A stretch of DNA of 64,000 nt, taken from contig NC_057718.1 of the NCBI RefSeq assembly GCF_004010195.1, positions 77,268,202 through 77,332,201 on the forward strand, in the 5' to 3' direction. The number at the start of each line of letters is the position of its first letter. Within the stretch, counting starts at the first letter, position 1. The notes under the pieces are model-generated. The model was given only the letters and a program-made list of their open reading frames with translations. It did not search any database and had not been told where the DNA came from. This document shows positions 1-64,000 of the stretch, piece by piece. The position numbers and the translations under genes were made by a program. The DNA comes from Chiloscyllium plagiosum. Its lineage: Eukaryota.

Positions 1-1400
1 TCTTCCCGTGCATATCCAGGGAGGGAAAGTTCGAAAAGCCCAAAAGGAGAGATATAGGGTCCACTTTAATTTCCGTTCCTAAAATTTCTGTCAGGGTACT
101 TGCTACTTTAGTCCAGTATCTACGGATCTTATGACAGGTCCATAGGCAATGTTCAAGAGTGCCCACCTCTATTTTACATTTGGGACAGATTGGAGATACT
201 CCTGCCTTAAATTTTGCCAATTGATCCGGTGCTATATGGGCCCTATGAAATATCTTCAGCTGGATAGCCTGAGTTCTGTTACAGATGGTAATTTTCTGGC
301 GTTTTCCCAAATGTCATTCCACGTTTCTATAGAGATTTCTAGTCCCAAATCCTGATCCCATGTTTTAAGCAGATTGTCCATATCTCCCGATACTTCATCA
401 TGTTAGTAAATGATAAATAGTACTGATGGAGGATACTCCCATTGGTCGTAGTACTCTACATTCTCTATCTGATTTATAAAGACTGTCTAATAACGTAGTC
501 TTCTTCTGTATATAATCTCGAATTGGAAGTATCGATAGAGGTCTCCATTAGGTAATCCGAATTTCTGATGCAGCTGTTCAAAAGACATCAGGACCCCATC
601 TTTAAATAGGTCCCCTAGACATGAGATACCCCTGGATCTCCAGAGTTTAAAAGTGGCGTCTGTAAACCCCGGTTGGAATCCCCATGCTCCCACTATCGGC
701 GCATAGGGGGATGTTTTATGTGAGTTGCCCTCATTTTGCTGCATTATATTCCAAGCTTTAATTGTGTTTAGTATTATAGGGTTTTTACAGTGATCCGTAA
801 TGATTTTCCTCTTGTCCAAAAATAAAAGGTTAACAAGTGGGCATTTTACTTGAGAAGCCTCGATGTCCAGCCAGATTGATTGTGTATCAGACAAGACCCA
901 ATCAGCTATTTAATAGGGAACTTAACTGATATTTCCTAAAATCTGGGAAGTCCAATCCTCCCCTTGCCTGTGGCAGCTGTAGCTTCTTCAGCTTAATGAG
1001 GGGCCATCCATGATTCCAGATAAAGGAACCCAGCCAGCCATATAATTTATGTAGTGCCAGCCTCAGCAGCATCACTGGAAGCATTCTCATAGGGTATAGG
1101 AGACGGGGCAGGACATTCATTTTAATTAGTGCTATTCTACCCAGCCAGGAAATTGGAAGGTCTCCCCATCGCTGGAGGTCCTGCCTTATCCTCTCCAGTA
1201 AATGCACAAAGTTAGCCTTGTATAACTGACCAAATACTGGGGTAATAAAAATGCCTAAATATAAGAAACCCTCCAGGGACCAATGAAAGGGAAAATGGGA
1301 TCTGTCCACTAAGTGGGGTATCATAGCAAGGCCACCCATTGGCATAGCCTCCGATTTTACCTCGTAATTGTTTGAAGTATGAGTGATAGAAAACTACCCA
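1..1400 (-). mobile_element. L1/Tx1-clade LINE, 3' part of ORF2 (frameshifted, 5'-truncated)
   Basis: ORFs 902-1345 (FLYLGIFIT, SWLGRIALIKMNVLPRLLY, GGLDFPDF) and 487-894. C-terminal CPKC...HCLWTC knuckle near 125-200. Confidence 0.9.
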
Positions 1401-1439
1401 AATTCTACTATTTAACAAAAAATATCAATATATTCCTTA

Positions 1440-1990
1440 ACTCTAAAAGTGAACATTAAACAACAATTATTTACAACTCTATGCCTCCTTTTTCTTCAAG
1501 GTTTGTTATCTACATCCTACTCTATAACAATATCCTGATCCAATAAAAGCCCCTATTAAATTTACAGAAACCTAATGTTCAAAACTAGACAGCAGCTGTC
1601 ATCTCCAGTGTCAGTCTTCCTCTGTAGATCTTCCTGGATCGTCTTTGGTCTTCTGCTGCAAAGATGTTTCATATGGAAAAGGTACCTTTGACAGAGAGTG
1701 TGGTGAATAGCAGTCTTTCAATGGCAGTTGGTGCTCTTCATTAATTTGATGTTGTCAAAACAGTAAAATTCAAATTTGATTGGGTTTTAGTTTCTTGGGG
1801 CATAATTTAAACTGATTGGTTAAATTCAAACTGCTGTGAAAATAACTTGAGGTATCTAGGTTACAGCCAAGTGTTACATCTTTCAATTTTCCAGCACACT
1901 GTGTGACTGCTAGTCGGTCACATGACAGGTGCTTGCCAGCTTTCAACTTTCACTCTCTCTTAAAGGTACAGTGCACACCTTCAACTACAT
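1440..1990 (-). mobile_element. Partial LTR related to the Gypsy LTRs at 22305 and 29872
   Basis: Shared blocks: gaacattaaa..caac..tttacaactc, ctgtagat, aaactgattgg, tgttacat.ttt, aaaggt.cagt.cacac. Confidence 0.6.
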
Positions 1991-2089
1991 TACATATCCA
2001 TTATGAACTGATCCAATGAGTCCTATAATAACAATAGCAAGTGTTTGAAAGAGCACCCATTCAAAGATCTATCTGAAGGAGAAACTGCT

Positions 2090-4940
2090 TTTCTTACACC
2101 CTAAAAACAATGATAATAATATTGGATCATTGCAGATATCAGTAACGCAGCTCATTACTTCTCTACATTGCATATAATGGGCTAATGGACATGGAGGTTA
2201 TAAAGGAAACTGATAGGACTTACTGGATCTCACAAGAATGAGTTTGAAAAGTAAATTCAAAAGAAAAATGTCACATATCACATTGTAGCTTTAACTACAA
2301 CTAAGAGACTGGAGGTAAACACTGATGTGAGTGAAGAAGAAAAAATAGAGTAGATGAGAGGTATGAAGAGTTTTTGTCTAAAGGGAAGATAACACCCTTT
2401 TTCTTCAAATTAAGCATCTAAGCTAATACAGTATTAGGGGCTACTGAAGCTGTCTTTCTGGAGAAAGATTTATTTTTCTCTCTGGAGAGTTCAGTGAAAG
2501 CCAATGTGTTAGTAAACGGAATATGGGAAGAGTATATCCCAGTTCCATTCCATAAAGGTCACTTGCAGTGTGACTCGTTGTCTGGTCTAGTGGTAATCAG
2601 GGTAGTTAAGAAATTATCTGTAGATGGGGTTGATTTACTCCTGAAAAATGACTTAGCAAGAGTGAAAGTTATAGATCACCTATAATCATGGAAAGCCCAA
2701 TTGAGACTAATGCATTGGAACAGTTGCAGAAACAGTTATGGGGATTTTTCCATTATCTGTGGTAACTTGAGCAATGACTAAAAAAAGTCCATCATCAGAG
2801 GTCACAGTAATATCACAAGCAGATGTTAAGGTAGCTGACATTCTATTTAAGAAGAAGACAGTTCAAAAGAAGTCAAGAAGTGTGGAGCTGGAAAAGCACA
2901 GCAGCACAGGCAATATCTGAGGAGCAGGAGAATTGATGTTTCAGACATAAGGCCTTCATCAGGATGAGGGGATTATGCCCAAAATATTGATTCTCCTGCT
3001 CCTCAGTTGCTGCCTGACCTGCTGTGCTTTTCCAGTGCCACGCTTTTTGACTCTGATCTCCAGCATTTGCAGTTTCTCCGAGTTGAAAAGAAGTGTTTGG
3101 CATGCCTTGATTATTTGAGACTCAGGATGAGGCTGAAGGGGTTCTCGAATACTATTATATTAAAAATAGAGTTCTGATGAGAATATGAAACATTCTTACA
3201 AATCTGCAGATGAAGAATGGGTGGTTGTTCATTAAATAGTGGTACCATATCTGCCCAGATATGGTAATGAGTTATTATGAGCAGCGCATTAAATTCCTGA
3301 GTGGACAAAACGGAATACAGAAAACATAAGCATTGATTAAATGGTATTTTATATGGCCAAGACTTCATAAAGATGTAATGCAGTTTTGTAAACATGTCGT
3401 ACATCATAGGTAGGAGGGAAACCTCAACATATAAACAAACCAGCACCTTTGATAGCCAAAGCAGTTTTTGAAGACCATTTAGACATGTTTGAGGAGATCA
3501 TATAGGACTATTACTGAAAATGAAAGCAGAACATCAGCATAACTTTGTAATATGGGTATGACAACCCAAGTCCTAGAAGGTATTCCTTGAGGTTGTGGTG
3601 GAAAAGTTAGTGCAGTTTTTAAACTCATTATGAACTATCAATTGAGATACCATCTGACCAGGGTTTTAACTTTACGCCTCAAGTTTTCCAGGAATTCATC
3701 AGCATTTGAGTATAAACAATTGAATTCAACTATGTATCATCTGCAAACCATGGAGCTTTGGAGAGATGCATAAGACTCTCAAAGCAATGATTAACAAATA
3801 CCCACAGAACTAGGACAAAGGATTAGGTTTTTGTGATTTGCTAACAGAGATCCCAAATGAATCTATTGGATTTAGTCCATTTGATTTGGGTCATGGTCAT
3901 GAAATCAGATTTCCATTAAAATTGAGAAGTTTTTGAACCAAAACAATGAATCCTAACAGTTGAATTAAATGTCCATGTTTCTAGAAAGACTCGCAGGTAA
4001 GATAGCACAGTGAATATGAAAGTTTCACAAGTAAAATGAAAGAATGTGCAGATAAACATTCAGCAACTGGAATGTTTCAAGTGGGCAAGGAAGTATTGAT
4101 GTTGTTGCCTTGGTGAGATTAACTTCTAAAAGTCAAATAATTTGTCCATGCAAAGTAGTTAGGAGGATTATTAAAGTGATTTATTTGACGTATACTCCTG
4201 GTCATAGGAAAAATAATGGATTATTGTCACATAAATATGGTGAGAAAATATCATTGTAGGGAAGAGGATAAGGAGGAACAAGTGTGTCAAATGATAGGAG
4301 TAGTGGAAAATGACAGACAATAAGGCAAGGTTGACAGTTCTCAAAGCAAACCTCCTATAATTTGACAAGCTAACACAGAAATAATGGGTAAGTTACACAC
4401 TGTGTTTTCACATTTAGAGGAAGCACAAAGGAAGATCTTATAAGACTACTGAAAAAGTATAAGATAATCTGTAGATATGTCTGGACGTACAACATTATCT
4501 AATCATGATGTGGTAATAAGAGTTACAGGACCAATGGAACAGCATCCTTACCAGTTGGACCCAGAGAAACAAAATTAAGTGAAAACAGATTCAGCATGCT
4601 GGAAAACCACTTGATTGAACCAAGTCCAAGCAGCTGGAATCCAGCAGTAGTGTTGGTTCCTAAAAGTGATGGATCATCCCTAGATTTCAAATAGATTTTA
4701 GAAAAATAAATGTAGTGATGAAGACAGGTTCATATCAAATTCCATGATTGGAAGAGAGTATTGATGGGATTCACATTCCTTTCTGAGAATGATCTATTGA
4801 AGGGGCAAAGATAATTTCCATTAGTATCGAAATCTAAGAAAATATCCACTTTTGTTTCACCAAATGGAATCTACTAGGGACAAGTGATGTCATTTGGACT
4901 ATGGAGTGCCCCAGCTACATTCCAGATGCTAGACCAGGTT
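2090..4940 (+). mobile_element. Heavily decayed Gmr1-like Gypsy pol (protease, integrase, then RT)
   Basis: DGVDLLLKNDLA (protease end, ~2620-2660); integrase-like sDQG and YH.QT..HKTLKAMI (~3650-3800); RT motifs IEPSPSSW..VLVPKSDG and MSFGLWSAPATFQ (4610-4930). Many stops. Confidence 0.75.
2874..3080. mobile_element. Short hairpin Penelope-derived insertion with degenerate hammerhead motifs
   Basis: Inverted arms; 14-bp TSD agttcaaaagaagt (2860-2873) / agttgaaaagaagt (3081-3094). Confidence 0.8.
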
Positions 4941-4989
4941 CAAGTCATAGTTAGGGTTTATAACTATGTGGTGGAGGAAAACACTCTGT

Positions 4990-6160
4990 GTTTTTCAGAT
5001 TGGAACCCTGTGAAGAGTGGTGTACTGCAAGGATCAGTGCTGGGTCCACTGTTTTCCGTCATTTATATAAATGATTGGGTGTGATATGTAGGAGATATGG
5101 TTATTAAGTTTGCAGATGACACAAGAATTGGTGGTATAGTGGACAGTGAAGAAGCTTATCACGAGTACAATGGTACCTTGATAAGATGGGCCAATGGGCC
5201 AGGGAGTGGTAGAAAGAGTTTAGTTCAGATAAAAGTGAGGTGTTGCATTTTGGTAAGGCAAATCAAAGCAGGACTTACACAGTTAATGGTAGGGTCCTGG
5301 GGAGTGTTGCCAAACAAATAGACTTGGGCTGCAGATAAATAGTTCCTTGAAAGTGGAGTCGCAGATAAACAGGGTGGTGAAGAAGGTGTTTGACATGCTA
5401 CTTTTATTGAGCAGTGAATTGAGTATAGGGGTTGGAGGTCATGTTGCAGCTGTAACAGAACATCGGTGAGGCCACTTTTGGAATACTGAGTTCAATTCTG
5501 ATCTCCCTGCTATAAGAAAAATGTTGTTAAACTTGTCAAGGATGTTGCCAGCATTGAAGGATTTAAGCTAAAGGGAGAGGCTGAGTAGGCTGCGGCTATT
5601 TTCCCTGGAGCGTCAGATGCTGATGGCTCATCTTATAGAGGTTTTTAAAATCATGAAGGGCATGGAAAGGGTGAATAGCAAAAGTCTTTTTCCCAGAATA
5701 CTGGAATCTAAAACTGGAGGGCATGGGTTTAAAGTGAGAGGGGAAAGATTTAAAAGGGACCTGAAGGGCAACTTTTTCACACAGAGGGTGGTGTATATAT
5801 GGAATGAACTGCCAGAATATGTGATGGAGATGGGTAAAATTACAACATTTAAAATGGATCTGGATGGGTACATGAATAGGAAGGGTTTAGGGGGAAGGCA
5901 AAAGTGAGTACAGAAGATGCTAGAGATCAGAGTCAAGATTAGAGTGGTGCTAGAAAAGCACAGCAAGTCAGGCAGCGTCCAAGGCGCAGGAAAATCGACA
6001 TATCGGGCAAAAGCCCTTCATTAGGAAAGGGTTTAGAGGGATATGAGCTAATTGCTGGCAAATGGGACTAGATCAGGTTAAGATATCTGGTCAGCATGGA
6101 CAAGTTAGACTGAGTAGTCAGTTTCTGTATTTTACAACTCTGTGACTCTTATGACTCTGT
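4990..6160 (+). mobile_element. CR1-clade LINE 3' fragment, with a short Penelope-derived insert at ~5894-6022
   Basis: SGVLQGSVLGP, KFADDT and FFTQRVV..WNELP motifs; (actct/atgact) tail. Confidence 0.9.
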
Positions 6161-6429
6161 GTAATTTATTTACATTATATTGTATATAGTGACATATGAG
6201 AGTAGCAATTACAGTTTAAACAATTACAGTTGGCTGGCTTCGTAATAACTTCCAGATCCAGTTCTTGAAAGCTCTTCCCCTGAACCTCCTAGACTCCCCA
6301 AGGTCTTACCCAACCCATATATGAACTTGCATTCCCCCTCCCCCTGCCCCTGCCATCCCCACCACCTTCTGGCATGAGTTAGTTATGCAAAGTGTTATCA
6401 TTCACTGACCTTCACTTGAAGTCAAGGTG

Positions 6430-6880
6430 AGCCCTGAAGAAGGGCTTATGCCCGAAACATCGATTCTCCTGTTCCCTGGATGCTGCCTGACCTGCTGCGC
6501 TTTTCCAGCAACACATTTTCAGCACTAACTGCATGATGTCAGTTTCTGCACCAGCTAAGATTACCATGAAGGTGTGCCTTCTCAACCTCGCCCCCTCCCC
6601 GAAGCATGGTGACCCTCAGGTTAAACTCACCGTTACTCATCGCCTACTAACAAAAGAGCAGCCTATTCTCTTCTGGGACAATAGTGACTACTTTTACTGA
6701 TGTAAGGTGTAGGTGTAAGATTGACATATCACACAGTAATACAGGAGAAAGTGAGGACTGCAGATGCTGTAGATCAGAGTTAAAAAGTGCTGAAGAAGGG
6801 CGTATGCCCAAAACGTCAATTCTCCTGCTTCTCGAATGCTGCCTGACCTGCTGTGTTTTTCCAGTGCCACACTTTTCTAC
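6430..6880. repeat. Two short Penelope-derived fragments with hammerhead-like motifs, flanking an unclassified retroposon tail (~6520-6690)
   Basis: ctgaagaagggcttatgcccgaaacatc at ~6434 and a degenerate copy at ~6790. Confidence 0.7.
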
Positions 6881-7304
6881 ACAATACTACAGCAAATATC
6901 CATGCCCTTGACAGAGGACAGCTGACCAGCAAAGCAAGGTAACACATAAGGCAAGGGAGAGATTCTGTGAGCACGCAGCAAAGTGCTAGGCCAGTGAGTG
7001 CTAGGACACAACCCTGAGTTGCAGCCTGGTTTAATATGTGAGCTGGGTACCTGTCTCTGTGCGTGAAGTGTCCTTGCTGCAGCTTTCAATGCTAGTTGCT
7101 GGTGCATCCTAAAATGGAGGTCTCTACATCCTTACCATCCAGCAAGTGGATCACAGAGGTGCCATGAGGATCCTGGTGTGTTGGCAGTTACTAAATGCCT
7201 ATGTCTGAGGTAAGGAGTGTGTACAGCTGATGTCCACGGATTGTGCCCTGAGATGCTTTTGCATAGTGACCAACGTGGAGGTTATCGCAGGTGAGGTGAA
7301 ATTA

Positions 7305-7570
7305 CAATAGACAATAGGTGCAGGAGTAGGCTATTCTGCCCTTCGAGCCTGCATCACCATTCAATATGATCATGGCTGTTCATCCTTAATCAGTATCCTG
7401 TTCCTGCCTTATCTCCATAATCCTTGATTCCACTATCCTTGAGAGCTCTATCCAACTCTTTCTTAAATGAATCCAGAGACTGGGCCTCCACTGCCCTCTG
7501 GGGCACAGCATTCCACACAGCCACCACTCTCTGGCTGAAGAAGTTTCTCCTCATCTCTGTCCTAAATGGT
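7305..7570 (-). mobile_element. CR1 LINE 3' end
   Basis: FRTEMRRNFFSQRVVAVWNAVP; acaatag tail repeats. Nearly the same as 62230-62498 in the opposite orientation. Confidence 0.9.
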
Positions 7571-8225
7571 TGTTCTGATTTACTTATCAAGAATTCTTCC
7601 AGCAGGTTATGTGACAGTTTGATACATGTTAATGAAGTGAAATCTGAAAGTAATAAGGTAATTAACAAGCTATGATACCCTTTAATAGGCAACTGGTCAC
7701 TCCCGAGCAAGAATCTCATCTCAATGTATGGAACTTCGTCAAAAGATGGAGCAAGTTGTTCCCATCATCAAGATAAACCTTGTTCGACTTTTCATGTAAC
7801 TCTGCAACATTTCTCACCATAGCCAATGTCAGGCCCAGAAGATTCCGCTGGTCAGGCAGCATCCGAGGAACAGGAAAATCGACAGTCTGGGCAAAAGCCC
7901 TTCATCAGGAGTGGCTGAAACATCGATTTTCCGCTCCTCGGATGCTGCTTGACTTGCTGTGCTTTTCCAGCACCACTCTAATTTAGACTCTGAGTTCCAG
8001 CATCTGGAGTCCTCACTTTTGCCAAAAGATTCCGCCCCATGTTTCAGTTCATCATATTCACCAGTGTATTCAGCATGAGGTCTTTATTGAAAAGAACTTA
8101 AGCTGTCTGTCTACAGTGTGCTTCATGGCAGATGGCACATGAATTTGGCAAACATTTTTGCAAAAATAACATTTTTGTACTATTGTGTTTCAGTGCAAAC
8201 ACACTTTTTGGGAGCTTTACAAAAG
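7570..8225 (-). mobile_element. Possible very decayed hAT (Charlie-like) transposase relic
   Basis: Minus-strand CAICHEAHC (cf. HCxIHQEALC) and HWLW*EMLQSY (cf. RWLSRGxML). Weak. Confidence 0.35.
7849..8025. mobile_element. Short hairpin Penelope-derived insertion
   Basis: Perfect 10-bp TSD aagattccgc (7839-7848, 8026-8035); inverted arms around ttcatcagga. Confidence 0.85.
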
Positions 8226-8227
8226 AG

Positions 8228-10849
8228 TTGAGAGTGTGGTGCTGGAAAAGCATAGCAGGTCAGGCAGCATTCAAGGAGCAAGAGAATCGACGTTTCGGGC
8301 ATAAGCCTTTCATCAGGAATGAGGCTCATGGGCTGGGGGCTGAGAAATAAATGGGAGGGGGTGGGGGTGGGGGGAAGGTAGCTGAGAATGCAATAGGTAG
8401 ATGAAGGTGAGGGAGAAGATAATAGGTCGGAGAGGAGGTTGGAGCAGATAGATGGGAAAGGTGTGGACCGGTCAGGAGGGCGGTGCTGAGTTGGAGGCTT
8501 GGGACTGGGATAATTTGGGGGGAGGGAAAATGAGGAAACTGGTGAAATCCACATTGATCCTGTGTGGCCTGAGATGACAAGGCAGGTGACAAGGCAGAAT
8601 ATGAGGCGTTCTTCCTCTAGGTGTCAGATGGTAAGGATTTGGAGATGGAGGAGGCCCAGGACCTGCATGTCCTTGGCGGAGTGGGAGGGGATGTTGAAGT
8701 GTTCAGCCATGGGGCAGTGGGGTTTGTTGGTGCAGATGTCCAGAAATGTTCTCTGAAACAATCCACAACTAGGCATCCTGTTTCCCTGATGCAGAGGAGA
8801 CCACATTGGGTGCAATGGATACAGTTTGGCGCACTGACTTCTACACCACTGAAGCCAGGCGCCAACTCGCAGACACCTCCTCTTACTGCCCCCTCGACCA
8901 CAACGTCACCTCCCATCATCAAACCAATATCTCCCAGACCATCCACAACCTCATCACCTCAGGGCATCTCCCATCCACAGTCTCCAACCTCATTGTCTGT
9001 GAACTCTACATTGCCCGATTCTACCGCATACTGAAGATTCACAAACCTGACTTCCCCAGTCGACCCATTGTCTCAGCCTGCTCCTGTCTCACTGAACTCA
9101 TTTTTGAATACCTTGACACCATCCTGTCCCCCTTAGTCTAGGAACTCCCCACCTATGTTCGGGACACCACCCACGCCCTTCACTCCTCCAAGATTTTCGT
9201 TTCCCCAGCCCCCAATGCCTCATCGACACCAGGGACATCCAGTCCCTGTACATATCCATCTGCCACGACAAAGGCTTCCAGCCCTCCGTTTCTTCCTCTC
9301 ACATTGTCCCAATCAGTACCCTTCCACTGACACCCTCATCCGCCTGGCTGAACTGGTCCTCACCCTTAACAACTTCTCTTCCAATCCTCCCACTTCCTCC
9401 AAACCAAAGGGGTAGTCATACACACCCGCATAGGACCCAACTATGCCTTCCTCTTTGATGGGTCTGTGGAACAGTCCATCTTCTGCAGTTACACCGGCAC
9501 CACACCCCACCTATTCCTCCGCAACATCGATGACTGCATTTCCTCGTGCTCCCATGAGGAGGTTGAACAGTTCATCAAATTTAGTAACACCTTTCACCGC
9601 AACCTCAAATTCACCTGGAACATCTCAGACACCTCCCTCTCCTTCCTGGATGTCTCCATCTCCATCTCCGGCAACCGACTAACCATGGATGTCTACTACA
9701 AACCCACCAACTCCCACAGCTACCTAGCCTACACCTCCTCCCACCCTATCTCCTATTAAAAAAAGCCATCCCTTATTCCCAATTCTTCTGCCTCTGCCGT
9801 GTCTGTTCCAAAGATGACCAATTCCACCTCAGAAAATTCCAGATGACCTCCTTCCAAGATTGCAATTTCCCTTACCATTGGTTGATGATGTCCTCCAGCG
9901 CTTCTCTTCCACTTCCTGCACCTCCGCCCTTGAACCCCATGCCTCCCAACGCAACAAGAACAGAACTCTCCCTGGTCCTCACCTTCCACCCTACCAACTT
10001 CTGCCATAATTGCATCATCCTTTGCCCCTTCTGCTGCCTATAAACGGACCCCACCACCAGATATATTTTTCCCTCCCCGCCCCTATCAGTGTTCTGGAAA
10101 GACCATTCCCTTCTTGACACCCTCACCGGACCCACACTCCCCATCAGCCCACACCTCACTTCTGTCCAAGGCCCCCAAAGGATCCTTCCACATTCGACAG
10201 AAATTTACCTGTACCTCTGCCAATGTTATCTATTGTATCTGTTACACCCAATGTGGTCTCCTCTACATTGAAGAGACAGGATGCCTACTTGTGGATCATT
10301 TCAGAGAACATTTCTGGGACACCTGCACCAACCAACCCCACTGCCTCGCAGCTGACACTTCAAGTCTCTCTCCAACTCCGCCAAGGACATGCAGGTCCTG
10401 GGTCTCCTCCATCACCAAACTCTTACCACCTGACGCCTGGAGGAAAAACGCCTCATATTCCACCTTGGCAACCACACAGGGTCAAAGTGGATTTCACCAG
10501 TTGCCTCATATCCTCTCCCTCCAAATTATCACAATCCCAAGCCTCCAACACAATACCACCCTCCTGACTTGTCAATCACCTTTTCCATTAATCCACTCCA
10601 CCCTCCTTTCCGACCTATCACCTTCTCCCTCACCTTCATCTACCTATCGCATTCTCAGCTACGTTCGCACTAACCCCACCCCCTCCCATTTATCTCTCAG
10701 CCACCCCAGCCCACAAGCCTCATTCCTGATGAAGGGCTTGTGCCCGAAACATCGATTCTCCTGCTCCAAGGATGCTGCCTAACCTGCTGTGCTTTTGCAG
10801 CACCACACTACCGACTGATCTCCAGCATCTGCAGTCTTCACTTTTGCCT
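8228..10849 (+). mobile_element. Penelope-like retroelement (RT + GIY-YIG), 5'-truncated, with an inverted 3'-end copy at 8228-~8825
   Basis: KIHKPD.P.RPIVS, LFLRNIDD and VYYKPTN RT motifs; FTCTSANVIYCIC..CGLLYIEETG GIY-YIG motif. TSD agctttacaaaagag (8213-8227) / agctttatacaagag (10850-10864). Confidence 0.92.
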
Positions 10850-13329
10850 AGCTTTATACAAGAGGCCTGAGTTTCTGTATGAAATAAGTCTTGTGTATTT
10901 AGATGCATGTTCTCGGCTTGCTGTCCATATTGCATGAAATTTTAGGCCACTGATTTCACATGTTGCAACCCTAAAACCTAACAGTCTTGGGGACAAGGCC
11001 TGGGCAGCAAGTTTGGTTGGCAGTGCAAGGAACAGAAACAGCATCAGAAGTCAACACTTTAACTTCCTATATAGCTGAAACACAGATTACTTGCAGATAT
11101 TTGGAGTAGATACAGTCACAAAATAATAGGATTCCATGACAGAGATTGAAGGTTTTATTTACTAGTCGAAATGTTTGACCCATTAACAAAACATGTGCTT
11201 TAAAGGTGCATCATCACAGAAAGGGCACACTTTATGTTTATGACTCCACTATTTAAATTGTAAGATTTAAACATGTAGAATAAATGTAGAAATGCATTTC
11301 CTTTAAAATGGATGTGAATTTAAAATGGTGAGGTTGGACACTGAAAGCTTGCATGGAACATGATAATATCCTGAAACTGGAATTTGAACCAAAAATGACT
11401 GCACCAAACATAAGTAGATGCGTACTCCACTGCATGTTGTTCCTTCTACTATGGTGTTACTTCTATTTTTCTAAATGTCGGGTTGCACCTGAACTGGAGG
11501 GGCAACAATACCCTGGGCAGGAGGTTTGCAAGAGCTCTTCAGGAAGGTTTAAACTAGTTTGGCAGGGGGGTTGGAACCAGAGCTACAGATCTGAGGAAGG
11601 CATAGGTATTGAACAGTTAGATACAACATGAAGAGATCTGTGATGAGGGATAGACAGTTGATAGGGCAAAGTTGCAGTCAGTATGATAAGTTGAAGTATG
11701 TCTATTTTAATACAAGAAGTATCAGGAATAAGGGTGATGAACTTAAGAGCCTGGATCAGTAGATGGAATTAAGATGTTTGGCCATTACGGAGACTTGATA
11801 TCACAGGGGCAGGAATGGTTTATTGGATGTTCCAGGGTTTAGATGTTTCAAAAGGAATTGTGGTGGGGGTGAATGGGGGGTAAAAGAGATGGGGGAATGG
11901 CATTGCTAATCAGCCACAGGATCATAGCTGCAGATAGGGAGGTGGCGAGAAGGGTTTGTCTACATAGTCAGAATGGGTGGTAGTCTCAGAAATAGGAAAG
12001 AAGCAGTTACTTTATTGGGAGTTTTCTATAACTCCCCCACCCCCACCCCAATGGCAACAGACACGGAGGAGCAGATTGGGAAGAAGATTTTGGAAAGGTG
12101 CAGAAATAACAGGGTTGTTGTCAGGGGTGACTTTAACTTCCCTAATATTGATTGGAACCTCTTATTTCAAATAGTTTGGATGGAGTAGTTTTTGTCAGGT
12201 GTGGCCAGGAAGGATTAGATAGATTGACGAAAGGGGAGGCCATATTGGATTTGATGCTTGGCAACAAACCAGGCCAGGTGTCAGATCTGTCAGTGGGAGA
12301 GCATTTTGGTGATAGTGGTCACAATTCCCTGACCTTTACTATAGTCATGGAAAGTGATAGGAGCAGACAATATGGGAAAGTATTTAATGGGGTGGGGGGG
12401 GGAATTATAATGCTATTAGGCAGGAACTGAGGTGCCTAAATTGGGAACAGATGTTCTCATGAAAATGCACAACAGAAATGTGAAGGTTGTTTAGGGAGAA
12501 CTTGTTGATAGTACTGGATAGGTTTGTCTCACTGAGGCAAGGAACGGATGATAGAGTGAAGGAACCTTCGGTGACAAGGGATGTAGAACTTCTAGTTAAG
12601 AGGAAGAAAGATGCAGACTTAAGGTTCAGGAGGCAAGGATCAGACAGGGCTTTAGATGGTTATAAGTTAACCAGAAAGGTACTGAAGAATGGACTTAGGA
12701 GACCTAGAAAGGGGCATGAAAAAACTTTAGCTGGTAGGATTAAGGAAAACACTAAGGCATTATACAATTTCGTGAGGAACAGGAGGATGGCCAGGGTGAG
12801 GATAGGGTCAATCAGAGATATTGGAGGGTACTTGTGCCTGGAGTCAGAGGAGGTAGAGGAGGTTCTTAATGATTACTTAACTTCAGTATTCACTACTGAG
12901 ATAGACCTTGTTGTTTGTGAGGACAGCATGGAACAGTTGATGTTAAGAAGGAGGATGTGCTGAAAATGTTGAAAAACATAAGGATAGATAACTCCCCTAA
13001 GCCAGATGGGATATATCCAAGGTTACTACGAGAAGCGAGGGAAGAGTTTGCTGCACCTTTGGTGATGATCTTCGCGTCCTCACTGTCGACTGGATTAGGG
13101 CCAGATGATTGGAGGGTGGTAAATGTTATTCCTTTGTTCAAGAAAGGGAATAGGGATCATCCTGGCAGATAATGACCAGTCAGTCTTACATCCGTGGTAG
13201 GTAAATTATTGGAGAAGATTCTGATAGACAGGATTTATGATGACTTGAAAACCATAGTTTGATTAGAGGTAGTCAGCATGGCTTTGTGAGGAGCCAGTCA
13301 TGCCTCACAAGCCTTATTGAATTCTTTGA

Positions 13330-13924
13330 TTCGGAGATGCCGGTGTTGGACTGGGGTGTACAAAGTTAAAAATCACACAACACCAGGTTATAGTCCAACA
13401 GGTTTAATTGGAAGCACACTAGCTTTCGGAGCGACGCTCCTTCATCAGGTGATTGTGGAGGGCTCGATCGTAACACAGAATTTATAGCAAAAATTTGCAG
13501 TGTGATGTAACTGAAATTATACATTGAAGAATTGATTGCATGAATTTATGTAAAACTCTGTTATCTCACTTTTTAGATTGGAATCAATCTAAACATCAGA
13601 TCATAGACAGAGAACACAGGGGGCTAACACCTTCAACATATTGTCTAGCTATCACCATTGTTAACAGCTAACCCGAGAATGCAACTTTAAAAAAAAGGTT
13701 TTGTGATTTACACATGAAAGAAGTGAAACTATCACTGTATTCTAACAGATGAAAGGCTTAACAGACAATCAATTCTTCAATGTATAATTTCAGTTACATC
13801 ACACTGCAAATTTTTGATATAAATTCTGTGTTACGATCGAGCCCTCCACAATCACCTGATGAAGGAGGGTCGCTCTGAAAGCTAGTGTGCTTCCAATTAA
13901 ACCTGGTGTTGTGTGATTTTTAAC
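13330..13924. mobile_element. Hammerhead-bearing inverted-repeat element (second Penelope-type pLTR family) inserted in CR1
   Basis: Perfect 12-bp TSD tgaattctttga (13318-13329, 13925-13936); inverted arms ~13364-13538 and ~13766-13924, each with CAC-CTGATGA-AGGAG..CTC(C/T)GAAAGCTA-GTG. Confidence 0.88.
13853..13887 (+). ncRNA. Minimal hammerhead motif (cleaner mirror copy on the minus strand at ~13417-13451)
   Basis: CAC-CUGAUGA-AGGAG..CUCU-GAAA-GC-UA-GUG; stem I CAC/GUG, palindromic AGCU stem III. Confidence 0.65.
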
Positions 13925-15179
13925 TGAATTCTTTGAGGATGTGACAAACACATTGATGAAGGTAGAGCAGTGGATATGGTGTACATAGATTTTAGCAAGG
14001 CATTTGATAAGGTTCCCAATGGTAGGCTCATTCAGAAAGTAAGGAGGCATGGGATACAGGAAAGTCTGGCTGTCTGGATACAGAATTGGCTGGCCCACAG
14101 AAGACAGAGGTGATAGTACATGGAAAGTATTTAGCTTGGAGTTTGGTGACCAGTGGTGTTCCACAGGGATCTTTCTGGGACCTCTGCTCTTTGTAATTTC
14201 TATAAATAACTTGGATGAGGAAGTGGAAGGGTGGGTTAGTAAGTTTGCCAATGATATGAAGGTTGGTGGAGTGGTGGATAACGTGGAGGGCTGTTGTAGG
14301 TTGCAATGGGACATTGACAAGATGCAGAAATGGGCTGATAAATAGCAGATGGAATTCAATCTGGAAAAGTGTAAAGTGGTTCATTTTGGAAGGTCGAATT
14401 TAAATGCAGAATACAGGGTTAAAGGCAGGATTCTTGGCAGTATGGAGGAACAGTGGGATCTTGGGGTCCATGTCCATAGATCCCTCAAAGTTGCCACCAA
14501 GTTGATACGATTGTTAAGAAAGTGTATAGTGTGTTGGTTTTCATTAGCAGCGGGATTGAGTTTAAGAGCCATGAAGTTATGCTGCATCTGTAAAGAGCCC
14601 TGGTTAGACCACACTTGGAATATTGTGTTCAATTCTAGTCACTTCATTATAGGAACAATGTGGAAGCTTAAGAGACAGTGCAGAGGAGATTTACCAGGAT
14701 GTTGCCTGGACTGGAGGGCATGTGTTATGAAGTGACATTGAGTTAGCAAAGGCTTTTCTCATTGGAGCAAAAAAGGGTGAGAGGTGTACAAGATGGTGAG
14801 AGGCATAAATAGAATGGATAGCCAGAGACTTTTTCCCAGGGGGCATAATTTTAAGGTGATTGGAGGAAGGTTTAAGGGAGATATCAGAGGTAGGTTCTTT
14901 ATACAGAGGTAGATGGGTGCATGGAATGCACTGCCAGCAGTGGTAGTTAATTCAGATGCATTAGGGACATTTAAGCGACACATGGATGATAGTACAACAT
15001 AAGTTAGTTTGACCTTAAGAGTAGGATAAAGGGTTGGCACAACATTAAGGGCTGAAGAGATTGTACTGTGCTGTACTGTATGTTCAATGTTCTATGTTCT
15101 AAACATTATAGCAGAAAATGAATAAAGGTATAACTTACTGACTTAGTGTTTATGTTTCTTCTGTGTTGTTTCTTAGATT

Positions 15180-15345
15180 CAAAACTCTAGCTTTTAGAGC
15201 ACTGCTCCTTCACCAGGTGCTAGTCCCTAATGAAGGAGCAGTGCTGTGAAAGCCAGTGTTTTCAAAAAAACCCATTGGACTATAATCTGGTGTTGTGTGA
15301 TTTTTGACCTTGTCAACGCAGAACAACACTGGCATCGCCACATCC
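15180..15345. repeat. Degenerate short copy of the 13330-type hammerhead element
   Basis: gctccttcaccagg / taatgaaggagcagtgctgtgaaagc inverted pair followed by ggactataatctggtgttgtgtgattttt. Confidence 0.7.
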
Positions 15346-15625
15346 TGTTTCTCATATTGACATCCCTTATATGTATTTGTGTTTGAAATTTTATTCGATA
15401 ACTTAAAGCGTTTTAGACTGATTGTTTATTTGTTTGAAGTTCATAAGTTGTAGCTTTAATTGTTCAGTGCATCAATTATACCTGCATCATAAAATATTAA
15501 AAAGAAACCAAATATTATCAACTAAATAGATAACTAATGATTAAACAGAATTGATGTGCTTTTGAACAGGTATATTTTCAGTCAGAATTGTTTTCAATTA
15601 ATTACTTTAAATATTTTTACCACAG

Positions 15626-15760
15626 ATACAAGAAACACAAACTTTAAATCAGAGTTCAGCACTCAGATCGCAAGAGAGACCTCCTTCAGGCTGTAGGAGT
15701 CGCAGTGCAACCCCAAGGGGAAGGAAGACTCCACTGGATAGTTTTGACCTTGAACAGAAG
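15626..15760 (+). CDS. CENPJ-family gene, internal exon (IQETQTLNQ...RSRSATPRGRKTPLDSFDLEQK)
   Basis: ttttaccacag| acceptor, AAG|gtttgc donor, 135 bp open, phase 0-0, in frame with the downstream TCP-domain exons. Sequence is not conserved enough to recognise alone. Confidence 0.7.
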
Positions 15761-15799
15761 GTTTGCATTTTTTATTGTCGCTGTTAGATCTCAATGTAT

Positions 15800-16915
15800 T
15801 TTCTCAATGAGAGTCTGAGTCGCTGGGCAGATTTCTGGTGACCTTTATTTACTTCATTACAGTAAAAAGCAAGGCACGAAGGCATGAAAAAGCACACAAA
15901 CTTCAGAATGTCTTATTTCATATATGTTAACTTAGAGTGCACATGCCACCACCATCACCACCCCCCCCCCCGCCCTTGATTACTATTAGTCAGCAGTACC
16001 GAGTTGTCACTCTGTGATTGGCTTTCTCGTACAGCATCATTACTGAGATGGACAGGTTCAAGGCCTAATCATGGTCCTTCATGATGTTCTTGAGGCTTCA
16101 ATGGTTACTGTCCGAGTAATATTTGCCAGAACTTCCAATTAATTAGGTCAAGAATTTTAAACTTATTATTAAAGGGAAAACAAAAGAATGTTGACATCTG
16201 ATCAGTTCCAACAGTTATGTGGTTTAGCACATCCCAATTCACATTCCAATATCTTAAGATAGAAAAGGGACCTAATGGGCAACTTTTTCACACAGAGGCT
16301 GGTGCGTATATGGAATGAGCTGTCAGAGGAAGTGTTGGAGACTGGTACAATTATAGCGTTTAAAAGACATCTGGATGGGTATATGAAAAGGAAAGGTTTA
16401 GAGGGATATGGGCCAAGTGCCGGTAAATGGGTCAAGATCAGGTTAGGATATCTGGTCGGCATGGATGAATTGGACCGAAGGGTCTGCTTCCGTGCTGTAC
16501 ATCTCTATGACTCTAAGTGAACGAGACAGAGAAAGACTTTTCTTGCTGCACTTGCTGAACTAATTGTTAACTATTTGTGGTCTTTTATGAAGTAACTCAG
16601 ATCTAGAGTTATTGATTAAACAACTCATTAGTGTGAGGTAGTCAAAAGTGCTATTGCTCAAATGTTGTTATCTTATGTGTTAGTTTCAAATGTTCTATGA
16701 AAAATAGCCAAATGTTGATAAATGTTATATCTTCTTTTGCATCAGTTACAACTCAAGAAAATGTTGCTGTCAGCAATAGTTGTAGGCAGCCCTAACAGCC
16801 ATTTTGTGTATGGGCACCCCTAACTATCATTTTATGTTACTCATTTATGGGCATCCCTAACAGCCATTTTGTACTACTCAGATATGGGCAACCCTTACAG
16901 TCATTATTGTTGGTT
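15800..16915. repeat. Unclassified interspersed repeat (same family as 41832-42644), with a CR1 3' fragment at ~16260-16515
   Basis: Shared blocks tcaatgaga..., aaaagaat.ttgac.t.tgatcagttccaaca and tgttg..gtcagcaata; ~36-bp tandem units at 16785-16905. Confidence 0.6.
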
Positions 16916-17673
16916 TCCTTAATAAACTAAGTATTTGACTCTGAATCAGTCTGTAATTTGAAACTAAACATTAGCCAAGCACAACAATGTGGACCAGAAC
17001 GTGAAATTTCTGACCATATATACATTTTTCTCAAAGTGGGCCAGAAAAAAAAATCCTCCAGCTTTCGTTTATTTAGTTTCTTTAACTTCAACAACTTTTG
17101 AATATGGAAAATCTAACCACTCAGGCTTCAGCACATTTTGCTTCATAAAGTAAAAACAGTACATTGAAGGAAGATTGTAGTTAATTGTTTTGTGCAAATA
17201 TATACTTGTACTTTTTAAAGTTTATGCGTGATGTGTAAGTCCAATTAATAAGATGGTGTCAGCATTATTATAGTCAAAATAACTCATCAAATTATTGAAA
17301 AAAAATCACATTGATTTTACCTAGAATGTATTCATTCGTGTTCTAATTAATTTGTTGTAAACCATAATCTCATTGATAACCTTTGAATATCCAAAATATG
17401 GTTTCATTATCTACATAGTAAAAACAGAATACTGGGGATAATTTACTTGTATGAAAATGGTATGGATCAGGAGGAGAGACAAAGAACAGCCATTCAGTAA
17501 TGTATTTCTAGCATCACTTTCCACCAATATGATTTCGCTGATGTGATCTTCCTTTAAAGCTGTAACCTAACTATCGCTTTGTTTCAGGGTTCCTCACTAA
17601 TTGTTGTCCTTTGATCTCCAACCACAGTGCTTTATCTTCAGCTAGCTGTAAGAAATTATTTTCAATTTTTCAG

Positions 17674-17778
17674 ATTTCACGGCCCAGCTCTGTTTTATCA
17701 AGAAAAGAGTCTACTTATTTTAAGAGGAAAGTTACAAATAATAATGTCAGAGAGGAAATTCGGTACCCAGATGGCAAG
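17674..17778 (+). CDS. CENPJ: CENPJ-family gene, internal exon (ISRPSSVLSR...EEIRYPDGK)
   Basis: tttttcag| acceptor, AAG|gtaaat donor, 105 bp, phase 0-0. Ends in EIRYPDGK, resembling human CPAP EISHPDGK at the start of the TCP domain. Confidence 0.88.
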
Positions 17779-18989
17779 GTAAATGGGCATTAAAAATATA
17801 TTAAATATATTAAATAATAAAAGAAAGAAATGCTTTGGTACTTAATATTTTGTATTTATAGATGCAATTAATTCTTACTTTTATTGGAATATTTGAATTA
17901 ATTTAGAACATTTGCTGTGAAAATTATCGATCACTATAATGCTGGAGTACTACTGTCACATAATAGAGCTGCATTTGAGCTGCAGTTTTCTCTGCTGCAT
18001 TTGTTGTTCCTTTGGCTGGATTTATAAAACCAATACTGCATAGCTTTGGTAGAAAGGAGAGGAAAATGGCTGTACTTTGGAGTAGGAGCAGACCATTTAG
18101 TTTCTTGAACCTTTTCAAAGATTCAGTGAGACCAATCTCTGCCATGACTCCTTTTACCTGCCTTGGCTTCACATTCTATTCCTTGGCTAGCAAAAACCTT
18201 GGATCATAAAATTATTCATTTATCAACTATGTTCTTTTTCTCTGGGTGGGATCTTCCTTTTGTACCACTCTTTGCATGAACTTGTGTTTCTTAACTTCTC
18301 CTCTGAATGATCTTTGTTCTTATTTTGAGGTGTGTTCTTTTGCCAAGAGCAGGAAAAAAATGTTTATATTTATCTACTCTATCAATTCTACTAAACATTT
18401 CAAAAATGGTAACAATCTTTCCAGAACTGTACATGGTCTAACAAGGGTTTTGTGCTATTACACCAAGATTTCCTTTTCTTTATATTCTGGCTCTATTATA
18501 AAGAGTCATGAAATGACCCAATTAAAAAAGGTGGACTGATTCCTTTTCCCACTTGTATGCTGGTTGCAACAGAGTTTTAATTTTAAAAAAATTGATCATT
18601 TTCATCTTGTGCTAATCAAGAAATTTGCAAGAATGTTAATATAAAGGGAAAACAACATTCATACTATATGACATAAGAGTACTGATTGACAAATAAACTC
18701 TTCTTGATAAAGGTGTTACCATGGAGAATGCAGCAAATACGTGATGACAGACAGTTAACTACGATGCTTCGTTATCTATCTCCTGTTTTGAAGTCTCTTT
18801 TTCTGAAGATAGTGGTATAGATTTAAATACACCTTTAAGAGTAATGAAAGGGCCTTCCAGGGGTTTTTCAACTTACAAACTGTCATGAAATTGTTTTCAG
18901 AGAAAGAGAGAGAAAGGATAAAGAATATTGTTCCACTGACAAGTTTTCTCTATCTGTATTCAGAGCAAATTTTATTTGCACCCATAAAC

Positions 18990-20092
18990 TACTGCAAAAA
19001 ATACGGAGGTATGGCACTGAGGGTGAGTTGGAGGTTTGGATTAGGAATTGGCTGGCTGGAAGAAGACAGAGGGTAGTAGTTGATGGTAAAGGTTCATCTT
19101 GGAGTGCAGTTACTAGCGGTGTTCCGCAAGGATCTGTTTTGGGACCATTGCTGTTTGTCATTTTTATAAATGATCTGGAGGAAGGGCTAGAAGGTTGGGT
19201 GAGCAAGTTTGCGGATGATACGAAAGTCGGTGGAGTTGTTGACAGTGAGGAAGGATGTGTCAGGTTACAGCGGGATATAGATAAGCTGCAGAACTGGGCA
19301 GAAAGGTGGCAAATGGAGTTCAATGTAGGTAAGTGTGAGGTGATTCACTTTGGTAGGAGGAACAAAAAGATGGGATACTGGACTAATAGTCGGATACTTG
19401 GTAGTGTGGATGAGCAGAGGGATCTTGGTGTCCATGTACACAGATCTCTGAAAGTTGCCATCCAGGTAAATAGTGCAGAGAAGAAGGCATATGGCGTACT
19501 GGCTTTTATTGGTAGAGGAATTGAGTTCCGTAGTCCTGAGGTCATGTTGCAGTTGTATAAGACTCTAGTGCGGCCGCATCTGGAGTATTGTGTGCAGTTT
19601 TGGTCGCCATACTATAGAAAGGATGTGGAGGCACTGGAACGGGTGCAGAGGAGGTTTACCAGGATGTTGCCTGGTATTGTATGAGGAAAGGCTGAGGCAC
19701 TTGGGGCTGTTTTCATTGGAGAAATGAAGGTTTAGGGGTGATTTGATAGAGGTGTACAAGATGATTAGGGGTTTAGATAGGGTTGACCATGAGAACCTTT
19801 TTCCACGTATGGAGTCAGCTATTACGAGGTGGCATAGCTTTAAATTAAGGGGTGGTGGGTATAGGACAGATGTTAGGGGTAGATTCTTTACTCAGCGAGT
19901 CGTGAGTTCATGGAATGCCCTGCCAGTAGCAGTGGTGGACTCTCCCTCATTATGGGCATTTAAACGGGCATTGGATAGGCATATGGAGGATGGTGGGCTA
20001 GTGTAGGTTAGGTGGGCTCGGATCGGCGCAACATCGAGGGCCAAATGGCCTGTACTGCGCTGTATTTTTCTATGTTCTATGTTCTATGTTCT
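18990..20092 (+). mobile_element. CR1 LINE 3' fragment (young-looking)
   Basis: ORF 19028-19684 with SGVPQGSVLGPLLF, KFADDT and LVRPHLEYCVQFWSP; (ttctatg)n tail. Confidence 0.95.
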
Positions 20093-20230
20093 AAACCAGG
20101 TCATGTGACTTATCTCTGAAAGTGTCTCGATTCAAGCCAATTGTTCTTTGCAACTGCAACACTAACAATCTGGTTGCTGATGTATCCAGGATTTTGTTTC
20201 TTTACAAAACCATTCTTTTCACAAATTTCA

Positions 20231-20232
<2 letters not shown>

Positions 20233-20261
<29 letters not shown>
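20233..20261. repeat. (TA)n microsatellite
   Basis: Seen directly. Confidence 0.95.
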
Positions 20262-20265
<4 letters not shown>

Positions 20266-20789
20266 GTTAATGATAATATAAACTAATATCTTAGATAACA
20301 TTTCCTCATAACAGTAGCATTTAATTAGCCATTTTGTTTATTGAACCTGATCACTGCATTTTAGTGATTGATGTACATAGACCACTAATTGCCTTTGTAC
20401 TGTCGGTATTTCTAACCTTTCCCAATTTAAAAATTTACACTACATTATAAAACTACTAATCACTGTCATTGATAAACTTAGAAATAAGCCTTTTATTGCG
20501 TTTTTAAAGTATTGAGTAAGTGTTGAGAACTGTTGAGGCCCAGCAAAGAATATTTTGCTATACCATCTCCTTCTAAATAGAGCTAATGCTTATTACTCCT
20601 TTGTACTGTCTTACACTGCATAGTTAATATAATAATGTATGAATGACCTGCCTCCTATTTCTTGAACATTGTGTAGAACCTTATTAAATGCATTCTGGAA
20701 CGCCATATATTTGACACCGTATTCATTTCCTGTCTACTATTTTAGCTACATCTCAAAAAATTGAGTTAGGTTTGTTAAACATTACCTAT

Positions 20790-22230
20790 CAAAGAAAAAT
20801 AGAAACTAGGAATAGGAATAGACTATTCGGCCCTTCCAGCCTGCTCTCCCATTCGGTACGGTTGTGGATGATCATTTAGCTCAGTACCCTGTTTCTGCTT
20901 TCTCCCCATACTCTTTGATTCCTTCAACTCTAAAAACTGTATCTAACTCTTTCTTGAAAATCATCTTCAATGATTTAGCCTTAAATGCCTGAAGAAGGGC
21001 TACACCTGAAATGTTGACTTTTCCACTTCTTGATGCTGTCTTGCTTGCTGTTTTCTTCCTGAAGAAGGGCCTGTGCCCGAAACGTCGAATCTCCTGTTCC
21101 CTGGATGCTGCCTGACCTGCTGTGCTGTTCCAGCAATAAAGTTTCAACTGCTGTTTTCTTCCAGCCTCCTGCTTGCCTACCTTGGAATCTAGCACCTGCA
21201 TTTTTTTTTTTGTCTTTAAATGCTTTCTATGGAGAGAGTTCCACAGATGTACCACTGTGTAGGTGAAAACATTTCTCCTCATCTCAGTCCCAAATGGCCA
21301 AACCTGTTACTTTACACTATGACAACTGTTGAAATATTAATTGTTTTCTCTCCACAAATATCCCTGTCAAGTCCTGTTAAAGGTTTATAGGTTTCCATGA
21401 GATCCCCCCCCTTATTCTTCTAAACTCTAGTCCTAACCAATTCAATCTCTCTTCATATGTCAGTCGTGCCATCTCAGGAATTAGTTGATAAATCTTTGTT
21501 GTATTCCTTCCATAATCTGTACTGTTACAGAAAGACGTCCCTACTCCTGTACTCAAACCTCTTGCTATAAAGGTTAGTGCACAATTTGCTTTTTTTACTG
21601 CCTGCTGCACCTGCACACTTAATTTCAGCTTACTTTCAGGTCTTGTTGCAACTCCCCCAATCCTAATCTATCACCATTTACGTAATCTCCCTTCCTATTT
21701 TTTGCTACCAAATTGGACGACTTCACAGTTATCTATTTTCCCACTCACTCAACTTGTACAAATCACACTGAAGCACCTCTGCATCCTCCTCACAGTTTGC
21801 CGTCCCAATCAGCTTTGTGTTGTCTGCAACCTTGAAGATATAACCTTAGTTGCCTCATCTAAATCATTCATATATAATATGAATAGATGGGGTCCAAACA
21901 CTAATTTCTGCAGTACCTACTGGTCTCTGTCAGCCACACAGAAAATAACCCATTCATTCTTTCGCTTTGTTGCTTGTCTGCAAACTAGTTCACTATCCAT
22001 GTCAATACACTACCCAGCAATCCAATGTGATTTAATTTTACATGCTAATCTCTTACGTGGGACCTATCAAAAGCCTTCTGACAGTCCAAGTAATACCTAT
22101 CCACTAGGTTCCCTTCATCAACCCTACAAGTTATATCCTTGAAAAATTCCAGATTTATCAAACATGATTTCCCTGTTGTATATCCATGCTGAATTTTCAA
22201 GTTTTCCAAGTGATCTGCTTTTAAATCTTT
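20790..22230 (-). mobile_element. Decayed CR1 LINE, with nested Penelope-derived inserts at ~20989-21200
   Basis: GKSCLINLEFFKD, YLDCQKAFD and HLWNSL on the minus strand. Confidence 0.85.
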
Positions 22231-22665
22231 TTGAACGAAGAATAGTACAGCACTGGGACAGGTCCTTCGGCCCACCAAGTCTGTGCCAACACATAATGCT
22301 TTTGTGTTACGACACAGGGTAAACCCCTCTATTAATTTAAACCTGACACACAAAGAAGGTCACTTCATGCCGTAATCTGTTAAATTTCGAGAGGCAAAGG
22401 ACCACCCCAGAGGTCACTATTTAAAGTAAAATTAACAATTTTATTATTTGAGTCCAACAGAGAACATTAAAACTAACAACTGTTTACAACTCCTTTCTCT
22501 TAAACCTATCTTTTTCCTCCTACTCTATAATACTGTTCTGGTAAATTTACAGCAAAATCAATTTCAAACCCAGGTATAGTCTTCGGTTGTTGAGCTTTCT
22601 CTGTAGATTCCTCTAGGTCGACTTAGTGTTCTGCTGCACAAATTTCTTATAGACCGGTACCTTTT

Positions 22666-24445
22666 TAGATTAGATTAGACTACTTACAGTGTGGAAACAG
22701 GCCCTCCATCCAACAAGTCCACACCCTGCCAAATGTAAGGTTGTCCATTTTGGAAGGACAAATAAGAATGCGGAATACAGGGTTAACAGTAGGGTTCTTA
22801 GTAAGGTGGAGGAGCAGAGGGATCTTGGGGTCTATGTTCATAGATCTTTGAAAGTTGCCACTCAGGTGGATAGAGCTTGTAAGAAGGCCTATGGTGTATT
22901 AGCGTTCATTAGCAGAGGGATTGAATTCAAGAGTCGTGAAGTGATGTTACAGCTGTACAGGACTTTTGTTAGACCACATTTGGAGTACTGTGTGCAGTTC
23001 TGGTCGCCTCACTTTAGGAAAGATGTGGAAGCTTTGGAGAGGGTGCAAAGAAGATTTACCAGGATGTTGCCTGGAATGGAGAATAGGTCATATGAGGTTA
23101 GGTTGAGCGTGCGAGGCCTTTTCTCATTGGAACGGAGAAGGATGAGAGGTGACTTGATAGAGGTGTATAAGATGATCAGGGGAATAGATAGAGGAGACAA
23201 TCAGAAACTTTTTCCCCGGGTACAACAGAGTGTTACAAGGGGACATAAATTTAAGGTGAAGGGTGGAAGGTATAGGGGAGATGTCAGGGGTAGGTTCTTT
23301 ACCCAGAGAGTGGTGGGGGCATAGAATGCGCTGCCNNNNNNNNNNNNNNNNNNNNNNNNNNNNNNNNNNNNNNNNNNNNNNNNNNNNNNNNNNNNNNNNN
23401 NNNNNNNNNNNNNNNNNNNNNNNNNNNNNNNNNNNNNNNNNNNNNNNNNNNNNNNNNNNNNNNNNNNNNNNNNNNNNNNNNNNNNNNNNNNNNNNNNNNN
23501 NNNNNNNNNNNNNNNNNNNNNNNNNNNNNNNNNNNNNNNNNNNNNNNNNNNNNNNNNNNNNNNNNNNNNNNNNNNNNNNNNNNNNNNNNNNNNNNNNNNN
23601 NNNNNNNNNNNNNNNNNNNNNNNNNNNNNNNNNNNNNNNNNNNNNNNNNNNNNNNNNNNNNNNNNNNNNNNNNNNNNNNNNNNNNNNNNNNNNNNNNGAG
23701 GAGGTTTACCAGGATGCTGCCTGGACTGGAGGGCTTATCTTATGAAGAGAGGTTGACTGAGCTCGGACTCGCTTCATTGGAGAAAAGGAGGAGGAGAGGG
23801 GACCTAATTGAGGTATACAAGATAATGAGAGGCATAGATAGAGTCGATAGCCAGAGACTATTTCCCAGGGCAGAAATGACTAACACGAGGGGTCATAGTT
23901 TTAAGCTGTTTGGAGGAAAGTATAGAGGGGATATGAGAGGTGGGTTCTTTACACAGAGAGTTGTGAGAGCATGGAATGCGTTGCCAGCAGCAGTTGTGGA
24001 AGCAAAGTCATTGGGGACACTTAAGAGACTACTGGACATGCATATGGTCACAGAAATTTGAGTGTGCATACATGAGGATCAGTGGTCGGCACAACATCGT
24101 GGGCTGAAGGGCCTGTTCTGTGCTGTACTGTTCTATGTTCTATGTATTGATTACACCGAAAGAGAAATAATAAACAGGCGAATAATGAAGCAATGCTGAG
24201 GTACAGGTTATAGTGTATCGCCCAAATAGGGGTTCTATATATGAATACATGGAGTTTAAGGAATAAATTAAATGAGCTGAATGCACAAATTCAACCCACC
24301 GAAGCGCAACCCACCCAGGCCCATTGCCTTACACTTACCCCTTCACCTAACACTACAGGCAGTTTAGTATGGCCAATTCACCTAACCTGCCCATTTTTGA
24401 AATGTGGGAGGAAACCGGAGCACCCAGAGGAAACCCACGCAGACA
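22666..24445. mobile_element. HE1/V-SINE-like fragment (minus; 22666-22725 and 24292-24445) interrupted by + strand CR1 3' fragments (22727-24145)
   Basis: agattagattag..acagtgtggaaacaggcc tail and ggaggaaaccggagcacccagaggaaacccacgcagacac core; CR1 ORFs 22689-23324 and 23714-24061. Confidence 0.8.
23336..23697. other. Assembly gap (N run)
   Basis: Seen directly. Confidence 1.
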
Positions 24446-27400
24446 CAGAGAGCTATTTAGCTCGCAGTTTGTTTTTTGGTGCTCGTTACTGTTCTACCCC
24501 TAACTGTTCAAAATGTCTGGTTTTATACCCCAAAACAGCAGATCATTTCATTGGTTTGATGTCATCCCAGACAATAAAATTCAAAGTCAATTGGATTTTG
24601 GTATCTGGGGCATACTTTAAACTGATTGGCTGAATTTAAATTTGTTGTGTACCATGGCAACACAACACCAGATATTTATGTCAACCAAATGTCACATTTT
24701 AAAATCTTTCAGTGCACTCAGTCCCTCTCTTAAGTCCATGCCAGCTTCCAGTCTCTCTAAAAGATACAATACACATCTATACCTTCATAACTCCTCTCTC
24801 CTTAAGAAAAAATGAACTTGTAATGAAAAGATGGCTTCATTTTTTTTTCCACTATTACTTAACCACATTACCATGACATAGATATGACTTTAAACTAAGC
24901 TCATATTAACTTTCCACATGTGTATAAAACATTGAATAGATATCAATCTCATCTATACTGTCTCAGTTAAATCCACGATAACGCATCTGCGATTATATTC
25001 TTACACCCCGCAACATGTACGATTTGTAAATTAAATGTCTGTAACATAAGACTCCAATGAAATGATCTCATATTCCTGTCTTTAAAGTGTTCTAAGAATG
25101 TAAGAGGATTGTGATCCATGTACACAACCATCTCTAACGCATTGTTGTGACATACACATTAAAATGTTGAATGGCCAGTTTCCATCGTGGAGTGTTCCCT
25201 CTGGTGGATGTTGAGTTTCTTTGAAAAGTAACCAACTGGAAGTTCAATCCCATCATAATTTTTCTGTAGCTATACAGCTCCAATTGCTATGTCACTAGCA
25301 TCAATGGCAACTTTGAAGGGTTTTGAAAACGTTGGTTTAGCTAAAACTGGTGCAGTGGTTGAATGCCTCCTGGCATTGTTCTGTCCACCGAAACATTGTG
25401 TTCTTCTTCAGCAAATCGGTTAATGGTGCCATTACACTACTAAAGTTTGGAACAAACGTCCGATGGAATTTGCTTAGTCCCAAAATCGAAGCACCTCTTT
25501 CTTCGAGGTTGGTCATGGAAATTCCTCGATTTTAGGGACCACTAAACCTAGCTTTGAAGGGATGTCCTATCACTGGTAACAGTACTAACACATCATCCCC
25601 TTGAGAAAACATCCGAATCTCAGAGTTTTTATCTGCCACCTGCTTCATTCTGTTTGCATTTCATGGAGTCAACCTTCCATGACCGATGTTATGTCCCAAG
25701 AACATCACCTCTCCTTTAGTGAATTCAGTTTTATTTAAGTTTATTACCAGTTTTGCTTCTCATAGTCATTCAAAGAGCTTTGCCAGCTGTACCATGTGAA
25801 TTTTGCAGGACTTACTAAAGATCACTACATCGTCCAAATAGACTGCATAGTTTGTAAATTCAGTCACAACTCTGTTTATGAGTCTTTGGAATGTGGCGGG
25901 TGCATTCTTCATTCCAAAGGGTGTCACTTTAAACTGATATAGCTCATTTGGTTTCAAGCGCAGAAATGTATTTCGTCATCTCTGATAAAGGTACCTGCCA
26001 GTAACCATGCAATAAGTCCAACTTGGTGATGTAATTGGCTTGTCCAACTTTCTCAATATAGTCATCCAGTCTTGGTATTGGATATGAGTCTGATTTTGTA
26101 ACGGCGTTGACCTTCCGATAATCCGCGGTAAATCGTTGATTCCTGTCTGGTTTGGGAACTAAGGCAATCAACATACTCCACTCGCTCTGGCTTGGTTAGA
26201 TGATATCCTCGTTGAGAATAGCCTCCACCTCCTTCTGGACCTATCTGGCTTTGAAAGGATTAAGCTGATAGGGGTGTTGTTTTATCGGAACAGCATTCCC
26301 TGCATCTACATCATGTACAATAGCATTAGTCCTTCTCATCTGATTCCTACGTATGTCCTCATACTGTAGTAACAAACCTTTCAACTGTGTTCTTTGCTCC
26401 TGAGACAGATAGTTTGCTAACCTATCCCACTCCTCAAGGACTTCTTCATTTTTTAACATATTTTTGAGGCACATCAAAATCCACAATATCTGAATTTGAT
26501 TCCTCACTCTGCCCTGCAGTAACTAACACCAGTTCTTTCTCTGAAGTATAATACTATTTCAACATGTTCACATGACATACCCGATACAGTTTTCTTTCTA
26601 TCTAACATCTTTACTAGATAGCTCACCTGACCCAACTTTTTCTCAATTTGATAGGGACCACTAAACCTGGCTTTGAAGGGATGTCCTATCACTGGTAACA
26701 GTAGACACTGGACACATCACTGGACACATCATCCCCTTGAGAAAACATCCGAATCTCAGAGTTTTTATCTGCCACCTGCTTCATTCTGTGCTGTGCCCTC
26801 TTCCACCTACTCAATTTAATCTTTTGCGCACCTCCGATACATAATCTATCTTTGGTCCTGTCAATTTTTCTTTAATTAATTTCAAAGGGCCTCTCACTTC
26901 ATGACTGAATATTAACTCAAAGGGAGTAAACTGAGTAGATTCATTTGTGGCATCTCTAATGGCAAACAATGCGACTGGGATACCTCTATCCCAATCATTT
27001 GGGTAATCCTGACAGTATGCTGTCAGCATGGTCTTCAAGGTCTGATGCCACATTTCGAAAGCTCTATGGGCTTAAGGATGATATGTACTTGAGTTGAAGT
27101 GCTGTATTCCTAAGCTATCCATGACCTCCTTAAACAGCCTCGCAGTAAAATTAGAACCTTGGTCCGACTGAATCTTTCTGGGTAGCCCATACCGTGTGAA
27201 GAAAGCTATTAACTCCTCTGCCACCCTTTTTGCCTTGATACTCTGTAATGGAATTGCCTCCAGAAATCTGGTAGACACATCCATTATGGTTAACAAGTAC
27301 TAATTCGCATTTTTAGTTTCTCGGAAGGGACGTACAGAATCAATTATAACCCATGTGAAAGCTCTTTGAATGCGGGAACTGGCAACAAAGGTGCTAGTTT

Positions 27401-29854
27401 TATTACCATCTGTGGTTTACCTACCATTTGGCATGTATAACACATATGGCAAAACTTAACCACATCCTTGTGTATTCCAGGCCAAAATAAATGTTTTTGA
27501 ACCTTAGCCTGAGTCTTTTGTACCCCTAGATGACCACCTACAGGTAGTTCATGTGCTGCCCGTAACACTTCCTGTCTGTATGCTACCGGCAACATTATCT
27601 GGTGCACTTCGGCCCATTTCTCCTCTGCACTAACCTGCCGTGGTCTCCATTTTCACCTTAGGATTCTATCTTCCAGATAAAAACCCTCAGGAATATTCTC
27701 TGCATCCTTTTCGGCATACACATCCACATATATATCTTTTATCATCTTGTCTTTCTGTTACAAGTCCCTTAGCCTTTCAGGACTAAACACTTTTGTCTGA
27801 CCCTCTTCCTGTTCAGGTTTTTTCTGCACCATTACATCAAATAGGGTGTCTGCTAACTGACCCTCAACTCCTTCATCTTTCTCAGTACCTTTTGCTTTGT
27901 GCTAGGACTTATGATAGAGGAATCTTGTTACTACACAGTCTGGGAAAATACCAGGATATTTTTCTTTTAACTCCTCAGTTTCCTGGTCTTCCTTCGGCTT
28001 TTCCACAACTAGGGGTGTCACTCCCACCTTGGACCCTGCTAAATCATTCGCAAGAACAAACTGGATTCCTGGAACTTACACTCTGTCAACCATTCCCACT
28101 GTTACTTCCCCAGTCTTGAGTTGGCACTCCAACCTGACCTTACATAGGGGAACACTAAATTTCTGTCCATCTGTCCCACAAGTTACCACAATCCCGAGTA
28201 ACAGATGATAAAGAGTGCAAATTTGCTCATCTCTTACTATTACACACTGCTTAGATCCTGTATCTCTCAAAATTATAACTTCTTGCCCTTTTCCCCCATT
28301 CTTTCTGAGTAAACTTTACCCACAGAGGTGAATTCTTTTCAGCAATCAGGCACTAACTCCACACCCAGGCCTTGCCTAGGCTGTGCACTCTCCTACAGTT
28401 CCTCGGCTTTTCTTGGGTTTCCTTTACTACTCTCACTAGTGCCACTGACTTAGCTTCTTTTACCACATCTTTTCCCACAATGCCTTTCTTTAACAACCAG
28501 CACTGTGACTTTACGTGTCCCACTTTACCACAGTGGAAACACATGAGGCTTTCACCTTCTTTCCACCATATTGGGCTTCTTTTTTAAACCTGTGCTAAAC
28601 ACTTAACTGTGTTCTCTACTCTTTGTTCCATAGTGCAGGATCTCCCCTTCTCCCAACTTCTAACCCTCACAGGACGAAATTCGGCCGGAAGCTTGTCTTA
28701 TGCACCAACATCTATGCATCTGCTAATTCTGCTGCCCTTCTCACTTCCTGAACTTTCTGTTCATCCACGTGAATTCTTACCATTTCTGGAAGTGAGTTTT
28801 TAACCTCCTTCAGTAATAATCTCTCTTTGAGCCTCATAGGTCTTATCTATCTTTAAGGCCCACACCCATCTATCAAAATGTTTAATTCTTTTGAACTCAA
28901 CATAAGTCTGACTTGGTTCCTTCATTGTGTTTCTGAACTGCTGTCTATATGCTTCTGGTACCAATTCATAAGCACTTAAAATAGCCCGTTTAACTTCTTC
29001 ATAATCTCTTGACCCCTCATCTGACAGGCAGAGTTAGTGAGGTATTTGCCGCACTAACAGTTTAGTCTGAACTAGCATTACCCATAAATCCTTGGACCAC
29101 CCATCTGCCTAGCCAATTTTTCAAATGAAATTAAGAAGGCTTCAACATCTTTCCCATCAAAATGTGGCAGAGTTTTGACATCTTTTAAATCTCCGTCCTG
29201 TAAACTTGACTTTGCTGACTAAGTCGCAACTTCTCAAATTCAAATTCTCTCTCTTTTTGCTCAGCTAAGAACCTTCTCTCTTCTTCTCGCTCCCTTTCTT
29301 CTTTATCTCTTTCTTTCTCCCTTTCTTCTCTCTCTTTCTCTCCCTTTTTACTCTCTCTTTGCTCAGTTAAGAACCTTGTCTTTCTTTTTCCTCTCTCTTT
29401 CTCTTTGTCTCTCCCTCTCTCTCTCTTTGTTTATCTTCTAGCTCCATTTTCCTCAAATATAATTTAAGATTTTCTAACTCTCCTGCACTCGTCTGTTTCT
29501 CTGACACACCTAAGTTTTTAAAGAATTCCCTTACAATTTCAGCTTTACTTATTCTAACCTTTTTGCTAATTTTAAGAGTATGGTCTTTTCATTTCTTTCT
29601 AAACTTTCTTGGCAAATTTGGGAATCATCTTCAAACCCCAGAACTTCTTTAGCCATTTTAAGAGCCATTCCTCTCACTTCTAATTTAACCAACCACAAGT
29701 AACCGAAATTAAACAAATGGTCTCACCTACGTTTTATTTAAAGATGTAGAACACTAACCGGCAAGAGTTTAATTCTGCTGGGCTTTTTTGTACCTCAAAT
29801 CTATTAAAATCTTTCCCAAACTCAGACTGGATCTGTCTAAACCTGTTCAAATTA

Positions 29855-29865
29855 GACGAGCCCCC
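29855..29865 (-). promoter_or_regulatory. Primer-binding site complementary to tRNA-Pro
   Basis: GGGGGCTCGTC, 6 nt inside the 5' LTR, matches the canonical PBS-Pro TGGGGGCTCGTCCGGGAT for 11 nt. Confidence 0.75.
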
Positions 29866-29871
29866 TAAAAC

Positions 29872-30575
29872 TGTTACGACACAAGGTAATTTAAACTTGA
29901 CACAGAGAAGTTGCTCCCCTCAAGTGGTAATCTGTTAAATTGTGAGAGGCAAAGGACCACCCCAGAGGTCACTATTTAAAGTAAAATTAACAATTTTATT
30001 ATTTAAGTCCAACAGAGAACATTAAAAGCAACAACTGTTTACAACTCTTTTCTCTTCCTTTCTCTTTTGCCTCCCACTTTACAAATCTGTTCTGATAAAT
30101 TCCCTCTTTAATGTATGGAAAAATCAATTTCAAACTCAGGTATAGTCTTCGGGTGTTGAACTTTCTCTGTAGATTCCTCTAGGTCGATTTGGTGTTCTGC
30201 TGCACAAATTTCTTATAGACAAGTACCTTTCAGAGAGCTATTCAGCTAGCAGTTTGTATGTTGGTGCTCGTTGCTGTTCTACCCCTAACTGTTCACAATG
30301 TCTGGTTTTATACCCCAAAACAGTGGATCATTCATTGGTGTGATGTCATCCCAGACAATAAAATTCGAAGTCAATTGGATTTTGGTATCTGGGGCATACT
30401 TTAAACTGATTGGCCGAATTTAAATTTGTTTTGTACCATGGCAACACAGAACCAGCTATTTGTGTCAACCAAATGTTACATTTTTAAATCTTTCAGTGCA
30501 CTCTGTCCCTCTCTAAGTTCATGTCAGCTTCCAATCTCTTTTAAAGGTGCAGTACACACTTACACCTTCATAACA
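29872..30575 (-). repeat. 5' LTR of the Gmr1-like element
   Basis: TGTTA...TAACA inverted termini; aligns with 22305-22665 plus 24446-24792. Confidence 0.9.
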
Positions 30576-31150
30576 CATTGTAAACTAAAAATCTTTTGCC
30601 TCTGCGTAGTCTGTAGCCCTCTATTCCTTGCCTATTTATATAGTAATCAAAATGTCTCTTAAACATTACTACTATATCTGCCTCCAGCACCTCCTCTGCA
30701 GCAAATTTACTACCTTCTGTGTAAAAACCCTGACTCTCATGTCTCCTTTAGACATGCATCCTTTTAACATAAACCTATGTCCCCCAGTAATTAACATTGA
30801 AAAAGATTCCAACTATCCATGCCTCTCCTAATTTTGTAAACTTCTACCAGGTCACCCCTCATTCCTTTGACATTCAAGTGAAAACAAACTAAGTTTGTCC
30901 AATTTCTCTTCTTGGCTAATACCCTCCAAACCAGGCAACATCCTGATAAACCATTTCTATACTCTCTCCAAAGCCTCCACATCCTCCTTGTAGTGTGGCG
31001 CCCAGAACTGAACCCAATAATCCAAATGTGGTCTAATTAAAATTCTATGCAGCTGCAACATGACTTACTGATTTTTATATTCTGTGCTGTGACCAATGAA
31101 GGCAAGCATGCCATATGCCTTCTTTCCCAAAGTGCTTTACACCGCCAGAT
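30576..31150 (-). mobile_element. CR1 3' fragment whose tail continues at ~22240-22304 (host of the Gypsy insertion)
   Basis: RGDLVEVYKI motif; the tail sequence resumes on the other side of the LTR element. Confidence 0.8.
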
Positions 31151-31699
31151 GGCCAATTATTCTTTTCTCAGTACACATTACCCATTCTGAAGAAGAGTCT
31201 TGAAACAATAACACTGTTTCTCTCTCCACAAATCCTGCCAGACCTTTTGAGTTTCTCTGGAGGCAACTGTCCCTGCAGAATGCTGACAAGGGAGAGGTGG
31301 GGAACCTGTGTCTGGTGGTTGCTGAATTGAAAAAAAGGGATGTGATAATCTCAAATGTGGCAAGCAATCAAAGCACATCTATGAAAGCAGACACATGCTA
31401 AGCGAATCCATTTGTGATAAAAGTACAATACTGTAGTTGCTGGAAATGTGAAAGTCATACAGAAACTTTGACATATTTGAGATTATCATACATTTTTCGT
31501 TGTTAAATTTCCTCCTTTCAATGTCTAAATGCTTTTTGGAACCACTTAAGAGAAATTGCATGGAGGAGAACTTCAGACAATAAAACTGTAATTATTCTGT
31601 AGGAAGAGAGACATTTTTTTAACCACCGGACATTATTCCCCAATTTATTTTACAGTGAGCCCATACCTCATATCATTGTAGTTTCTCTATTTTCAATTT

Positions 31700-32620
31700 A
31701 GCAAACACCAGACACCTGTTCCCCACCTCTTCCTTGTCAGCATTCTGCAGAGACCATTGCCTCCAGCACACCCTGGTCCACTCCTCCATTACCAACACCT
31801 TCCCACATCCCCATGGCATCCTTCCATTTAATCGCAGAAGGTACAACACTTATCCATTTATCTCTTCCCTCCTCACCATCCAAGGCTTCAGGCACACCTT
31901 CCAGGTGAAGCAGTAATTTATCTGCACTTCATTAAATCTAGTCTCTTGTATTCACTGATCACACTGTGATCTCCTCTACAATGGGGGGATGAAATGCAGA
32001 TTGTGACCACTTGCAGAACACCTAAATTCTTCCTGTAAAAATGGCCATGAGCTTTCAGCACATGCCACTTTGACACAACACTGTATTCCCATGCAAACAT
32101 TTCTGTCTCAGGTCTGTTGCAGTGCTCCAGTGAGACTCAAAGGAAGCTGGAGGAATAACACCAAATCTTTCACTTAGGTGCCTTTCAACCTTAAGGAATT
32201 CACATCGAGCTTAACAAGTTCAGAGCAGGAATGCCTCCTTCCACATTCACTATCTACCCCCACAACATCCATGAAATGATTGGTCTTCAGCACAGCCAAC
32301 ACATTTACAACTATTCATACTCTGTCCCCATTATCAGCCTCATAGCTTCTCTTCTTCCCTGGCTTACTATCAACAATCCCTTTGTCTGCTGACTCTTTTT
32401 CTTTCTCTCTGGGTTCCATCTCCACTGATCAGCTCACTCCCCCTCCATATCCCTCTTCATCAACGTAAATACCTCCTTTTCCTAGCTGCTTCTAGTTCTG
32501 AAGAAGGGTCACTGGACTTGAAATATTAATTGTTTTCTCTTCACAAATACCAATAAACCTGATGGGTTTCTCCAGCAATTTCTTGTATTATTTGTTTCAG
32601 ACCTCCAGCATCCTCAGTTC
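31700..32620 (+). mobile_element. Older Penelope-like 3' fragment (GIY-YIG plus pLTR with degenerate hammerhead at ~32498), with an associated short piece at ~31185-31318
   Basis: FQVKQ.FICTSLNLVSCI..SHCDLLY motif; ctgaagaagggtcactggacttgaaa; 31274-31318 is an inverted copy of ~31707-31752. Confidence 0.75.
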
Positions 32621-33782
32621 TTTGTTTAAATTTTAACAAAACGTGTTTTTGAACAGATGTTTTGTGCTTAAGAAGACTAATATGGCTTACTAATGTTTTT
32701 TCAGAATAAAATGAATGAATAGTTTGTGATCTCTGTACTTCTGAGTCTTGAAATTAATCAACAGCATACTAGTGGACATGTTCATCTGACATTTCTCTGT
32801 TGATAGTCCAATGAAAGTGTCAATTTGTTTATTTTGAACAGGCTAATTTCCCATTAAATGGTACAAAGAAGAATGTCAGATACACATCTTCAGTATTTAA
32901 ATTTTTCATAAAGGGATATGAAGTCTAATATTTTCATTTGCACACATCAGGACTGAAACATTAAAAAAACTAACTTTGGAAAGGAAGCAACAGTTTACTG
33001 AGCACCAGGAGACTGGTTGGATTTTGGTTGACCTGGTGATATGTCACGAGTTGTTAACCGACTTATATACTAAATGTTAATTTAAAATGTTCAGCATTCA
33101 TATCCAAGATGAGTAGAATACACAATAGTATAAGTGGCACACATAGTCTATTGAAAAGAGTGAATCCGTTAGGGCAAGTGGCTTTTATCTTATTTCATAG
33201 TAACATGCTTATGCTTTTCATTGGAAATCCACATGTATTATATTACTGTAATTTTCAGTCATTAAATAAAAATCTAATTTCCTAATTATTAAACCATCAT
33301 TTGATACAGATGTATAAGGTGGTTATTTAAAATTTAATCCCAATTATAAGCTATCCCAACTGTAGAAATTGATAGGTTGTGATGCCATTCCAAATCTCTG
33401 CCATTGGTGTAAACAGAGAACAAAATTAGGTGAGGTAGAGAACAGGTGTCTGACTTGAACGTATTTTATTCCTATAAAATGGTTAAATTAAAATTAAAGC
33501 GTTTGCTTTATAACATTTCAGTAACAAATGAGAGCTGAGTTTTCAGCTCATTTTTAGCTTAGCTGCAAAAATAACTATTGTTTATTTGTAATCAAAGTAA
33601 ATTGTGAAAATTTTTTAAAATGAGAATAGTACTTCCAAAAGATTGTTCATCATAGCAAGTTTAAGTTTTAATTTTTTTACATAATATTTGGTTACAGATT
33701 TACAACCATGAAGTACACTTATTCTTATGAAAATGTGATAGATTCTGTCAAAGAGAAGAAAAGTTGACAGGTGTATATAGCC

Positions 33783-33979
33783 GAAAATGTGTTGCTGGAA
33801 AAGCGCAGCAGGTCAGGCAGCATCCAAGGAACAGGAGAATCGACGTTTCGGGCATAAGCCCTTCTTCAGGAATGCCCGAAACGTCGATTCTCCTGTTCTT
33901 TGGATGCTGCCTGACCTGCTGCGCTTTTCCAGCAACACATTCCGATCTCCAGCATCTGCAACCCTCACTTTCTTCTCGA
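33783..33979. mobile_element. Young hairpin Penelope-derived insertion
   Basis: 70-bp arms 33786-33855 / 33872-33941; 14-bp TSD aggtgtatatagcc (33769-33782) / aggtgtgtatagcc (33980-33993). Confidence 0.92.
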
Positions 33980-34035
33980 AGGTGTGTATAGCCATCTATT
34001 ATATTGAGGTAACCATCTATCATTTTTACCCCCAG

Positions 34036-34176
34036 TTGGAACAATTTCTGGCAAATGGTAGTCGAATTATCACCTTTCGGAATGGCACAAGAAAGGAAGT
34101 CAGTGCAGATGGCCAATGTGTCACAATCACATTCTTCAATGGAGATGTGAAAACATTCATGCCAGATCAGAAAGTG
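34036..34176 (+). CDS. CENPJ: CENPJ-family gene, TCP/G-box exon ([47 protein letters not shown])
   Basis: ttttacccccag| acceptor, GTG|gtatgt donor, 141 bp. [11 protein letters not shown] and TFFNGDVK match CPAP. Confidence 0.95.
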
Positions 34177-35634
34177 GTATGTACAAATGATGTCTTACAA
34201 TAGTTATTACAGACTGAAGAAAGCAGCACAGGCTAATTTAAATGTTAAAAGAGACACGGGTTTTGATATATTAAATAGAGAATGTGTTTCAAACTACAAT
34301 TATTCACTTTGAGCATTTCAAAAATCACATTTCCAAAACACTGAAGACCTGGAATAAAGATCAGATCACATGTTCCTCAATGTACGACTGCTTTATGTTT
34401 TTGCAATTTAAAAAAAATGAAACTCACAGCTATCATACCCAGATTGTTATATTGAACCCTTATTTTTAACTTTTTTGTAGGAATCTCAGTGATCCAAAAA
34501 TCTTGAAATACATACTTTTGAATTAAAGTATTTGGATTTCATTTTGCTTTTAAGTGATAATGTAAAATTTGTGATTGGGAATCACCAACAAGATTTCCAT
34601 GTTTCCTGATTGTTATTTTGTTGTCTCCAATTTACTTTCCACTGCTGCTCCAGCATTCATCTGGGAGTACAGCCACTTTCTTTCAGGCAGTATAATTTTT
34701 GTGAGTTGAAAATGTGGTCACAAATTTAGTCTCAGTCATAGATTTCTTTGTATATCATAAACTGTTGGAAACTCACAACAATAGAAAATGCAAGTTTCTT
34801 ACAACCTCTGTTTTGAAATTTCAGCAGAGACTTGGGGATGTGGTTAACTTAAGAGTCTTTGTCATGAAGTCTTATCTGATGTGAAGCCTGATTAGATACC
34901 CAAGAAGCATATCATTGCGTTGGTTTTTAGGGTTCCCAATTGCATGTTCATTACATTTCATGACATGTGCGAGGACCAGGATCTTGCAGAGTTATCCTGT
35001 AATATAATTCCTCAATATTGTAGTTTAGTAACTGTTCAAAGTAATTCTCTTTATTTCAAACAAATGTTGCTATCTTTGTGCTATATTTTGACAATTTTTG
35101 GATATTTTCATAAGTTCTTTGGCATCTGAGGGAAATAATTTTGGTGAAATGTCTGATCCTGATGTAGAATTTTTGTCTGTGCGCTTCTGTGGAATTCAGT
35201 AATTAATGTAAAATTATAGGAAGTGTATGAATACATTCCACGCATGGTTGGGAAACAGCATTTATGCCAAGAATGTAACTTCATTTCTACAGAAGAGAAC
35301 CAGTGTTGGAAAGATTGCTCGACTTGGATTTCCAGAAATCTTTTCACAATGTTCTGCAAGGGAGATTGAACCTAAATTGAATAGTGGAACTAAATTATGG
35401 AAGTATTTGGAAATGGAATAATGACTTTGAAGTTTTATTTTATTGATCAACTTGACAAAGGCATTATATAAGATTAATTTTACAAATATGTGTAAGCTGA
35501 AATGAGGTAGTGGTTGTGAGCTGCTTTATTTCATCCTGTTTAAAAAACTGCAGTTTTCCACTTTGCACACCTCCTTCAATGGTAAACAACAGAAACGTTA
35601 GCAAAATAATATTTTATCACTTTGTGCTTCCCCT

Positions 35635-36190
35635 CCCATTTGCCTGGATGTGTGCAGCTCCAACAACACTCAAGAAGTTTGACACCATCTAAGACATAAC
35701 ACCCACTTAATTGGCACCACGTTCACGGACTTTCATTCCTTACACTCAGTAGCAGCAGTGTGTAGCATCTCCAAAATGCTCTGCACAAATTCACCAAGAT
35801 TCCTTAGATAGCATTCCTGAAGAAGGGCTTATGCCCAAAACGTTGATTCTCCTGCTCCTCGGATGCTGCCTGGCCTGCTGTGTTTTTCCAGCACCACATT
35901 TTTCAACTTCAGCATCTTCCAAACATACCACCATTTCTATTTTGAAGTATAAGAGCACCAAATGCAAGTTTCCCTCCAAGCCACTCACCAGCCTGACTTG
36001 AAAATATTATTTCATTCCTTCCATGAGACTGGGCCAAAACCCTGTAACTCCCTCCTTAATGGCATTGTGGCTCTACCTATACCAAATGGACTGCAGCAGT
36101 TCAAAAGCGTAGCTCACCACATTCAGAATGGCAACTGAGGATTGGCAACAAATGCTGGCCCAGCTAGCCACACCTACATATCATTAATGA
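35635..36190 (+). mobile_element. CR1/L2-group LINE 3' fragment (same family as 44030-45570), with a hammerhead-type insert at ~35813-35910
   Basis: AWMCAAPTTLKKFDTI; homologous to 45255-45570. Confidence 0.7.
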
Positions 36191-36869
36191 GTTTTTATAA
36201 AGGTGTAGCGGTCTTTACCCTGGATCTCAGGAACTCCAACATTCAGAGGATATATCTGGCCATATCTCAGCAGTTAGTCAGAAGCTGCCTGCCTCTACCT
36301 CTGTTGAAGCCTTCTGGGAAGTTGCCTGACTATGCTACAGATATTGAAAGTCCAGATGGAGAGCAGATATCCATTAATTAAGGCAAGGTAAAACATATTG
36401 AATCCTTTAGTTTGCAGAAGATCATGTTTTGTTCACTACTGAGATAGTCAATGTAATTGAGTGGATAGATCAATGATTGTTCAACAAGGTAGTTTGGAAG
36501 TACCTTTCTTCACATCTCCAATGATGAGGCATGCCAAAATGCCACTAATTTCTACCACTTTCTTTTCTGAATTTGCCAACTGCACAAACTGTGGAGGATC
36601 ACCTCTGGTATTTTCTTCTCCACAATATTCTGTGCTGCCTTCTGCAATGGGGGAAGAACAAGCTTCTAATGACTCTTATTCACCCAATTAATAAATGGTG
36701 AGGTTTATTACATTATTAATGTTTAAATTATCCCAAAGAACCATTAATTTAGTTCAATAATTAGTTAAGAATATAATTAATTAAGACAAATTAATAAAAT
36801 CATGCTACTCATGCTTAAACTGGATGCGTGCAAATTACCTCTTGGGGAGATGATGTGTTGCAGTTAAAG

Positions 36870-37740
36870 AATTTGAGTGCTCCTGGATCCAGAGCAAACA
36901 CATCTGCACTAAGTGTTCGGTGCCTCAAAGATCTTAGTATTAGACTTTTGAGCTGCAGACATTGTGGTACATAAGGGTGGGGGAATGTTACCTGGATGCT
37001 TTGTATCAGGAGGCAGTCACATCCTTAGAATAGGGTTTTCTGATTTAGTGAGTGTTCAAAAACGGGGTTTATGATTTCTAATGAGGTAGGTAAAGGGTAC
37101 CAGAGGGCAGAAGTTTAGCAATCTAAGCTTTTGCAATTGCCCAACATGTTTCAGGTTCTTTCAACTTGTTAAGATGAAAGTGTGCGACAGAGTGGATGAC
37201 CAAACTGACTTAGTCATTATGATATAGGAAGCCATTCAAGTTGGGCATTCGGGGCACCAGGGAAAAGGAATGTCATGCTTGTATTGGAGGCAGCATAAGT
37301 GGGAAGGAAGATGGATTTAGCACTATTCCTGCAGCATAGAGCAAGAGTTCAGACGGCTATGTTGTCTGCTGAAAAGGAGCCTACGGTGGGAGGGGGAGAA
37401 TGCAATCATTATGGCCTATGTAGGTACCAATGTCCGAAGCAGGACAAGGAAAGAGGCTCTGCGTAGTCAATATGAAGAGCTAGTTTCCAAATTAAGAAGC
37501 AGAACTTAAAAGGTATAATAATGCTTGCATTATCGCTGAAACCATGTGTAAATTGGCATAGAGCAAAGAAAATCACAGAAATAAAAGCATGTCTCGATAA
37601 TTGATATGTGAGAAATGGGTCCCATTCATAGGGACTGGCACCCATACTGCGGAATGTGAAGACTGTCCATTGGGGCAGTCTGCACCTGAGCCACACTAGG
37701 GTCATAGTAAGCTGTATAATAAGGAAGTTGTGAGGGTTTT
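36870..37740 (+). mobile_element. Decayed CR1 ORF1 (esterase-like) region
   Basis: VGTN-like motif at ~37420 and GSLHLSH (cf. DGLHL) at ~37675; continuation toward ORF2 at 41300-41830. Confidence 0.55.
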
Positions 37741-37741
37741 A

Positions 37742-38715
37742 CACAAACCTGACTGCCCCGGCCGACCCATTGTCTCCGCCTGCTCCTGCCCCACCGAACT
37801 CATCTCCGCATACCTTGACACCGTCCTGTCCCCCTTAGTCCAAGAACTCCCCACCTACGTTCGGGACACCACCCATGCCCTCCACCTGCTCCATGATTTT
37901 CGCTTCCCCGGTCCCCAACGCCTTATTTTCACCATGGACATCCAGTCCCTGTACACCTCCATCCCCCATCACGAAGGACTCAAATTCCTCTGCTTCTTTC
38001 TGCAAGGACCGCAATTTCCCCCCCGACGTGGTCGACGATGCCCTCCACCGCATCTCTTCCACTTCCCGCTCCTCCGCCCTTGAACCCCGCCCCTCCAACC
38101 GCCACCAGGACAGAACCCCACTGGTCCTCACCTACCACCCCACCAACCTCCATGTACAGCGCATCATCCGCCGTCACTTCCGCCACCTCCAAACAGACCC
38201 AAGCACCAAGGATATATTTCCCTCCCCTCCCCTATCAGCTTTCCGTAGAGACCACTACCTCCGCGACTCCCTTGTCAGATCCACACCCCCCACCGACCCA
38301 ACCTAACCACAACAACCCGACGGTCGGAGGAGGAGCGTCTTATCTTCCGACTGGGAACCCTCCAACCGCAGGGGATGAACTTGGACCTCACCAGTTTCTT
38401 CATCCCCCCTCCCCCCACCTTGTCTCACCCGGATCCCTCCAGCCCGGCACCGCCTTCCTGACCTGCAGTCTTCTTCTTGACCTCTCCGCCTCCACCCTAC
38501 TCCGACCTATCACCCTCACCTTGACCTCTTTCCACCTATCACATTCCCAACTCCCCTCCTCCAAGTCCCTCCTCCCTACCTTTTATCTTCTCCTGCTGAA
38601 CACTCTCTGCTCATTCCTGAAGAAGGGCCTGTGCCCGAAACGTCGAATCTCCTGTTCCCTGGATGCTGCCTGACCTGCTGTGCTGTTCCAGCAATAAAGT
38701 TTCAACTTTGATCCC
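37742..38715 (+). mobile_element. Penelope-like element, internally deleted, with an intact pLTR hammerhead
   Basis: HKPDCPGRPIVSAC, FTMDIQSLYTSIPH and RTPLVLTYHP motifs; 3' pLTR. Confidence 0.9.
38613..38648 (+). ncRNA. Minimal type I hammerhead ribozyme motif (Penelope pLTR)
   Basis: AUUC-CUGAAGA-A-GGGC(CUGU)GCCC-GAAAC-GUC-GAAU: stem I AUUC/GAAU, stem II, palindromic ACGU stem III. Predicted cut after 38644. Confidence 0.7.
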
Positions 38716-38894
38716 CAGGACTGACCATGGTCCACTCCCTGGACTACAGTGACAGAGACCTTCAGACCCTGACTGCGATCAGGCTCTGGGATTGATCTCA
38801 GACAGTATCCTTGACTTCCTGTAATTAACTGAAGGGTGTCTCATTTGATTTGAGTCAGGGCAACTACCCTTAGACTTTGAGACATGGCTATTCA

Positions 38895-39170
38895 ACATAG
38901 AACATAGAACATGACGCCACAGTACAGGCCCTTGATGTTGCGCCACCTTGTGAATCCGATCTGAAGCCCATCTAACTTACACTATTCCATTATCATCCAT
39001 ATGTCCATCCAATGACCTAGGATAAATCCCATCCAGTCGAGGGGATAAATCCAGTTTCACACTTTCCAGAATTGCTAACCCCTCCTCCTTATAAACCTCA
39101 ATTCCGTCTAGTCTAATAGCCTGTAACTCAGTATTCTCCTCAACAACATTGTCTTTTTCCTTTGTGAATG
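38895..39170 (-). mobile_element. Short internally deleted CR1 fragment
   Basis: aacatagaacatag tail; SPRLDGIYPR joined directly to the 3' end. Confidence 0.75.
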
Positions 39171-40439
39171 AATTAATTGAGGTGCATGCAATGCGTTTAC
39201 CATGAATGCTGCTGGCACATGCGTTAGATTTTGGATTGATGTTGCATTGATGATGTCGAGCAACATGTTGATCTCCATGACTGATGACAATTGACAACCA
39301 CGACAAGCAGCTTGGCTTTATATCTGCCTTAAAAGTCAAGACTAAAGAATACCATGACTATTTAAGCTCTGGCTGAGGGCAAAGTGCAAAAAGACAAGGC
39401 TATCCAGGGATACTGCCAGCCTCCAAATCAGTTCAATACGAGTGAACGTCAACGGAGCAAGTGAGAATCCCTGCGATGCAGCATATTCCATTAAATAAGA
39501 AAGGTGGTTATATCTGCACTAAAATACCTAGTTGCAGCACTCAAACATATACTACTGAATTACAGGACTACATTGTAAGTGATGTGCCAGACAGAACTAT
39601 GCCATGATGGTACAGTCAAGCTGGTACATGTTCCAATGCCAAGGTCCATGCAGGAGGCTGCATGAGGATGCTGCCCTTTGAGCACACCCTGAGATATTGG
39701 TGACTGCTGTCAATGCTGCAAGGCCAGAGAAGCAAGTGGTGAGCCGGAGTTGCCAGGAAACCACTCTGACATTTGCATCGGGAATTGTCAATATCTAGTT
39801 TCTATCGGCAGGTGGGGGAAACAGGAAACTGCATACCGATGAAGTGAGATTAACTAGAAATCAGATGTTAATACATGCTGATGCATGCAAATAGGCTTCT
39901 TGCTGCTCACGAATGAGAATCTTGTTTCGCCATTCAACACATGGTTGGAAAATGGGTCTTTTGCCCTTGATGTTGAGAAACTCCTTAATGTCGATGTCAT
40001 GTGATTTTCCCATCTTTCTTGACAAGGCCCGTATTGATTAGTGTTTTGGGAAGATTCCACTGGTGAGTTAGAATTCTAAAAGAGGAGCACAATAAAAGCC
40101 TTAAAATATTATTGCCAAACAGTCTTGTTTTGATATATTTCTTCTGCAGTTTGTACTGCCATTTTAGGAATGCTTGAACTACTCGATCTTTGTTTACTTG
40201 GAATCATGCAGTTTCCTTCAAGGTGAAAGGCAGCACTTTGCAGGGGAGTCCAACAGCTCTGTCTAATTGGAAGTCATGTGGAGTTACGAGAAACTTACTT
40301 CTCTGTCAAGTTCAACCGTTTTGCTACAGTGCTTATAGAACATTTTAATCCCAGAAGCTAAATGTAGGGTAGTGCAAATCGTAACCCACCCTGTCCCTTC
40401 TGTCACAACTTCCTCATGAGAAATGTGTTAGCTTTGTGC

Positions 40440-40855
40440 TGACTTTCACTGAGTTGACAGCAGTCATATCTCTGAGTTAGAAGGTCATCAGGTCAGGTCC
40501 CACTCTAGAATTGTGCATATGATCCACTGAAGTGTAACAATAAGAGATTCCTATACTACTTGAGTTTTGTTTGTTGAATGTTAAACCCACCTAAACCTCA
40601 CAAGAGGATATAAAAAAAAAACCCATGGAATCATTTAAGGAAAAGAAAGTGAGTTCTTTTGTTGACCTGCCCATCATTTAGCTCTTAATTAATATCACAG
40701 AAACATAAAGCTATCCAGTTGTGGGATCTTGCTGTGCTATAACTGGCACCTGCATCTCTCTGCATTATGAAAACTCGAGACAAATTGTTTGGCTGTGAAG
40801 CTGTTTGGGATCAACTGATGGTGTGAAGGACAATGTACAAATGTTAAGTTCTTCA
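40440..40855 (+). mobile_element. Deu-domain SINE (SacSINE1/AmnSINE1-like), decayed
   Basis: tctgagttagaaggt head, cccatgg..atttaaggaa, ttgtgggatcttgctgtgc, ttggctgtgaagctgtttggga and aaatgttaagttctt tail, recognised from memory of the family. Confidence 0.6.
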
Positions 40856-41069
40856 TCCTCTGAGAAAGATTAAAGTTTGAAGAAATAAATTTGAAAACAC
40901 CATGTTGTGTCTCTCTTCATATTTCAGTAAGGCATCAAGGATCTGCTGCAAGACGCTTTGTTTTGGAATTAATTTTCTCTTGTGAAATTCTTCTCCTATT
41001 GCAGATGCATCATGAGAATAAACTGTTATTAAATTTAGTTACTATCTTAAACAGGCTTGTTCGAAAATC

Positions 41070-41300
41070 TCCTCCACTGACCCCACCCCAGTCTGACCTA
41101 TCACTCTCACCTTGACCTCTTTCCACCTATCACATTTCCGACGCCCCTCCCCCAAGTCCCTCCTCCCTATCTTTTATCTTAGCCTGCTGGACCAACTTTC
41201 CTCATTCCTGAAGAAGGGCTAATGCCCGAAACGTCGATTCTCCTGTTCCCTAGATGCTGCCTGACCTGCTGCGCTTTTCCAGCAACACATTTCCATCTCT
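41070..41300 (+). mobile_element. Penelope pLTR fragment with intact hammerhead core (~41204-41238)
   Basis: cattcctgaagaagggctaatgcccgaaacgtcgattc; homologous to 38490-38700. Confidence 0.85.
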
Positions 41301-41831
41301 TTTAAACTAAATAGTCAAGGCAAGGGATCAAATTTGGGAAGATTTAGTTAATCCATGAGAAGAGACAAAGCATGAAAAAAAATACTTAGATAGGCAACTA
41401 TAAACTGACTGTGATTGGAAGGGGTAGAGAGTACAAATCTAAGAGCAAATCAACAGGTAAGCTAGAGGCTTCAAAATTATAAAAAAGTAAGACTAAAGGC
41501 CCTCTACCTGAATGTACATAGCATTCGAAACAAAATAGATGAATTGATAGCTCTTGGAGAGATAAATAAATATGCTCTGAAAGCAATCACAGAGACATGA
41601 TGGCTTAATGATGTAGATTGGGATCCAAATATTAAAGAATACCTGACATTTAGGAAGGAAAGGAAGATAGAAAAGCTGAAGACATGGCTGTGTTAATTAA
41701 TTATGGTATTAGTGGAACAGAGACAGATGTTTCAAGTTGAGGAAACCAGAAAGTAACACTGTTTAGGTAGAGATGAGAAATGAATGAAGACAAGAAGTCA
41801 TTGTGTGAATGAAGTACAGGCCCCCTATCAG

Positions 41832-42644
41832 AAGTCTTTCAATGAGAATGCAAGTTATGGGAATAGACTCAAAATATACCTTTTATTTACAGTGCAAAAA
41901 AAACACAAGGTCACAAAAGCACAAAGCAAAATAACAGAACAAAGAACCGAAAACATCAGAAAATCAAATCCAGAAAATCAAATAAGAAAATCACAAAAAT
42001 CAGAACAACAATGAAAATAATGTATTATACCACAGGCTTTACAATGACAGGCATGTGACTCAATCATATTTAAACTTCTAAGTTTTTGAAACTTTTATAC
42101 TATTTTCTGAGTAAATTTTACCAGAACTGACAATAAATTAGAAACTTCTCATTACAGGTAAAAGAATATTGACTTTTGATCAGTTCCAACACCATTATGT
42201 AGTTTAACACATTCCAGTTAAAATTGCTGTATCTTAACAAAGGGCATAGATAGAGAGAGATTGGTGTTTAATCATTTGTTGTCTGGTTTGAATTCTTTTA
42301 TGAACTAATTTAGTTCTATAATTGTGGATAAAACAATATGAGATCCAGAATTGTTTTACCTGTGGTTTACAGAGTTGAATCAAATGTCAAATATGGTCAT
42401 CTGATCTCGAAAGTTGCCATTGTTTTATCTATGGCTTACAGAATATTCTTCAAATGTATGTACTAGCTATGACTGTTCTACTGTTCAAATATTTTTATCT
42501 TGAAAATGTTAATTTTACTATCTGTTGGTTTAAGTTGACAGAAGAAAAAATGTTGTCGTCAGCAATATTTGCGAGCAGCCATCTTTTGCTATTCAGTGAT
42601 GGACAAGATGTCAGCCATCTTATGCTACTTAGTGAAAGCTGGCT
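41832..42644. repeat. Unclassified ~810-bp insertion in CR1 endonuclease sequence
   Basis: 7-bp TSD ctatcag (41825-41831, 42645-42651); homologous to 15800-16915. Confidence 0.65.
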
Positions 42645-44029
42645 CTATCAGTAACCATATAGTAGGATTGAGTATAAAGGAAGCAATGGTGGGTGCTTGT
42701 CAGAAGATTATGATGATAATAATGGGGGTTTTAATTTATATGTGTTTTTATTCACTTAAGGAACATGGGCATTGCAGGTAGACAAGTCAGATTTCAAACA
42801 GGAATCTGGCTTCACGGATCATATTTTTATTAGTTGTGGTTGAAACAAAGTAGTCTCTCACTGAAATATCTGAAAGCTCTCACTGAAAGCAACTATGCTG
42901 CAGATTTTGCTTTAATAATAAAACAGGAATTATTAACAAAAGAAATGAAGATGAAATAGAATAAACCAAATCATCTACTTATAACACCAATTCAAATATT
43001 TTAAACATGCAGTAAAACTGAAAGAAACAAAACAGCTTTTGTGAATTACGCAAAACAAGCCCTCATATGGTCCCCCAAACACCACTGATACAATACTCAC
43101 TCCAGATCCACCATGTCTTACACCTCAGTAGATTTAAGTGACCTGTGACTTCAGTTTTTATACTGGAACTTCTTCCTGGTATTTTTGCACATCTGCTTAA
43201 ATGCACTCAGATTTAAAAGATCTTTTCAAGGTTTTATCTTGACATCACTGGGATAAACTCCTGGTATGGCACAAGCACTAACTCCTCACTCTAAGGCAAG
43301 CCAATACAGTATATATTCTTCCCTTCTCAGGAGCATAGATCTATACAGCTATCCTACTACAAAAACTTCATAGGACTGCTCCACTCAAAGTAAGACTTTA
43401 AGCTAAAATTTGCCTTTCTAAGACATGGATGTTTCCCTCAAGCTTAAAGCAAAATCCAGAAATCTTGAACAAACCTAAGGCCCTGATATTTACATTGTAG
43501 GGTTGCAAAACAATCTCAAACAAACAAAAATCCATTTGTGATGCACAAAACATATTCAATGCTGAAGTACTGTTTTAAAAGAAATCACCATGGCTATAGA
43601 AATAGTTACAAGTTGAATATTCAGTTCATAAGCCCAAATGAACAACAAATGATTTTAAATATGTAGTGTAAATCTCACAGTTTACATCACATGACTTTTC
43701 AGATTTCCGAATGCACAGAATAGATACCTCTCAACAAGAGGGCAGGATTTCAAGGGGGAGGATCCACCATCTTATGGTAAACTAAAATAGTTAAAGATGA
43801 TAAAAACTTTAAAGATAACATATGGTAAAATGGTAGACAGGTTAAAATGTTGATAAAAGATTAGACGAAAGAATACAAGAACAGCAGTTGTATCTGAGTC
43901 TGGCTGTATTGAAGGATTGATCACTACACAACTGTTATGAAAACAAAGTCCTATCTTTATATTGAGGTTACCCCCCCATAATGTTGTGTGGCACTATATG
44001 GACTTCAGTGGTGAATGAACTAAAAAAGA

Positions 44030-45570
44030 CTACCACACAACCTAGCTTCTTAGAACTGGGCATCAATGAGCTGCTGTGGGCCATCAGCAGCCGCAGAATT
44101 ATACTCTCGCATCTATAATCTCATAGTCTGACATATCCTGCACTCTACCATTACCAACAAACTAGCAGATCAACCCTGGTTCAATGACGAGTGTAGGTAA
44201 GCATACCAGGGGAAGCAAAAATGAAATGCAAACCTGGTGATGCTATATCACAGGACTACTTGAGTGCCAAACAGAATATACAGCAAAAGATAGAGCCAAG
44301 AGATTTCACAACCATTAGATCAGCTCTAAGATCTGTAAGCTCTATATATGGTAGTAAGTGATGGGCAATTAATTCACTAGAGGAGGATACTCCACATATT
44401 CCGAATATTCTCATTCTCAATGATGGGGGAGCCCAACACATCAGTGCAAAAATAAGTCTGAAATATTTGCAAATATCTTGCCAAAGATGCCAGTGAATGA
44501 TACACCTCTGCCTTCTTCAAGGTTCTCAGCATCATAGGTGCCAGTCTTCAGTCAGTTTGAATCACTCCATATGTCATGAAATGGCTGGAGGCACTGGATA
44601 CTGCAAAAACTATGGACCCTGGCAAATTATTAGCAATAATACTAAAGATCTATGCTCTAGAACAAGCCGTGCCTCTATCCAGTTGTTCCAGTACAATTAC
44701 AACACTGGTATCTACTCAGTAGTGCAGAAAATTGTGCAAATATGTCCTGTACTCAAAAATCAGGACACATCCAACCTGTTCACTAACTACCCCACAAATC
44801 TAAATTAAATCATGAAGTGATGGAAGAGTCATTAACAGTGCTATCAAACAGTTGTTGCTTAGCAATTAACTGCTCACTGAAGCTGTTTGGTTTCCACCAA
44901 GCATGCACAAAGGAACTGAACTTCAGAGAGTGGTGAGAATAACTGCCTAGGTTCTGCTGCATTTGGACATAGACTGGAACATTTGAGCTGCCCAAGTACA
45001 GGCAATGACCATCTCAAGTAAGGAAACCTAACTATTGCCCTTTGACATTCAACGAAAAAACCATGACATTCTCCACTATCAACATCCTGGGAACCACTAT
45101 TGACCAAAACTGAACTGGAGCAGCCATAAAAATACTGTAATTATAAGAGCAGGTCATAGGCTAAAACTATTACAGCATGTAGTTCACCTCCTGATTCTCC
45201 AAAGTCTGTCCACCATCTACAAGACACAAATCAGGAATGTGATGAAATACTCCCAGTTGTTTGGATGAGTGTAACTCCAACAACTTTCAAGAAACTTCAT
45301 ACTACTTAGGATAAAGGAGCCCACTTGATTTGTACTATATTCATAAACATTCACTCCTTCCATCACTAACACACATTAGCAGCAGTGTGTACCGTGAATA
45401 TGATGGTATTCACCACGACTGCTCAGGCAGAATCTTCCAAACCCATGACCACTACCATCTAGAAGGACAAGTGCAGCAGATATATTAGATCGCCACCAAC
45501 TGCCAGTACTTCTCCATTACAGTCACCATCCTGATGTGGAAACATATCACTATTTCTTTACCATCACTGG
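44030..45570 (+). mobile_element. Decayed CR1/L2-group LINE ORF2
   Basis: DQPWFN, IPNILILNDG, ICPVLK and KSVHHLQDT (cf. LSTIYKAQ) fragments; 3' end shared with 35635-36190. Confidence 0.7.
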
Positions 45571-46235
45571 ATCAAAATCCTGGATGATGCCCATTCATCA
45601 GCACTGCTCTTTTGTTCTCTCCTCCTCACTGTGAGGACATTAGAGATTTTGTGATAGTGCTGTCAGATCATTAGTTCAGACTCCAGAATTTGACTTCTGG
45701 GGGTAGTGCTTGTTCTTCCATGACATAATAGCTTCTCACCAATGCTGCAGCACCACATCGGTCAACTAAGTTGCAGTTATTCTTCAGTGTGGCTTATCTT
45801 TAAGAAGTAGCCTGCCTTTTAGAATAGCAGATTAGGTGTGTCCTGATGTTTCTGAAAAGCTACTGGTCTTACCTCAGTTGAATGAAGAGGAAACTAGCTG
45901 TTTTAAGGAGTAGCCAGCGCTAAACCTACTTGCCAGATGCTACAATCACGTAATGAGGTAGATCCAACAAATTTTCAAGCTGTTCATACTCAATTAGAAT
46001 TGGCTTTTGCAGGCTGCAGACCATGAACCCTGTGTCTGAAAGTCAGAATAACCAAATTTCGCGTCCACAGTTTCAAGTTCACGTATATGGAAAAACAGGA
46101 AGCAAGATACAGGCACCCCTGAACCAAGGTTTGCACTTGAGTAAATGTATGCACGAGTGGAGGGGAAAGCATCAAGAAAGAAAATGTTTTTAAAATGACA
46201 GTTTAAAATAATTAACATGTTTTGAACTTTTGTAG

Positions 46236-46320
46236 ATTTATTACTATGCCGATGCAAAGACGACTCATACTACATACCCAAATGGAATGGAGATGTTACA
46301 GTTTCCTAATAACCAGATAG
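46236..46320 (+). CDS. CENPJ: CENPJ-family gene, TCP exon ([28 protein letters not shown])
   Basis: ttttgtag| acceptor, G|gtaggt donor, 85 bp, phase 0-1. IYYYA..TTHTTYP motif of CPAP. Confidence 0.95.
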
Positions 46321-46959
46321 GTAGGTGCCTTAATGAAGCTATAGTCAATTATGTCAAATTTATGCTGTATTGGAGAGACAAAGAATGATTTAATATCACT
46401 GAAAACAGATTCAGTTGGAAAATTAAAAATCTTGCTGTTTTGAAGATTTGGGGTTGATCATTGCTTTCCTTAGGGCTCATGCCTTACATTTTAGGTTTGC
46501 ACTCCATTTTTTTTGTGTGCCCTTTCTCTGCCCTTTCTCTCTTTAGTTCAAGAAAGATTGCCAATGGGTTGAAGGTGAATTCTGAGCTTTTCCTAAAACT
46601 GTAACTATTTTTATTGCCCTTTGCTGATACTCCATTTAATTGTCTGCATATCTTTAAGATCATCTGCATATTGACATCAGTTCCTGAACCAGCATGCTTC
46701 TTCCACATATCTAAGTATGTACCTGGAGCCATGAATAATTATCTTAATAAGCTGACTACAAAGAGATTGAGTTGAATGTTTGGTTCAAATTTACTGCTAT
46801 TACAAATATTTCAGGTTTAATCTGAATATGTATTGGAAGTTTAGATGTGTATGTCAAAAACTATTCAACTGTGTAATATCACACATCAAGGGAAACATTT
46901 ATAAAAAATGCACAGTGATTTGAAGCATCTTGAAACATAGTAACTGCTGTATGTTGATC

Positions 46960-47770
46960 ATCATCAGCAGCAATCATTCAATAACCCATGTCCAGGCAAG
47001 GTCTGGTCATTCCTTCTATTCCCAGTGTGGAGCATTTCATTGGTCTGGGGAACTATCTCTCATCTAAAGCTGATATCTATGTGAGATCCAACACTGCATC
47101 CAATCTGTGGGCACTGACTTTGGAAACCTAAGGATGAGAGTCTTCAACAGCCATGCCATCCATGTTACTAATATCCTTGTTTATCTTTGAGTTCTGATTC
47201 TTCTGTATGGCACCAAACCTTGGACTATGTTTAGATGCCACCTCAAAAACCTTGAGAAGTACCATCAATATTTTTAAAAATAAATTATCCACATCAGCTG
47301 GGAGGATAAACATACTAACATCAGCTTCCTTAAAGCAGCTAACAGCAGCAGCATTGCGGCCATTATTATTCAAAACCAACTCCACTGGGCCGGCCACGTG
47401 CTTAAGATATCTGAGTTCTGAACACAAAAGCAAATCTTACTCATCCACTGACGGAAGGCAGTTGAATGAGAGGAGTACAAAAGAAAGCATTTCAAAGGTT
47501 CCCTGAAGGCTTCCCTCAAGAAATGCAACATAGACGCCATTGCTTGGAAGATCCTCATTCAGTGGAAATTGTCTTGGAGTAACCTCCTGTACAATGGGAC
47601 ACAATTCTTTGTGAGTACCTGTCAGCAAGAGGAAGTATGGGAAAGGAACTGCAGAAAGAAATGCCAGCGATCTCAAGGTGAAGAACCAACTCTGCCTCCT
47701 GGAAACACTGCCAAGTGTGGCTCTCCAGCTCCAATTTAACATCTAAACCCAAAGGCAAGTTCACTGACAA
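46960..47770 (+). mobile_element. RTE-clade LINE 3' fragment
   Basis: Frameshifted TLEKYHQ..IIHISWEDKHTN, NQLHWAGHV and SLKASLKKCNID motifs. Confidence 0.8.
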
Positions 47771-48136
47771 CATCAAATATCCTCCTTACCATACTGAAAT
47801 TACAACCTGATTATGTGCTATCTCTCAAAGTGAAGTTTGAATCAACATCTACTATCTGCTAAGATATCTACCACTTAAACCAAGTTATTATTCTGACACC
47901 AACCTATCTGCATCTTATGTCCACGTTCATGCACTTCCAACAGGTGAAAACAAGGCCCCTCCCTTGCTGAGGGGGCTGTAATTGATGCCAAATATCATAA
48001 AATGGAAAATTGGCAGGTGAAGTTGCACATATTGGTCTTTACAATGCTGTTATTTCTTGAACTTTCTTTTAAAATGGTTTTCAAAAAACAATTTTCTTAT
48101 AATTTTGGTTGAATGTTGCTATTTTTTGTTTTACAG

Positions 48137-48257
48137 AAAAGCATTACCCTGATGGTAAGAAGGAAATAATATTTCCGGACCAGACAGTTAAACATCTTTT
48201 TCCTGATGGTCGGGAAGAGAGTATATTCCCTGATGGAACAATAGTGAATCTTCAAAA
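48137..48257 (+). CDS. CENPJ: CENPJ-family gene, TCP exon ([40 protein letters not shown])
   Basis: ttttacag| acceptor, AA|gtaagt donor, 121 bp, phase 1-2. PDG repeats of the G-box. Confidence 0.95.
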
Positions 48258-49273
48258 GTAAGTGTATTTCTCCCTTATTTTACCCTCAGGTTTGTGTATT
48301 TCTCCCATTTCACGATGGAAATTAATGTTTTTCTCTCTTATTCACTTAGGGTTGTTTTATTCACATACCTATTTCATGTACTTTCAATTCTTGTTTGAGA
48401 TACATTTTGCTCCTGTCTTCCGACCCAACTGGTCCAAATTACTCGATAGCTTTTCCTTGCCAACTCATTGTTCATTAGTTCTTATGTATATTCTTGTCCT
48501 GAAAATACTGATTGCTTCTTATGAAGTTATCATATTGTTTTAATACTATATTGATGATTAAATCATTTTCAAAATATTAATGGCAGACAAATGCATCTTA
48601 GAACACTGGAATGGTTACTTGTCCAGTTATCCACTTGGAAGTAAACAAATTCCACAACTTACATCCTTTCCTGTCAGATCCTGTAACCTGTCATTTCTAC
48701 TTTTCCAGAACTCCATTGGTTTTCTGTGATCCAGGAAACTAACTACATTAAACATCCTTGCTTTGCTTTAATTTCTCCATGCCATGCAATATAATACCTA
48801 AGCTCTCTAAAACAAAAATAGAAATTGCTGGAGAAACTCAGCAGGCCTGGCAGCATCTGCAGAGAGAAAGCAGAGTCAATGTTTTCAATGACCCATCTTC
48901 AGAACACCTCAGCTCTCTATTCTAGCCATACATCTTCACATTGGTTCTCCATTATTCTGATTACTGTCAGATTATTCTTTATTCACCACTCCCTCCATTG
49001 TTATTAATGGAATTGTCTTGGAGTAACCTCCTGTACAATGGGACACAATTCTTTGTGAGTATAGACTTATCAAGATTCTGGTTATTGTTTTTAAAATATT
49101 GGCTAAAACATTTAGCTGTAACAATACCAGATGGTGCCCCATAAAACAGCTATGGCAATATTAAATATTCAATGCACATAGAACCTCATTATCTTTCCCA
49201 AAAAGTTATTGCTTTGGTGTAAAATATGAAAATCACAATGTGTTCAGTTTCTGAATGTTTGATTCTTTCTAAG

Positions 49274-49463
49274 CAATGGAGATAAAACTATTGAATTCAA
49301 CAATGGACAGAGGGAGATCCACACATCACAGTATAAACGCAGGGAGTACCCTGATGGAACCATAAAGACTGTATATTCTAATGGGCGACAGGAAACAAAG
49401 TACTCCACAGGACGAGTCCGAATAAAAGACAAAGAAGGAAATATCATTCTTGATAAAAAGTGA
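49274..49463 (+). CDS. CENPJ: CENPJ-family gene, last coding exon ([62 protein letters not shown])
   Basis: ttctttctaag| acceptor, phase matches the previous exon, TGA at 49461-49463. Close similarity to the CPAP C-terminus. Confidence 0.95.
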
Positions 49464-50489
49464 CTGACAAGACTTCTGTTTTGTATTATTGTGAATTGCT
49501 GTATTCGGTTTTGGTATAGGTGTTGGGATGGGATCAAACTGAGTTGCAATATTTATGTAGCAGCAAAACAATTTCATAATTCAATCCTGATTTCAAATGA
49601 TTTTACATGATTTGCTTTAAGTACAAAATATTGAATGTTCTTTGCTCAGGATCTGAGCCATTGTTGCTTGTGCATAATAACAAATTTGTTAACTTGGAAG
49701 ATTAATTCATCTTTATGTGCACAGGCAGTAGAATTTTGTTTGAGAAAAATTGAAATGAAAAATATGTGTGTCATCTCTGAGCCGCTTTACTCCTGATTAG
49801 GGTTGCTACCTCTTGGATTGTCCTAGAGTCTCCTGGAGAAACCTGAAGTAAAATCATAGGGACATTAAAATTATATTTATAATTCTGTTTGTAATTTTAC
49901 AGCATTTGAGAAGAGCAACAAGACTGTTTATTTTCTAGATGGGCAAGTTGGAGGTACAAAGTTATATGATAAAATCTATTGGAATACATCTAAAAAGACT
50001 TGCCAATCTATCTTGATGTTATTATTTTATTCTATGATTATTACCATTAATTTATAACTCTTTCTCCTCTTCACTATATGTAATAAGATTTATTAGTCTT
50101 TTTGAAATGTTCACCACATGCAGTACATCAAGTGTGATAACAAAAGCAATTTAGAAACATTGAGATCACGTGACTTCACAGAGTATTGAAAACTAATAGG
50201 CAAAATAATCAATCCCAAAAAAATGTTATTTGTCATGATATCTTTGCCCTAATTAGAATTACTTAAATTATACAGATTGTACAGTGCAGAAACAAGTCAT
50301 TCAGCTCAGTGAGTGTTCAATTCCATTCGCAACTCCGCAGAATTTAATCAGTCTATGCTTGTCTACAGAAACATCAGAACAATACACAGACTTGGACCAA
50401 TCGCAGACAAGTAATTTTTGGGTTACACAAATGCCAGAAAATGAACATTGTCAACAAGACAGTACCTAATTACCTACTTTGATATTCAG

Positions 50490-51500
50490 TTATACTACCA
50501 TCACTGAATATCCCACCATCAATATCCTAGGGATCTGCACATTAATCAGAAGTTTATCTGGACTACTCAAAGAAAACAAATAAATACAGCAGGCCAGAGT
50601 CAGGGAATTTTGCATTGAATAACTCATCTTGAGATTCTTCAGGGTCTGTTCACTAATTGAAAGGGACCTGATTATGTGCTATCTCTCAGAAGTATGAAGT
50701 TTTTACAAATTGCCTGGTTGAGTGCAGTTCCAACTACACTTGAGTCTCAGATCCATCCATATCAAAACAGCTTACTTAATCAGTATCTCAACCACCATGC
50801 AAAATTTTAACTTTCTTTAATATTCCTGCAGTATGTACCATTTCCATCATGAATTGCAGCAAAATTCCAAGGGTCCTTCAATAACATCTGCCACTTAAAA
50901 AGTAATTGAGAACAGGCCAAAGGGAGCCCTATTAGCTGCATGTTCCCCTTCAAGTCACCCTATCCTTTCTTCATCATTATTCAAAATCTTGGAACACCCT
51001 CCCACTGTGGAAGTACCTTCCCTATGGAATACAGCCGCCCAAAAAGATGGCTAATCACCATCTGCTCAATGGCAAGTTGATAGATATACAAAGATAGATA
51101 GAGGTAGTGTTGAGGAAGTGGGTAAGCTGCAGAAGGACTTGGACAGGGTAGGAGAGTGGGCAAAGAACTGGCAGATGGAATATAACTTGAGAAAGTGTGA
51201 GTGTATGCACTTTGGTAGGAAGAATTGAGGAGTAGACTATTTTCTAAATTAAGAAAAGCTTCAGAAACCTAAAAAAAAGTCATGAGGGGCAAATTCTTTT
51301 ACACAGAGAGTGTTTCGTTATGAAATGAACTTCCAGAGTGTATGGTTACACATTTAAAAGACATTTGGATAAGTACATGAATAAAAGGTATGTGGAGGGA
51401 TATGGGCCAAGTGCAGGTAGGTGGGACTAGTTTAGTTTGCGATTATGGTAACATTATGGACTGATTTGATCGGAGGGTCTGTTTCCATGTTGTATTACTA
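50490..51500 (+). mobile_element. Decayed LINE 3' fragments (CR1/L2-group, then CR1)
   Basis: LQKDLDRVGEWAKNWQMEY at ~51127-51185 and FFTQRV; 50490-51075 resembles 45070-45570. Confidence 0.65.
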
Positions 51501-54500
51501 TGATTGATTAGTTGAACTTGTAAAACATTGAAACAGCAAAAAGCCACTTAAGCCTGTTCTACCATTCAAGAAGATAATGACTGATTTGTGACAACTCCAT
51601 TTACCAACCTTTGTCCCACATCCTTTCATAACTTTGGTTAGTTAAAAAAAACTACCAATAAAAATTAACTTATATTAATATGTACAAGTGAATCCCAACT
51701 TCCTCCTAAAAAGTCTGGCTTGATTCTTTAGATATTGCCTTGCTTAATATTTCCTATAATCACACATTAATTAATTGAGGGAATAAACTTTATGTTTTCT
51801 TCCCAGTGTTTCTATCTCTCCAAGTCATACATTGAGCCAACGTGGTCAGTTTTCTTTGTGTTTACATTAATGCTTGGCTGAGCAAGTTGCAAGAAGATGC
51901 ATGAATGCATTCCAGAGATAACTTTCTCTGTTGATTTATTCCTTTCTTCCAATGGGAAGGTTACCTTCTCCTCCTTTATCCACATTGGTGAGATTAAGAA
52001 CTCAGTTTAGGATCAGAGGAGATCTCCATGCATCTCTGCATTTCAAGGTGTGGCACACGCATTGTTATTTCTTAGAAGCCCAGTCTCTAAATAAAACATA
52101 GCAATACAACTGCTGACCATTGGACAGCCCAAAGGTTCTCATTTGCCCACCTCTGAAACAAGATAGTTAGATGTAATTTGCATTCTGCTATTTGCAGAAA
52201 AAGAATTAAACAACCATTACCTGTATACAGTAGTGGATTTGGCAAGTGATTCCATTTGCTTCATTACCTGTTATTTTTATTTCTTAGTGTCTGTCACTGC
52301 TTGGTGTTGGATAACTTTGCTGGCCATAATGACAGCTTAGAGGTTTCCTACTGAATATATACAAAATGTCTTCGCATGTTAATGATCAGGAAACATTAAT
52401 GAGCAACCTGAGTAGTTGTTTCAAAATGTTAACACTGCTTTTACTTTCCAGAAGTGTTTGGATGAAATCAGTCTGCATGTGGTAACAACAGACATAAGTG
52501 GGGATTATTTTGATTTCTGGTCTGTTATATATCTCTCTTGATTTTAAATTCTCCCCACTTCAATGGAAATGAAAATTCAAAAGATGTATAATATGTAGTT
52601 AATTTTAATTGTTTGTTTTGCACTCTTGCTAAATCACAATCCAAATGCACAAATGATTCATTTCTCCCCTCAGTCATTTAACTTGTAAATAAAATGTTGG
52701 CTACAAATCAAAACAATTTTTAAAATATTTTAACTGAATTTAAATTATTTTATAAAAGATCCTGATTAAAATACAGTTCTTTTTCTCTTACAGACTTAAA
52801 GTAATTCCTTATCTTTATATATCATGTACCATATTATTTAGTGACATGGCATTGAAAAAAAGGTTATAGTGAAAAGTTACAGTAATGTTTGATTTATGTC
52901 ATGAATTTTTCTATTTGCAACATTTTGCTATATAACTTAAACTTTATAATATGTTAATATTCAATAAATATTAGACATTTTTCAGTAACTAGTATGACAG
53001 TGTATGTTTTACTTCTTTGTAATGTGATGGAGATTTTGTTGTTCCACTAGTTGCTCTAATGTTTAATTTCTAGCAATTGTAGCCAGTTATGACCATATTT
53101 CCTTTTGCATCTTAACAACATTGTTAGACAATATTATACATTATTACTATATAACACAATATAGTGGTAGTCTTATAGTTATATAGTGATAATGTGGATT
53201 GTCCTAGACATTCTGTTTTCTGTTTTACATGTTGGCTGCTGAGCTGTATATGAACAATTTGATTGTCACATGATTGACATGGCAGTGAGTCATGAAAGGT
53301 CAGGCAAAATTGAAGATTCAGCTAGTTTGTACAATGATGGCTCATTTCACCCTGTTAACCACATGAACACTTACTTGGTAATTGTTAGTGCTGGCTAGTT
53401 TTAAGCACTATAATTGAACAATGAGAATAATGTAGCTGAAAATATTCATGCTTTCAAAACAGAAAATGATGATAATACCAATGTTGCAAATCAGCTTCAA
53501 TTTCTTTTAGGTATAGAAAAACATTTTACAAATTATATCGTAAAGGCAAATGGACAATAAACTGGCAGGTAAATTATAAATAAATTAGAGTGTAGCATAT
53601 GTTATATAATCTGACTATATATGCCTGAGATCCACAAAGTTATAGTACTTGCATATGCAGATCTACTCCCTTGTTACAAATGTTGATAGGACCATGGCTG
53701 AAGTCATTAGAGGAGAGGGATGGCTTGTGAAGCAAGCTCAACCTCTTCTCTCACAGCTACTGGAGTTGCTACCCTGCTCAGGCAGGCCATCTGATTCCAA
53801 ATCTGTGTCCATCATGATTATTGGGCCAATTTAGCACCTGCTAATGAAGACCTACATCCCCAAGGAATCTTGAAGCATATAGTTTAATAAATATCAAAAC
53901 ATTTCTTGTTGATGTCCTCATTTTTTTTTAAGCTGATGTCTCAAAATAATTCAAACTTGTTGAAGTCAAATAAAAGTAAAGGCCATAACGTTGTGTTTGC
54001 ATTTATGTTGAGCAAATTATTATTGTTTTATATATATATTAAATTGATGTTAAAGTGTCCAGTCCAGATTAGTTTCACCTTTTAATAGTTTAATACTACA
54101 TATTTAGAGCACATTATATTCCTATCCAACAGCTGAATGCATTGTATGGATTGGTGTGCTAAATTATTTTAATTGTTTACTAACCATATGTAGCAAGTTC
54201 CCATTAATTTCAGTACAGCAATCCACACTTGGCCAGGCTATCTACCATCTTGCAAAGAATACTAATTTAGCATGGTGTAATTCGATCACTGTTTGACCTT
54301 CATTTGCAGCTATTGTCTGGACTAATATTATACAGGTATGGGTTTAATTAATTTAATAACATATCACATACAAATAATTGTCATATTTCCTTAACCATTT
54401 TACAGGGTTTTGAAATAGCAATAAAATCTGATTTAAAAGTTTCTAAAGTAACAATATGAAATACAGATGATTAACACATTTCTCTCAGTTGTTAAAATAG

Positions 54501-54759
54501 CCATAATGCTGTTTAAAACAAGTAAGTTAATGCCACCTTTAAAAGAGCAAAATATAGAATTTTGAATGAGTATACTAACAGTTTAAACACTGTTTTTCCT
54601 ATGCATAGTGTGAGTGCAAAAGTTTTCAGATTTAGTTTAATAATTTATTTCAGTTTAATTATTGTACACATATCCTTGTGCTTTCAAGAACTTGTATTGG
54701 TTTGGTTAGTAATTGCACCACCCCTTATGAGAATAGTTCTAAGACACTGTGTGGAATGA

Positions 54760-56050
54760 GCTTCATTAGGAGCATGAGAGAGAGAGAGAGAGATCAGGTA
54801 CAGCACATAAAGAGGAGAGTGGACAGTGTGAGAAGGGCAGCAGCAGCAGCAGATAAGGAAAAAAGGTAGTTGATTGGTGAGTTTATTTAGTCTCTTTTGA
54901 TTGGCTAAGTAGTATAAGTCAGGAGACATTATTGTAGCTAGAGTTAAGAAATTCACCTTTAAAATATTTAACATCCAAATTAATTAAATAGAATCGAGAT
55001 GGCTAGGTAGGCGATGTGTTACAGTTGTAGTATGTGGGAGCCAGTGGATGCTGATGTCAGACCACATCTGTGGCAAGTCTTGGCTGATGAAGGAAATTCC
55101 ACTCAAAATGGATGTACTGGAGTCCAACCTGCCAACACTGCAACACATTAAGGAGGGAAGGTGAGAAGGAGGTACCTGGACACTGTTTCAGGAGACTGTT
55201 ACATTAATTGCAGCAATTTGGACCATGGTTGCAGAGAGGAGGGTGTGATTGTAAATGTAAGCAGGTAGGGGGAGCCAGATGATGTAAAAACATGTGTGAG
55301 GACATGTTGTGATGAGGACATAAGGAATCCTCAAGAAGATGTAGTTAAGTTGAGTGGGTGGGCAAAAACCTGGCAGATGGAGTTTAATTTCAGAAATGTC
55401 ATGCATTTTAGTAAGAAGAATCAAAAGGCAGACTATTATTTAAATAGAGGGAGATTCCAAAAACATGAAATGCAGAGGGATCGTGTGTTCTTATGCATGA
55501 AATGCAACAAGTTAGTACTGTAATTAAGAAAGCAAAAGGATTTTTGATCTTTATTGGTGGAGTTTAAAAACAATTTTGGGTTTTATATTTAAGAAAGCAT
55601 ACTCTGGCATTGGAAACAGTGCAAAAGAGATTCACTAGGCTGATTGAACGGATTGAATGGGATTGACAGATTGACTTATCAAGATCGGTTAAACCGGTTA
55701 AGCTTTTGTTTATTAGAGTTTAGGAGAATCACATGCAAATTTATTAAAACATACAAGATTTTGAGGAGGCTTGACAGTGAAGATGATGATATAATGTTAC
55801 CATGAGTGAGAGAGTCTTGAATTATGAGTTATAATTACAGAATAAAGAGACTCTCATCCAGAACTGAGATAGGAAGGAAATTGTAGCAAATGTCTGGAAT
55901 TCTTTACTCCAGAGGCTTGTGGAGGCTAAATCACTGAAAATATTTAAAGAGGAGGTAAATACATCTTTTTTTCACAAATTCAGAGATTGAGAGACATGAG
56001 GAGCTAACATGAAAGAGGGTTTGAGGGATAGGGCAGATCAGCCATGATCT
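54760..56050 (+). mobile_element. Internally deleted CR1 (5' region and ORF1 zinc finger joined to the ORF2 3' end)
   Basis: MCYSCSMWE..DHICGKS at ~55015-55080, then EDVVKLSGWAKTWQMEFN. Confidence 0.7.
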
Positions 56051-56944
56051 GGGTAGCACAGTGTTTGGCGTTGCTGTCTCACAGCGCCAGGGATCTGATT
56101 TCAATTCCACTCTGGGGTGGCGCTCAAAGCACCATGCCTGCAATAATATTTTAGGACACCTGAGGCAAAAACATGGATTTGAATGCTTCCAGTCCCAGAA
56201 CAATGTGGGCAATGACAAATCATTTGGGAAAATATGGTAAGGTCGAGAAATGAAATTCTCAACATTGAGAAAAGTCCAATTTTAAACCCAAGGTTTAAAT
56301 GGTGAGCCAAGAATCTCACTACTGTGCAGCGAAAGGTCTATTGGCATGCATTTACTTCACATTAGTAGCTCATCTTGCCTGATTTAAGTACAGCTTGCTA
56401 CTCTCCCACACAGCAGACAGAAACTTGACAAAAGCAATCCCATGAAAGTGGAAGTGGGTACCTGGCATCTCCAGCTCATCACTTGCTCCTGCAGTCCTCC
56501 ATTCTGAACAATCTTTAACATTTCTGGGTATGCTCTATTTGTCTTGACTTCCTGTGCTATCTGTCCACAGAGGTTAGCATAAGGTGCACACCAATCTCAT
56601 CACATCCTCATGGGACATTTCTGATCCACTTAGAAAGCAGTTCTCCACTTTCGAGTGCAGCAATACATATAATGTTGCTATCAGAAAACTATGCACACAG
56701 GGACAGGCAGCCATCTCATGTGTTGGAATGGGGTGTACCTCAGGGTTCTTCACTTGCTCTCTAGGCGCTCAACCCAATTCTTAGATTCTCACAGAGTCTT
56801 TGCATTGCCTTGTCTTTTTTTATGCATTGCTGCCTCATTCAGAACTTATCTGCTAACAATATTTCTCTCTTGCCTTGCTATTTAGTGCTGATACAAAGCC
56901 AGACAGCTTGTCACAGTTATTAGCAGGGATCAATCAGAAGTATG

Positions 56945-57430
56945 GACATTGTGGAGTCATAAAGCATGGAAACAGACTCTTCGGTCCAACCAGTCCATGC
57001 CAACCATGTTCCCAAACCAAACTAGTCTCACCTGCCTGTGCTTGGCCCATATCTCTCCAAACCTTTTCTATTCATTAACTTATACAAATGTGTTTTAAAC
57101 ATTGTAACTGTACCTGCATCCACCACTGAATCTGGCAGATCATTCCACACATGAACCAATCTGTGTAAAAAGGTTGTTTCTCATGTCCATTGGAAATCTT
57201 TCTCCTCTCCCCTTAAAATATGCCCCTAGTTTTGAACTCCTCCACCCCAGGGAAAAGACCCTTGTCATTCATTTTATTTGTGCTCCTCATGATTTTATAA
57301 GCCTCAACGTCATCCCTCACCCTCTTATACTTTAGAGAAAAAAGTCCTAGTCTTTCCAGTCTATTTTTATATCTCAAACCCTCCATTCTTGGCAACATCC
57401 TTAAACCTTTTCTGAACCTTCTCTAGTTTA
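56945..57430 (-). mobile_element. CR1 3' fragment
   Basis: MLPRMEGLRYKNRLERLGLFSL. Confidence 0.85.
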
Positions 57431-57534
57431 ATATCCTTGCGTTGTATAGCACTGTGCTATGCCAATCTCACACCTATATCATGTGCAAACAATTTATGTG
57501 GCAAACACAGTACGTGCATGTCAGCTAGGTATTT

Positions 57535-58935
57535 TGCAGATGCTGGAGATCAGAGCTGAAAAATGTGTTGCTGGAAAAGCGCAGCAGGTCAGGCAGCATC
57601 CAAGAAGCAGGAGAATTGACGTTTCGGGCAAAGGCTCTTCTTCAGGAATGAGGAGGGTGTGCCAAGCAGGCTAAGATAAAAGGTAGGGAGGAGGGACTTG
57701 GGGGAGGGGCGTTGGGAATGCGATAGGTGTATGGACGTTAAGGTGAGGGTGATAGGCCGGAGAGGGNNNNNNNNNNNNNNNNNNNNNNNNNNNNNNNNNN
57801 NNNNNNNNNNNNNNNNNNNNNNNNNNNNNNNNNNNNNNNNNNNNNNNNNNNNNNNNNNNNNNNNNNNNNNNNNNNNNNNNNNNNNNNNNNNNNNNNNNNN
57901 NNNNNNNNNNNNNNNNNNNNNNNNNNNNNNNNNNNNNNNNNNNNNNNNNNNNNNNNNNNNNNNNNNNNNNNNNNNNNNNNNNNNNNNNNNNNNNNNNNNN
58001 NNNNNNNNNNNNNNNNNNNNNNNNNNNNNNNNNNNNNNNNNNNNNNNNNNNNNNNNNNNNNNNNNNNNNNNNNNNNNNNNNNNNNNNNNNNNNNNNNNNN
58101 NNNNNNNNNNNNNNNNNNNNNNNNNNNNNNNNNNNNNNNNNNNNNNNNNNNNNNNNNNNNNNNNNNNNNNNNNNNNNNNNNNNNNNNNNNNNNNNNNNNN
58201 NNNNNNNNNNNNNNNNNNNNNNNNNNNNNNNNNNNNNNNNNNNNNNNNNNNNNNNNNNNNNNNNNNNNNNNNNNNNNNNNNNNNNNNNNNNNNNNNNNNN
58301 NNNNNNNNNNNNNNNNNNNNNNNNNNNNNNNNNNNNNNNNNNNNNNNNNNNNNNNNNNNNNNNNNNNNNNNNNNNNNNNNNNNNNNNNNNNNNNNNNNNN
58401 NNNNNNNNNNNNNNNNNNNNNNNNNNNNNNNNNNNNNNNNNNNNNNNNNNNNNNNNNNNNNNNNNNNNNNNNNNNNNNNNNNNNNNNNNNNNNNNNNNNN
58501 NNNNNNNAACTCCCCCTCCCACTCCACCAAGGACATGCAGGTCCTTGGCCTCCTCCATCGCCAGACCATGGCAACATGACGCCTGGAGGAACCCGCCAAC
58601 CACAAGGGATGAACTCAGATTTCTCCAGCTTCCTCATTTCCCCTGCCCCCACCTTATCTCAGTCCCACCCCTCGGACTCAGCACCGCCTTCTTGACCTGC
58701 AATCTTCTTCCCGACCACCTCCACCCCCTCTCCGGCCTATCACCCTCACCTTAACCTCCATACACCTATCGCATTCCCAATGCCCCTCCCCCAAGTCCCT
58801 CCTCCCTACCTTTTATCTTAGCCTGCTTGGCACACCCTCCTCATTCCTGAAGAAGGGCTTATGCCCGAAATGTCAATTCTGCTCCTTAGATGCTGCCTGA
58901 CCTGCTGCGCTTTTCCAGCAACACATTTTTCAGCT
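57535..58935. mobile_element. Penelope-like element with inverted pLTRs around an assembly gap
   Basis: 57553-57766 is the reverse complement of ~58727-58936; GIY-YIG tail (HSTKDMQVLGLL) after the gap; hammerhead-like core at ~58847. Confidence 0.85.
57767..58507. other. Assembly gap (N run)
   Basis: Seen directly. Confidence 1.
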
Positions 58936-59094
58936 CATTTATGTCTCAAAGCTGAGGGTGAGTAGACATCGGACAATCAAGGAAGACTGTCACCAGTCAT
59001 AGATGTTGTTACAGGCAGTCAGGGGCTTAGACATGGTAATTGAGCAGCTTGGAGCAGTTGGGGTCATATGTTCTGTGTCACTGCACTGATATGA

Positions 59095-59760
59095 TATACG
59101 AGCAGAATTAAGGCTTTCGGCCCATCATTACCAGCTCCACCATCCAACCATGGCTGTTATGTTTTTCGACCTCATTCTCCTGCCTTCTCCCTGTAACTAT
59201 TGATATCCTTACTAATCACTGTGTCAAGACACTCAATGACTTGGCATCCACAGTCTTCATTGGTAACAAGTTCCACAGATTCACCACCCTCTGAAGAAAT
59301 TCCTCCTCATCTCAGTTCAAAAGGATTGTCCCTTCACTCTTAGGTTCTAATCTTTCCTACTCGTAGAAACATCTTCTCCACATCGACTCTCTCTGGGCCT
59401 CCCAGTATTCTGTAAGTTTCAGTGTGGTTTTCTTCCCCACCGCACCCCCCCCCCCCCCAATCAAAAATATCCTTCTAAACTCCATTGACTACAGATCGAG
59501 AGTCCTCAGCTGCTCCTCACGTGACAAGTCCTTCATTCCTGGGATCATTCATGTGAACCTCCTACGGACCCCTCCAATACCAGCACATTCTTCATTAGAT
59601 AAAGGACCCGAAAAGTCTTACTATATTTCAAAGTGAACTGACAGAGCCTCACCAGTACATTCCTGCTCTTGTATACTAACCCTCAAAATGAATGCTAACG
59701 TTGTATTTGCCTTTCTGCTAACTGAACATATATGTTAAGAGAATCCTGAACCAGTATTCA
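59095..59760 (-). mobile_element. Decayed CR1 3' fragment
   Basis: Minus-strand tgagatgaggaggaatttcttc..agggtggtgaatctgtggaa; similar to the other CR1 tails in the window. Confidence 0.8.
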
Positions 59761-59790
59761 AACCTTTTATCCCCAGGTTTTCTTCCCTTA

Positions 59791-60480
59791 TGTTACAGAC
59801 AGAAGGCAGAGAACTGACTCAGAACTTAATTAAACAACCCATCTTTAATTTAACTCTTTAAGTTCCAAAACTCAGTATAAACATACATCCGTTGCAATAT
59901 TTACTTCTTACTTTATCTAACTTAACTTCAACTTTAACTCACTTTGTTTAACTTCACTTTACCTTCCTCTACTTAATTCACATGACCTATAACCCTGAAA
60001 ATTTGGTTTGAAACAAATACCACCCCAATTTGAGTAAAGTGGCCAACTTTGCTCTCTGTGTAGATCTGGTTTTATGGTTCTTTTGTCTTCTCTGAATGAA
60101 CTTCAGGGCACATGCTTCTCAAATATTGGTGTCAAAGGCTTCTGAGAAAATCCTTAGTTCTGCTAATTTATCTCAAAATGTGCTTGGTTGCCAGAAAGTT
60201 CTCTGGCACTCAGCCAATGGAATTTACTGGTAAACAACTCCCAAATGTTTACACCAATTCATAAGCAGTGACATTCCATGCTCCATATGAGATAGTATGG
60301 TGCCAGTATGTCTAGAGACACCATGACACTTACATTATTTGGTCAACACTGGAAACTGTAGATCCTGGCTGCGGTTTAACTGAGGTCAGAGTTTAAATTT
60401 GCTTGAAAAAAATTCCCAGCATGCTTGATTGTACTCTTAACTGTTTTTGCTTCTGGCCAACTGACCACATGAGTAATAGC
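59791..60480. repeat. Possible LTR fragment (TGTTAC start, layout like the Gypsy LTRs)
   Basis: Starts tgttacagacag; tgtagatct..ttt and tttaaatttg blocks. Right end unclear. Confidence 0.35.
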
Positions 60481-61779
60481 CAGTCCTGGAAGTCAGCTCA
60501 CTGAAAGTCAAGTGGGATTATCAGGGCCACTGTTATGGTAAAGAAACTATGGAATTCAATCGTGGGGATTGGTGGAAGCATGCTGAGGAGGCAACAATTG
60601 TGATAGGAGGCAACTCACACATAATGGTATGAGACTATGGTGCTCTGCGGACATGAGTTACTGTGAGAGGGGGCATGATCAATGCTCACCACCATCTTGG
60701 ACCTGACAGCTGGGCAATGCATTGCAATCAATGCTGTGCTAAGCTGCAGCTTCAGGACTTACGTGGTAATGTTGAGAGATGAAACCGTAAATAAAACAAT
60801 CTAGGGTTGGAAAGAATGGAATGTCAGAACTGATGGGGTCAGCAGGAAGGAAGGAATTTGGAAGGTTTGGAGGATCCTTAGATTACTAGCTTGAGCCTAT
60901 AATTCTGTGTCAGGTGTGATCTGTTTTCTTCGATCCTTATGTTAATACACGTAATGAAAATATAAAATGGCTGTGACCATACCCAGAGTGGGTGGAGTGA
61001 TTTTTTCCCCCCCCAGTTTGAGTATGCATTCTCTAATTGTGTACAATATGAGGCCCTTCAAGAAATAATTGCACTTATCAGGCACTTACTACAGGATGAA
61101 GTCAACTGTAATCACAGTACCCTGCTTGTAAAATGCATGCAGTGCCCAACTGTGAGGGATACAAATCCTGGCCACAAGCTTGACCACGTCATTGGTCATG
61201 ACAGATTGATCACATCCATCTCTGTAAGTAGATACAGATGATAGCAAAAGTGCCACCTGCAGGCCACAAGTCACAAAGACAATCCAAGATCTCAAAAGTC
61301 TGCTTAAGGGTGCACAGCTGTTTCCCCACCACCTTGAAGTGGAACTATTTCCCAACATGCAATGCTGTCTTTTTTTGGGTGGGGTGAAGGTGGGAGAAAT
61401 GATATCAGTAATTATGTTACACTTACAATCTCCTACTGTATTTGCTCCATATGGCTGTGTTGCTTTCATCAGGTAAGGTCCACATAGGTCCATGTAGAGG
61501 CATTCCATGGCCCTCCTTGTTGTAGTCCTCCATGTTTCATTGTGTCAAGGACTTTGCGAAACTGTCTTTTGTATGTGATGCAAACATTACAAAGAACCTG
61601 TTCTATTTCTGATATTTCCCACAATTGTTCATTGGAATCATGATCAATGGAGCCAGCCACAACAGGGATCATTAACTACAGTGCTACGATGACACAGAGA
61701 AATTGAGGAGGATCAGGAGCTCCAGAAGGCTAGGAAATGCACCAACCTCCAGTGATGGTTGGTTCCCCAAGAAGCAGTT

Positions 61780-63380
61780 AAACCAGAATGACCCCGTAGA
61801 AACATCTATCATTCTTGATGCTATTTCTTCAAGAAATGAATAAGATCCAATCCCACTGCAGACTGAATGTCCCAGACACTGTCACAGAACAATGCCATAT
61901 GTTGGAGTGGGACTGAAGTTCTGAAGGGGTGGATGGCCATTGTAGCCTGGTGATTATCAAGGTGAGAGCTGCACTAAAGCTTTATGTGACTACTAAGATC
62001 ATAGAATCCCTACAGTGTGGAAACAGGCCCTTCGGCCCAGCAAGTCCACCCCCACCCTCCAAAGAGTAACCCAACCAGACCCCTTCCCCTATTTCTCTAC
62101 ATTTAGAAGACTGAGAGGGGATCTGATTGAGACATAAGATTATGAAAGGATTGGACACTCTGGCAGCAGGAAACATGTTTCCGCTGATGGGTGAGTGCCG
62201 AACCAGAGGACACAGCTTAAAAATACGGGGTAGACCATTTAGGACAGAGATGAGGAGAAACCTCTTCACCCAGAGAGTAATGGGTGTGTGGAATGCTCTG
62301 CCCCAGAGGGCAGTGGAGGCCCAGTCTCTGGATTCATTTAAGAAAGAGTTGGATAGAGCTCTCAAAGATAGTGGAATCAAGAGTTATGGAGATAAGGCAG
62401 GAAGAGGATACTGATTAGGAATGATCAGCCATGATCATATTGAATCGGGGTGCAGGCTCGAAGGGCTGAATGGCCTACTCCTGCACCTATTGTCTATTTA
62501 CCCCTGACTAATGCACCTAATCCACACATCCCTGAACACTATGGGTAATTTAGCATGGCCGGTTCCCCTAAACTGCACATCTTTGGATTGTGGGAGGAAA
62601 CCCATTCAGACACAGGGAGAATGTGCAAACTCCATCCAGATAGTTGCCCGAGACTGGAATTGAATCCAGGTCCCTGGCGCTGTGAGGCAGGAGTGCTAAC
62701 CAGTGAGACACCATGTTGCCGCAAGGATCCATGGGGACCTATGTAAGATTTCTCAGTCCTCAAAAGGATCAAGGCTGTTACAGATTCAATTTGGGCCAGA
62801 TCACATACTAGTTTTCATGTGACAAGGTCAATGCTGCAGCCCAGGCTTTACCCAACTTCACCTATGTGCCATGAGCCATAATCACCAGGCTACAATGGCA
62901 TCATGTTCAGAGTGTCATATTATAACCTAACTATGTTTGTCAACAAAAAGAAAGTTCAATTTTGTTAATATAGTCATCTGTCATTGGTTCCACTTCTCAG
63001 AAATCTGTACTAGGTACCCTTGAAACTGCCATGATGCCCAAATGCTTGAGAATACTCATTTTCACATTTCATTTAAAGGACTAGGTGCCTTACAAAGGAT
63101 GATCATTGGGCGATAAAGGCTTACATCTGTGAACACAGCTGATGACTCCTTTATGGAGCCCTTGAAATCAACTGTTGTTAAAATACAGCCCATTCTTCCA
63201 CAATGGCCACAGTGGAGCAACGGCGGGCCCCCTGAAGATGTGGTTGCAATGCTTGGATCAGCCTGGGGAAGTGTTCAGGCCATTGGGGAGTGATGCGGGT
63301 GGCTTCCAGTACACCTCAAACATATTGTATTGCATAATCCAGCATGCTGTGCTCTGCACACCTAGAACTGGTAGAGGATG
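61780..63380 (+). pseudogene. Decayed PIF/Harbinger (HARBI1-like) DDE transposase, interrupted by SINE/CR1 at 61996-62721
   Basis: Ordered motifs: IKVRAALKLY, GSMGDLCKISQS..IKAVTDSIWAR, FVNKK, RYP*NCHDA, LGDKG..LMTPL, LKMWLQCLD..GGFQY..YCII. Confidence 0.8.
61996..62721 (-). mobile_element. HE1/V-SINE-like tRNA-derived SINE with a + strand CR1 3' fragment (62103-62498) inside
   Basis: Minus-strand head gcggcaacatggtgtctcactggttagcac (A box) and ggattcaattcc (B box), central tggagtttgcacattctccc; CR1 ORF 62127-62414. Confidence 0.85.
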
Positions 63381-63519
63381 GGTGCTGATTAACTGGGAAT
63401 GTGGCAGTGGTCTTCTGACGAGGAAGATGAGGCCATTTCCCAAAAGGCATATCACCTTTACCATGATATAATTCTCCAGTATCAGGCACTACAAAGCAGC
63501 AAACCACACAGGACACAGT

Positions 63520-64000
63520 CGTAGATGCATAAAGCACAGAAACAGATCATTCAAACCACTCAGTCCATGCCGAACATAATCTCAAACTACACTAGTACCA
63601 CTTGCCTGCTCCCGGCCCATATTCCTCCAAACCTTTCCTATCCATGTACTTTTACAAATGTCCTTTATACATTGTAATTGTTCCCACATCCATCACTTTC
63701 TTGGGAAGTTCATTCCACACGCGAACCACCCCTCTCTGTAAAAGTTTTGTCCCATGTCTTTTTAAAATCTCTCTCCTCTTACCTTAAAAATGTGCCCACA
63801 GTCTTGAAATACACCATCTGGGGGAAAAGACAGCTACCATCTATATTCCTCACTATTTTATAAACCACTCTCAACTTCCTACGCTCCAGTGAAAAAAGGT
63901 CCCAGCCTATCCTGCCTTTTTTTTTAAAAAAAATAACTCAAATCCTCCATACCCGGCAACATCCTGGTAAATCTCTTCTGCATTCTCTCCAGTTTAATAA
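63520..64000 (-). mobile_element. CR1 3' fragment running off the window
   Basis: Minus-strand agatttaccaggatgttgcc and gtgtggaatgaacttcc. Confidence 0.8.

What the first reader, a model, noticed from the sequence alone, without database searches (positions are those of the whole stretch)
2874..58935. More than a dozen minimal hammerhead-ribozyme motifs from Penelope pLTRs scattered through and around the CENPJ-family gene
Seen: CTGA(A/T)GA-AGGGC-N4-GCCC-GAAAC-(G/A)TC recurs. Plus-strand (gene-sense) cores that look intact are at ~6434, 10726, 21059, 38617 and 41208. GAAA-broken or altered copies are at ~6790, 35817 and 58847. Antisense copies are at ~2960, 6020, 7905, 8310, 33865 and 57640. 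Known: Penelope-like elements carry minimal type I hammerheads with a palindromic stem III, thought to cleave as dimers. Inference: several sense copies (21059, 38617, 41208) lie in one pre-mRNA and could pair through ACGU stem III, giving intronic self-cleavage.
Basis: partly seen in the sequence, partly recalled or inferred. Interest (0 to 1): 0.7.

Follow-up and report, generated by a model that had tools for sequence, protein, structure and literature searches.

The report
Penelope hammerhead stubs in shark introns
The motifs are real minimal hammerhead-ribozyme sequences on the ends of a very abundant shark jumping gene (a Penelope-like element, a kind already described); the copies in this gene's introns are likely inert passengers rather than RNA cutters, and about half of all sampled copies begin right at the ribozyme's edge, which may mark where the element's own RNA starts.

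Summary
All 14 listed motifs are present, but only 4 have a perfect core with palindromic stem III (21059, 38617, 41208 sense; 33869 antisense). They are the 3' pseudo-LTR ends of a Neptune-type Penelope-like element (RT, CX4CxxC linker, GIY-YIG). The genome holds 86,254 perfect cores, one per 41 kb, so the window is ordinary (expected 1.6, P=0.07). Intronic self-cleavage is not supported. In 1.45 Mb of introns from 7 genes, perfect cores are 25 sense vs 24 antisense. The lethal G12A change is as common genome-wide as the milder change at the same CpG (8,231 vs 8,271). Intact copies are simply younger. The dimer is predicted unfavourable, and polyA reads cross the cut site without a break (weak test). 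The core is conserved between subfamilies, so it likely serves the element. Side result: 123 of 240 copies start at -9..+3 of the core, at an initiator-like site, and only 10 at the cut site; this is likely the element's transcription start (untested). The scan noted the same kind of element before in many shark windows.

The parts
21059..21086 (+). Perfect minimal hammerhead core (C3..C17), CTGT-loop subfamily; ~93-nt stub with a 14-nt target-site duplication, inserted into an older copy at 20989
   Evidence: 100% identical to the 38617 copy over 94 nt
38617..38644 (+). Perfect minimal hammerhead core at the 3' end of a 5'-truncated, internally deleted PLE copy (~37700-38720)
41208..41235 (+). 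Perfect minimal hammerhead core at the end of a ~220-nt pLTR fragment (41083-41304)
33842..33869 (-). Perfect core, antisense to the gene, one arm of a head-to-head insertion
33783..33977 (.). Head-to-head (hairpin) PLE stub with a 14-nt target-site duplication, ending ~58 nt before the exon at 34036; predicted hairpin -146 kcal/mol
6434..6461 (+). Hammerhead copy, G16.2 to A (CpG decay), stem III not palindromic
6790..6817 (+). Hammerhead copy, G12 to A (CpG decay)
10726..10753 (+). Hammerhead copy, G16.2 to A, in the 3' pLTR of the 8233-10850 element
8233..10850 (+). Decayed Penelope-like element: inverted 3' copy (8233-8823, hammerhead 8316 on -), RT remnant (9370-9756), GIY-YIG remnant, pLTR with hammerhead and tail
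   Evidence: 82.7% over 595 nt between the arms; ORF translations; 72-79% identity to 149 other RT copies; Pfam did not score these decayed frames
8289..8316 (-). Hammerhead copy, G10.1 to A, in the inverted arm
7881..7908 (-). Decayed hammerhead copy in a head-to-head stub (7847-8023)
5997..6024 (-). Decayed hammerhead stub with target-site duplication
2935..2962 (-). Decayed hammerhead copy in a head-to-head stub (2860-3073)
35817..35844 (+). Hammerhead stub, G12 to A and C17 to U (CpG decay)
57618..57645 (-). Hammerhead copy, core kept, stem II mismatch; inverted arm of the 57535-58941 element, past the gene's stop
58847..58874 (+). Hammerhead copy, C15.2 to U; 3' pLTR of the 57535-58941 element (N gap inside), past the gene's stop
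20989..21015 (+).
   Evidence: dimer with 21059 predicted +5 kcal/mol
13420..13448 (-).
13856..13884 (+). Second-family hammerhead, C11.1 to U; inverted partner of 13448
15227..15255 (+). Second-family hammerhead, decayed
32498..32528 (+). Decayed hammerhead of an older related family
15626..49463 (+). Last six coding exons of the CENPJ-family gene: 15626-15760, 17674-17778, 34036-34176, 46236-46320, 48137-48257, 49274-49463, with AG/GT ends
   Evidence: tblastn with P0003/P0006, boundaries, upstream exons, Tcp10_C

Best explanation
The motifs are minimal type I hammerhead sequences in the terminal repeat (pLTR) of a high-copy Neptune-type Penelope-like retrotransposon, and the copies in the CENPJ-family introns are likely inert, neutrally decaying insertions that would not cut the host RNA to any extent that matters. 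Shown: the hammerhead follows RT, zinc-finger linker and GIY-YIG in long copies; 86,254 perfect cores exist; cores decay mainly through three CpGs; both strands of introns carry them equally; about half of the copies run from 4 nt before C3 to the element's 3' end or tail, often as head-to-head pairs. Inferred: the ribozyme is kept by selection on master elements, where two copies one element apart would pair through the palindromic stem III, probably with help from the element's protein. Inferred (about 0.5): the fixed 5' edge is the element's own transcription start at an initiator-like site, so that reverse transcription primed at the 5' copy of the tail runs off the RNA's uncut 5' end and leaves 90-130-nt stubs; the first 4 nt of that RNA would form helix I.
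For: PLE identity: hammerhead on the same strand 3' of the RT in 16 of 20 long copies (the other 4 had no such hit, 2 of them with an N gap there); CX4CxxC linker before GIY-YIG in L153, L041, L049 and 6 of 20 long copies; RVT_1 E=5e-7; inverted 5' copies, tails and target-site duplications as described for PLEs (PMC8557442). Ordinary density: expected 1.55 perfect cores, seen 4, P=0.072. No strand bias: 25 vs 24 perfect, 145 vs 157 all hits, 34 vs 27 intact (P=0.44). Neutral decay: G12A 8,231 vs C11.1U 8,271, P=0.76; CpG columns 22-32% changed; intact copies have 2.5% vs 6.0% flank divergence, P=3e-5. Master-level conservation: four subfamilies (94, 52, 31, 12 copies) differ only at N7, loop II, position 1.3 and flanks; pair 2.3-1.3 occurs as U.U, U-A and G-C; a second family keeps a palindrome as AGCU. 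5' ends: 123 of 240 at -9..+3, 10 at +26..+31; template match among 52 direct copies is 44, 47, 37, 36 at -1..-4, then 20 and 18; 163 RNA reads diverge just before 41204, the -4 base. Literature: no monomer cleavage and low dimer cleavage (PMC4209133); cleavage only with the element's protein, no RNA-seq ends at the site, internal priming on both DNA strands (PMC11167929).
Against: Pooled non-CpG core positions change slightly less than non-diagnostic flank columns (82/2130 = 3.9% vs 214/4247 = 5.0%, P=0.037; vs 6.1% at a looser cut, P=8e-5); the gap is not significant base by base at those cuts (P 0.12-0.90) but is not zero. Two other hammerhead families lean antisense (7 vs 13 and 16 vs 25; a third leans sense, 13 vs 6). 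The strand test has 49-61 intact copies (95% interval for the sense share 0.36-0.66 and 0.42-0.68), so mild selection would be missed; six of the seven genes are identified only by same-strand domain exons and are probably tissue-restricted. Intron cleavage need not block splicing (exon tethering, recalled, not checked), which weakens the strand test. C11.1U is not fully harmless, so it is an imperfect neutral control. The read test is weak: fragmented polyA libraries do not capture 5'-OH or cyclic-phosphate ends. For the transcription-start step: no extra untemplated G at the junction (2 of 13), no pile of RNA starts, no full-length element with a 5' pLTR found among 20 long copies, and a Poseidon-like family shows no such edge.
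Confidence: 0.85

Rival explanations
1. Sense copies in one pre-mRNA (chiefly 38617 and 41208) pair through ACGU and cut the CENPJ-family intron often enough to affect its processing.
For: Both cores are perfect and lie 2,591 nt apart in the same intron, near the ~3 kb spacing of natural pLTR pairs (PMC4209133). The heterodimer can be drawn with one mismatch. An intronic ribozyme does lower mRNA output in CPEB3 (PMC10274809, abstract).
Against: Active dimer predicted at -11.2 vs -15.3 kcal/mol for two monomers, before any loop-closure cost; no strand bias; neutral G12 decay; antisense copies in the same pre-mRNA offer far stronger ~90-bp duplexes; read depth is continuous across the cut site; poor in vitro activity of this class (PMC4209133).
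Confidence: 0.05
2. The cores are silent in normal cells but are cut when the element's own protein is expressed and binds the adjacent tail, so de-repression in the germ line would nick many host pre-mRNAs.
For: The Anolis Poseidon hammerhead cuts only with its protein, and the protein's binding region lies just downstream (PMC11167929, main text). The stubs here keep hammerhead plus tail together. 86,254 perfect cores exist.
Against: No sign of selection against sense or intact copies; protein help was shown for a different clade; all 20 long copies examined were broken or gapped, so active protein may be rare.
Confidence: 0.08
3. Rival for the 5' edge only: it is not a transcription start but a preferred point where reverse transcriptase falls off or switches template just after crossing the hammerhead hairpin.
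For: 71 of 123 edge copies are joined to an inverted arm, where template switching and trimming act; the edge is spread over several bases; no cap-derived G and no RNA starts were seen; the second family's edge is broader.
Against: A structure block should stop synthesis on the 3' side (+28 to +32), where only 10 of 240 copies start; 52 direct copies with unique flanks show the same drop after -4; an older family has its edge at the same place with another initiator-like sequence; Penelope's promoter lies in the pLTR (PMC2377424, passages).
Confidence: 0.35

Closest known systems
Minimal hammerheads (min-HHR) in pLTRs of metazoan Penelope-like elements (Cervera and De la Pena 2014, PMC4209133)
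   Same: Type I core with no loop III, palindromic 15.2-16.2, one extra base between A9 and G10.1, G10.1-C11.1 pair, 4-bp helix I, mostly single truncated copies spread through the genome.
   Different: Stem II is 4 bp here; the perfect-core count (86,254) is about ten times the largest vertebrate count given there (about 9,000 in Xenopus tropicalis, by a different method); sharks are not named in the parts I read.
Neptune clade of endonuclease-bearing PLEs (Craig et al. 2021, PMC8557442)
   Same: RT, then CX2-5CxxC linker, then C-terminal GIY-YIG; heavy 5' truncation, inverted 5' copy, optional 30-40-bp tail.
   Different: No phylogeny against named Neptune references was run; no full-length copy was recovered; about half of the copies are 90-130-nt stubs with a fixed 5' edge.
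PAc, Poseidon element of Anolis carolinensis (PMC11167929)
   Same: Hammerhead near two 3' end points (with and without tail); insertions made from uncut RNA; no RNA ends at the cut site.
   Different: Different clade (no zinc-finger linker); a pile of 5' ends at the hammerhead edge is not described in its main text or the supplement text I could search.
Intronic host ribozymes (CPEB3 HDV-like; amniote RECK-type hammerheads; PMC6765202, PMC6155905, PMC10274809)
   Same: Ribozyme motif in the sense strand of an intron.
   Different: Those are single-copy, conserved and active as monomers; these are young repeats, lack helix III and tertiary loops, and decay neutrally.
Animal non-LTR retrozymes (bioRxiv 10.64898/2026.07.22.740005)
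   Same: Non-autonomous pLTR-derived sequences with hammerheads; found in one cartilaginous fish.
   Different: Retrozymes are head-to-tail tandems; the window has dispersed or head-to-head stubs and no tandem array of them.

Membership tests
PLE minimal hammerhead (min-HHR) | CUGANGA and GAAA-N-N-UH core in type I order without loop III | tested here: met
   4 of 14 window copies perfect
PLE minimal hammerhead (min-HHR) | Extra base between positions 9 and 10.1 and a G10.1-C11.1 pair | tested here: met
   extra A in 206 of 214 copies; G-C in 147 of 207, G.U from CpG decay in 39
PLE minimal hammerhead (min-HHR) | Palindromic 15.2-16.2 | tested here: met
   ACGU in the main family, AGCU in a second family
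PLE minimal hammerhead (min-HHR) | Short helix I (4-5 bp) with covariation | tested here: met
   4 bp, one U.U in the main subfamily; 2.3-1.3 seen as U.U, U-A, G-C; few independent changes
PLE minimal hammerhead (min-HHR) | Located in the pLTR of a PLE | tested here: met
   16 of 20 long RT-bearing copies; window element 8233-10850
PLE minimal hammerhead (min-HHR) | Self-cleavage as a dimer | not testable with these tools
   needs an assay; folding predicts the dimer 1-7 kcal/mol above two monomers
Neptune-type PLE | RT followed by C-terminal GIY-YIG endonuclease | tested here: met
   motif order; RVT_1 hit; Pfam did not score the GIY-YIG (not in the frames scanned)
Neptune-type PLE | CX2-5CxxC linker between RT and endonuclease | tested here: met
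   CX4CxxC in L153, L041, L049 and 6 of 20 long copies; shared with Nematis per PMC8557442
Neptune-type PLE | RT phylogeny within the Neptune clade | not tested
   no named reference PLE proteins were on hand
Neptune-type PLE | 5' truncation, inverted 5' copy, optional tail | tested here: met
Domesticated intronic ribozyme | Core kept by selection after insertion | tested here: not met
   family-wide: G12A equals C11.1U; intact copies are younger; single copies not tested apart
Domesticated intronic ribozyme | Conserved at the orthologous place in other species | not testable with these tools
   no related genomes held; contigs laid did not span the insertions
Non-LTR retrozyme | Head-to-tail tandem units each with a hammerhead | tested here: not met
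   no such array in the window; not tested genome-wide

The most novel reading that the evidence does not exclude
The shark genome carries about 86,000 intact hammerhead cores, each beside the tail that the element's protein likely binds; they are latent cut sites in thousands of pre-mRNAs, including this one, that fire when the Penelope protein is expressed, while methyl-CpG decay at three core CpGs disarms them over time. A milder novel reading (probability about 0.5) is that the stubs record the element's transcription start and are genome-scale evidence for internal priming on uncut RNA.
Probability: 0.07. Interest if true: 0.7.

Novelty: new member of a known kind. Interest (0 to 1): 0.2.

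Why it matters
As it stands it is an ordinary repeat: a described ribozyme class in a lineage where I found no paper naming it, with nothing special about this gene. Two points have some value for specialists. The copy number gives a genome-wide test showing that the catalytic core decays neutrally after insertion, mostly through CpGs that include the general base G12. And the fixed 5' edge, if it is the transcription start, would explain the short helix I of minimal hammerheads and support internal priming on uncut RNA, a poorly understood step of Penelope transposition. If host pre-mRNAs were cut when the element's protein is present, it would be a new cost of transposon de-repression, but nothing here points to that.

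Tried and rejected
Rfam scan: no hammerhead family at E<=1. Pfam on 10 window frames: only Tcp10_C, a LINE-type RVT_1 and an integrase zinc-binding fragment; the decayed PLE frames scored nothing. Sequencing runs: no RNA holder listed. Laying X14, X15, X1, X2 on 33000-52000: CENPJ exons almost uncovered, no splice joints shown, X15 gave 0 reads, so splicing across the hammerhead introns was not tested. Search for a full-length element with a 5' pLTR running into the ORF: none among 20 long copies. Cap-derived extra G at 5' junctions: not enriched, 2 of 13 direct copies ending at -4. Idea that the 5' edge is a hammerhead cut after the upstream CUC: rejected on sequence, since 15.2-16.2 and helix I cannot pair in that register (inference). 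Idea that insertions start at the cut site: 10 of 240. A downstream promoter element at canonical spacing: the ACGU falls two bases short of the spacing implied by PMC2377424, so not claimed. The 70-nt tandem 20989/21059: dimer predicted +5 kcal/mol, rejected. Lunse et al. (PMC5785218) is not held; I know it only through the review PMC6765202. Position labels printed are shifted by two columns; one search uses the corrected ones.


Full report
Observation. Numbered as a hammerhead, each reads: 4-nt helix I strand, C3-U4-G5-A6-N7-G8-A9, one extra A, 4-bp stem II with a 4-nt loop, G12-A13-A14, A15.1-C15.2-G16.2-U16.1, C17, then the other helix I strand. Only 4 of 14 are perfect: 21059, 38617, 41208 (+) and 33869 (-). 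6434 and 10726 have lost G16.2, 6790 and 35817 have lost G12, 58847 has C15.2 to U. Six further copies of related or other families lie in the window. Rfam gave no hammerhead hit.

Host gene. The 47-residue exon at 34036-34176 is 85-98% identical to CENPJ proteins of cartilaginous fishes (best 98%, a bamboo shark protein), so the window is from a shark. Six coding exons lie on the + strand with AG/GT ends, and the gene spans about 198 kb, starting upstream of the window (a paralog lies on C6). Copies up to 41208 are therefore intronic. 21059 is in a different intron from 38617 and 41208. 57645 and 58847 are more than 8 kb past the stop.

What carries the motif. Self-comparison shows a shared 90-125-nt end, longer copies reaching upstream, and head-to-head pairs. 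The 8233-10850 element has an inverted 3' copy, an RT remnant, a GIY-YIG remnant and the hammerhead. The RT remnant drew 46,549 first-look candidates, of which 150 were scored. In 20 long copies chosen for long open frames, the hammerhead follows the RT on the same strand in 16, and 6 show the CX4CxxC linker plus GIY-YIG motif; most others have N gaps there (RVT_1). That linker marks Neptune and Nematis PLEs (PMC8557442, passages). Target-site duplications were found for 24 of 56 non-inverted stubs (one row duplicated). No tree against named references was built.

Abundance. The exact core occurs 43,103 + 43,151 times in 3.56 Gb, with 0 for the reversed control. The window would be expected to hold 1.55 and holds 4 (P=0.072). 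Cervera and De la Pena report about 4,000 and 9,000 minimal hammerheads in coelacanth and Xenopus by a structure search (PMC4209133, parts 1-2 of 4 read).

Test 1, strand in introns. If sense cores cut pre-mRNA harmfully they should be depleted. I took 1,446,461 nt (31,444 N) between same-strand domain exons of 7 genes (CENPJ plus six long Sushi- or LDL-receptor-domain genes; their identities are inferred, not checked). Perfect cores: 25 sense, 24 antisense (21 vs 21 without CENPJ). All profile hits: 145 vs 157. Of 207 hits spanning the ribozyme, intact ones were 34 of 101 sense and 27 of 106 antisense (Fisher P=0.22). Density was 35 per Mb against 24 genome-wide. Against this reading: two other families lean antisense (7 vs 13, 16 vs 25), one leans sense (13 vs 6); pooled 137 vs 150, P=0.48 (with slight double counting). 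The sample excludes only strong bias, and harmless intron cleavage would leave no bias.

Test 2, decay. Among 215 copies spanning the core and flank, three CpGs (C11.1-G12, C15.2-G16.2, C17-G1.1) are changed in 22-32% of copies, other core positions in 2-8%. G12 is the general base (PMC6155905, passages). Genome-wide, G12A single mutants number 8,231 and C11.1U single mutants, the other strand of the same CpG, 8,271 (P=0.76). Intact copies are younger by flank divergence (2.5% vs 6.0%, P=3e-5). Non-CpG core positions change a little less than non-diagnostic flank columns when pooled (3.9% vs 5.0%, P=0.037) but not base by base; against all flank columns the gap is large (11.8%), which reflects differences between subfamilies. 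Four subfamilies differ only at N7, loop II, position 1.3 and flanks, and a second family swaps the palindrome to AGCU. So the core is conserved among master elements and decays at about the mutational rate once inserted.

Test 3, folding. The active homodimer is predicted 1.1 to 7.1 kcal/mol above two monomers for the perfect copies, and the 38617/41208 heterodimer at -11.2 against -15.3, without tertiary terms or loop cost. Antisense copies in the same transcript offer much stronger duplexes. This matches reports of no monomer and low dimer activity (PMC4209133), of cleavage only with the element's protein and no RNA-seq ends at the site (PMC11167929, main text read; 3 supplement files searched as text with no hits, figures not visible), and of 1 of 9 Xenopus retrozyme dimers cleaving (bioRxiv 10.64898/2026.07.22.740005, passages).

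Test 4, reads. In one single-cell polyA run, 2,270 reads matched the 41061-41330 stretch at 85% or more, on both strands, 97% running on into other loci; depth rose smoothly across the cut site and no place of many starts or ends was listed. This is a weak test. CENPJ exons were almost uncovered.

Side result, the 5' edge. Of 302 hits, 254 aligned to longer window references, 241 were away from a stretch edge and 240 remained after removing a duplicate. 123 start at -9..+3 of C3, 10 at +26..+31 (the cut site is +28), 13 run past the 330-nt reference. 71 of the 123 are joined to an inverted arm. In the 52 direct copies the match to the element holds to -4 and falls to near background by -6; only 7 of 56 share upstream sequence with one another. 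163 RNA reads also diverge at -4. The -4 A sits in a YYANWYY initiator-like context (consensus recalled), and an older family shows the same edge; a Poseidon-like family does not. Penelope's promoter and start lie in the pLTR (PMC2377424, passages), and PAc primes inside its RNA on both DNA strands (PMC11167929). I infer that a transcript starting at -4 offers the tail twice, and priming at the first one gives stubs that end at the RNA's uncut 5' end; two such products joined give the head-to-head pairs. This is untested: no cap signature, no RNA starts and no full-length element were found.

Literature coverage. Searches: hammerhead + Penelope, 36 papers; Penelope + shark + hammerhead ribozymes, 1 paper, where 'shark' refers only to the shape; Penelope + bamboo shark + repeat, 2 listings, not read. 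PMC6765202 passages and the PMC10274809 abstract were read. Subscription papers, Repbase and the supplements of PMC4209133 were not seen and may list shark motifs. Earlier notes of this scan describe the same kind of element in at least 19 genomes; I consulted them after my tests and they add no independent support.

Verdict. Real feature, known kind, ordinary locus. PLE origin is shown; intronic self-cleavage is not supported (about 0.05, or 0.08 as a protein-dependent event). Interest 0.2.

Noticed in passing
window 33783-33977: A near-perfect 73-bp hairpin insertion ends about 58 nt before the 3' splice site of the exon at 34036; a likely double-stranded RNA and editing substrate close to the branch-point region.
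   Followed up: partly
window 20989-21175: A young stub (21059) inserted inside an older PLE end, with a 14-nt duplication of the older copy's sequence.
   Followed up: yes
window 13330-13930, 15180-15330: A second minimal-hammerhead family with palindrome AGCU; 13448(-) is intact and forms an inverted pair with 13856(+). 41 copies in the intron sample.
   Followed up: partly
L011, L013, L060, L094, L124, L136: A third hammerhead family with a longer stem II (Poseidon-like by my recall); its copies extend upstream and show no 5' edge at the ribozyme.
   Followed up: partly
G000:C6:76166398-76198983 (-): A second CENPJ-family gene, 49-78% identical to P0006 over four exons.
   Followed up: no
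window 10815-10852 and other tails: The optional tail ends in a pyrimidine run and often TAG, like a 3' splice acceptor; an intron in the element's 5' region was not tested.
   Followed up: no
window 18848-19684, 22674-24061: LINE-type RT fragments (RVT_1 E=7e-17 for the first; CR1-like by my recall).
   Followed up: no
window 27344-27652 (-): Integrase zinc-binding fragment (PF17921, E=9e-20), from an LTR-type element.
   Followed up: no
window 23336-23697, 57767-58507; L163-L181: Assembly gaps fall inside repeats, very often between the two arms or in the endonuclease region of PLE copies, which may hide full-length elements.
   Followed up: partly

Follow-up and report, generated by a model that had tools for sequence, protein, structure and literature searches.

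A young head-to-head insert with hammerhead motifs in a Chiloscyllium plagiosum LINE, probably placed by a Penelope-like element

A 595-bp insert (13330-13924) in a 64,000-nt stretch of the Chiloscyllium plagiosum genome, the whole of which we call the window, is made up of a pair of head-to-head copies, both 5'-truncated, of the end of one abundant repeat. It very probably arose by a single insertion of an endonuclease-bearing Penelope-like element (PLE), probably Neptune-type, which set both truncated ends into an old LINE, at an AT-rich position. The insertion pattern is ordinary and has been described since at least 2013; the insert is young and is a clean example of an inverted Penelope-like insertion. 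It bears on the open question of how inverted structures form, in that neither arm contains the other and the outer ends fall on two end clusters of the family. An earlier account based on the letters of the window (the sequence-only reading) had offered two explanations, of which the first, that a second Penelope-like family left a remnant with inverted pLTRs, is supported by the end clusters, the continuation of the family past the junction, the one-sided tail and the target site duplication (TSD).

Structure of the insert and its target site

The insert lies between perfect 12-nt direct repeats, TGAATTCTTTGA (13318-13329 and 13925-13936, both on the forward strand); the word is 75% AT, and such a repeat has a chance probability of about 4e-5 over 300 placements. 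A perfect 12-bp TSD had been claimed, and the repeat is indeed perfect, but run alignments show TGA at 13327-13329 to be also the last three bases of the tailed family end and T13925 to be also a family base; since these bases belong to both target and element, the TSD itself is 8-12 bp. The host is a decayed forward-strand LINE (approximately 12484-15101), which from its motif style we take to be CR1-like, and whose RT region the insert interrupts (RVT_1 E 2.5e-4, weaker than the curated cut-off). In translation the host RT frame crosses the insertion site, with ...SCLTSLIEFF before it and EFFEDVT... after it. In two runs, 46 and 80 contigs pass from 13329 directly into the letters of the right flank, so the LINE family has the 12-mer once.

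Inside this LINE, as the sequence-only reading had it, are inverted arms, at 13364-13538 (175 nt) and 13766-13925 (160 nt), identical at 157 of 160 aligned bases (BLAST E ~1e-66), with one 15-nt deletion between two CAGGTT repeats in the right arm. The inverted copies are real, but the insert is asymmetric, with a tail on the left arm only and an apparent spacer that continues the right arm. The short arm, a 5'-truncated family end of 212 nt with its hammerhead-sense on the minus strand (13327-13538), includes the tail of 34-37 nt (13327-13363, minus strand) between the family end clusters at 13327 and 13360-13365. The long arm, a 5'-truncated, tail-less family end of 389 nt with its hammerhead-sense on the plus strand (13537-13925), ends at the tail-less cluster. 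The two meet at the inversion junction in a TG common to both (13537-13538), a 2-nt microhomology, the left arm being family-like to 13538 and the long arm from 13537. The apparent spacer (13539-13765, 227 nt, plus strand) is non-coding family sequence, present once and upstream of the doubled part, as judged from opposite-strand joints, depth in all four aligned runs and translations.

Compared with the majority letters of the family, the insert has 3 known differences in 212 nt and 7 in 389 nt. At 13497 and 13529 (13807 and 13775 in the mirror arm) the two arms agree in having G, where contig depth reads A at 65-77% and 80-99%, and this sharing of minority letters therefore points to one source and one event. 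There is no ORF in the insert, in agreement with the sequence-only reading, the longest stop-free stretch being 59 codons. We found no second copy of the inversion junction within the 64-kb window and, the arms being inverted, no direct (head-to-tail) repeat of the unit nearby.

The window also holds an older head-to-head relative (15174-15345, plus strand) with a tail on its right arm, both hammerhead cores damaged and a possible 7-bp TSD, TGTTTCT. At 79% identity to the insert over 117 nt, it makes good the claim of a decayed relative near 15180-15345. It inverts within 10 nt upstream of its hammerhead cores, so that the window contains two different breakpoints. As a side observation, it belongs to a sister subfamily, and its left arm stops near the position of the poly(A) hexamer, at neither end cluster.

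The repeat family in sequencing runs

Of 24 runs in a run index, 20, which come from 10 studies and bear four organism labels, contain 61-86% of the words of the insert; the index records no RNA run as a holder of these words. We aligned four of the 24 (three contig sets and one raw RNA run, the poly(A)-selected X21) to 13000-13765, which takes in the left flank, left arm, junction and middle and leaves the right arm outside. The aligned material comprised 92,893, 165,758 and 72,368 contigs together with 3,017 reads, and the pieces and loose ends described below are the best 24 of about 313,000 pieces and the best 24 of 1,592 loose-end rows. The runs possibly come from species other than that of the window, and their results describe the family rather than the locus.

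Among the listed loose-end rows, family sequence breaks off at two clusters 33-38 nt apart: before 13327, in 359, 287 and 143 records of X1, X3 and X21, respectively, and before 13360-13365, in 304 and 264 records of X1 and 186 and 225 of X3. Beyond both clusters lies unrelated AT-rich DNA. The insert's outer ends match them, the left arm ending at 13327 and the right arm (the mirror of 13364) at 13360-13365. The letters beyond 13327 form a consensus ending in TAGTCA in X1 and X3, whose agreement of only 0.37-0.38 is too weak to count; we note aside that, if correct, it has an ATG exactly where the tail ends, a possible ORF start in tandem copies.

At the inversion point, 67, 104 and 43 contigs have loose ends before 13537 with one common upstream sequence, and 34 and 62 contigs go on behind 13538 with the letters of the insert's middle (all among the listed rows). 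Opposite-strand joints of 13538 to 13765 occur in 33, 18 and 15 contigs and, in the RNA run, in 247 reads, all among the listed pieces. Because contigs and reads join 13538 to 13765 and continue with the middle's letters, the 227-nt spacer is ordinary family sequence; and because the family extends past the inversion point both ways, a fold-back is not the family's form. Depth in the RNA run falls from 567 at 13529 to 57 at 13547, so at most 57 of 567 reads can cross the junction, and a minor subset of family copies may have the insert's own junction. The sequence-only reading had taken random breakpoints, together with a match to the 3' end of a catalogued Penelope element, as the mark of an ordinary truncated insertion. 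The inner breakpoints are indeed not family-wide, but the outer ends are non-random, lying on the two clusters.

Summed depth in X1 declines with distance from the family end (19.0, 6.4, 3.3, 1.0 and 0.5 million; these values are not copy numbers), and this gradient is the shape of 5' truncation. At the tail, X1 depth steps from 8.9 to 19.0 million. Element-sense RNA predominates in X21. A pattern scan with a 21-nt family word gave 0 matches in viral and metagenome contigs.

The family end also contains a poly(A) signal with addition sites (13388-13408, minus strand). A hexamer with a nearby addition site and a GU-rich downstream stretch makes a conventional poly(A) site. Here the hexamer is ATTAAA (13403-13408), which a common variant at 13407 (A>T) turns into AATAAA in other copies, and poly-T loose ends occur before 13388 (415 reads) and 13391 (338 reads) among the listed rows of X21. 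These addition sites lie 12-15 nt after ATTAAA, and the stretch behind them is GU-rich, not A-rich. In the insert's right arm, ATTAAA is followed by the site of the 15-nt deletion, here between two AACCTG repeats (13896-13905, plus strand), through which this arm has lost the addition sites. Upstream of both end clusters, the poly(A) site falls about 25 nt short of the tail-less end and about 62 nt short of the tailed one. An RNA that stops at this site cannot serve as template for a copy with a complete end, so the template for copying must read through it. The poly(A) reads represent the family in one organism rather than the insert's locus, and they may be host transcripts. A literature search, which left most subscription journals outside, found no paper on a poly(A) signal in pLTRs.

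Hammerhead motifs and the parent element

Each arm carries a hammerhead motif, with core starts 408 bp apart. The left one (13417-13451, minus strand) is an intact minimal type I motif by core scan, with features as described in PMC4209133: stem I CAC/GUG, core CUGAUGA, an extra A, stem II GGAGC/GCUCC, GAAA and a palindromic AGCU; the predicted cut is between 13420 and 13419. The right one (13853-13887, plus strand) is damaged by changes in stem II at 13868 and 13876, which make that stem GGAGG/GCUCU, with one pair lost and the G10.1-C11.1 pair turned into G-U. The predicted folding energy of stem II is -2.6 kcal/mol in the right arm versus -5.8 kcal/mol in the left. The sequence-only reading had given both arms the stem GGAGC/GCUCC, which holds for the left arm and not for the right. 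Since an Rfam search of the window with E up to 1 gave no hammerhead, the call rests on the core scan and the published minimal features.

Activity of these motifs draws no support from folding, because isolated hammerheads fold no better than shuffles (z -1.4, +0.5 and -1.5) and the dimer co-fold pairs through stem II rather than helix III. Folding predictions for the whole insert, made for both strands, have every base of the hammerhead core paired within the arm-arm duplex; the claim that either strand's transcript would carry a ribozyme is right as to sequence, but the core would be buried. Reads of X21 span the predicted cut, and no end pile appears there among the best 24 of 1,592 loose-end rows. 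A monomeric minimal motif showed no cleavage and dimers low cleavage (PMC4209133), and insertion in vitro was unchanged in hammerhead mutants (PMC11167929). The insert's hammerhead motifs are best read as passengers, and this copy, having no ORF, is dead.

The core scan gave 11 hammerhead motifs in the window, two of them within the insert. A different hammerhead family (CTGAAGAAGGGC...) occupies 8 other places in the motif scan, which upholds the statement that the insert's sequence is unlike that of the other pLTR family. The decayed RT and GIY-YIG remnants at 8773-10782 and 37700-38673 belong to another Penelope-like family, each ending in a hammerhead of this different type (CTGAwGAAGGGC...). 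A third hammerhead variant, at 32498, has stem II GGGTCA...TGGACTT and its own downstream sequence, and a short palindromic insert at 33818-33908, of the hammerhead family with 8 places in the window, has a weak mir-680 match in Rfam (E 0.92). We also observed four degenerate copies of a 28-37-nt unit (16780-16909) and runs of N, that is assembly gaps, inside repeat copies at about 23340-23700 and 57770-58500.

We found no RT or GIY-YIG sequence in the insert and no DNA link from its family to such an ORF; the linked RT/GIY-YIG ORF that the sequence-only reading had said to look for was thus not tied to the family's own DNA. A hammerhead-pattern scan had 2 matches in metagenome contigs and 0 in genome and viral contigs. 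Both matches, in the marine contigs L001 (966-1001) and L002 (1330-1365), are hammerheads identical to the left motif at 34 of 36 nt, in contigs that were found through that motif and have no DNA likeness to the insert outside its 36 nt. Each contig has AATAAA at a similar place. As a separate observation, conservation of the hammerhead motif reaches much further than that of the remaining element. In L002 the hammerhead follows a GIY-YIG-type ORF (48-581) at a distance of about 750 nt. The protein of this ORF has 44-47% identity to two others, of which one carries a Pfam RT domain, and 46-48% identity to shark proteins from a single PLE clade with members in Heptranchias, Scyliorhinus and Mustelus. 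By eye, a cysteine-rich linker is present in both the L002 ORF and the shark proteins. The parent element of the insert is probably Neptune-type. The other PLE remnant at 8794-10314 is only 26-30% identical to the shark/L002 clade, in line with the insert representing a second family. Pfam and NCBIfam recognised neither the window's other PLE fragments nor the L002 ORF.

Searches from the insert's side were negative within their scope. A 15-codon open frame before the tail end had only chance-level words of 4-6 residues in common with 152 PLE-type proteins. The protein P0005, picked because its start resembles that of shark PLE proteins and without a tie to the insert, yielded nothing in locus searches, and its first 130 residues matched 0 of 63 candidates among shorter proteins. 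A translated likeness of the left arm to shark PLE RT (26.2 bits) was dismissed as chance: 19 of 150 shuffles reach that score against all 303 proteins, and 0 of 100 do so against 32 shark proteins, a set chosen after the fact.

Origin of the inversion and comparison with known systems

Within the Penelope-like explanation, we consider it an even call that the inversion came about by dual priming. The element's enzyme would nick both target strands 8-12 bp apart. At the outer start site, three bases of the template would pair with the 3' end of the top strand (...TGA), from which the 212-nt tailed cDNA would be made; at the inner one, a single base would pair with the 3' end of the bottom strand, the primer of the 389-nt tail-less cDNA. 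Both cDNAs would stop early and join through the 2-nt overlap, after which gaps would be filled in, and the template would be a sense RNA that extends beyond the family's poly(A) site. Overlaps of 3, 1 and 2 nt are short enough that they could be due to chance. For another PLE, of the Poseidon clade, PMC11167929 reports in vitro that both target strands are cut and extended, with a preference for AT-rich sites, and that reverse transcription starts at two internal sites bounding the tail; that work covers neither inverted copies nor TSDs. On twin or dual priming, our literature search, again with most subscription journals outside, gave one human-TE review and nothing else.

Each arm has bases that the other is without. 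As neither lies wholly within its partner, a plain copy of one from the other does not account for the pair, and a plain fold-back of one on the other was rejected. A more elaborate route with the same type of element, which we hold possible but rather unlikely, would start with a self-primed hairpin that turns back at the 2-nt overlap and end with the trimming of one tail by the endonuclease; a self-primed hairpin intermediate on an antisense template is proposed in PMC3846280, and PMC8557442 suggests the endonuclease as the origin of the tail. The overlap is what a fold-back primer needs, and the two common minority letters and a difference at only 3 of 160 bases fit such copying. Yet the junction has a 227-nt offset in place of a palindrome, fold-back on the long arm cannot give the tail without extra trimming, and the tail-less end coincides with a family-wide end cluster, ends of the kind that in PMC11167929 are start sites of reverse transcription; as for an antisense template, it is element-sense RNA that predominates in X21. 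We judge it improbable that a longer inverted-end Penelope-like insertion lost its middle by microhomology-mediated deletion, the junction being the scar. The 2-nt overlap could be such a scar, the right arm has already undergone one repeat-mediated deletion of 15 nt, and PMC3846280 describes a derivative of this kind that has an internal deletion, inverted pLTRs and a TSD of 10 bp. Against this, the depth gradient indicates that most family copies are short from the start, and because of this and of the insert's youth (3 and 7 differences in 212 and 389 nt) a second event is unneeded.

That the insert is a non-autonomous fold-back element, retrozyme-like or MITE-like, whose 595 bp move together and whose ribozyme functions from either strand, was the other proposal of the sequence-only reading, and we regard it as very improbable. 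A clean TSD surrounds the whole structure, the arms are near-identical, and a minor set of copies with the same junction is possible. But the family extends past the junction both ways, the arms are unequal and their ends non-equivalent, the neighbouring relative inverts elsewhere, the 64 kb hold neither a head-to-tail repeat nor a second copy of the junction, and the right hammerhead is damaged, with both cores buried in the predicted duplex of a unit-length RNA.

Returning to dual priming by a Penelope-like element, the mutual non-containment of the arms, the position of their ends on the clusters and the fact that polyadenylated family RNAs stop short of both together constrain the template and favour priming from both target strands. 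If true, dual priming accounts in one step for the inversion, for a tail on one side only and for the TSD, and, with thousands of such inserts in the genome, it is open to counting. The wider proposition, that one-sided-tail inverted Penelope-like insertions in general reflect dual priming by a dimeric enzyme with 1-3 matched bases, read-through RNA and microhomology joining, we put forward tentatively, at somewhat short of even confidence. How inverted structures form is listed among the unsettled matters in PMC8557442.

Animal non-LTR retrozymes (PMC7229834; bioRxiv 10.64898/2026.07.22.740005) resemble the insert in being non-coding, in their type I hammerhead, in their derivation from PLE ends and in chondrichthyan occurrence. 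They consist of head-to-tail repeats with hammerheads on one strand and release circles, whereas the insert is head to head with one motif per strand; as its arms are inverted and no direct repeat of the unit lies nearby, we rejected this assignment. Plant-type LTR retrozymes, with a type III hammerhead, direct LTRs and a 4-bp TSD, were also rejected for an insert with a minimal type I motif, inverted arms and a TSD of 8-12 bp. A MITE or fold-back DNA transposon was set aside in view of the 37 extra bases at one end and the continuation of the family past the junction.

The minimal PLE hammerheads of PMC4209133 are like the left motif in their core, extra base before stem II, G10.1-C11.1 pair and AGCU in place of helix III, and in metazoan PLEs motif pairs are given there as lying 100-700 bp apart on opposite strands; the insert's stems I and II are of 3 and 5 bp versus 4-5 and 7-8 bp in Schistosoma. 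The Anolis carolinensis Poseidon element studied in vitro (PMC11167929) has, like the insert's family, two copy-end positions a tail-length apart and an AT-rich target, but it belongs to another clade, its hammerhead overlaps the ORF start and its priming proceeds without homology, whereas the insert shows 3 and 1 matching bases. The insert has the PLE features of a hammerhead in the terminal repeat, fixed 3' ends with heavy 5' truncation (from the end clusters and depth gradient), an adjacent inverted copy, a one-sided tail of 30-40 bp and a short TSD round the whole unit. An inverted pLTR, a 31-bp tail and a 9-bp TSD are presented as the typical Penelope structure in PMC3846280, and PMC8557442 extends the inverted pLTR, tail and TSD to all endonuclease-bearing clades. 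In these two sources, the endonuclease-bearing PLEs (Penelope/Poseidon, Neptune and Nematis) have in common with the insert a 5'-truncated copy inverted head to head, a tail of 30-40 bp at one end only (in the insert, on the left arm), a short TSD (8-10 bp in the published units, 8-12 bp here) and microhomology at the inner junction; unlike the published units, the insert has both copies truncated before any ORF and a junction without a palindrome.
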